A stretch of DNA of 64,000 nt from Saccostrea cucullata. Its lineage: Eukaryota. This document shows positions 1-64,000 of this stretch, piece by piece (within the stretch, counting starts at the first letter, position 1; the number at the start of each line of letters is the position of its first letter). The DNA lies in assembly GCF_032062105.1 (NCBI RefSeq), contig NW_026929545.1:310001-374000 (forward strand), given 5' to 3'. Made by a program: the position numbers and the translations under genes. A model generated the notes under the pieces. The model saw only the letters and a program-made list of their open reading frames with translations. It was not told the DNA's origin and searched no databases.

Positions 1-397
1 TATTTTAACTGAGTAAATTGATGACCTAGCACTCTAGGGCTTGAGTAAAAATTTGCATCTCCCCACCGGCAAATATTGGCGTCTCCATATGAAAATTTCT
101 CCAGAGGGACATTAAACAATATACAACAAAAATAAACAAAGCGCTGGAGCGTTGTAACTTACGCATTGTTGCAATTTTGCAAACGTGTTTAGAACACGCA
201 GTCGCGCAAACAGGCAACACACCTTCGTGCTAACAAAACTTTACACAACATTTTGTTGCGCTTAAACTCTGCAAACTCGCGGTTCAGCAACTTTACATAA
301 AAGCCGTCGCACTTATACACAATACACCGTCGCGTTAACACATCTTTACAGTTTACACAATGTATTGTGTCAAGTTTTATTAGTGTGACGGTGTAGT

Positions 398-1437
398 GGG
401 TGCGTTCAGAGTACTGCCGTTGGCTAACAAAAGTTACCGATGGTAGAATTTCTCACCATTGGTAAGCCAATGGTACCAAAGTTTGCACAAAAAATTTACC
501 ATAGGTAGATTTTTCTGCAGACAAACTAGAGCTCTGTTAGCGATGGTAACTTTTTTAATGACGTCAAACAAAATGGCGGGTACTGATCAAGTTGGTCCTA
601 CTAAACAGAGAACCCGAGAGATCTCTAGGTTTACGGGGCGGTATTCGGTAAATTTTCATAAATTTTATGCTTATTTTAGTTCATTTTTACTCTATAAATC
701 GTTTTCTATCTATAAAATTAATATTAACAAGATTATTCTATGAAAGTTATCCCTCGGGGAAAAAGTTGAAAAAGTAACAAATCATGTAATGTTTTTACCA
801 CACCTAATCACTAATATACATAAACTCTGTGTATATAGGTGTGAAACGTCTTTTTTAAATGTGGTTTTTCTTGACTGAAAGTTTCAGAATATTTATTTTA
901 ATAACTTTTAAGTGTATTTAATGTAAAATCAAAATTTTATTAATTTAATTATTTTACATTTGAGTCGATTTGACAATCAGGAAGACGAGTTGGAGAAAAA
1001 TTCTGTTGCGGAGAAGTACTTTACTAAAAAGTATTTTTGAAAGCATTTTTTTTTTTGCTGCAAAATGATGCATGAAGCAAGAATAAAACTCTTGGTTTTT
1101 CTTCTAAGAAATCTGTCAATGTTAACAATGGTATACACCAATGTCACAAAAGGTACACCAATGTAATCCGAGATTCCTCTGACTCTAACCCCTGCTTTTA
1201 TATTGTGACTTGTGCAGGGGAGACCCCGCACAAGTCAAAATATAAAAGCGGGGGTTAGAGTCGGAGGAATCTCGGATTAACACCAATGGTGCCATTGTTA
1301 ACATTGGTGATCGAGTTTCCTACCAACTCTACCCAAAACTCGTTCAGAGTACATATGGGTCCAATGGTACCAACGGTACAAATTGTTACCATTGGCAAAG
1401 AGGTGATGGTACCACTGGAAATACTCTGAACGCACCC
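398..1437. mobile_element. Non-autonomous TIR element (PIF/Harbinger-like), ~1.04 kb
   Basis: Perfect 16-bp TIR gggtgcgttcagagta (398-413) / tactctgaacgcaccc (1422-1437); subterminal ccattggta-type motifs; no transposase ORF. Confidence 0.75.
1164..1279. mobile_element. Small foldback MITE with 9-bp TSD (Mutator-like), nested in the 398-1437 element
   Basis: Arms taatccgagattcctctgactctaacccc... / ...gggggttagagtcggaggaatctcggatta; direct repeat acaccaatg at 1155-1163 and 1280-1288. Confidence 0.8.
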
Positions 1438-1469
1438 ATTGTGTATGCGTTGTTTCTTATGCTCTGTTA

Positions 1470-2395
1470 AGGCCGGTATACACGGTAAGATTTGTATTAT
1501 AAGATTTGTATTATAATACAAAATCTTCCTGTGTATACACTCTTAATACAGTGTATCATAAGATTTTTCGAATCTTATAAAACTGTATTAAGAATAGAGC
1601 AATGCTCTATTTTCTAATACAAGTCTTAGCTTACCTATCACTTTCAACCAATGAAATGTTATGACACTAGGGGTCATCCTATTTTTATCATTACTGAAAA
1701 AAGCACATGGTAAATAATATTGATGGACTTTACAAGTAAAGACATCGAAAAAACTCGTGACTTAATGGGAAGGGGAAAAGGACTTGTGGAATATATAAAG
1801 CAGTGTATTTAAACAATAAAATGCTTTCTTTGTTTGTTATTACTGGAATGAACGGAAGCAGCTGTTGCTGAAAAAATATATAACCCGCGTAAGCGGGTTA
1901 TGTAATTTTTTTCTGCAATAGCTGCGACCGTTCATTCCAGTAATAACAAACAAAGAAAGACATTTTATTGTTTATATTTATATCTGTTTAAATAATCAAT
2001 TAAAGTAGGATTAAAAAGATTAATTATTGTATTAATGATGCGAACGTCTTTATACGTTTCATTGATGGAACAGCCACTGATTAAGAAATCTGTACATGCG
2101 ACATGCCTACTGTAGTTTATGCAGTGATGAACGCAATGGGATTTCTTAAGAAATAAAGGAGAAAATATTCAGTGGATGTAAATATAGTACGATGATAGAC
2201 ACTGCTATCAGAGCCTCATCCTTCATTTTTATTACTTTGATAGAGAGAGAAATATGACGGGGAAAACACGTTGGAATACGTAGTTTATTTACAATCTTAT
2301 AAGATAGGTATTAGCGTGAGTACAGGAAAGTATTATAATACAAAAGTATTATAATACTTGCATTATACTACAAATCTCATCGTGTATACCGGCCT
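1470..2395. mobile_element. PIF/Harbinger-like MITE
   Basis: TIR aggccggtatacacg / cgtgtataccggcct; TTA on both flanks (1467-1469, 2396-2398). Confidence 0.8.
1810..1974. repeat. ~165-bp near-perfect palindrome (foldback element) nested in the 1470-2395 element
   Basis: taaacaataaaatg...ggaatgaacgg pairs with ccgttcattcc...cattttattgttta around a central taacccgc-gtaa-gcgggtta. Confidence 0.8.
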
Positions 2396-3244
2396 TTACA
2401 CTTTGGCAAATGGCCTTATCGGGACATCATACTTTGGGGTAGCTGAGACATCCTTGCATTCAATGTCTTCTGAACAAATGCAAAATGCTGCTGCTGATAA
2501 TGATGATAAAAATAATAATTATATTTTAAAAAACCCAAAGTAAAACGATACATCATAGGACTATCGGTGATTTGGGATACTTATAAGTACATGTGCGTAA
2601 ATATGTTTGCATTCATGCACTGCACCTTACTATTTTGACAAATTGTTGAAACACCTGTTATTTACTAATTATTTACTAAAAGAAACTAGAAGAACAGTAG
2701 TCGATGGTGGGGGCTAAATCAAATGTTACTGTTTTGCAGCTTTTGATTGTTTGCTTGTTGTTGAACGTCTCCTATAGAATTTTTCATTCATTTTGAGATA
2801 CCAACACTTGCCGGTGGCAAGCAACAAAATTACACCTTCACTCAGTTCTTAAGGACTTTGAGCCATAACACGGAAAATCGGTTTATACGGTCTCATCGAA
2901 CCGGTCTCCACGCACCGAAATGGGATTTCTAAAGCGACGTAAGGATTCTCACTTAGCGACTTTAGAGCAAACGCTCTAAACCAAGCGCTATAAGCGGACA
3001 ATCTTGACAACTTTCAAAACATCTGCAAAAGACACATTATTCACGTTTGCTAGAATAAGCATGTGTCACGTCTAAGAAGATTGTAACATGACGGAAATAG
3101 TGAGATATCGTAAACAAATGGAGATAGAACGAGAAATGGATAAGATAGATGTCATATATCTGTATTTTCAAACACAAAAGTGAGGTAGTAAAGTTCAGTT
3201 TATTGTTTGGGTTTCTTTGTAATTTTGCATTCCATACACTCGGT

Positions 3245-4307
3245 ATGATGATTTCATTTATTGTAGTGCTCATTTTGGGATCAGGTAAGGAAACATTCAA
3301 ATTTACTATTTGCTGATATTTTACGCAATTATGAGTAAATAAATTTTAAAGAAATAGATATTTTCTGTCTTTTAGCATTGGCTGATGAACCTGAGATCAC
3401 TAATCAACGCCAAATATCCAGCAAACCTGGATTCCATAACGAAAAGAATGCAACCTCAACCAAAGATAATAATGCGTCGCATCCCCCATTAAACTTGAAC
3501 AAAGATCCACTATCTACAAAATACCATTTTTTCCGGCCTCACATGAAAGGAGATATAATAAATCAATGGAGCCAGGATCCAATTACCTTTCGTCCACACA
3601 AAAAAGAAGAGAAATTGAATCATCTGAGCCGGGAACCAAATGTCTTTCATGCTCCTCTAGCTACAATGCTGGGTCACTTAATGAAGACGGGAAAGTTTGA
3701 TGTTATCGCCAATTTTGTTCGACTGGAACTAGTTCGAAAAGGGGAAAAGGGACGACACCATCAACGCCCTTTTATGCCACCACCGGATCAATTATTGTAT
3801 AATTACTACCCAAATCCATTGCAGGTATCTTTCCAACCCAAAAAATTAACTAACGAACCAATTAGAGAGCCTCAAGGTGCATTCGTCAAGCCATTACCTC
3901 AGTTCTCTGGTGCTCGTTCTGTACCCAGAGTTGAGGTTGCCCAGTTAATGTCCAAAGTATCTGCACCAGAAGGGACGTACGGTTTCATTATTCCAGAAAT
4001 TTCAGGGCAAAGAATTCCAAGCGAACAATGGTTGTGGTCACCAGTCTCCGCAGAGTCTGTAGGTCAACCACAGCTTATGACAAATTCTGCCTCAGCAGGA
4101 AGCAGCAATATCAGCAGGCGTCCTGTGCAGGTTCCATTTGAAACGATGTATCAGCAATACCAAAAAATGCAAGATGATTCAAAGATTACTGAAAAATCTT
4201 ATTCGCAACTTTCCAAAATTTACGAAATCTTGAACGCTTTGAAAACTATTAAGTCAGAAACTGGTGCTAAAGAGTTGCAAAACCGAAGCATATTGATGCC
4301 ACTTTAA
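3245..4307 (+). CDS. Cluster gene 1: secreted Pro/Gln/Ser-rich protein of unknown function, ~323 aa; exons 3245-3284, 3376-4307
   Basis: MMISFIVVLILGS|gtaagg...ttttag joins in frame to the 309-aa ORF, giving the signal peptide ...LGSALA-DEPE; C-terminal helix-like segment YSQLSKIYEILNALKTIKS. Confidence 0.8.
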
Positions 4308-4489
4308 AAGCCAAATCCAACAGAGGAGGCTTTATGTACAATTTTTGAACTAAATTAGTCATAAAATTTTACTTTTTTGTTTGATCAAAATAACAGTTTT
4401 AATAGTAAAATATCATTCAAACATCTTTTTATTTAGTTTATTTTATCAAGAATTACAGTTGAAATTCTCATTTAAATCTGTGTTTAAGT

Positions 4490-5131
4490 TTACTTTCTCC
4501 CGAAAGTGCTTGGGTCAAAATTTCCAGCAGTCTGTGAGTTTGGATCAAAGTTTCCAGCAGCCATTGAATTTGGATTAAAGCTACCAGTTCCACCGGAACT
4601 TGGTTGGAAATTTCCGGTTCCACCAGCACTAGGTTGGAAACTTCCGGTTCCCCCCGCACTTGGTTGAAAGCTACCGACTTGTCCCCCACTGCTTACTCCA
4701 GTCTGGGTGTTAGACATGCCTCCAGGGTTAAAACTTCCAGCACTCATAGAGTTGGGGTTAAATGCAGATCCTCCATAACTGTGGGAATTTGGGTCATAAT
4801 TTCCAGCGGCCATGTGATTTGGGTCAAATCCTGGAGCGCCGGAAGGAGAGAAAAGTTGTCGCTTAACTGGGCCTATAATTGAAAAATAGTCATTTTCTCA
4901 CAATGCTTTTATTTTTTAGAACAGAAATTCATATTAAAAAAAAAACAAAAAAAAACCACCCAGCTTTTTATATACATTTGCATAGTAAAATCAATTATAA
5001 ATTAACACTTACAAAATTTATTTTGTTCAATTCATAATTGATTATAAAATCCTTTTCTAAATCATTATTAGATATGTACACTTACTTGAAAAGCACAGTG
5101 GAATTAAAACGAGAATAATTGCACCCTTCAT
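4490..5131 (-). CDS. Cluster gene 2: 142-aa secreted precursor with decapeptide F[DNQ]P repeats; exons 5131-5086, 4872-4490
   Basis: MKGAIILVLIPLCFS-SPVKR-QLFSPSGAPGFDPNHMAAGNYDPN...AGNFDPSTF-GRK*; GT-AG phase-1 intron in frame with ORF 4490..4813. Confidence 0.85.
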
Positions 5132-5680
5132 ACTTTATTGGCGTTTTCTACTGTAGGAATAACTGTCTGACAAAATAACGCAAGGTTGGCGCTGTTATTA
5201 CCTATTTTCCTACGTTCCATAAATTACCATAAAATTGATAAGATAAGAAGACTAAACATATAAATATAGATGTGTAAATAATTTTGGGAAAGTTGAAATT
5301 CATATGTTTGACCACCTTAAAGAATATTTGTGATTATTTTCCCAAGAATTGTAATAAATGCTCATTTCAAGTTACACAATTATATGAATAAATACTCCAG
5401 CTGTTTCTCAAAACATTGAAATAAAATCTAGATAATTTAAATAAGTTCAAGAATTCATGTCATAAATTAAAAAAAAAAAAGAGAACATACTTTCAGAAAT
5501 GTTGAAATATTCTATCAAGGAATATCTGCAATAGCAGCTAGTGTTAGATATCCCATACTGCAATCCATATTTTCTTTGATATGATAGAAAAATCTCCAAG
5601 TGAATGAATTGCTAACTGTTGACTTAAAGTTACATGTACAAAACGAATCAAAACCATATTTGTTTTCAGATAATAACCTA

Positions 5681-5831
5681 TACAGTAAAACTCGTTTAGT
5701 ACGAACACAGATATTGAGAATTCACGGATGTAGCGAGGTTATCTTGGATCCCCAAGTATATGAATTTAATGAATTCCTTATATGGATATAACGAATTACG
5801 GAGGACTTCGTTATAACCGAGATTTACCGTA
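5681..5831. mobile_element. Tc1/mariner (Tigger-like) MITE remnant
   Basis: ta-cagtaaaactcgttta ... tataaccgagatttaccg-ta, imperfect TIRs. Confidence 0.55.
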
Positions 5832-5899
5832 TTATAAACCGATTTTATAAACTGCAAGAAAATTTATGAGATACAGTTGCAAAACACAAACGATTTTAG

Positions 5900-6631
5900 A
5901 GCTGCAGAACTGTAGCCCTCCGAAAAAAGATTTTGACAGGCCGGAGAGCTACAGTGCCACCCATTGTAAAAACTGTATATTTATTGCGCACAAAAAGTTG
6001 CGCTCAGTTCTTGATTATTCCTTCCAAATTCTTACGTCAATCGCGAAAAATATAGATTTAAAAAAAATCCTTACTCCTCTATGAAGTTATCTCGTGTTGA
6101 CTTCTGCACGAACTGCGTTGGACCGAATTATCTTGCAAACCAATGTCGCAGTATACTGTAAAAGTACTTTTTTCCGCGTGGTATTAATTTACGCTATGTA
6201 CGCGGTCACAAATTTTCCGCGGAAATTTGTCCAAGCATACTTAATATAAATGTAAGGCATATAGTGACAATCTAGAAAATCCGCGTAATTTTCTACCCGC
6301 GGATTAAACAGAAATTGAGATTCCGCGGAATTATGAACCCGTGGAAAAAAGTACGTCTACAGTAAATAGAAGAAATTTTCGATGATCTCAATTTCAGGGC
6401 CAGGAGGGCTATTAACAACAATTATAAGGAATGTTTTGTTGTGGAAACAGTGAAAGAATATGTTAGGAACACAAGTAATATTTTGATAGACAGTTTAAAA
6501 GCATGGAGAAATAATCGAGAAACAGCGCACTTTTTTGTGCGCAATAAATATACAGTTTTTTTTTTTCAATGGGTGGCACTGTTGCTCTCCGATCTGTCAA
6601 ATATTTTTAGGAGAGCTACAGTTCTGCAGCT
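5900..6631. mobile_element. MITE family A, copy 1 (TIR agctgcagaactgtagc)
   Basis: agctgcagaactgtagc / gctacagttctgcagct; related copies at 10318 and 47745. Confidence 0.8.
6154..6364. mobile_element. TA-flanked MITE nested in family A copy 1
   Basis: ta-ctgtaaaagtacttttttccgcg / cgtggaaaaaagtacgtctacag-ta. Confidence 0.7.
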
Positions 6632-7351
6632 AACGGTTACATATATCATTTAAATATATCAGAATGCTGAATATATGAATGTACAATGGGAAAAAAGATA
6701 TTCATTTTCAGAAGCACTTAGTGAAGTATCCCCCACATTAAAGTATGATTGTCAACAATATGAACCATGCGTTTTTATCGTGTATGTCAAGGTCACACAT
6801 CTTTAATTGAGTTGGAGCATGCATATTAGACTCTTTTGAGAAGTTTGCATCAAACATTGTCAAAATTCTTGGTCTACCGACATTCATTTTTCTGGTACTT
6901 TAGATATGTTAATTTCAACTTTTCTGCACAAGCTTATAATATGGAAAAAGAATTGAAACAATATTTTTGTCATGTGCCAGACAATTTTTTTTCTCCATGA
7001 AGGCAGATTTTTTGTAGGTTCCATAACTTGTTATTTTCTGAAAGCTAATTTTTTTTTTCAAGAAGAGAATAAAATTGTATGGGTATTGTTTGTCAATTTT
7101 CCCGTAAGTGCGTCATGTGTCATTTTAAGTATAAAGAAAACAGTGATCTGCCTTATAGGGCCTACAGAAAAAAGTACTCAACAGTCCTTTTTAGTGTATT
7201 TTGACTAAAATACACTAAAATTATTTAAAATTGACCCTTTCACAGGTGGTGTTAACGTTTTTTGATAAATTATTGATAACACATATGATAAAGGTCAAAG
7301 TGGTTAATTTTCAAATTTTGTCAAAATAAAATTTTATTGACTTGTAATTAA

Positions 7352-7713
7352 AGCTGAACACGATTTGTAAAAGGAATGTATCCGCCATATTCGATTGTTC
7401 ACGCGCTTTATCTTAGGACCTTTATATATAGCCGCTTATAACGGCGTACTTCTTCTATAAAGCGGGAAAGAAAGATACCAAAGAAACTTGCATCTTACGC
7501 ATAGGTCAATGTAGTATACAAAATAAATACACATAACTGCAATAAGTATTAACAAAGGTAATGCAAGATTACCAGCACGTGTCGCCATTCCACGCCGATA
7601 TTCGTGAAAATAAGCAGTCAGGTGTGACGAAAGCTAAAGATATACCCCAGTGCTGATATCGTAGAAAGTATTATCGAAAATGGCGTATGCCTATTTACGA
7701 GTCGTGTTCAGCT
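7352..7713. mobile_element. TTAA-flanked MITE (Kolobok-like)
   Basis: ttaa-agctgaacacga ... tcgtgttcagct-ttaa. Confidence 0.75.
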
Positions 7714-7779
7714 TTAACCCAATGGTACAATTATCTCCCAATACAGGTGAAAACAATTATCCTCTGAATATGTTGTAAA

Positions 7780-8140
7780 GTAACCTATATCAAAAAGTGA
7801 ATATTGTTACCTATGTCGAATAATGCACATATTTTCCTATATCGAATTGTGCATAATGTTACATATGCCGAATAGTGCACAAAGTTTCCTATATCGAAAA
7901 GTGCTTATTGTTATCTATGTCGAATAGTACAAATATAGTAACATTTCGAAAAGTACACATTGTTTCTAGGTTGAATAGTGCACATAGTTTCCTATGTGGA
8001 ATATTGCACATAATTTTCTATATCGAAAAGTGCACATTGTTATCTATGTATAAAAGTACACGTAATTTCCTATGTCTATAAGTGCACATTGTTACCTATG
8101 TCGAATGGTGCACATAGTTTCCTATGTCGAATAGTGCAGA
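7780..8140. repeat. Degenerate minisatellite, ~26-28-bp unit
   Basis: About a dozen diverged copies of tgcacatagtttcctatgtcgaatag. Confidence 0.75.
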
Positions 8141-8560
8141 AACAATGACAGAGCTTAATCTATGACGGTGTTATCTTTAACAATGGACAAGCAGTCTATA
8201 TACAATAATGTATATAGAACTATTCCACGGAGTTAATCGCTTGTAATTTCTGGGAAAATTTAACTTTACATTTTTAATTATATTAAAGGTGTAAACTTTC
8301 ATATTGAAAACTGATTTTATGTGTTTGTATTTTACACACCTTCTTTCAAGACGTTTGACTTGAAAAACTACAATAGAATAGGAAGTTTTGGAGCTGTTTA
8401 CATGTAGATGTGTAGAATTCTTTTTAAATACTTGTAGGTGATCACACCGCTTTCCAAAAAGTATTTTTTATGTGATTTGTTTATTGTCGTTGTTGATTTT
8501 TAAAACTATTTCGCAAAAGTAGGATTATTTACAAGTAAATTATATAAGACTCCATATGAT

Positions 8561-9873
8561 TTATTTCTTTCCAAATGCATTAGGATCAAAATTTCCAGAT
8601 CCTGAACCAAAACCATTAAGTGCGTTGGGGTCAAATGTTGGAGTCTGGAATCCGTTGGGGTCAAATGTGCCCATACCAGAATCTGGCGTACTGAAACCTC
8701 CACCTGCAATGAACAATCACAAAATAAAATTCTTCTATCCTTGCACCATATATAGAAGCAAAAAATTGCTACACTTCAGTAATAGAAACATTATTGTATA
8801 TTTACCAAACCCACTTCCACCAAAACCATGGTTGAGGGCATTTGGATCAAATGCAGCATGAGTTGACGCCATGTTCATTCCGAACCCCCCGCTGCCAAAA
8901 TTTTGGTTTACTGCATTGGGGTCAAAAGGTGCTATAAAACAAAAATCTGATAGATTACCAGACTCACCTGAGACAACGTCCTCTGATATGTATACGTTTT
9001 ATATGAAATTCGCCATTTTTTAGCTACAAATTAAGCTCTCGTCCTTCTCTTAAGGGACATGATTTGAACAAATCGGTTTCTACACTTCAAGACGTTTTGC
9101 TATCGATTACTGCCTCGTTCTTCCTAAATTTATTTTTTTACATTCATTCTTTCTATATATTCCAATGTAAAACCATTACCCTTTTATGACCCCATCCCGG
9201 CCTATCGCCTTGAATATGAACCTACACTCAGTAAAAGAAGAGATGTTCCTTAGTTAATATATTTAATTTTCCATCATCCATAGATGAATGGTGCAAAGTT
9301 TTGTGAAATTGGCAATGTGATTCTTGAGAAGACAATAAAAACGTGAAAAGTGAATATACGTGTACGTAAATGAATACAGATAAACGCTGGAAAATTGACA
9401 CCAAACAACTTCGTTTTAGCCTTCGGCGAAATCAATTACTTAAAAATATGGGGAAAATTCTTTTGATTGCATTACCGTTTTGTGCCAAATCTCAAAATAA
9501 GAATAGAGGATTGACACTGCATAGAGGATATTTTAAATACTGTACATAGATATTTTTTGGTTGAAATTCAACTTCCGATATTTCTATCCCAGAATAAAAG
9601 TCTATTAAATATACTGTTGTTGAAATGTAATAATGATATAAAAATAAGAGGGAAATAAATCAAATTACAAATTAATCAGATGTATACAATAATCAAAACT
9701 TAATTGAAATGTATAATATATTCTTTTCCAAGAATGACAAAAAAATTAGACTTTTATATATATTGCTGATAAAAAAAAAGCCATTGTTTCAAAAAAAAGT
9801 TTTGAAATACTGAATGATTACCCCCAAGACACAAAGAGATCAGGCCTAACAGAGCCAGGAATATTCCAGCCAT
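8561..9873 (-). CDS. Cluster gene 3: 106-aa secreted FDPN/Gly-rich precursor; exons 9873-9822, 8931-8806, 8703-8561
   Basis: MAGIFLALLGLISLCLG-APFDPNAVNQNFGSGGFG...FDPNALNHGFGG...FDPNGFQTPTFDPNALNGFGSGSGNFDPNAF-GKK*; both introns GT-AG, phase 1; reading frame absent from the ORF track. Confidence 0.85.
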
Positions 9874-10317
9874 ATCAACAGTCCGAGATTTTAGAGTGGG
9901 TTTCTTATCACACACGTGAAATGTTAAAGACCTCTGAGACTAGTATCAGTAGCGAATAAAATTCTTCATTTGTACTAGTGTGTTTTATGGTTTTTTGTTT
10001 TCTGTAATTACTCTCTGTTTTCCTGAGCAGTAAATTGAATTCACGTAAAAGCTTATATATTTCGATAGTTTGATTAAAGGTCTGTATTAAATTATTTAAA
10101 AAATTGATTTAAAATACAAAGCATAATTATACAAAGCCAAGAAAGGCAAATAATCCATTCATTTTTTTTTTTAAAATTCCCATAACATTCCATACATCTT
10201 TCAGGCATAAAACCTCTAGCAAATACATGTGTCCAAAACATTCTCCAAGCAAAACATATCTACTATACTATTGCCAAATGGTTAAACAAGGGGGTAGACG
10301 ATGTTTTAGTTAACTAT

Positions 10318-10764
10318 AGCTGCAGAACTGTAGCTCTCAGAAAAAAAAAATATTGACAGACCGAAGAGCTAAAGTACCACCCATAGAAAAAAGTAAATAC
10401 CCGTATTTATAAAAAGTGCGCCGTTTCTCGATCTTTTTCCTCCGTGTTTTTCAAACTGCCATCTCAAAATATTACTAACCCCATGTTCCTAACATATTCT
10501 TTAACTGTTTTACACAAACATTGTTACCATAAAAACATTTCGTTTCTACTTCCATTTTGGGTGGCAAGATAATTCAGTAAAACGCGCTCGACTCGATGTC
10601 AACTACAAGCGTATTTGAGTTCAGGTAAGATTTCAAGAAATTAATCCAGAACCGAGCGTAACTTTTTGTGCGAAATAAATGTACAGTTTTTGCTATGGGT
10701 TGCACTGTAGCTCTCTGGTCGTCTATGCCAATTTTTCAGACCAGCGAGCTGTAGATCTGTAGCT
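10318..10764. mobile_element. MITE family A, copy 2
   Basis: agctgcagaactgtagctctc / degenerate gagctgtagatctgtagct; internal similarity to 5900-6631. Confidence 0.7.
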
Positions 10765-12040
10765 AGTTTAAATAATGCTTTATAACGCACCAGCTGATGA
10801 ACTACCCCTGGGTATCGATGAAGGACACTTAAATCTTTTTTTAACTCCTATGAAGTAAATCTTGAATGTATACAGTTGACAAGTAAGCTTTCTATCTTTT
10901 ATTAGCAAAAACCTTAAACAGTACACTGACATACACCTTTCAGGCCGTATTATTCTTGAGAATTCCCTGGCTTTGTATTTCTTCATTAACTTTTTACTGC
11001 CATTAACCCTACTAAGTGAAAGGTTAACCTACTGTCTCCGTAAACTTCAACTCTTCGTGCGGCAAACATCGGCTGACTCCGTCACCTTCTTTTAACAAGA
11101 TGAGTTACATGTACATGTACGAATCGGCCGAGGTGTGCCGAGATCAGAATTCGAAACAAAGGAAAAACGAATGAATACAAACTACAAGGCTTGCATCCCA
11201 TAAAGATCAATTATATTTACAATTGAAATATTGAAAAGCTCTTTAGTTATTGTTGTAAAAGAACAGTCATGTTATTTAGAATTCATTACTGCTTATTTCC
11301 ACTGTTTGATTTGCCGCAATTTTTTACAATTGAAAATCTTGAAAAATTGTACGAAAATTATCTCCTTTGCCTTGAACAGCATTCCAACCAATGAAATAAT
11401 TAAAATTTACTCATCATGCAATCACAAAAGAGAGGAAGTGCATAGTCCGAAGACTAAAAAACTTCAAATCTGTATACAGTCTTCTAAGATGGTAATATTG
11501 GACACTTTTTGAATAGTAATCTCATTTGGAAGTGAAATAAATTGAACGTATTGGTACTACCTTATTGTGTGAAACCATGTATTGATATACTCAGTAGTAT
11601 TTTCTGTTTATATATAACTACATATTTTCAATTGGTTTAAATATTTCACTTTGGTTTTGATAAAAATAAATGATTCATTTAAACACAAAAAGTTGAGATA
11701 CGCAAGCCACAAAAAGAGATCATAACCATTCTATGTACAGTTTCTTATGCTCTAATAGTTCGCGAGATTAGTTATCCTTCTTTAATTCATGAAATCTCTT
11801 CAATCTTCCAAACAAATAAACATCTGCTAGTGTACTGTTTTTCAGGTGAATATAAGTCGCACATACTAGACGGTTTGATACCGTAAGCACGCCTAGCTAA
11901 ACTTGGGTAACATTATCATCATTTGGTATCATCAGTAGATAATAATGGCAGTCCCTCTGTTCTCGAAATGATGTTCACCAACGGCCATTTCTTCTTCTTA
12001 TAAACACATTCAGTTCTTTTTGTAGAGATTAATTAAGGCT

Positions 12041-15000
12041 ATGGATTTTATAAAAATCACCATTATATTTTTTTTAGTCACAGGTAAGAAAAATTTATTC
12101 AGAAATTTGGTAAATACTTCAAAGAAAACGTCAAAATGTTAATCTAGCTCAAATAAATTAGATTTCTTTTAGTAAAAATTTGACATATGTGTGATTATAT
12201 AGCTTGATTATCATGGAATGCACAGTAATAGCATTGGAAAAATTATATTTTGTCATAATATTATCATGATAATTTTTACAGAATACAGTTGCATTCCATT
12301 GCCCGGGTTAGAAGGATTGTCATCATCTGGTTCCAATGTATACAAATCACAAATACCAACCGACGAAAATATTCAAAACTTTATCAACGAAGGAGCTGAT
12401 TTCAACGCAATTTTAAATCCCAAAACGAAACAAAAATACCAGACTAAAGATTCAGCTTCTAGTATGCCGATTGTAGCGCAATCAAACTCGCTCCTGAACT
12501 TGTTGGAAAATATAAATGGAGTTCAACTTTTGAAATTATTAAATAACATGATAAAGTCACCAAACGGAGAACAAACCGTTTTAACCAACAACGAGATGAA
12601 ACCTCATGAAATGAATAAAAATCCCTCCGATGCAGGATCTGCGAACAATCAGGAGATTCATCGATATTCATCAATAAGTCCTAGCACTACAAGAATTCCC
12701 TCGAAAAACATTTCCCGAATTCCCTCTGATGCTAGTCGACAAGACTTACAAATAAAGAATATGCAAACAACTGGTTCCGGTGCAACAACTAATGGTGGTG
12801 ATGAGAGTACAGATGAGCATAAACTGTTACATTCATCTGGAACACATAAGCCGCTATCCTCTATACCCTCCGGCACAAATGAAGTGAATCTCCCTCAAGG
12901 CTTTACTGGTGGGATAAATTCTGGTGTAATGGGGGTTCAGGCACTGAATACCAACAACAACGCAGGCATGTATAACCTAGCTCAGCAGTACACCAACCCT
13001 ATGTCGATGTTAGCTGCAGGGATGGGTTCGACAGGAGGAGGAGGAAGCCTGGACAACGTGGAGTCTTCTCCAAACACAGTTGATAATGAGGCTCCACAAG
13101 TGGGAAAGACTCCTGGATTTGATCCCAATCGACTGATGAGCTCTTGGGCAAGTACAAATAACTTCAACCCCGGAGAGTATAACGTTGGACAAAACTTTAT
13201 ATCAACAGACGAATGGACAAAATATGCAAATCAACCCACTGGTTACACTGGTTTGATGCAACATATAACTCAAAACACAATGGGGAGCAACAGCAAAAAA
13301 GAAAATCAAGAAAAGCATACGGAAAACAAATTTCCACAAGAGCATTTTCAAACACAAGGATCGTCTCTGGACACATATCAAAATTCGGCATTGACTGCAA
13401 AAATGAATTTTGCTCCAAATAACATGATTATGCCTGTGTCAAATCCTCAGATGCCGAAATTACCCATAAAATTCAACTTTGATCCCGATAGTTTGAATTC
13501 ATTTACAGGATCCTTTCGGCCTGGGCAGTTTGCACCTGTACCTGCAGCTAATGTAGGGGAAACAGACTTTGGTACGAATGTTATAAAACATCATTTATCA
13601 GGCTTTCCAGATAAAATGCTTTCAAAGCACAATCAACAACTTCAAAATTTAAAGAAAACAGAATATCAGAAATCTCCCGAGATTCCTAAATTTAAACCAA
13701 GTAAAAATGCATTTGAAAATGTTCATATGGGGTTTAGTCCTGATTTTTTCGTAGGACCAATATATCAGTCTTCGAAGAAAATACCACACGTGAGTGATGC
13801 ACAAAGAGCAAAGTTAGAAAATCGAAGCGATCATAAATCTGTTAAAAGCAAACTCTTAGTTTTAAAAAGAGATCAGAATGTTGTTTCTACCACAAGTACC
13901 TCTAGATCAAATTTGACCGTTCAGACAACAACACCCTCTGCTTCTACTACCACAGATAAAACTATAACAACTCCTGATACCTCAAAGACTACATCCCTTG
14001 TAGACATTGGGGGATTCAACCCGGATGAAGTGAACAGACCGGTTATGTATAACCCAGGTATGTCACCAGGAATGAGTGTTGAATCATTCCAAAATTTTCA
14101 GTACAGTCCTCAACATCATAGAGTCAATTCAACTTCAACAGGTCAAACCTTTCAATTTACTGGTATGGGATTTTATCCATCAGAGGTCAATAATGCAAAG
14201 ATGAATTTTGATGTTAATTCGCAACTCGGTATCCCAGGTGGATCTTCATCGGTTAGTGGACAAACCTTTGGTGGAGGTTACGATCCCATTAAAACAAATA
14301 TTCTAGCCATCCAAAATCCATTCTCTACCAACAATCAAACTCAAGGGCCATCTTTCACGGCTGGTAAGGTGTCTGGATTTGGATCTGCCTTCATTGGTTC
14401 CTTCAATCCCAACAGTGTAAATGAAGGTATGATGAAGGATCTGTTGAACTCCCAGGCAAACAGTAACAGTAGTGGGAATTATTTCGGTATGGGAATGACT
14501 GGCTTTGACACGTCTGGATATGGAGGTAATTTCGACCCATCATCAGTAAACAATGCTGTTTTCAATCCAAATGAAGTAAACAATATTAAAATGCACTTTG
14601 ATCCAAGCGAGATGTTGGATAAAAACCCCGGATACGACACCGATAAAGCGCTGGCATATAAGTTTAATCCAAATAACATTAATAACATGCAGGCAAATTT
14701 TCAGCCATTATTTCTACAAAATAACAACGTCCATGAACCTACAAATAGCACTCATGATCCCAAAACCAATCCCTATAATGGCGCTAATTTCGTACCTGGT
14801 TTACTTGGAGGAGGAAGCAAAAATGAAATCCCAATCTTTAATCCAGCAACAGTGAACAATGCTCACATGAACTTTTCCCCAATCGGAGTGAATAACCTCC
14901 CAGACATGCCAAAAAATAACAGCAAGACGAGCAATACTACCAACTCATCAGATGAATCATATTCTTTCTTTAATCCTAATGACATGATTTCCAACATGAA

Positions 15001-15175
15001 TAACCATCCTGCCGGAATTATGAATTCTGTTGAAACACCAAACAAAGAGAGTCGGTCAGAGAATGCTTTTGTCCCAGGTTTACTAGCAGGTGGAGAGGGC
15101 ATTCCCGAAAGTGACAAAATAGAACGAAAAAACGAAAAAGAACAACCTCGAAGTTCGAGTTTGAGAGATATTTAA
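12041..15175 (+). CDS. Cluster gene 4: 978-aa secreted Asn/Ser/Pro/Met-rich protein with many F[DN]P motifs; exons 12041-12083, 12282-15175
   Basis: MDFIKITIIFFLVT|gtaag...tttacag|EYSC-IPLPG in frame with the 985-aa ORF; AATAAA at 15207-15212. Confidence 0.88.
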
Positions 15176-15693
15176 TGCCAACAATTCGATGTTTTTTTCC
15201 TTACTAAATAAAGCTATACTGAATATATATATATTCTCGATTACTTATTTGCTACGTTGAGGTTATGTTTGTAAGTATGGACAACCTATAATTCTAGCTG
15301 TATAAGTAATTTTTATACAGTTTAATTTTAAACACGAAAACATATCACCGAAATTTGAACAAGCAAGTCGTATTCTACGTTATCAGAAACAAAAGACAAC
15401 CAACAATAAATAGAAGTATGTGATGTGACAATATCATTGATATTTAAAACAAGAGAAAGAATTAACTCTGTCGTTTTGAGTTGGACTTATATCGTTCACC
15501 TGTCTAACAACTTCCGAGGACTATTTCTTATCGTTACCTCGTGAGCTACTGATGATAAGATTTAGTACCGTTTAATTAAACACAGGTCTTCAACGTTTGA
15601 CACAAATATATCGCATTGTTACATGATAATTACGGGAAACGAACGCATCTGAACCAACATAAGTGTAGACACATATCAGTCTCTCGTGGAATT

Positions 15694-18600
15694 ATGTGGC
15701 TGCCATTAATATTAACGGTAGCTTTAATTACCACTTGTGCTAGCCGTGACCTCAGAGGTAGAAAATTTATTAATTCTCTAATTCAAAGAAATTTGAATGA
15801 AATTGACTGATAGAATTTAAACATTTTAAAAATATTTTATTGAGTGCTTCGCTAGTGAATGTATGTAATTGATAATTTTGTTTATGTTTGCTTATTTTTT
15901 TCCTTTTAAAAATGTTTTCGAGATATTATTTGTATACAGTCCGCCAAACACAATCAGGGAGCACAAGCAGTGGAAGTACTTCCGGAAGTGGCTCTAGTTC
16001 CGCTTCAAGTCAGCCCAGTGGGGGATCTAGTTCCGGTTCTGGCCAGCAGCTTTCACAAAATATGCAGCCGCCATCATTTTTACTCAACCCTTCACAATTT
16101 ATGAGTGGCTCAAGTGCGTATGTATCAATATGAATGAGCAATTAAGTCTACCAGATAATTTTTTACAAAATAAAGATTGATACTAGCATAATTAAGACTT
16201 AAACAAGTAATGAAACACATTTATCTAAGGTGTTATTATATAATGGTGTTAAGATTTCTTTGGCAGATCCTCTCCATCAAATCCCGGTGCGGGTAGTGGA
16301 GGATCTAGTGGTTCGTCGAGTAGCGGATCCAGCAGTGGAAGTTCATCTTCACCTTCCTCTAGCAGTGGGAGCTCATCTTCTCCATCCTCTAGCAGTGGAA
16401 GCTCAACTTCATCTTCCTCTGGGAGTGGTAGCTCAACTATCCCAAAGTTTGATCCTAACAAAGTCAACCAAATTCAAGCAAGCTTTTTAGATCCGTCCAA
16501 ACTACAGCTTGGACCATCTGGCGGTGGTGGAGGTGGATTTGATCCCGACCAGTTTAATAGCATGTCATTTAATTTCTTTAATCCCGGTGCACTTTTAAGT
16601 GGCGGTGGAAATCAAGGACCATCCGGAAGGCGTAAGTTGTTTTTGTTTATCAGATGGTTTTACAAAAAGAATGTTCGTTTCATTTAATAGTAGTAATAAG
16701 AAAAGAACTTTTTTATTGAGCTTATTAAAAATTCACTGAATATGCCCTATAATAAGGATTCTTGTATTATTTTTTCATTTTGTAAGGGAGAAGACAAGCG
16801 GCAAGTTCTGGGGGTAGCAGCAGTAGCAGTGGAGGAGGTGGAGGTAGCAGTCCACCAAAGTATGATCCAAACAGTGTCAACAAACTCACATCAAACATGC
16901 TAGACCCATCCTCTTCTAAACTTGGAGCCAGTAACGGTGCCGCTGGTGGATTTGATCCAGATCAGTTTAATACAATGCAGTTCAACTTTTTCAACCCCAA
17001 CCAGATGTCTGGTGGTGGCGGCGGCGGTGGTGGTGGTAGCAGTGGAAGCAGCGGGAGTGCACCAAAGTTTGATCCAAACAGTGTCAACAAAATCCAGGCC
17101 AATATGCTGGACCCGTCTACTTCTAAGCTTGGAGCCAGTGGTGGAGCAGCTGGCGGATTTGATCCCGACCAGTTTAACACTATGTCCTTCAATTTCTTCA
17201 ATCCTCAAGCACAAGTTGGAAAGAGAAGTAAGAATTTGAGTTCGTATTCCTAAATTTTTAACAGAAATTACAGAGCTCACCTCAACTAATGTTGTCTTTA
17301 GAAAGGCAAAGTCCCATACTAAACTGATACTCTGGTAGTGTACATCCCAAGATGCAGCATCTATGCCAGTTTGGTTCAGGTTTGTCTTAATGTTATTTGG
17401 GAATGAACCTGCTCTTTAAACTTGAACCTGGTCCCTTTTCTGGAAAAAAAGTAGCTCAAATTCAGAAACTATATCAACCTTGATAGTGTGCATCAATAAA
17501 TGCGACTTTATTGTAATATTGGTTAGCATAGGGCTTGTAGTCACTTTGCAAATAAACTACTCCGAAAACTATAGAATGGTCACTCATCTGGATAACTGAG
17601 GTCAAAAACAACGCTTTAGCAAGTCCGGTAGTACGCATCCTTAGATGCGTCATCCTAGTTTTGTCAGCATAGGGCTTTTTGCAATTGTTATTTGAAAATA
17701 AGACCTGCTCCAAAACCATTAATTTATAGCTATCTAGAAATGTACAGATCCAGCATCCAAAACAATCCACTTATCTGGAAAATATAGGATAGATCCAGCA
17801 TCCAAAGCAAACCAGGTAGTGTTTATCCTTGGATGTATCATCCATGTAAATTTGGTCAATATAGATCTAATAAAAACTTGGAAATTAGATCTGATCCAAA
17901 AACTTTCACCTTGTCACTCATCCGGAAAATGTGGGTCAGGTCAAGCATCCGAAGCAAGACTCATAGTGTACAGTTTTAGATGTATCATTTGTGTAAATTT
18001 GACCCAAATAAGGTTTATAGTTACTTGGGAATGAGACCTGATCCAAAAATATTCACCTGCTCCAAAAACATTAACCTGGTCCTTATTTAGCTGAAATTGT
18101 AACATCTGAAACCTTGACTGGTACAATGAAACATTCTACAAACATCTTCAATGCATCTCAGCTCAATTCAGGGCATAAAAGAATTTGATAAGAAATCTGC
18201 TCCAAAAAACTTTAACATAAGACGCCGACGGTTTTACATTAGCTTCTCCAACTTCGATGAGGTGAGCTTATTATTCGCTGAGGTGAGCTTAAAAAAGAGA
18301 ACATTGAGCAATTTATATTTCGTCCATAGGCCTCTTAAAACGTCAGAGCTCTCCATCTGGCCCGAGCAGTAGTGGTGGAAGCAGCGGAAGTAGCAGTGGT
18401 GGAAGCAGTCCACCAAAGTATGATCCAAACAGTGTCAACAAACTCACATCAAACATGCTAGACCCATCCTCTTCTAAACTTGGAGCCAGTAACGGTGCCG
18501 CTGGTGGATTTGATCCAGATCAGTTTAATACAATGCAGTTCAACTTTTTCAACCCCACCCAGATGTCCGGTGGTGGAGGCGGCGGTGGTGGTGGTAGCAG

Positions 18601-20320
18601 TGGAAGCAGCGGGAGTGCACCAAAGTTTGATCCAAACAGTGTCAACAAAATCCAGGCCAATATGCTGGACCCGTCTACTTCTAAGCTTGGAGCCAGTGGT
18701 GGAGCAGCTGGCGGATTTGATCCCGACCAGTTTAACACTATGTCCTTCAATTTCTTCAATCCTCAAGCACAAGTTGGAAAAAGAAGTAAGAGTTATAGTT
18801 CGTATTCCTTAAATTGTTAAAAGAGATTACAGAGCTCACCTCAACTAATGTTGTCCTTTAGAAAGGCAAGACTAACCATACTAAACTCATTATCCTTGGA
18901 TGCATCATCCATGCAAGTTTGGTCAATATAGATCTAATAGTTACTTTGAAATTAGGTCTGCTCCAAAAACTTCCACCTTGTCACTCATCTGGAAATGTGG
19001 GTCAGGTCAAGCATCCGAAGCAAGCATGGTGGTGTACATCCCTAGATGTATCATTTGTGTACATTTGGTCAAACTAAGGTTAATACATATGGCTACTTGA
19101 AAAATGCAACCTGATCCAGACTTAAACCTGCTCAAAAAGCATAAAACAAATCCATATTTTGCTGAAACTGCAACATCTGAAACCTTGACTGGTGCAATGA
19201 AACATACTACAAACATCTCCAATACATCTCAGCTCAATTTAGGACATAAAAGTACTTGATAAGAAATCTGCTCCAAAAACTCTAACATAGGACCTCGTTG
19301 TAGTGAGCTAATAATGATTTGAACTTATAAAAAAGACAATATTGAGCTATCTATATTTCTTCCACAGGTCTCTTAAAACGTCAGAGCTCTCCATCTGGCC
19401 CGAGCAGTAGTGGTGGAAGCAGCAGTGGTGGAAGCAGTCCACCAAAGTATGATCCAAACAGTGTCAACAAACTCACATCAAACATGTTAGACCCATCCTC
19501 TTCTAAACTTGGAGCCAGTAACGGCGCGGCTGGTGGATTTGATCCAGATCAGTTTAATACCATGCAGTTCAACTTTTTCAACCCGAACCAAATGTCTGGT
19601 GGCGGTGGTGGTGGTAGTGGCAGTGGTGGAAGCAGCGGGAGTGCACCAAAGTTTGATCCAAACAGTGTCAACAAAATCCAGGCCAATATGTTGGACCCGT
19701 CTACTTCTAAGCTTGGAGCCAGTGGTGGAGCAGCTGGCGGATTTGATCCTGACCAGTTTAACACTATGTCCTTCAATTTCTTCAATCCTCAGGCACAAGT
19801 TGGAAAGAGAAGTAAGTACTTTGTTCACATTTTGAAAATGATTTTAGTTTTATTTAAATTGTTTCTCTGATGTTTATACTGATGTTCTTTTTATTAAGAT
19901 CTTCGAAGACGTCAGACCTCACAAACATCAACTGGTTCCAGTGGGTCAACATCTGGATCATCAACCAGCGGCGGTTCAAGCAGTAGTTCATCTTCCGGTG
20001 GCGCTTCTCAGATGATGAGCCCAAGCATGTTTATCAACCCCAGCAATTTTTTAATGGGAGGAAACTCTGGAAGCAGTAGTGGAGGAAGTTCCCCTTCGTC
20101 AACTTCTTCCTCCTCCCCTTCCACCTCCTCCTCTTCTGGTGGAAGTGCACAACAACCTTCCTTTGATCCAAACAAAGTTAATCAAATTCAGTCCAGTTTT
20201 CTGGATCCTTCAAAGGCACAGCTCGGTTCGGGTGGCTCAGCGTCAGGAGGATTTGACCCTGATGCAGTCAATACTCTGTCATTTAACTTTTTCAATCCTA
20301 AAAATCTTCTTGGACGTTAA
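15694..20320 (+). CDS. Cluster gene 5: 789-aa secreted Ser/Gly-rich polyprotein with eight copies of a ~45-aa FDPN...FNFFNP module; exons 15694-15757, 15940-16117, 16267-16631, 16787-17227, 18330-18785, 19368-19811, 19899-20320
   Basis: Signal peptide MWLPLILTVALITTCAS; all six introns GT-AG and frame-compatible (2370 nt total); junction sequences G-RRRR-Q, G-KR-SLL-KR-Q (twice), G-KR-NL-RRR-Q; ends LL-GR*. Confidence 0.88.
16787..19811 (+). repeat. Tandem triplication of an exon plus flanking intron within gene 5
   Basis: Exons 16787-17227, 18330-18785 and 19368-19811 are near-identical; introns 17228-18329 and 18786-19367 share both ends (attacagagctcacctcaactaatgttgtc; aacatctgaaaccttgactgg...). 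Confidence 0.92.
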
Positions 20321-22044
20321 GAATAAACAGACAAAGAAAAAAGTTCTTTTATTGTAAAAACGATCAGTTTATAACAAAACTTGTTTTTACTTTCCAGATC
20401 TGGTTTTCTTTTCAGAAAAAAAGAGAACAACAATATTCATATGAAATTTATTGCAATGAGCTTATGATATCTAGATCCTTCTTACTGAGTGAAAAGACCT
20501 GGTTATTAAATGATAACTTTTTAAAATTGTCTTCTGAATGAGAAAATTACGATGGCGAATAGATTTCGAATTAGCAGTACGAATGGAGAGCCATTTTACC
20601 CTGGTATGATACCAATAAATGTGATGAAAAATTCACCTCTAGGTTGTATTATTGAAATGTATTACTATAACTCTTATCTGTGAAAAAACGAAATATAGAA
20701 CAGTTTTATGAAGTTGTCTAACAATTAATTAATCAAAATCACATTATAACTAAACGTCAAATTTTATCACGAAAAATTTACATCTGAAAAAGTCGTTAAT
20801 AAACATATCAAAACAACCTTAAAACTGCTTCAAATATAATTCATTGCAAATTTCTATTGGTATGATATAAATTTTGATAACACTACTGAATCAATTTACT
20901 ATTGGGTCACATACAATTGTCCTTGACACTAAATAAGGCGTGATAAAGGGAATGATATACGATAGATAAGGCACATTACATGTTTCCGGTTCTCACAGCT
21001 ACTCTACTAAGACTGATATGTCATCATGCCAAGGTACAAGAAAAGTCTCAGGAAGAGTTTATTTCCATAACAGAACCACTTTTATCGGTGGAATGCAGTA
21101 TCTATAAAAAGTGCCAAAGTCTTGCAGTGCTCCTGACGCGTTTTCCTGATAATGGAATAAAATTGGTGCATGGGAATGCGTATATGCATATTCCACACCT
21201 ATATGACCTTTACAAACAATAAAAGCTTGATGATTCTTTTCACTACAATTACAATGAATGTCATATATCTTTAAATCATTAAATTTTAAGTTTTTGTTAA
21301 AAAAAATTCGAATATTATTTTTTTTTCATTAACTTGAGATACATGTTTATTAAAATGAGAGTAGCTTTATGCTATTTTGCAAAGGATATATACATCATAT
21401 CAAGTGCTACAAATTTCATTCTGCTGTGTTTGAGGACATACGCAAGATACCTTACCTACTGATAATTTTTCAAGATATTCTAAATTTAAACTTATAATAC
21501 CATTACATGTTCCTAGACAAACAATCAGCATACGTTACCAGGGGTTCTGAAAAGATATCAAATTGTGAAAATTTTTGCATTATTCAAAGAAAAATGTACA
21601 AAAATTACAAAACATAAATTACAGATTTTTTTTCATCAAAAATTGTTTTAGAAGAGGTGTACAAATCCATATACATGTATAGACATTAAAATTATTGCAC
21701 ACAGGTCCTTCATTTAGTGGAACTCTTCAACTTCGGGGAAGATTCCAATAAAGTTCAAACTACATTGGGTATGACCTTAACTACTACTTTTGTGAAAGTT
21801 GCATTTGATTTCTATGTTAAGAAGAACAAGGAAAAATTTCAATCATTTTCCATTCAATCTTTTATAGGGGAAACTTATTATTTTTATTATTCTACTCTGT
21901 AGAGTAACGTTCAAAGACCAAAGATCTCGGTCACTCAGGTCTTTGGACAAACATATACCGTTTCGGTTTAGTCGTATTTTTCATACAAACGAAGAAATGA
22001 TATTAATTCTATTTACTATAAGAGGGTCTAGTAAAGCTTTAATA

Positions 22045-23296
22045 CTGTGGTTTCATAAATATTCGTTAAAGGCAGAGATTTTAAGCACCGCCTTCAAAAA
22101 TACCTGGTCTGGGTAGCCCTGTCAATCAAGTGCATGGAGGTCCATCATTGGATGCTGCAACTTGATTGACATCTACTTACTGGTCCCTGTGTATACCCTG
22201 TACACCTTGTTTGGGACTTGGAGGGACTTTCAAATAAACTTTTGATCCTTTGATGTTTACATGGTATAGAGAAACTGTATTTCTATGATTTTTTTTTAAT
22301 TTTTTTAAATAGATTTTTTTAGATTGATAATACATGAATTAAATAAACCTTAAGTATTTGAAAGGATTATGAAATAATATGGATTTTAAAAAAATTAACC
22401 TTTGGTACATAACACTTATTTTTTTCAAATGAAATTTCTTTATTAATTTTGATATGCTAATTTTAAATGGTAAACCTAAAGTGGAAATGTTCTTGAAAAA
22501 GTTCAGAGCAGCACTGTGTGAAGTAATTAAATGTAGAAAATATTTATTAATGTTTCTAATCATGGGTCACTATATTTTCCTTTTTTTTATTCTGATAAAA
22601 ATTTACAAGTAATCTTTTTTAACGTTTCATGGTGACAAACACTTATTAAGGTTAGGACAAACCTAGATATTTCTTAATGAAATGTACTTAACAAGACTTT
22701 CTTTTCATTTAATAGATGAGATCCTGGGAATGAATGAAGTCAAATTTGGTTTTTACAGCAGTTTTTTTTTTAAATCATCACATACACTAACATCTAAAAT
22801 AATCTTTATTTCAATATTTGAAATAATAGCATGATATATCATGATTTTTTTGTAATGTTTAAGGGTGTTTTCAAACATTCAAAAATGAATCAAGAAACCC
22901 TTTTACTATACTAAATTAATTTAAAATTGTCTCAAAATCCCCAAAACAGGTAAAGTTTGACATCTGGGTATTTCACTGTGTATTAAATTACTTCGTGTGT
23001 ATAGGTATTAGGAGACAAACGACCACAGGTAGACTGCTAGCCCCAAGGCATTCACACCTGTACAAAATAAGCCCCTCCCTCACCTGGAATTTACCACCCG
23101 GTAAAAAATAAAATCTCTGCCTTTAAGCACCAATTTTCGAGGATTACGTTGTTGAGGAGATCCACGAAATTCAATGTTCACTGAATTAATAAAGATGTTA
23201 TACATTTGTATATGCAACGCTTTTGTTCAGGAAATTACGTATCCTCGAAAACAAATTCACGAAAATTGATTCCTACGAAAATTGAAGAAACCACAG
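22045..23296. mobile_element. TA-flanked MITE interrupted by a TTAA element
   Basis: ta-ctgtggtttc...ttcgt / acgaa...gaaaccacag-ta. Confidence 0.65.
22070..23122. mobile_element. TTAA-flanked non-autonomous element (Kolobok-like), ~1.05 kb
   Basis: ttaa-aggcagagatttt ... aaaatctctgcct-ttaa. Confidence 0.75.
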
Positions 23297-23671
23297 TAGT
23301 TAATAGTTGTGTTTGGGAAAAATGATGTTAGGTACAACATTCACAAATTTTTAGTACAAGAATTCTGAAAATCTAGCATTTTTTTTAAAATGAGGGAAGT
23401 ACACCCCTTCTCTAAAATAAATCCCTCATATATATTATAAAAGTACATATAATTCTTGAAGATTTGAATGTTAATACAAGCCTTTACAATTATTGATACG
23501 AACCAAAAAAATATCCGAGAAGAATACTAATTAGAAAGAGAGAAATTTGATATCCGTAGTTAAATGTCTATGAACATGCATGATCGATTCCATAACATGT
23601 CTTATCTATAACGTTACCATGATATTGTAGTTGTTGATCTTGGCCTCATAGCCTAAAATTACAGAAATAAA

Positions 23672-26600
23672 ATGCTGCCAAATTTCCTTTTATTAACTTT
23701 GATACATTCTATAGCAGCCGTACCCGTTCGGTATGTTTTGGATGTTCAGAAACTTTTTTCTGGTAAGTGTAAATCGTCTCTTGCAACTTTTCAAAAAAAT
23801 TGATGTTATAAAAGAATGAAGTTGAAGATTTGAAGAATGATTGTTGAATGGTAGATGAATTGAATAATTAGATGGTACTTTTAATTTTATTTGAATATTT
23901 TTTGTTTTATATCATCAATCAATCAAAGCTGGATCGGTCCAAAGAAGACAAACATTTGATCCTAACGCCATGATGTTTGCAGGCGGAACTTCCTCCTCCG
24001 GTTCCACATCCAGTAACTCCCAGTACATAGGATCCTTCAACCCTAACCAAATGATGAGCAGCATGGGAAGCGGAATGAATATGTTTAATCCTGGTTCTCA
24101 ATCCGGTGGACAGACTTCGTCACAATCATCAGGTTCCACGGCAACGTTTGATCCTACAAAACTCAACAACCAGTTAAGCAGCTCGTCTGGATCCCAGACC
24201 AGTGGAATGGGTGGGGGATTTAATCCAAATCAGATGATGGGTGGTGGAGGTAGTGGAACATCCACACAACAATCAAGCTCTGGCGGAACTCAGTCCGGAA
24301 GTACAAGTGGAACAAGCAGCTCAGGAACTGGGACCTCGGCATTTGGTGGTAGTTTTAATCCAAACCAACAAGGTGGAGCTCAATTCAACAATCAACTAAG
24401 TAGCTCTACTGGGTCCCAGACAAGTGGTATGGGTGGGGGATTTAATCCAAATCAGATGATGGGCGGTGGAGGTAGTGGAACATCGAGTGGAACTCAGTCC
24501 GGAAGTACCAGTGGTACAAGCAGCTCAGGAACCTCAGCATTTGGTGGTAGCTTTAATTCAAATCAGCAAGGTGGTTCTCAGTTCACAAACCCCATGTCAC
24601 AAATGGGAGGCGGGCAGGGAGGGGCATCATCATCCCTCGTTCCAAATTATAACCCCAATAACGCTGCAGTAAATATGGCAGGCGGGTATGATCCAAATGC
24701 AGCTAACTCCGGACAGGGGACTGGAGGCAACACCCCAACTTTCACCAACGGAATGGGAATGAATGCTAAGCAGCAGTCGATGGGAGGAGGTTCGATGCCA
24801 AGTGGAAATGGCATGACACAGCAATCGGGAAGTGGAAGCGCCATGCTACAAAGTGGTACGAGTAGTGGAGGTGCCTCGTCATTTGGAAGTTCAACAAGCT
24901 CAGGAAGCAGTTCCACTGGAAGCAATACACCTGGAAGTGGAAGTGCGTCCTCCTTTGGAAGTTCATCTGGAACTGGATCAGGCACTTCTTCAAGCGGTAG
25001 TGCTTCTTCTTTTGGTAGTCCAAGTGCATCAGCGAGTACTTCCCAAGGAGGAGCAAATTCATTTGGAAGTCCTACAAACACACAATCTGGGTCTTCAAGT
25101 GGAGGCAGCAGTTCAGGTGCCTCTGCATTTGGTACTCCTATGTCCGGAAGTAGCTCTAGCAGCGGAACATCACAGACTTCCGGTGGGACTTCGATGGCTG
25201 GATCTTTTGATCCTATTAAAACAAATGTCGAAACAACTCAGTCCGGATTCAATCCCTTAAGTCCAGTTTTAGGTATGCTGGAAATATCGATACTCTCACT
25301 TTACACTAAAGTTATTAAAATGAAAAAACGAAAATTTAATCACCGTTGCTCCATTTGGTCTAAAAAATATTTATTCTTCTTTTTTAATAGGAAAGGTACA
25401 AAACTTCATGGGACCCCAGGGTGGTTGTATGTATACCGTTTATCTGTATGTGTCCTAACAGTAATCACATACCTTCTGAATTCCTTTTGGAGACATACTC
25501 TAATTAGTATATAACTATTTTGCTATATTTAAGCATCTGGTGGCACGTTTGATCCTGGTGCAGTTAACACACAAATGGCAGTACAGGGTGCTAGTTTGAA
25601 CATGTTCGGTGGTAAGTACATGTAGAATACACCCAAATACTAATGAACAGTGATAAAAGAACATAGTCTCTGAATGTATAGAATGTTTTATACCATCAGG
25701 CGCTGGAGGTCGGGATGCAAATAAAATGGATGCTAATTCATTAATGGGTGGAGCTCCTGGAATGATGGGTGGGGCGAATCAGGTCAACGGTGGGTCCAGT
25801 GGTGGTAGCGCCGGGGCAAACATGTTTAATCCAATGGGATCAATGATGAGCGGTTCATCCAGTGGCGCTGGTGGGACTTCCGGTCCAATGAATATGATGA
25901 ATACAATGGGATCATCTGTAACAGGACGAACACTCAATTCGGGTGACGTAAAAACTTTTTTATGCTTAAAAAAACCAAACCAAACAAAACAAAAAATTTA
26001 AAGAATAATAGGGCATGAAATACTTATATCTTGACCACGTATTACACTTAATTAACAGGAGGTAGCTCCGTGTCATCTTCCAATCCCATGATGCCTGGTG
26101 GACTTCCACCAGGCGGAAATCCCCTGGATCCAATGGGGGCAATGTCTGGTAATGTTAACTGAATTATCAAATCTTCTCACAAAAACCTAGAAGGAGTGCT
26201 TTTGCTTTAACGCCATTGTATCATTAACCAAAAAATAACTTGCTTTGCATTGTGTTTCAAACGCTTTGTGTTCTCAAGTATTGGTTTTAAAGAAGTGGCT
26301 CGTAAAAAAAACAACATTCAATCATCGCATCGCTATGGAAAGCTAAAGGGTTCAATTTCTAAATTAAAATTCTATATCACTGTTCGCATTTTGTAAAGTC
26401 CACCTTACCTGAAATTTAAGGTGTTGGAATTTTCGAATTTTTGCTTTTTCTGAGAATAGGTTTTTTTCAAAATCATTAAAGCTTATATAGCCTCATTGAA
26501 TTTAATTGAAGAGTATTAAAACCAAGTTAAGAAATGCTTGTTGGCATTTGTAATGTACTTGTCAATCATCAGCTTTCTATCCAAGTCTGTCTTTATGCTA

Positions 26601-26999
26601 TTAGGTGGCGGGGACATTTCTAAGTTTTCTGGAGGTACCAGTCTCGTGGATCCGAAAGGATTTATGAATGGTAAAAATTATCGTTCTTTCTTTATCATCG
26701 AAGAGATGATTATTTTTTCTGAATTAAACATTTCCATTGAGTGGAAAAGTACATCCGTTTTATCATTTTTTTTTAAAGTGTTAGAAAAAAGGGTTATGGC
26801 AAACGATGATCAGGTAGCGTTTTGACATTAGCAACTGTAGAATTTAATAGAGAGAATTAACTTCATAGAAGGTCATATTTTTATATCCGAGAATTGCCAA
26901 CCTATAATTATACCTTTACTCTACCAGACTGAAGCTAAAAATGTATTGTTAATTAAAGATTATTCCTATGATTGAGATAAGGGGACACGAGGGGGGGGG

Positions 27000-27070
<71 letters not shown>

Positions 27071-27907
27071 GAAGTTAGTAACCTTCAAACCTTGATTTTT
27101 TCACAGGAGGAGGATTAACCGGGACCCAGTCAAATCAGTTCTCAATGCTAGGTAAGCGCTTTTTATCTATTTTCATTTTTGCCTTACAAAATATTGTTCG
27201 AAAACGCATGTCTCATTAATTTTTTCCCATTTTTTTTAATACAGGAAAACGTGCAATTAGAGGTAATCTTTATTGTTTTTTCTAACGTTGATTGGAAGCC
27301 AAATGAGGAAAGTTTCGAAATGTATTGTGATAAAATTCCCCTGAAACTTATCAATTTGAGCAGAATTGCAAGATTTATTTAGAATCAAAAATATTTACCA
27401 TCATGTGATTCTTAATTTTGCGAGGACCACCTACTTAGTTTTAGTTTAGTTTAAACCATTTATTTATTTTTAAAAATACAAGCATAGTTTTACAATACAG
27501 ATATTACGTTCGGCTCACACACGATTCGGAAACAAGTTTCAAAAACTTAACTTTATTTGTCTGCCTGTAATTTATTGAAGTAGTGATTTCTTGCTGAGTA
27601 GCACAGAATAATACGGTTTAAAGAAGTTATAATTGCAAGAAAATAAGAATTTGAATACTGCGATACACGAATGCACTTTCACTTGATCGGTACTATTTCT
27701 TTAAAAATTAAATGTATTATTTTCATTTTTTAAAGGTGTGGTCAAGGTATGTTCATTTTTTTAATTTCATATGTTGAATTTTAATACATGTCCCTAAAAT
27801 TTTCAACCGCACTAAAAATAAAATGATCTGAATTTCAGAGAGCAGAAGACAAATACGTGGACTTGTTCTTGTCGCTGTTGGATATTCTTGAGAAAATGTC
27901 AAGATGA
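23672..27907 (+). CDS. Cluster gene 6: 684-aa secreted Gly/Ser/Met-rich precursor with F[DN]PN motifs; exons 23672-23762, 23929-25272, 25534-25611, 25700-25942, 26059-26148, 26605-26670, 27107-27151, 27245-27262, 27736-27746, 27839-27907
   Basis: Signal MLPNFLLLTLIHSIAA; VQRR-QTFDPNAMM; C-terminus FSML-G-KR-AIRGVV-KR-AEDKYVDLFLSLLDILEKMSR*; ten exons in frame (2055 nt); the micro-exons are the least certain part. Confidence 0.8.
27004..27067. repeat. (AT)n microsatellite
   Basis: About 32 uninterrupted AT dinucleotides in a gene 6 intron. Confidence 0.95.
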
Positions 27908-28254
27908 ATAGTCTGTTTTTCTTTTTATGTATATATAAAAAAACATAGTTCTATAACTTATTAGTTTATGTACATTGATTGCATGGCATAGGCGAATTAA
28001 TCACTACAGAACTCCTGTCCAATTCCTGTACTAACAGTGATGGTATATTCATTTCCTTTCTGTATCGAAGATTGATAATATTTCAAGGGTATAGTTCATT
28101 ACCATAATGCTGAAATATCTGAAAATATACTAAAACCTTTACGCTCTAAATATTTCTAAGCAAGTATGAAATTTTAACTCCAAACTAATAAATCATTTCA
28201 AAGGTGTGAAATTTATGTTTATGCCTAGAAATATTTGCGACAAGTGCCTGTAAA

Positions 28255-28556
28255 AACTAGAGGTACTGTAAGCAATGAGCTCACTAAATGATACCCCCGC
28301 TTCCCATTTCAATATAATGACAGTGTCCTTGTTTTGCTGTGGGAAACCCAAAATATGTGTCGGATGAAAAAATAAAATAGGAGGTGCACAATGGCAATAT
28401 GTAATAAAGATTCTGTGTCATCAAATTTCATTCAGTGGTATGAAAGCAGTCTGAAAGGATAAGAGATGGGTATCCCAAAGCGTAACAGACGGACGGACGG
28501 ACATACCGATTACTATATACCCTCCCGCTTTTCAAGCGGGGGGGGGGGGGTAAAAA
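28255..28556 (+). mobile_element. Short Helentron/HINE-like non-autonomous element
   Basis: aactagagg start, (gacg)n microsatellite near 28490, 3' hairpin cccgcttttcaagcggg followed by an A-run. Confidence 0.6.
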
Positions 28557-30029
28557 AATGTTCATAGATTTTCCGAAATAAATTATATTACCTTTTCGTA
28601 GTATTCCCTTATTTTGTTTTCGAGGTACATGTAGGATGACACCCATGAATTCAATACCCCGATGAATTGTAGATTTTCAAATGTATAACGACTCAGTTCT
28701 CCTTCATTCACGAAATTAAATCCCCACTAGCCTATATATCTTTCTCATATCACGAAAATCTTACCCTTTCAGTTTGAAAATATGCGCAACAGATTTTTGA
28801 GGACAACAAGAGTCAAAACAATACATGAAACTCGATATTTAAAAATCATTGCTACGTCCATGAAATTCTAGATAAAATATGGAAATAATACACAGCAATC
28901 TTGCTTTTTAGTCCACTGAACCAATAAAAAGGAGGAGGAAGAGAGTGAATACGAACCTCCGGAAACTTCAGATTTTGGATCATGTGCCATGGAGGGCAAA
29001 AGATATTGCGAAATGTTGACTTTAAATGAGATCAACTTAACGGTACATTGACATCCTTTTTTCATCAAGTTTTTTAATTGTCAATAGTTTGTCTCGTTCT
29101 ACAAAATGTTTGTATGTAGAACATGTTCTTGCTTATCGAATCAACTCCACATGATGATGTTATTTCTATATAAATATTAAATGGAAACTGACGATAGAAA
29201 AGTTGAAGTGAATGCGTTTTTCATAAATTTTTCTAATAAAAAATCTAAAAATTAAACAGAAGTGTAAGATTCTGTAGTATCTTTTATATCAAGTTCACCG
29301 GGATATAACTTAAAAAGAAAGGGATCTACAACTACTTTTCCCAGTCAAGCCAGTAAATTAATAAAAGAATCCCAAGAAGATGGTTTCATTTAATTTTATT
29401 TAAGTATTTCTGATTTAAATTAACGCCGATCCAAAGTCATGCGCTAAGGAACAAAATTGGCTTTTATGGCTCTTCGGAAGCTCAATCCTCTTCAAGCAAA
29501 GTTCCGCGTCATTTTTTAAGAGGAAAATATTTCACAACTTATATACCAATATTGCAAAATCCCAAAGCCTTTTCAGCTTTTGACAATAGAAAGGTAAATC
29601 TAAGACTGGTGCAGTTAGTGCATTTAAAAAAAAAAAAATCTTAATTATTAATCTTATCGTATTTATGTATCTGTTAAACTTAAAGAGCAAAAAATATTGA
29701 AGCTGGGAACAATTAATGAAGAAGCACAAAAATTTGTTTTATAAAAAGGTAAAAAGATTATATCATCAAATGGATAAAATACGTCCAGACTGATGGCGAT
29801 CGAAGACGGACAATGAGATTACAGATATTATAATTTTGTTCCCTTCCTTGGAAGGGATTAGTGACCTGATAAAGAGGCAGGTGAAAGATAAATTATCCTT
29901 ATGTACAATAAATGCTAACCGGAAAAAAATACGTCATGTAAAGGATGAACTTCCTGTTACATAATTTAACGGTAAAATATTGATACCTTAACGTTCTTTA
30001 CTTTAATTTCGATCTAATTACTTGTAACC

Positions 30030-33000
30030 ATGGCGGTTAAATTTGTGTTGATTGGACTGCTTTGTTTAAAGGTTTCGGAGGGTAAGTACGAAGATGTATT
30101 TTTGAGAGGTTGGAAAATACCTACAAATCGTACGTCTTCACTTAAATTCCTTCTATTTGTTGATTTAACTTACTTTTCCAAATATGAAAATAAAGTACAA
30201 ATATAGGACAAGGCTGGGGGTCATGATGCAAAATGCTGATACCAAAAATGTCTTGTCAGAAGGAATATGCACAAAAGCTATGTGAAGGTTCTAGCACTAA
30301 TAGTTAAAAAGTTAAAGCCAAGGTTAAAGTTTATTAAAATTTTGCAAAAGTAGGTCAAACTGCAAAGTCAAGAGGTCAAATATATTTGTACCCAGCGAAA
30401 GATCTTGACGACACACGGAATATATATGTAAAATATATATATACATGTATATAAATACATGTACCTACATGTAAAACTCTTTTTAGATTTTAACAGTAGG
30501 CGTTAAAATGTATTTCATATAAATCAATTTCAAATTCCAAAACAGGACTGCCTATGACCTATAACCCCGCCTTTTATAAGGGCCTGAATATACCAGATTA
30601 TAACCCGAACAGCATTCCCTTTGTCAACTACAACCCTATGAAAGAACAAAAGCCGAGACCCTTCTCCGAGTTTCAGTCCATCACAACATCTGTTCCAGAG
30701 GCTCCTAAAATGAATGTGTTCGGTAACCCTGGAAATGCTGGCATCAAGTTCGATCCTAAAATAGTAACACCTTCACCATTCGACAATTTGAAGTTTGATC
30801 CAAATAACCGAAACTTTTTAAAAGGTTTCAATCCCAACTCTTTTGCAGACAAAGGTAAATTTTTCTGGCATTTGTTTTTACTTTTTTCACATTGTCAAAT
30901 TTGTTTGAGATTAGATGCTACAATCTACCTTTCTTTTCTCAGTAGAGCCATTTCAGGTAGTGCAAGTAACAGAATCAACGGCCGGGCATGACTGGGACGG
31001 CGGATGGCCAGGTCTGTAGGTTATCCAACTAATATAGACGTTTCACTTAAGATATGGGATTGTAGTTCACAGATACAGAAACAATAAAAAGGTGGATGTA
31101 CTCGTACACTCAGGCACTGCCAAATTTCACCATTTAAATCTAGAAAAATCAGGGTATAACAATCTAGAGTTAAAATACAGTACTATAATTGGAAACGAAA
31201 AATTCTTCTTAATATTATCGTGTACGTAAAACACAGATCACTATTGTTACAGATCACTAAACGGATACACCATGGAATAATATCCAAAGCTGCTGACATC
31301 TAGCTTAAAATTTCCCCGTTTTTATTACATTTTGCAGCTGGCAAAAGTAATGGAATGGTTCAAACAAAAGCAAACGAGAAAACAGAATCAGGAGCAAACT
31401 CCTCTGGAAACAGCGGAAAAAATGTCTTCGGTAGCTCAGGAAAATCCTGGGATGGAAGCTGGCCAGAGGGTAGTTAGAACGTCATATCACAACATAATAC
31501 AGATAGTCCGCAGATAAATATTTCATTTCAAGCAAGCATGAAAATGATTGCATTTTAAAAATTGCAGGGGATGTAAAAGAATTTTCCTCAAAAGCTACAG
31601 AATCATGGAATTCAGCGGTAGGCGCCAAACAAGTCAATAAAAACTGGCAAGGTAACCGACCTCCCACGTACTTGAAACGATCTCGACTGAGTACTAATAT
31701 TTTTTATATTAATAGTCTCATATTCTTTATCATTTCAGATAATTCAGGAGATTTCTCAAATAAAGCTACAGATTCATGGAACAAAGCACTGAATCAGGGT
31801 AAAAATCAAGGTAAATCAAAACAATCAGAACTCGTTTGACTATTCATTGAATAGTGCAAATTTGTGTGTCGGAAAAATTGAGATCATTGAACACAGATTT
31901 TTTTCCCCCGGAGAGTTGCATTTCTGCAGCTATTCATTGAATAGTTATACAAGGTATATTTCATTTCAAACGAGTATGTTATATTAAATTGCACGGGATA
32001 TAAAAGAATATTTGCATCCACTGAATATTATTTATTTTTTCTCCAGAAAATATCAGATAAAAATATCGAACAGGGATACATTATTGCAGCTATTACACGG
32101 AATATATGGTTTTATATGTCCCAGATTCTTTATCATTTCAGATAATTCAGGAGATTTCTCAAATAAAGCTACAGATTCATGGAACGAAGCACTGAATCAG
32201 GATAAAAATAAAGGTAAATCGCATATTTAATATCATACATAAATATACTAAAATGATGTGGATACGTTGTACAAGATTTTGTATTCACACCAAACAAGCA
32301 AATACCGGTACGTGACAATATAATGATTACCCCAAATTACAACAATGCTTACATATGAGTCATCTTAATCTCAGCTGAGATTTGTCTGGATTTTGATAAT
32401 CAGACTGGACAAGTCAGTGCAAATATCGAACAAGTAAAATTTAAGCTGAAATTTTCTGAGAACTTCTCTACATTGGAAGTGAAAAGGGTTTAAATGCATA
32501 ATTTTTTTTTGACCAATTAAATGAAAAAAAAAACCTTGGTTCAATTGTTGTATAGCAAAATATTTGGAATGAAGTTTCATTGATGTAATAAGATGTGACA
32601 TGAAAAATTATCGTCATTGGATTTCCAGCACATTGATACAAAAGTACCCCCTTGATTTTAATACTTTGTCTTCTATCGCTTTTAAAATACTAGTATAAAG
32701 AGGACATAAACAAGGACCCCTGCAAACTCCAGATTTGCCTTGGAATCAAGTGCTTAGGAACACTCCATGGTCAATTTCAGTCAAAAACAAAACAAAGGTC
32801 TGGCAATCTGCATGAAAAAAAAAGTCTGCCAAAATATGACCAATGATGGGTTATATCTCTTAACAAGGTCATAGTAATGACCATAGAATTTAAAGGAGAT
32901 TGCTGAAATCTATGTAACATCAGCTTATAAAATGATGCCAAATGCCATGAACCGATGACCTTTTAGGTTTCCACTTGCTAAAACTTTCCAACAATGTACT

Positions 33001-33094
33001 CCTCATTCTATTTTCAGGAAACAAAAATGGACTGGAAGAAGTGGATGAGATCATTCAGAGCTTGATAGCGGCACTAGAAAAGCTGTATTCATAA
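30030..33094 (+). CDS. Cluster gene 7: 288-aa secreted protein with [FY][DN]P motifs and Trp-containing exon repeats; exons 30030-30081, 30546-30854, 30943-31011, 31338-31469, 31568-31651, 31739-31810, 32142-32213, 33018-33094
   Basis: Signal MAVKFVLIGLLCLKVSEG-LP; YNPA, YNPN, FDPK, FDPN, FNPN; all introns phase-1 GT-AG; ends LEEVDEIIQSLIAALEKLYS*. Confidence 0.8.
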
Positions 33095-33641
33095 CTGATA
33101 AAAACCACAGTGTACAATAATGTAAAGTTAACACAATACTTATAATAATTTTAATTGTAATTTTGTATGTCATATGATTTTCATGTTCGATAGCATTCAT
33201 TTCTGTTGTTCTTGACCAATGTTTTATGAGTATTTACAATGCAAAATTAAAATGATTTTCCTTGAAGCACTTGTTCATTACTTTCATAATCAGTCAAAAT
33301 TTCACTCATTTCATCTTCTCGTTAACAAGGAAACATTTGTAATCATTTTATCACACATTTGAACCTAATGTATGAACATCACATACATTTACTGAATTAC
33401 ACCCTGATTTCATCTTGCATGATTCTTGATGGTATGTCTGTCAGTAAATTCAGTACATGAACCACAACCGCGATGTAGAACCTGGATTGTCTTGATGGAA
33501 TGGAAGCCGAATAGAATTGGGGGACTGGGATCTATTCATACAGCACTGTGACAGTTGTGCTGGAATCAATCACATCATTTCATACACACTTTCCCGCTTT
33601 GGCACATAACTCTACACACACACAGTCTAATCACACAAGCA

Positions 33642-60808: not shown

Positions 60809-62595
60809 TTGAAATATCAATTCTGTGTGACAACAAAAACATATTGATTAACTTGCAGAAATATTACGAAAATGTCATATCTAAATTTTCAGATTTATTT
60901 TAAATAATAAATTAATAAATAGTTCATTTCAATATAGTTAAGTCAAATAACATACATGTATTACAATTATAATATAAAGTATTGTGTCCTGTATCTACAT
61001 GTATATTTAAAATAGTGTATCATTCCAGACCTATAACAAATATGCGTAAATGAAAGAGAATTAGGTACAGTATTTTTGACTACGGGCTATTCCAGAAAAA
61101 AATGTATGGGAGGGTTGGACGGCACTTCATATATTTTTGTATGGGTAATGGGGACTGGAGCAATTAAATTTGCATGGGTGATTGTCCTCATCCGATATAT
61201 TTTTAGATGGGTGGTTGCACTTACCCTAACAAATAATCAACTGCAAAGAACTTCCTTCCTTTCATTTTGTATAGGCCAGTAAATATTTATATTTATTTTT
61301 AAAAAAAAACGTCCTAAACAGTTGAGAAGTGTGTTTACATTGAAAGTGAAAGTAGAATCGAACAAACCGGAAACAAGGGCAGATAATTATAAAAGCACAT
61401 GGTGCAATGACAGTGGAGGATTGGGACACAATTTCTTTGTGTTCTTGTATTCTTTGTTGCTTCCAGCTCAAGTTTAATTTCAGCAATTTATTCAAACGTG
61501 ATTACATCGGTAAATTAAATGATATTAGAAACAGAGAGATCGTTTGATTAAAACCGAAAGTAGAAAAAAAACGTATCTGATAATAAAACATTTTAGAGCA
61601 TGACTATGGAGTTTGCAAGTCAAATATTTTACTTTATACCAAATACGGTGTAAAATAATGTTTATGTATAACAGAGTTTGTAACAATTAATATGCATGTA
61701 TTATGTCAATAAATACATGTACCAATCCCTAACCTGTTGAGTGTTACCTCGAATATATTTTTAACCCAGCCATAACATACAAATGAATTTATGAAATATA
61801 TTTCAGAAACAAGTGCCTGCACGGTTGTTAGGTGGGATTGAGACTTCGTAATTTTTTTTTCACGTCCCACTAAATAGACAATGCCTTACATAACTACATA
61901 ACTTTAGTCCCCCCCCCCCTAAAAAAACCCTTACTAAAGAACTTCGGACTTGAACTAAAAAAAATTAGCTGATTGTAAAATCTTACAGAACTTTTGTTTC
62001 TGTTAAAATTTGCAGAAAAAATATCTTTCTAAATTCTTTTCAAAAAAGATTAAAACTATTTTCAAAGTAATGAAAAAATGAAAGTTTTATGCATAATATT
62101 TAGATTTCCATCATATTTATTTTTTTTTCTTTTTAAATGAGTCCATTGTTTGGATACATTCCAAAAACGAACACTCATTTCAAGTTGCATAAAGTGCAAA
62201 TGCTTGAAAAAGTACCGGTACGTAAAATTTTATTATACATAACTTAAAACACAATTCTTTAAAAAAAAAAGTATTTTAAATTTAGATGGGTGGTTGTATT
62301 ATAAGCATTTTTAATTTGATGGGCGGTGGAGGAGAAAGCAATTAAAAATGTATGGGTGGTGGGGTAAAAATAAAAGTGCCTTCCAACCCCCCCATACATT
62401 TTTTTCTGGAATAGCCCTAAATAAAATCCTGATTGATGTGATCACTTTAATAACATTCTTATAAAACTCTGTTTTTAGGAAGTGTAAGCTTCTATACCCT
62501 GGTTTCCGTCTGTCAATGGTGTACTTTGGTTGCCAGTTTCTTTGGGTCTCATGTTTCCATGACGCCAATCTCTTCTTCTGGCGCGCTGAGAAAGC
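57727..62595 (-). CDS. SAMD4A: Smaug/SAMD4 homolog, 3' exons only (gene continues beyond the window): 62595-62498, 58984-58795, 58493-58418, 58133-58038, 57755-57727
   Basis: AFSARQKKRLASWK and C-terminal LDSLCLSVTEHALG match motifs I recall from SAMD4 (AFTETQKKRLLSWK; LESLCLSMTEHALG); exon phases are compatible; A/B paralog label is nominal. Confidence 0.82.
58521..58717. repeat. Tandem direct duplication of ~98 bp in a SAMD4 intron
   Basis: ttgttattctttcaaaagtctgcaaac...ctcatgagtggttt occurs twice head-to-tail. Confidence 0.9.
59144..60804 (+). mobile_element. Helentron/HINE-type element carrying ~8 tandem ~166-bp Cg170-like satellite monomers
   Basis: 5' aacaagaggcccatgggccacatcgctcacctgag; catgatttt recurs about every 166 bp from ~59289 to ~60452; (ggac)n; 3' agctcacttgagctttcagctcaggtgagct-aaaa hairpin. 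Confidence 0.88.
61084..62417. mobile_element. PIF/Harbinger-like non-autonomous element, ~1.3 kb
   Basis: ~35-bp TIR gggctattccagaaaaaaatgtatgggagggttgga / tccaacccccccatacatttttttctggaatagccc. Confidence 0.8.
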
Positions 62596-63032
62596 CTGGA
62601 AATAACATGGAATTACAGTAGGGACCTTTTGATTCCAAGTTGCTAATGGAAAGCTCAATCTTTAAATGCTTATGTTATAGTGGTTTTTTTTATCAGAATT
62701 AGAAGAAATACACTGTTCATGTATATTGCATTTCAACATACTGTCTACTATGTATTAAATAGCAATAGTATTTAAAATACTTATTGATACAACTCTGTAA
62801 AGATATTATTTGATTTAAGGATACCCGGTAAGTAATTGAGGAAATAAGAAGTGATTATATTGAAGGATCAATACTCTAGCTACAAGAATCAACCAGAAGT
62901 CTCTGTCGAGACTGAAGCTCTACTGGTTTGTACTTATAGCAAAGGAAGAGGAAAGTACTTAAGCAGTTGGGAATTGAAAATTTGCACAGGCAAAAAAGAG
63001 AATAATGATCCTTGAATAAGTCTCTTTATGTT

Positions 63033-64000
63033 CTTAGTGTAGTCTACTTGCAAGCCACATTATATTATAATCTAAAACTGTATTGAAGTAGCAAATTTGA
63101 GAGTAACAGAAATTGCTATCTTTATTAACCAAGGTAATAATGTTAATTGAAGTCAAAAACAGATATAAAGAATTATGTACCTTAGTGTAGTCTACTTGAG
63201 TGCCAAGTTATATTGAAATCATACCAAAACTGTAGGAGGAATAGCATTTTGAAAGAATTTCACAGAAATTTCTATTTTTGGTAACAACGCCAACACCGTT
63301 CGTCGAAATCAAAAACCGATATACAGAATTATGTATCTTAGTGTAGTCTACTTGTGTGCCAAGTTATATTGAAATCAGACTAAATTTGTAGGAGTAGCAT
63401 TTTGAAAGAATTTCACAGAAATTTCTATTTTTAGTAACAATGCCAACACCGTTCGTTGAAATCAAAAACCGATATACAGAATTATGTATCTTAGTGTAGT
63501 CTACTTGTGTGCCAAGTTATATTGAAGTTAGACCAAAACTGTAGGAGGTGTAGCATTTGGAAAGAATTTCACAGAAATTTTTATTTTTAGTAACAACGCC
63601 AACATCGTTCGTCGAAATCAAAAACCGATACACAGAATTATGTAACTTAGTGTAGTCTATTTGTTTGCCAAGTTATATTGAAATCATACCAAAACTGTAG
63701 GAGTAGCAGCATTTTGAAAGAATTTCACAGAAATTTCTATTTTTAGTAACAACGCCAACATCGTTCATTGAAATCAAAAACCGATACACAGAATTATGTA
63801 TCTTATTGTAGTCTACTTGTGTGCCAAGTTATATTGAAGTCAGACCAAAACTGTAGGAGGAGTAGCATTTTGAAAGAATTTCACAGAAATTTCTATTTTT
63901 AGTAACAACGCCAAAACCGTTCCTCGAAATCAAAAACCGATACACAGAATTATGTATCTTAGTGTAATCTACTTATATGCCAAGTTATATTGAAATCAGA
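63033..64000. repeat. ~156-bp tandem satellite array, at least 6 copies, runs off the window
   Basis: cttagtgtagtctacttg or a close variant at 63033, 63181, 63337, 63490, 63646, 63802, 63958. Confidence 0.92.

Follow-up and report, generated by a model that had tools for sequence, protein, structure and literature searches.

What does a bivalve build, or signal, with a row of adjacent genes whose secreted products repeat one short aromatic motif and carry the processing signals of prohormones? In the window analysed here, the whole 64,000-nt stretch of Saccostrea cucullata contig NW_026929545.1 (positions 310,001 to 374,000), such genes fill positions 3245-33094. We put the probability at roughly 0.55 that the capped chains among their products, cut by convertases, closed by pyroglutamate and amide and unglycosylated, are sticker-and-spacer proteins self-assembling into a bivalve extracellular material.

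The initial annotation had drawn seven genes, and all seven models hold, with GT-AG splices, stop-free ORFs of 323, 142, 106, 978, 789, 684 and 252 aa, and first exons of 40, 46, 52, 43, 64, 91 and 52 nt (G1 to G7), each followed by a phase-1 intron. Seven is not the total, however, as the cluster comprises at least eight genes, the eighth (G0, of the same design) lying at G000:C11682:302044-303928, 6-8 kb before the window start. A phase-1 intron after the signal exon is common among secreted proteins and is therefore weak evidence of kinship among G0-G7. Signal peptides were called by a hydrophobicity scan of the N-termini, and searches with spliced models took one exon at a time, the joined models serving only for translation and composition. 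RNA or orthologue support is absent here for G6 exons 8-10 (18, 11 and 69 nt) and for the whole of G7. The features in the window are as follows.

G1, 3245-4307, forward strand: two exons (3245-3284, 3376-4307) encoding 323 aa with a signal peptide.
G2, 4490-5131, reverse strand: exons 5131-5086 and 4872-4490.
G3, 8561-9873, reverse strand: exons 9873-9822, 8931-8806 and 8703-8561.
G4, 12041-15175, forward strand: exons 12041-12083 and 12282-15175, 978 aa.
G5, 15694-20320, forward strand: seven exons encoding a 789-aa polyprotein.
G5 48-aa modules 1-4 (of eight within 16442-20299), forward strand: 16442-16585, 16855-16998, 17062-17205, 18413-18556.
G5 48-aa modules 5-8, forward strand: 18620-18763, 19442-19585, 19646-19789, 20156-20299.
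G6, 23672-27907, forward strand: ten exons, 684 aa, exons 8-10 tentative.
G7, 30030-33094, forward strand: seven exons, 252 aa, a sequence-only model.

The motif [FY]-[DN]-P-[NDS], claimed to be built into six of the seven genes, is indeed far in excess of expectation in those six, with counts in G1 to G7 of 0, 6, 5, 9, 18, 7 and 3, where shuffled sequences average 0.03-0.27. A six-frame count gives 50 occurrences within 3245-33094 and one in the remaining window, and a chance origin was ruled out by the shuffles. The four-residue core thus stands as proposed but not its extent, the longer form being aromatic-Asx-Pro-x-x-hydrophobic-Asn. Genome-wide, the short DNA pattern of the motif occurs at control level, and no shared TATA or CRE elements were evident among the cluster genes.

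The genes differ in how they carry this motif. G2 contains it every 10 residues in a predicted chain of 119 aa, delimited by KR (4864-4859) followed by Gln and by a Gly-Arg-Lys end (4501-4493), and is 98% identical to its S. echinata counterpart (dN/dS 0.03). The predicted chain of G3 is 86 aa, with a Gly-Lys-Lys end (8572-8564); at its position a 106-aa gene was called in S. echinata, and Pinctada has a long Gly/Ser/Phe repeat. G4 bears motifs in two halves together with a Thr-rich stalk; its KR site at aa 543-544 is kept in oysters and the pearl oyster, and its conserved C-terminal region (14171-14881) contains a diverged G5 module. G6 consists of a pro-piece, RR (23943-23948) followed by Gln, a 615-aa chain, Gly-Lys-Arg (27151-27252) and a short amphipathic tail, with exons 1-7 conserved in S. 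echinata and the large exon in Pinctada. G7 has motifs in exon 2, a duplication of exons 5 and 6, a C-terminal amphipathic helix and no capped ends. G1, which is Pro/Lys-rich and ends in an amphipathic helix, is a cluster member by position, having only the signal exon and location in common with the others; it is 76% identical to the S. echinata gene (dN/dS 0.30) and weakly matches the scallop gene at the same position (E 0.003).

G5 is organised as five Gln-to-amide units of 133-178 aa with introns inside the cleavage linkers, and RNA contigs confirm its splices at 15757-15940, 16117-16267 and 16631-16787 and the exon 7 join. The motifs inside its module are spaced 13-17-13; all but one of the 34 module copies aligned are 48 aa long, the Asx positions and spacing of the module are invariant, and a dN/dS of about 0.025 indicates purifying selection. 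An assembly artefact was considered for these repeats and rejected, given that their introns differ (88-92%), exon 6 carries seven synonymous changes, and the layout in S. echinata matches with one exon fewer.

The positions assigned earlier to basic site-Gln starts (G2, G5, G6) and Gly-basic ends (G2, G3, G5, G6) were confirmed, as were the absence of Cys and the length of 86-615 aa in the mature capped chains. Secretion and processing are strongly supported, by conservation of the signals across oysters, pearl oyster, scallop and unionids, by the splicing of G5 seen in RNA contigs, by purifying selection (dN/dS 0.025-0.13 for the capped chains) and by avoidance of N-glycosylation sequons. 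In the capped chains G0, G2, G3, G5 and G6, none of 124 Asn has Ser/Thr at +2, against 18% at neighbouring offsets (P ~1e-11), and in Pinctada G6 the count of Ser/Thr two positions past Asn is 0 of 48. These chains are rich in Gly+Ser (29-56%) and Asn+Gln (12-17%), carry a net charge of 0 to -6, and are poor in Tyr (0-1.7%), Lys+Arg (0-4.3%) and Asp+Glu (2-7%). Their spacers differ in length while the motifs are fixed, they display the aromatic stickers and polar disordered spacers of sticker-and-spacer proteins, and AlphaFold predicted no stable monomer fold (pLDDT 58 and 44). G1, G4 and G7, by comparison, are charged, sequon-bearing and uncapped.

RBM25-MRPS12 lies downstream in the S. cucullata genome. 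Gene order and strand of the cluster are kept in S. echinata, and the core gene order in Pinctada and Argopecten; freshwater unionids have one small one-module gene without the cluster. A basic pair and Gln upstream and Gly-basic 4-14 residues past the last module recur in both pteriomorphs and unionids. The family was found only in bivalves in our searches, and no genome paralogues of G0, G2, G5, G6 or G7 were recovered, making the cluster single-copy; a query with G6 exon 2 returned mostly low-complexity candidates, failed to recover even the known orthologue and is uninformative. The earlier statement that no named family was recognised was upheld: Pfam and PDB profile and sequence searches gave no significant match, the Atlas no usable one, and literature queries by motif and accession were blank. 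The cluster is common to oysters, pearl oysters and scallops and apparently undescribed.

Cleavage by convertases, amidation by carboxypeptidase E and PAM, and closure of N-terminal Gln by glutaminyl cyclase are textbook chemistry, of which the signals alone are shown, and conserved, here. We suggest that the products of G0-G7 are secreted together as subunits of a single extracellular material in bivalves, whether film, fibre or gel. Each chain would enter the ER by its signal peptide, judging from the hydrophobic N-termini, and G0, G2, G3, G5 and G6 would remain free of N-glycans, probably because sequons have been selected away. Convertase cleavage at the basic pairs would then be followed by amidation of the Gly ends, through carboxypeptidase E and PAM, and by closure of the N-terminal Gln through glutaminyl cyclase, so that terminal charge would be lost and exopeptidases blocked. 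The resulting near-neutral, Cys-free, Tyr-poor chains, with aromatic-Asx-Pro turns as stickers in Gly/Ser/Asn/Gln spacers, may condense while still inside the granule and harden once released, via motif-motif contacts, presumably without DOPA or disulfide links. The fixed-length module of G5 could serve as an ordered assembly unit, and the charged, glycosylatable G1, G4 and G7 as accessory, anchoring or sorting partners, self-assembly as such fitting five of the eight genes cleanly (G0, G2, G3, G5, G6). Candidate sites are larval or juvenile threads, periostracal or prism membranes, ligament, and gill or gonad secretion. A bolder version, which we hold only tentatively, is a bivalve-wide biomaterial system predating the pteriomorph-unionid split, in which charge-free, glycan-free chains matured by neuroendocrine enzymes would harden under water by way of the fixed-register 48-residue turn module, with no need of DOPA, disulfides or metals.

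G4 and G5 are transcribed together in one RNA run, X1, whose tissue is recorded as a code, at a modest read depth of 13-19, and expression is restricted, two deep raw-read runs being near zero; Logan matches for G4 are genomic. In favour of a self-assembling material we counted the kept order, the fixed module length, the conserved caps, sequon avoidance and composition; variable spacers with fixed motifs, the Pinctada Gly/Ser/Phe repeat and varying amidated ends; and the lack of a stable AlphaFold monomer fold, restricted expression and a precedent for pyroglutamate. Counted against it were the depth in X1, short of the abundance that a dedicated gland should give, the absence of the motif from the shell, ligament and byssus papers checked, the single small gene of unionids in place of a cluster, and the exactly conserved 48-aa unit, predicted to be released as a ~57-aa amidated peptide in scallops, which fits a ligand too.

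Mineral matrix is the alternative that survives best, though unlikely: the chains would be shell or ligament proteins whose regularly spaced Asp/Asn-Pro turns direct the growth of calcium carbonate, in the manner of the pyroglutamate peptide LICP in the pearl-oyster ligament. The bivalve-only distribution in our searches and the invariant Asx positions and spacing agree with it. N-terminal pyroglutamate occurs on a bivalve extracellular product in LICP and Prismalin-14, matrix peptides of Pinctada (PMC13080008), so a structural secretion processed in the manner of a hormone is not new in itself. Moreover, a predicted tryptic digest of G0, G2 and G3 yields zero peptides of 7-35 aa, so that shell proteomics may have missed them. 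However, G4 and G5 would yield many tryptic peptides, and neither the paper on insoluble proteins of Pinctada nacre, prism and ligament nor the Tridacna shell supplement contains a match to the motif; the low Asp+Glu content is not that of an acidic matrix, and LICP is acidic and 10 residues long, whereas the cluster chains are far longer, near-neutral, repetitive and provided with amidation signals.

We consider it quite unlikely that a large amidated hormone or neuropeptide is made from G5 and its unionid relative, the neighbours being degenerate paralogues. A signal peptide with convertase and amidation sites is present, as in any neuropeptide precursor, and basic pairs, Gln starts, Gly-basic ends and tandem units give the classic multi-copy layout; scallop-type sequences would release the module as a ~57-aa amidated unit, as predicted from cut sites, and the very low dN/dS and low overall expression agree. 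Receptor-binding amide motifs are conserved at the C-terminus, whereas here the residues next to the amide differ, as does the spacing between them and the core, and conservation lies internally, in the core; products reach 500-615 aa and are in most genes 10-50 times longer than neuropeptides. Nor do the motifs occur in two catalogues of ganglion neuropeptides, so far as their text and supplements can be searched, the figures being unsearchable (PMC8398477, PMC5996578).

Improbable, too, is an internal secretory-granule scaffold, a granin- or amyloid-like core that packs other cargo in, for instance, gametes or gland cells; convertase sites, aggregation-prone composition and the amphipathic helices of G1, G6 and G7 would suit it, but granins are acidic and helical, unlike these chains, and eight genes with varied spacers seem beyond the needs of a storage core. 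Least probable are immune effector polyproteins of haemocyte or epithelial granules, since Gly-rich, amidated, pyroglutamate-capped polyprotein products are known in invertebrate defence but bivalve antimicrobial families are cationic and hypervariable, the opposite of neutral to anionic, single-copy, strongly conserved chains.

The cluster offers conserved, single-copy, easily expressed candidate components of a bivalve secretion, part of which would escape standard proteomics because of blocked N-termini and the unusable digests of G0, G2 and G3. If self-assembly is true, it would represent a DOPA-free, cysteine-free underwater material design and a prohormone pathway building bulk material; were the G5 unit a hormone, it would represent a family of bivalve peptides missing from the searchable parts of PMC8398477 and PMC5996578.

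Among known systems, abductin, with Gly above 50% and Phe-Gly-Gly-Met repeats, and the ligament Met-rich protein (LMP) are likewise repetitive bivalve proteins containing Gly, Phe and Met, and G0 and G6 hold 7-9% Met; compared with abductin by general features rather than by alignment, the cluster is Ser/Asn-dominated, with Asx-Pro turns and Gly at 17-21%. Shematrins have Gly/Tyr repeats and retain a basic C-terminal tail in the mature chain, neither of which the cluster chains show, and the high Tyr/Lys of DOPA adhesives such as mussel foot proteins is equally lacking. FG nucleoporins, prion-like domains and functional amyloids also combine aromatic stickers, Gly/Ser/Asn/Gln spacers and no folded monomer, which is an analogy and not a claim of homology; the cluster products are secreted, proteolytically matured and carry a Pro turn motif at fixed spacing. 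Mussel byssal proteins, shematrins and Pinctada byssal TSP-1 are likewise secreted, modular, Gly/Ser-rich and lineage-restricted, but the cluster is without their DOPA-ready Tyr/Lys repeats, Cys, and collagen, vWA or TSP domains. The cluster chains are also capped at both ends. TSP-1 lacks the Asx-Pro motif, but its GGSS/GSS spacer is similar to the cluster spacers (PMC4597212).

The cluster at window 3245-33094 is real and ancient, and apparently undescribed. Seven gene models (G1 to G7, in coordinate order) were rebuilt from sequence and have GT-AG splices throughout and open frames; all seven begin, as the initial annotation had claimed, with a hydrophobic signal-peptide exon of 40-91 nt followed by a phase-1 intron. 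Its count of seven genes proved too low, as an eighth, G0, lies upstream. Its signal exon (phase 1) is 55 nt long, and the encoded chain has an Arg-Arg site and ten motifs and ends in Gly-Arg-Lys-Arg. The motif, [FY][DN]P[NDS], occurs in six frames 50 times inside the cluster vs. once in the remaining 31 kb, and per-protein shuffles average below 0.3; it is absent from G1 (0 occurrences), in line with six of the seven genes being built on it. Scanning the window found no further long ORF in the intergenic spaces, which are occupied by short repeats; the initial annotation likewise saw no recognisable unrelated gene there. Features outside the genes G1 to G7 are as follows.

Features of the cluster surroundings (window positions unless stated)
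L013:2044-3928 = G000:C11682:302044-303928, 6-8 kb before the window: G0, eighth cluster gene, ~500-aa Ser/Gly/Met chain
within 33600-50700, minus strand, downstream: RBM25-like gene, recognised by eye
within 33600-50700, minus strand, downstream: MRPS12 (Pfam PF00164)
from about 49100, plus strand: mitochondrial carrier gene, flanking housekeeping gene
7784-8138, 59253-60546 and 63149-64000: tandem arrays of periods 26, 166 and 156
near 5925-6608 and 10642-10718: inverted-repeat elements

Over 78 occurrences the motif consensus is longer, aromatic-Asx-Pro-Asn-x-hydrophobic-Asn, which fits a helix N-cap with hydrophobic staple, and the sole short helices in the AlphaFold models fall on it. Confidence in both models is low (pLDDT 58 and 44), and therefore a stable monomer fold is not indicated. 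G5 encodes a polyprotein with eight copies of a 48-aa module, in which motifs are spaced 13-17-13. A module profile searched against 1.84 billion representatives gave 28 matches; two of these are weak (one a HEAT-like repeat protein, the other probably bacterial), and all the rest contain the module, which measures 48 aa in all but one of 34 copies. Because G4 holds a diverged module copy (hhalign E 1.4e-5) and shares an additional motif with G6, the sequences of G4, G5 and G6 are probably homologous. G6 (27839-27907) and G7 (33018-33094) each end in a separate exon for an acidic amphipathic helix, patterned alike in the two, and G1 also has such a helix; these could be granule-sorting or pairing elements.

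The cluster is single-copy in the 1.17 Gb S. cucullata assembly, and its order is unchanged in the congener S. echinata (G1+, G2-, G3-, G4+, G5+, G6+), where the G4 product is 76% identical. Argopecten has G1+, a motif gene on the minus strand, G4+ and G5+; Pinctada has a minus-strand motif gene, G4+, G5+ and G6+; G5-type genes also occur on one further bivalve-like contig. The unionids Potamilus and Sinanodonta carry a single isolated gene with a signal peptide, Lys-Arg-Gln, G0-like motifs, one module and a Gly-Lys end, and thus the family spans Pteriomorphia and Palaeoheterodonta, whose split is Ordovician or older. The genes are under purifying selection, with dN/dS against S. echinata of about 0.025 for the modules, 0.03 for G2, 0.13 for G6 and 0.30 for both G1 and G4. 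In the Pinctada locus (L007), the G3-like gene and G4 are separated by an uncalled secreted Gly/Phe/Ser repeat gene (5841-7734, minus) that lacks the Asx-Pro motif and has a composition like that of elastomeric proteins. The 776-aa call for Pinctada G4, in the region 9078-12331, misses the signal exon near 8417 and the upstream coding segment 9078-9962, the true gene being longer, and G5 and G6 are annotated as one 1435-aa gene. In the scallop locus (L008), an EF-hand gene follows G5 at 19981-22796, a range overlapped by a long 1091-aa gene call.

The prohormone-type signals reported in the initial annotation are conserved around modules wherever their flanks can be seen: upstream stands a basic pair, with Gln almost always next to it, and in nearly all cases Gly and basic residues follow the last one within 4-14 residues. 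Cleavage, amidation and pyroglutamate formation are expected if the chains meet the respective enzymes. G5 introns fall within the cleavage linkers, and therefore units are gained and lost by exon duplication; S. cucullata has five, S. echinata four, and in scallop-type sequences a unit spans about 57 aa. The chains with predicted capped ends (products of G0, G2, G3, G5 and G6) lack any N-glycosylation sequon despite high Asn and Ser: Ser/Thr stands at +2 of Asn in 0/124 cases vs. 18% at neighbouring offsets (P about 1e-11), and in 0/48 in Pinctada G6. Local and motif-fixed shuffles confirmed the depletion in G0, G5 and G6; G2 and G3 are too short for significance singly, and G1, G4 and G7 have sequons. 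Such avoidance is independent evidence that the capped chains would traverse the ER and would be harmed by glycosylation, as expected of tightly packing chains, unlike mucin.

We favour, at a probability of roughly 0.55, a reading in which the products would be packaged together, condense through aromatic stickers and set into a material. A mineral-regulating matrix is a distinctly less probable reading; pyroglutamate on bivalve matrix proteins has a precedent (PMC13080008), and the family fails the composition test of acidic matrix proteins. Slightly less probable is a peptide hormone, as amide-adjacent residues vary among units and species and the core is unchanged, a pattern suggesting that the caps serve to remove charge and stabilise the chain, not to form a receptor-binding amide; the motif was not found in the ganglion neuropeptide catalogues checked. 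A granule scaffold is unlikely, and immune effectors are more unlikely still, the family failing the composition test of cationic antimicrobial peptides. It also fails those of DOPA adhesives, shematrins and abductin; the proteins would work like low-complexity secreted building proteins, yet belong to none tested.

As the initial annotation had stated, no named family is recognised: searches with the spliced models, made exon by exon, gave no Pfam, PDB or Atlas match, and relatives are named "hypothetical" or "uncharacterized". Searching about 8.4 million publications for the motif returned nothing, and it was likewise missing from those examined on shell, ligament and byssus; these nulls, like that for the catalogues, are weak since they cover text and part of the supplements, and proteome or marker lists may already contain the proteins as bare gene IDs. 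The cluster is thus best described as a new family belonging to a kind of secreted system already known, its function being predicted. Unusually, it combines capping of both chain ends with avoidance of glycans and a module of constant length.

RNA run X1 comes from a relative with about 94% identity; its contigs splice G5 introns 1-3 and join one repeat exon to exon 7. Depth in X1 is 18.8 for G4 and 13.4 for G5, and two deep poly(A) runs hold almost no cluster reads apart from one spliced read; therefore G4 and G5 are both transcribed in one sample and nearly silent in the others. In the interval 15207-15757, the X1 contig of G5 extends back without a splice as far as 15220, immediately beyond the poly(A) signal of G4; this stretch is a leader of 470 nt or else G4 read-through. 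An abundant repeat, duplicated along with the exon, starts in G5 introns (17251-17300, 18810-18858) and attracts most reads placed on the region.

What the first reader, a model, noticed from the sequence alone, without database searches (positions are those of the whole stretch)
16441..20300. Conserved ~45-aa module repeated eight times in gene 5, a candidate new repeat domain
Consensus P[KS][FY]DPN[SK]VN[KQ][IL][QT][AS][NS][MF]LDPS...LG..G...GGFDPD[QA][FV]N[TS][ML][SQ]FNFFNP, with 1+2+2+2+1 copies in exons 3-7. The module is itself two FDPxx[VF]N-x(5)-[FL][DN]P halves joined by a Gly linker. Its sequence is retained between diverged copies (exon 3 vs exon 7) while the poly-Ser/Gly spacers vary in length, which suggests selection. 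Inference: Phe/Asn-rich FNFFN segments in flexible linkers resemble sticker-and-spacer or cross-beta assembly motifs.
Basis: partly seen in the sequence, partly recalled or inferred. Interest (0 to 1): 0.7.

Follow-up and report, generated by a model that had tools for sequence, protein, structure and literature searches.

The report
Ancient bivalve repeat-peptide precursor
A bivalve gene repeats an apparently undescribed 48-amino-acid unit eight times, a unit shared with clams, scallops and freshwater mussels, in a protein predicted to be secreted and cut like a hormone precursor into five peptides that likely stick together as an extracellular gel or lining, possibly in the gut.

Summary
The repeat is real: eight copies (1+2+2+2+1, exons 3-7) of exactly 48 aa, four distinct types, dN 0.10-0.33 against near-saturated dS. 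(1) The 789-aa protein has a signal peptide and basic sites that would release five 133-177-aa peptides, each starting with Gln and ending before Gly-Lys/Arg (predicted pyroglutamate and amide). (2) Module and processing sites recur in Dreissena, Mercenaria, two scallops and a unionid; one module type is 42/48 identical to Dreissena but only 31/48 to another type in the same protein. (3) The gene lies in a ~40-kb cluster of at least seven F[DN]P-motif genes. No Pfam, PDB, Atlas or literature match was found. AlphaFold gives no folded domain; only the Phe-rich tails of two modules form strands (pLDDT ~69). Best reading (0.45): processed, capped peptides that self-associate into an extracellular gel or lining. 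Thin evidence from two Dreissena paralogues points to the gut rather than mantle. Assembly, processing and tissue are untested.

The parts
15694..15757 (+). Exon 1: ATG, hydrophobic signal peptide (about 17 aa, inferred), start of first basic site
   Evidence: Gene model, GT donor, phase 1; hydropathy peak 2.8 over 9 residues and no later TM segment
15940..16117 (+). Exon 2: Arg|Gln start of predicted peptide 1, Ser/Gly spacer, short conserved LLNP-type motif also present in the Mercenaria model
16267..16631 (+). Exon 3: Ser-rich spacer, module type A, Gly-Arg-Arg end
16442..16585 (+). Module 1 (type A, 48 aa); 42/48 identical to a Dreissena module
16787..17227 (+). Exon 4 (phase 1-1 cassette): Arg-Arg|Gln start, modules B and C, Gly-Lys-Arg end = predicted peptide 2
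   Evidence: a contig joining a type-A end to a type-B start across 107 letters in 2 of 4 runs fits the exon 3-4 join
16855..16998 (+). Module 2 (type B)
17062..17205 (+). Module 3 (type C)
18330..18785 (+). Exon 5 (duplicate cassette): Lys-Arg|Gln start, modules 4 (B, 18413-18556) and 5 (C, 18620-18763), Gly-Lys-Arg end
19368..19811 (+). Exon 6 (duplicate cassette): modules 6 (B, 19442-19585) and 7 (C, 19646-19789), same ends
   Evidence: cassette-to-cassette joint 19811>19368 in contigs of 4 of 4 runs of a related organism
19899..20320 (+). Exon 7: Arg-Arg-Arg|Gln start, Ser/Gly spacer, module 8 (type D, 20156-20299), Gly-Arg-stop
   Evidence: intron 19812-19898 (GT..AG) skipped in contigs of 3 of 4 runs; AATAAA at 20322
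12203..15175 (+). Upstream cluster gene, last exon (990-aa open frame, 13 [FY][DN]P); part of it is fused ahead of the module gene in the Mercenaria model
   Evidence: BLASTP E 1e-13 to P0002 residues 94-236
23895..27262 (+). Downstream cluster gene (Gly/Ser/Met-rich, Arg-Arg|Gln start, 11 [FY][DN]P in its large exon, Gly-Lys-Arg near its end); likely orthologue of Dreissena DPMN_161919
   Evidence: orthology judged by eye on the first 400 residues shown; exon structure beyond the large exon not modelled
4493..4897 (-). Cluster gene, last exon: Lys-Arg|Gln start, 7 [FY][DN]P, Gly-Arg-Lys-stop
8564..8998 (-). Cluster exons with FDPN repeats ending Gly-Lys-Lys-stop; resembles Dreissena DPMN_177200
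   Evidence: comparison by eye
30500..30988 (+). Cluster exon with 6 [FY][DN]P motifs

Best explanation
The gene encodes a 789-aa protein with eight 48-aa modules that is predicted to be secreted and cut at basic sites into five capped peptides, which likely self-associate through their modules into an extracellular protein gel or lining, most likely in the digestive tract. Shown: gene model, repeat, purifying selection, one splice junction and the cassette-to-cassette join in a relative, conservation of module and basic sites across bivalves, the gene cluster. Inferred from established processing rules (proprotein convertase, carboxypeptidase E, PAM, glutaminyl cyclase): five peptides of 177, 141, 144, 140 and 133 aa with pyroglutamate and C-terminal amide, which would protect both ends and remove terminal charges. 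Inferred with weak model support: each module presents four aromatic/aliphatic-[DN]-Pro turns and a Phe-rich strand that pairs with the same strand of another module, so that one- and two-module peptides on flexible Ser/Gly spacers act as mono- and bivalent stickers, without Tyr (DOPA) or Cys cross-links. Least certain: the site (style sac, gastric shield or gut mucosa; about 0.35 among sites).
For: Five of five predicted products start with Gln and end before Gly-Lys/Arg; each phase 1-1 exon encodes exactly one product. In homologues Gln follows 9 of 16 dibasic sites lying ahead of a module, and 35 of 51 distinct flanks after a module (window flanks included) carry Gly-Lys/Arg within 16 residues, 13 run into a spacer, 3 neither. 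Conservation lies inside the module (N9, G24, N39, F43 33/33; aromatic 3 and 33, [DN]4/17/34 33/33 among 33 distinct 48-mers), not at the amidated end, and module length is nearly fixed, as expected of in-register pairing. Composition Ser 25.5, Gly 16.9, Pro 7.9, Asn 7.6, Phe 6.3%, Tyr 0.4%, Glu 0, no Cys in the mature part. In the two-module AlphaFold2 model the only strands are residues 43-51 and 112-120, the equivalent Phe-rich tails (pLDDT ~69). Tissue hints (paralogues only, PMC9210306 supplement): DPMN_177200 foot 67 / gill 6.4 / mantle 0, a profile closer to a secreted GH5 glycosidase (464 / 28 / 0) than to oocyte markers in the same list (FOXL2 154 / 1.1 / 0; H1FOO 576 / 3.1 / 2.4); DPMN_161919 moves in gill samples with a CLCA and a GH18-CBM14 chitinase (logFC -5.6/-3.8, -5.2/-4.4, -5.0/-4.5; logCPM 5.9-6.0), as gut carry-over would. 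Two raw-read RNA runs of the related organism lay almost nothing on the exons (depth 0-0.3 in bins without intronic repeats): not housekeeping.
Against: No experiment on processing, assembly or location. Both AlphaFold models are low-confidence from shallow alignments (21 and 13 rows). Charge-hydropathy values sit on the order/disorder boundary, so neither disorder nor folding is shown. 88% identity across bivalve subclasses is higher than most structural low-complexity proteins keep (recalled) and would also fit a receptor ligand. The tissue hints concern paralogues, not the module gene; the gill changes have FDR 0.46; the three-gene co-variation was picked by eye from one page (part 50 of 248); the 'foot' list also holds gonad genes; the module gene DPMN_099867 is in none of the stored lists, and the gill-specific list was not stored. 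The shipworm crystalline-style proteome is mucin 22.5%, tubulin, collagen, with only 1.97% uncharacterised (PMC8561940), which argues against a major style component there. The first site (Arg-x4-Arg) is a weaker convertase site than the others.
Confidence: 0.45

Rival explanations
1. Signalling precursor: the capped peptides are neuroendocrine or paracrine ligands (or pheromones), and the module is the receptor-binding unit.
For: Textbook prohormone grammar; scallop precursors would release short single-module peptides; extreme, type-specific conservation.
Against: Residues next to the amide vary freely while the core is fixed; products of 130-180 aa are half Ser/Gly spacer; neighbours with the same grammar are long low-complexity proteins; none of four scallop motifs/ids was found in the six stored supplements of a scallop ganglion neuropeptide survey (PMC5996578; sequences in images would be missed).
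Confidence: 0.2
2. Reproductive coat or gonoduct secretion (egg jelly, vitelline or spawning mucus component).
For: The Dreissena list that holds paralogue DPMN_177200 is rich in oocyte genes; variable expression among samples would follow gonad state.
Against: Its gill/foot ratio (0.10) is about tenfold above that of oocyte markers (<= 0.01); gamete-coat proteins usually diverge fast (recalled), this module does not.
Confidence: 0.12
3. Shell, periostracum, hinge-ligament or byssus matrix protein.
For: Secreted low-complexity repeat proteins are typical of these materials; a ligament peptide, LICP, carries pyroglutamate (PMC13080008); the ligament is bivalve-wide and its secreting tissue was not in the Dreissena samples.
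Against: Mantle value 0 for the paralogue; module gene absent from the 361-row mantle list and the byssalome file; no family member among motif hits in four Perna shell-proteome tables, the Pinctada insoluble shell/ligament supplement, silk-like protein supplements or the quagga byssal table; almost no Tyr, Cys or acidic residues.
Confidence: 0.15
4. Host-defence peptides (amidated, Gly-rich) that act on microbes, perhaps by forming fibrils or nets.
For: Multi-copy amidated precursors are common among defence peptides (recalled); a gut or mucus site would fit.
Against: Modules carry net charge -1 to -2, no Cys; strong conservation rather than rapid diversification.
Confidence: 0.08

Closest known systems
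Multi-copy neuropeptide/prohormone precursors processed by PC1/3, PC2 or furin, CPE, PAM and glutaminyl cyclase (established knowledge, recalled)
   Same: Signal peptide, paired basic sites, short excised spacers, Gln at each N-terminus, Gly before each basic site, repeated cassettes.
   Different: Products are 13-17 kDa and half Ser/Gly; conservation is internal, not at the amidated end; no similarity to a named neuropeptide was found.
Bivalve repetitive low-complexity matrix proteins: shematrins, LMP, NU-5, LICP (PMC9210306, PMC7591529, PMC13080008; passages or sections read)
   Same: Secreted, Gly/Ser/Met-rich, repeat-built; LICP is a processed pyroglutamate peptide.
   Different: No G(n)Y arrays, Met-rich block or acidic tract; no match in the supplements searched; the module aligns across subclasses at up to 88% whereas Dreissena shematrins cannot be aligned to Pinctada ones.
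Sticker-and-spacer assembling proteins such as FG-nucleoporin and LARKS-type low-complexity domains (recalled)
   Same: Aromatic motifs in flexible Gly/Ser/Asn chains, low net charge.
   Different: Here the stickers are locked into a fixed-length 48-aa unit and the protein is secreted and predicted to be cut and capped; no sequence relationship tested or claimed.
Plasmodium circumsporozoite NPNA/DPNA repeats (recalled)
   Same: Asx-Pro-Asn turn motif repeated in a flexible chain.
   Different: Analogy of a four-residue turn only; no homology.

Membership tests
Any Pfam domain or repeat family | Profile match at or near the curated cut-off | tested here: not met
   8 exon-level proteins incl. 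three module exons; best on a module exon E 0.078, 13.9 bits vs cut-off 32.8
Any solved fold | Sequence or structure match in the PDB | tested here: not met
   Profile search best E 0.032; Foldseek best E 2.3 on a low-confidence model
Folded repeat domain | Confident compact model of the unit | tested here: inconclusive
   pLDDT 58 / pTM 0.15; 51 / 0.29 for two units; shallow alignments
Convertase-processed, amidated multi-peptide precursor | Signal peptide | tested here: met
   Hydrophobic N-terminus, no TM segment (hydropathy only, no SignalP); paralogues carry SignalP calls in the Dreissena tables
Convertase-processed, amidated multi-peptide precursor | Paired basic sites with Gly before and Gln after, conserved in homologues | tested here: met
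   5 of 5 products; 9 of 16 homologue sites followed by Gln
Convertase-processed, amidated multi-peptide precursor | Mature peptides detected by mass spectrometry | not testable with these tools
   No peptidomic data at hand
Neuropeptide precursor | Conserved motif at the amidated C-terminus | tested here: not met
   Residues between the module and the Gly vary in sequence and length
Neuropeptide precursor | Neural expression and a receptor | not testable with these tools
   Only a blank motif search in one ganglion survey's supplements
Shematrin / DOPA-type shell and byssal proteins | Tyr-rich Gly repeats, mantle or byssal-gland expression | tested here: not met
   Tyr 0.4%; not in stored mantle or byssal lists
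Functional amyloid / phase-separating structural protein | Cross-beta or condensate formation | not testable with these tools
   Only a low-confidence strand pair in a model

The most novel reading that the evidence does not exclude
A bivalve-wide gene cluster makes a material by the hormone route: precursors are cut and capped like neuropeptides, and the released peptides assemble through a fixed 48-aa module (Asx-Pro turns plus a Phe-rich pairing strand, four ancient module types as a recognition code) into a reversible, cross-link-free gel such as the scaffold of the crystalline style or gastric shield, whose structural proteins are still poorly identified (PMC8561940).
Probability: 0.2. 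Interest if true: 0.8.

Novelty: new variant of a known kind. Interest (0 to 1): 0.55.

Why it matters
An unannotated unit kept at up to 88% identity across the main bivalve lineages, with no match in the domain, structure and literature searches run here, marks a conserved function that genome annotation has missed (the database models look partly frame-shifted, partial or fused). The precursor grammar predicts exact peptides and modifications, so the question is directly testable by targeted peptidomics and synthetic peptides. If they gel without DOPA or disulfides they would be a new design for underwater peptide materials and could name the scaffold of a long-known bivalve organ; if they signal, they are an unknown bivalve hormone family.

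Tried and rejected
Assembly artefact: rejected; introns 4 and 5 are only 84% (408 nt) and 73% (224 nt) alike while exons 4 and 5 differ at 7 of 422 aligned letters, and a relative's contigs show the cassette-to-cassette join. Two scripts with off-by-one exon borders were discarded. Run finder: no RNA holder listed on record. Complex prediction of three module copies: no verdict (score 0.02, alignment not used). Atlas: no usable hit for P0003 or P0007. Foldseek: nothing at E <= 0.001. Of 26 representative hits, four (P0035, P0040, P0042, P0043) lack the module on inspection and were dropped; P0039 looks error-ridden but was left in the column counts. A homologue search with the Mercenaria middle region found only itself. 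Own genome: only the eight window copies, with two different queries. Literature: full-text searches for FDPN+repeat+oyster (1 irrelevant paper), FDPN+bivalve (0), DPMN_099867 (0), KP79_PYT10582 (0), DDB_G0289901 (3 insect/crustacean papers), six motifs (50 papers; the 20 listed held only the four-letter term, 30 not listed) and three topical searches found no description. Passages of an oyster larval-adhesive paper gave gene ids that could not be tied to this family. A 1960 paper on style composition is not held. Subscription journals, image-only sequences, bioRxiv supplements and the unstored part of the Dreissena archive were not seen and could hold a description. Bivalve restriction is not claimed: all five named species are bivalves, but the collection also returned no named oyster or mussel protein, so its gaps are large.
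Full report
OBSERVATION. A seven-exon gene (15694-15757, 15940-16117, 16267-16631, 16787-17227, 18330-18785, 19368-19811, 19899-20320; all introns GT..AG) gives one open frame of 789 aa. There are four distinct types: A (exon 3), B and C (exons 4-6) and D (exon 7). The core motif [FY][DN]P occurs 24 times against a mean of 0.50 (maximum 6) in 2000 shuffles. Between types dN is 0.10-0.33 while pS is 0.64-0.94; between recent copies all 7 changes are synonymous. Exons 4-6 are phase 1-1 cassettes; exons 4 and 5 differ at 7 of 422 aligned letters while their introns align at 84% and 73%, which suggests recent duplication with gene conversion of the coding part (inference).

TRANSCRIPTION. No run holding the stretch is on record as RNA. 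Contigs from runs of a related organism (piece identities about 93-95%) skip intron 19812-19898 at GT..AG in 3 of 4 runs and join 19811 to 19368, cassette to cassette, in 4 of 4 runs from four studies; cover stops at the exon borders. Exons 1-2 and introns 1-2 were not covered, so those joins rest on the open frame and on homologues. Two raw-read RNA runs with the same species label lay almost nothing on the exons, so expression is restricted; tissues are not given.

The N-terminus is hydrophobic and there is no later membrane segment. Basic sites sit at the exon joins: Arg-x4-Arg|Gln24, Gly-Arg4|Gln206, twice Gly-Lys-Arg plus a five-residue spacer ending Lys-Arg|Gln, Gly-Lys-Arg plus a spacer ending Arg3|Gln655, and Gly-Arg-stop. 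By the established convertase / carboxypeptidase / PAM / glutaminyl-cyclase rules (own knowledge) this yields five peptides of 177, 141, 144, 140 and 133 aa with 1, 2, 2, 2 and 1 modules, all starting with Gln and all amidated. The grammar is conserved: Gln follows 9 of 16 dibasic sites ahead of a module in homologues, and 35 of 51 distinct flanks after a module (window included) carry Gly-Lys/Arg within 16 residues; 13 lead to a second module or spacer, 3 to neither. Many of those records are single-exon gene calls, so flanks are not independent.

RELATIVES. Searches found the module in Dreissena polymorpha (DPMN_099867), Mercenaria mercenaria, Ylistrum balloti, Mizuhopecten yessoensis and Potamilus streckersoni (two neighbouring genes on one contig), all unnamed, plus unnamed records: 24 proteins in the large collection and 26 among 50% representatives, four of which lack the module. 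Of 54 full modules 38 are distinct and 33 of these are 48 aa (two 52, one 53, two clipped); N9, G24, N39, F43 are invariant and P18, L23, P35, D36, F46, P48 are kept in 32 of 33 (the four window types built the profile). Window type A is 42/48 identical to a Dreissena module but 31/48 to window type B; in a tree of 32 rows (48 columns, mostly unresolved) one starred fork (96/95) joins types A and D with Dreissena, Mercenaria and Ylistrum modules, apart from B and C. Module types therefore look older than the split of these lineages (inference from a short alignment, unrooted).

CLUSTER. [FY][DN]P[NDST] occurs 53 times in open frames of window 1-33000 and once in 33001-64000; 80 kb upstream holds 13, ten of them in one 519-aa frame at G000:C11682:302369-303925 that starts after Arg-Arg and ends Gly-Arg-Lys-Arg. 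At least seven genes over about 40 kb share the motif, and several share the Arg|Gln start and Gly-basic end. The Mercenaria model fuses a relative of the upstream gene ahead of the module gene (E 1e-13), so the linkage is likely old. The full module is found only in this gene in the own genome. The module thus looks like a fixed, fourfold arrangement of a turn motif that the neighbours use loosely (inference).

STRUCTURE. No Pfam, PDB sequence, Foldseek or Atlas match. AlphaFold2 on one module with 21 rows: pLDDT 58, pTM 0.15, one short helix. On the B-C pair with 13 rows: pLDDT 51, pTM 0.29; the best-scored parts (~69) are two strands at 43-51 and 112-120, the equivalent Phe-rich tails, each followed by a short helix; being the only strands they must pair with each other (inference from DSSP). 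Charge-hydropathy is on the boundary. So 'domain' is unproven; a conditionally ordered pairing motif fits better.

WHERE. Only indirect evidence, from the supplement of the zebra mussel genome paper (PMC9210306: passages, four supplement searches, parts 1 and 50 of 248 of its archive). The module gene is in none of the stored lists (foot-specific 174 rows, mantle-specific 361, three DEG lists, byssalome; the gill-specific list was not stored). Two paralogues are. DPMN_177200 (signal peptide, Gln start, FDPN repeats, Gly-Lys-Lys end) reads foot 67, gill 6.4, mantle 0. That 'foot' list also holds oocyte genes and a secreted GH5 glycosidase, so the sample likely carried gonad and gut; the paralogue's gill/foot ratio (0.10) is nearer the GH5 (0.06) than the oocyte markers (<= 0.01). 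DPMN_161919, by eye the orthologue of the gene at 23895, shifts in gill samples together with a CLCA and a chitinase (FDR 0.46, three rows picked by eye). Both hints favour gut and disfavour mantle margin. Against a major style role, the shipworm style proteome has only 1.97% uncharacterised protein (PMC8561940, passages), though the same paper says the style's structural proteins are little known. Motif searches found no family member in the supplements of PMC6641155 (4 files), PMC7591529 (4 files; parts 1-2 of 6 of the text read), PMC4944945 (7 files), PMC5996578 (6 files) or the text of PMC6474901 (passages). PMC13080008 and PMC6337334 were seen as passages.

MECHANISM AND RIVALS. Best reading (0.45): secreted, cut and capped peptides that associate through the module into an extracellular gel or lining, probably in the gut. 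Shown: repeat, selection, conservation, cluster, part of the splicing. Inferred: secretion, cleavage, capping, strand pairing, assembly, site. Rivals: signalling ligand 0.20 (fits the grammar and conservation; not the variable amidated end or the long spacers), shell/ligament/byssus 0.15, reproductive coat 0.12, defence peptide 0.08.

NOVELTY. It works like a multi-peptide precursor and, by inference, like a sticker-and-spacer matrix protein, but it is not a member of any named family tested. No description was found in ten full-text searches, which exclude most subscription journals. The scan's own index had no note on this place or on look-alike DNA; other notes on this genome call the animal an oyster, which I did not test. 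Verdict: real, ancient, apparently undescribed; function untested; interest 0.55.

Noticed in passing
G000:C11682:302369-303925 (L016:2369-3925, +), just upstream of the window: 519-aa Gly/Ser/Met-rich frame with ten FDPN-type motifs, a half module, Arg-Arg start and Gly-Arg-Lys-Arg end; resembles Potamilus CHS0354_015533 in its opening motif; extends the cluster.
   Followed up: partly
window 17250-18300 and 18800-19330 (introns 4 and 5): Degenerate ~147-nt repeats that attract many contigs and reads from RNA runs: a high-copy interspersed element present before the exon duplication.
   Followed up: no
window 16787-17227 vs 18330-18785: Module DNA identical at all ~60 synonymous sites while flanking introns have diverged 16-27%: likely gene conversion limited to coding cassettes.
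   Followed up: partly
window 3339-4304 (+): 322-aa exon inside the cluster without the FDP motif but with a Gln-Arg|Gln start; no Pfam match above cut-off.
   Followed up: no
window 31330-33060 (+): Short exons of the last cluster gene, including a duplicated mini-exon rich in Trp/Asn/Lys (31740-31810 and 32140-32215).
   Followed up: no
window 34400-43700 (-): Multi-exon gene with Arg/Glu-rich tract and RNA-binding-protein-like features (RBM25-like by recall) closes the cluster on the right.
   Followed up: no
P0001, P0002 (database models): The Dreissena model appears to read Ser/Gly spacers in the wrong frame between modules, and the Mercenaria model fuses two genes; annotation errors may explain why the family is unnoticed.
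   Followed up: partly
L012:5513-6319 and L015:3929-4678 (+): Two related 250-270-aa single-frame ORFs upstream of the cluster with similar N- and C-terminal stretches; not searched.
   Followed up: no
PMC9210306 supplementary foot-specific list: The 'foot-specific' set contains oocyte genes (FOXL2, H1FOO, CPEB1) and a digestive-type GH5, so it should not be read as pure foot tissue.
   Followed up: partly
window 59253-60546 and 63149-64000: Satellite arrays of 166 and 156 nt.
   Followed up: no

Follow-up and report, generated by a model that had tools for sequence, protein, structure and literature searches.

A candidate secreted polyprotein with repeated, putatively capped units in a gene cluster of the bivalve Saccostrea cucullata

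Results

Gene cluster around the precursor gene

The window, i.e. the whole 64,000-nucleotide stretch of Saccostrea cucullata DNA that was analysed (GCF_032062105.1 NW_026929545.1:310001-374000; without N), holds genes 1 to 7, of which gene 5 (15694-20320, + strand) is treated in detail below. Gene 1 (3245-4307, + strand) encodes 323 aa with a signal-like start and without FDP motifs; its syntenic counterparts have 303 aa in S. echinata and 325 aa in Magallana gigas. Gene 2 (4490-5131, - strand, 142 aa) follows the same grammar as gene 5 in a single unit, with a KR/Q start (the slash marks a predicted cut) and a Phe-Gly-Arg-Lys-stop end, and is kept in both of these species. Gene 3 (8561-9873, - strand, 106 aa) ends in Phe-Gly-Lys-Lys-stop and has no Gln start. 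Gene 4 (12041-15175, + strand, 978 aa) carries four elements resembling one half of the module described below, is devoid of capping signals and serves as syntenic anchor. Downstream of gene 5, gene 6 (23672-27891, + strand) is a predicted model of ~675 aa with an RR/Q start, a long Ser/Gly/Met chain including Met/Gly-rich stretches, one half-module element and a Leu-Gly-Lys-Arg end, and a short terminal peptide after RR/Q may also come from this model (27245-27891). Gene 7 (30030-33094, + strand, ~265 aa) consists of an exon rich in [FY][DN]P and, after it, duplicated 72-nt phase 1-1 exons that encode a repeat containing Trp, again without capping signals. In addition, a paralogue is located ~8 kb upstream of the window (L030:2369-3930, G000:C11682): it is Met/Gly/Ser-rich, starts with RR/S, and its main chain ends in I-G-RKR (Gly-Arg-Lys-Arg) followed by three residues. 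Its opening resembles the module-bearing Potamilus sequences P0026 and P0028, and the paralogue itself has no module.

[FY][DN]P motifs abound in each of genes 2 to 7, and these six clustered genes lie far above shuffled sequences in this respect. S. echinata and M. gigas share the gene order, which in Pinctada and scallop is kept in part. A Gly-basic amidation signal is common to four neighbours of gene 5, namely genes 2, 3 and 6 and the upstream paralogue, so that across the cluster amidation signals are more widespread than the Gln start. Further along the window, positions 46132-46515 (- strand) resemble the gene for mitochondrial ribosomal protein S12, an unrelated housekeeping neighbour, and satellite arrays with periods of 166 and 156 occupy positions 59253-60546 and 63149-64000.

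Structure and transcription of gene 5

Gene 5 is an open frame of 789 aa from seven GT..AG-joined exons, with intron phases 1, 2, 1, 1, 1 and 1 in order. Exon 1 (15694-15757) encodes a hydrophobic signal-like peptide and the start of a short pro-region; the hydrophobic N-terminus spans ~17 aa in six models, and similar N-termini are present in S. echinata, M. gigas, Pinctada and two further loci. Exon 2 (15940-16117) contributes the end of the pro-region (R23), Gln24 (15945-15947) and the first half of unit 1, while exon 3 (16267-16631) supplies the remainder of this unit with one module, Gly201 (16625-16627) and the first Arg of linker 1. The following three exons are all phase 1-1 and all end in Gly-Lys-Arg after a unit with two modules: exon 4 (16787-17227) starts with the remainder of RRRR and encodes unit 2, and exons 5 (18330-18785) and 6 (19368-19811) start with SLLKR and encode units 3 and 4, exon 5 being the extra cassette of this assembly. 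Finally, exon 7 (19899-20320) comprises NLRRR, unit 5 with one module and Gly-Arg-stop (20312-20320).

In the spliced frame, the putative mature units measure 177, 141, 144, 140 and 133 aa and are separated by G-RRRR/Q, twice G-KR-SLL-KR/Q, and G-KR-NL-RRR/Q; RVR/Q precedes the first unit and G-R-stop closes the last. This reproduces exactly the five-unit layout, linkers and unit lengths of the initial annotation, which had also placed four introns within the linkers: introns 3 to 6 indeed map to the four internal linkers. Intron 1 falls into the pro-region and intron 2 (phase 2) into unit 1. All 16 Arg of the protein are found in the pro-region, the linkers or the C-terminus, no unit contains a dibasic pair and the Lys inside the units are all single. 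The units have a net charge of -1 to -2, 37-56% Ser+Gly, no Cys and at most one Tyr.

Evidence for splicing comes from contigs of four RNA studies of a close relative, which were placed on the gene 5 exons. The exon 1-exon 2 joint is present in these contigs, 16117>16267 occurs in four runs, 16631>16787 in three and 19811>19899 in one, and three runs show a repeat exon whose end is spliced to the beginning of an SLLKR exon (19813>18335 plus CTT). Hence, four of the six proposed junctions are confirmed, and for introns 4 and 5 the contigs confirm the type, the joined copies being ambiguous because the contigs collapse repeats. The runs themselves were only presumed to be RNA, but these spliced joints show that gene 5 is transcribed in the close relative. 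A donor at 16114 for intron 2 was dropped, as it breaks the frame, and the donor at 16118 is the RNA-confirmed one. The contigs reach back 270 nt or more from the ATG (15424-15693), and intron 1 is retained in two runs. Intron 4 (17228-18329, 1102 nt) is homologous to intron 5 (18786-19367, 582 nt), with 73-84% identity over aligned stretches. Both contain a ~147-nt repeat (17300-18210 and 18830-19290) with very high contig depth, which is a lineage-specific insertion of a dispersed repeat, since the short S. echinata introns lack it.

Orthologues and conservation of the linker signals

Orthologous loci were reached via a match from the first search with an exon, which gave 67% in the freshwater mussel Potamilus streckersoni, and via the syntenic upstream gene, which is 83% identical to an S. 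echinata protein. Besides the present locus, the comparison includes S. echinata, M. gigas, Pinctada imbricata, Mizuhopecten yessoensis, Potamilus and the ENA assemblies L007 and L012, tentatively regarded as mussel-like and clam-like, respectively. The M. gigas locus is on OY970750.1, directly downstream of XP_034326064. All orthologue models are hand-built with splice windows chosen by eye. Those of S. echinata (630 aa) and of M. gigas (611 aa) have the same length and ends as the corresponding NCBI gene calls; the others are partly circular, and the scallop model leaves out the 5' part of the gene, for which no in-frame model was obtained.

When Arg clusters were defined without reference to Gly or Gln in these eight bivalve genomes, 24 of 25 were preceded by Gly (background 0.22) and 23 of 25 followed by Gln (background 0.064), one of the two Gln misses being an artefact of the clustering rule. 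Restricting the count to distinct linker strings leaves Gly before 20/21 and Gln after 19/21, and even for four independent linkers the chance expectation is ~4e-8; the flanking of Arg clusters by Gly and Gln is therefore more than chance. The spacers, in contrast, vary widely between orthologues (G-KR/Q, G-RR-AIA-RR/Q, G-KR-FV-RR/Q, G-KR-VIH-KR/Q), and fixed flanks together with divergent spacers are the expected result of selection on cleavage, amidation and cyclisation. All complete models end in G, GR or GRR, with bare-Gly ends in Pinctada, Potamilus and L012 and GR or GRR in oysters and scallop. The residues before the amide-donor Gly differ (PS, QV, LL, MT, FV, QL). Among database variants, P0044 and P0045 end in Gly-Ser-Arg and Gly-Asn-Arg and the others in Gly-Lys-Arg, and two paralogues begin with Ser or Ala instead of Gln. 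P0036 was set aside as a chance repeat match and P0030 as an error-ridden copy.

The layout and the 48-aa module are kept from oysters to freshwater mussels, i.e. in pteriomorphs and palaeoheterodonts, and the lineages compared here diverged in the early Palaeozoic. These data are best explained by a gene that is single-copy, occurs bivalve-wide and encodes a secreted precursor. None of the relatives found bears a non-bivalve name, with most matches carrying no name at all, and the family is only putatively restricted to bivalves. Wherever names are given, the family is annotated solely as hypothetical. In two public gene calls (L013:16149-24096, 1469 aa with EF-hands, and L014:14069-22331, 1435 aa), the orthologue seems to be merged with genes that lie downstream of it, which may be a reason why the family went overlooked.

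The 48-aa module

A 48-aa module occurs once or twice in each unit and in this genome is confined to gene 5 (+ strand; 16442-16585, 16855-16998, 17062-17205, 18413-18556, 18620-18763, 19442-19585, 19646-19789 and 20156-20299). It is free of gaps in all 31 copies of the first seven models, while the tethers around it vary freely; two database matches have a 4-aa insertion in its middle linker. The module is built from two 16-aa halves of the type F-D-P-x-x-hydrophobic-N...[DN]-P around a Gly-rich linker, and the halves score 35, compared to a maximum of 28 after column shuffling. AlphaFold with a 38-row alignment predicts a short helix after each F-D-P (pLDDT 79, pTM 0.51), and the single-sequence fold of unit 2 is of low confidence (pLDDT 53). 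These models are suggestive of a small fold, albeit not proof of one. Searches of Pfam, PDB sequences, ESM Atlas features and folds, run exon by exon or by module so that full-length kin may escape, returned no usable match. In scallop, two units of 61 and 56 aa are almost the module alone, which argues that the Ser/Gly tether is dispensable.

Cassette duplication and unit number

Across orthologues, a phase-1 intron is located in 21 of 22 internal linkers (18/19 plus 3/3). As only phase 1-1 exons cut in the linkers duplicate as whole cassettes, ordinary duplication of symmetric exons suffices to account for these introns, and the idea in the initial annotation that they had been placed there is probably not correct. 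Likewise, its proposal that each duplicated exon adds one full mature unit holds for units 2 to 5 and not for unit 1, which a conserved phase-2 intron splits over two exons.

Five units occur only in this assembly, with four in both S. echinata and M. gigas. Exon 5 combines an exon 6-like start with modules identical to those of exon 4 (0 of 288 bases differ), which fits an origin by unequal crossover followed by gene conversion. The identical modules, the four units of the other two species and the collapsed repeats in the RNA contigs also leave room for an assembly merge of two haplotypes with a true number of four, a scenario compatible with any function of the products. Such a merge is less likely than crossover and conversion, and is altogether a slim prospect: introns 4 and 5 differ in length and are only partly alike, the mixed composition of exon 5 is as from unequal crossover, and copies also resemble each other within M. 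gigas. There, 7-8 of 144 bases distinguish the two copies, compared to 22-34 between species, which can reflect either concerted evolution or independent duplication.

Discussion

Predicted processing of the precursor

The standard prohormone pathway employs furin or PC1/PC2-type convertases, carboxypeptidase E, PAM and glutaminyl cyclase. Applied to gene 5, removal of the signal would be followed by convertase cleavage behind the final Arg of every basic site, the basic residues would be trimmed by carboxypeptidase E, PAM would convert the exposed Gly to an amide and glutaminyl cyclase would close the new Gln. The output would be five nearly neutral chains of 13-17 kDa with both ends blocked, together with tiny spacers, each chain presenting one or two modules on a flexible Ser/Gly tether, and the number of units would shift through duplication of phase 1-1 exons. 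Judged from the sequence, it is highly probable that the precursor is processed to capped units. The polyprotein reading of the initial annotation gains from the comparison, in that the Gly-basic and Arg-Gln signals persist despite changing spacers and that three distant orthologues end in bare Gly, and it is from such signals that we infer processing. Convertase P-domains and copper monooxygenase domains are present in the genome, but as in any animal, and thus do not discriminate.

Alternatively, the precursor may be cut partly or left uncapped, either by furin-type cleavage without amidation and cyclisation or as an intact chain whose basic patches are otherwise used. The single Arg of the first site points in this direction, as do the Ser or Ala starts of two paralogues and the missing dibasic pair of P0044 and P0045, which counts against processing in general. 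This alternative leaves the Gly before nearly every basic cluster and the bare-Gly ends of distant orthologues unexplained, and we consider it quite unlikely.

Relation to known precursors and candidate functions

Neuropeptide and prohormone precursors start with a signal peptide, where gene 5 has a signal-like hydrophobic N-terminus. Gene 5 shares with them basic sites that bound the products, repeated units, and a Gly amide donor and Gln at new N-termini that are conserved beyond chance. In contrast to these precursors, with their short products and conserved amidated tails, the gene 5 products are low-complexity chains of 133-177 aa with variable tails, and the neighbours of the gene in the cluster are low-complexity secreted genes. 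Gene 5 fits none of the precursors that PMC8398477 describes as mollusc-specific. In ants, hymenoptaecin precursors release several Gly-rich domains at RR sites with the repeats in one exon, and the bee apidaecin precursor has one exon per peptide (PMC3415428). Gene 5 resembles the former in its repeated Gly-rich domains flanked by RR and the latter in the layout of units 2 to 5, but its repeats are spread over several exons, it lacks the EAEP spacer and any sequence match, and every unit bears an amide signal. Spider acanthoscurrins are similar to the gene 5 units in size (130-132 aa; PMC8610171); with their slightly negative net charge, the gene 5 units differ from the cationic mature chains of Gly-rich antimicrobial proteins. 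Nematode polyprotein allergens and profilaggrin also consist of a variable number of tandem units of ~130 aa or more that are cut at basic sites; such units are not known to be pGlu- and amide-capped. Gene 5 is free of Cys and has no Pfam match, and no Pfam, PDB or fold match to the profile or the helical lipid-binding unit of the allergen family was obtained. With bivalve shell and ligament proteins (LMP, NU-5 and others; PMC7591529), the cluster shares secretion, low complexity, restriction to bivalves as far as names are available, and the Met/Gly-rich stretches of gene 6. However, the gene 5 protein has 3% Met, no acidic tract and almost no Tyr, and thus no Met-, Asp/Glu- or Tyr-rich tract as in shell or ligament matrix proteins. 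Its motifs were not found in the text supplements of PMC7591529 or in a further shell/ligament supplement, the main text of a larval-settlement paper holds no matching accession, and the searchable literature, which excludes subscription journals and figures where a prior description is possible, yielded nothing relevant for motifs or accessions.

Our best explanation is that gene 5 encodes a processed, capped and self-assembling or gel-forming secreted material, to which we assign a probability of about 0.45. The modules would act as association elements, and together with the Phe-Asp-Pro/Phe-Asn-Pro-rich products encoded by the neighbouring genes the capped chains would assemble into a gel, coat or matrix outside the cells; cleavage would time the assembly and the caps would resist exopeptidases. 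Function is the weakest step of this explanation: provided that processing occurs, a material role is slightly favoured, since the whole cluster repeatedly shows aromatic motifs carried by flexible tethers of variable sequence, one capped product has ~600 aa and the amidated tails are unconserved. An obvious cross-linking chemistry is missing, which counts against it, and a strictly gap-free module would suit a ligand no less than a subunit of a polymer. The main rival is a role as signals, i.e. hormones, neuropeptides or water-borne pheromones, with the module binding a receptor and the tandem copies amplifying the output. pGlu, amide and dibasic sites are the classic mark of neuropeptides, the module shows strong conservation and makes up nearly the whole unit in scallop, and there is a single locus per genome. 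Still, signalling seems unlikely for products of 133-177 aa, or ~600 aa in gene 6, with long variable Ser/Gly tracts and with pre-amide residues that, unlike in most amidated ligands, are unconserved; moreover, the text supplements of bivalve neuropeptide papers, figures lying outside the search, do not contain gene 5 motifs. Defence or mucus functions take the third place. The multi-unit layout of the ant and bee precursors and the size of acanthoscurrins speak for them, but the units are slightly acidic and Arg-free instead of cationic and match no such protein, and deep conservation at a single locus sets gene 5 apart from most antimicrobial families, so that we regard this possibility as improbable.

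Returning to the secreted material, a further-reaching proposal, tentative and rather doubtful at present, is that, in an ancient gene cluster of bivalves, all steps of neuropeptide maturation serve to make a structural material from doubly capped chains, with the pseudo-symmetric module driving assembly after cleavage. If true, this would represent an undescribed class of biomaterial proteins and a non-signalling use of amidation. The processing logic and the duplication of exon cassettes are already known; the unnamed module, the conserved capping grammar and the size of the products, far above that of neuropeptides, are apparently undescribed. The gene 5 sequence supplies exact and cheap targets for mass spectrometry. 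Structural products would imply a material role for amidation and pGlu capping, while signalling products would reveal an overlooked family of hormones or pheromones in farmed bivalves.
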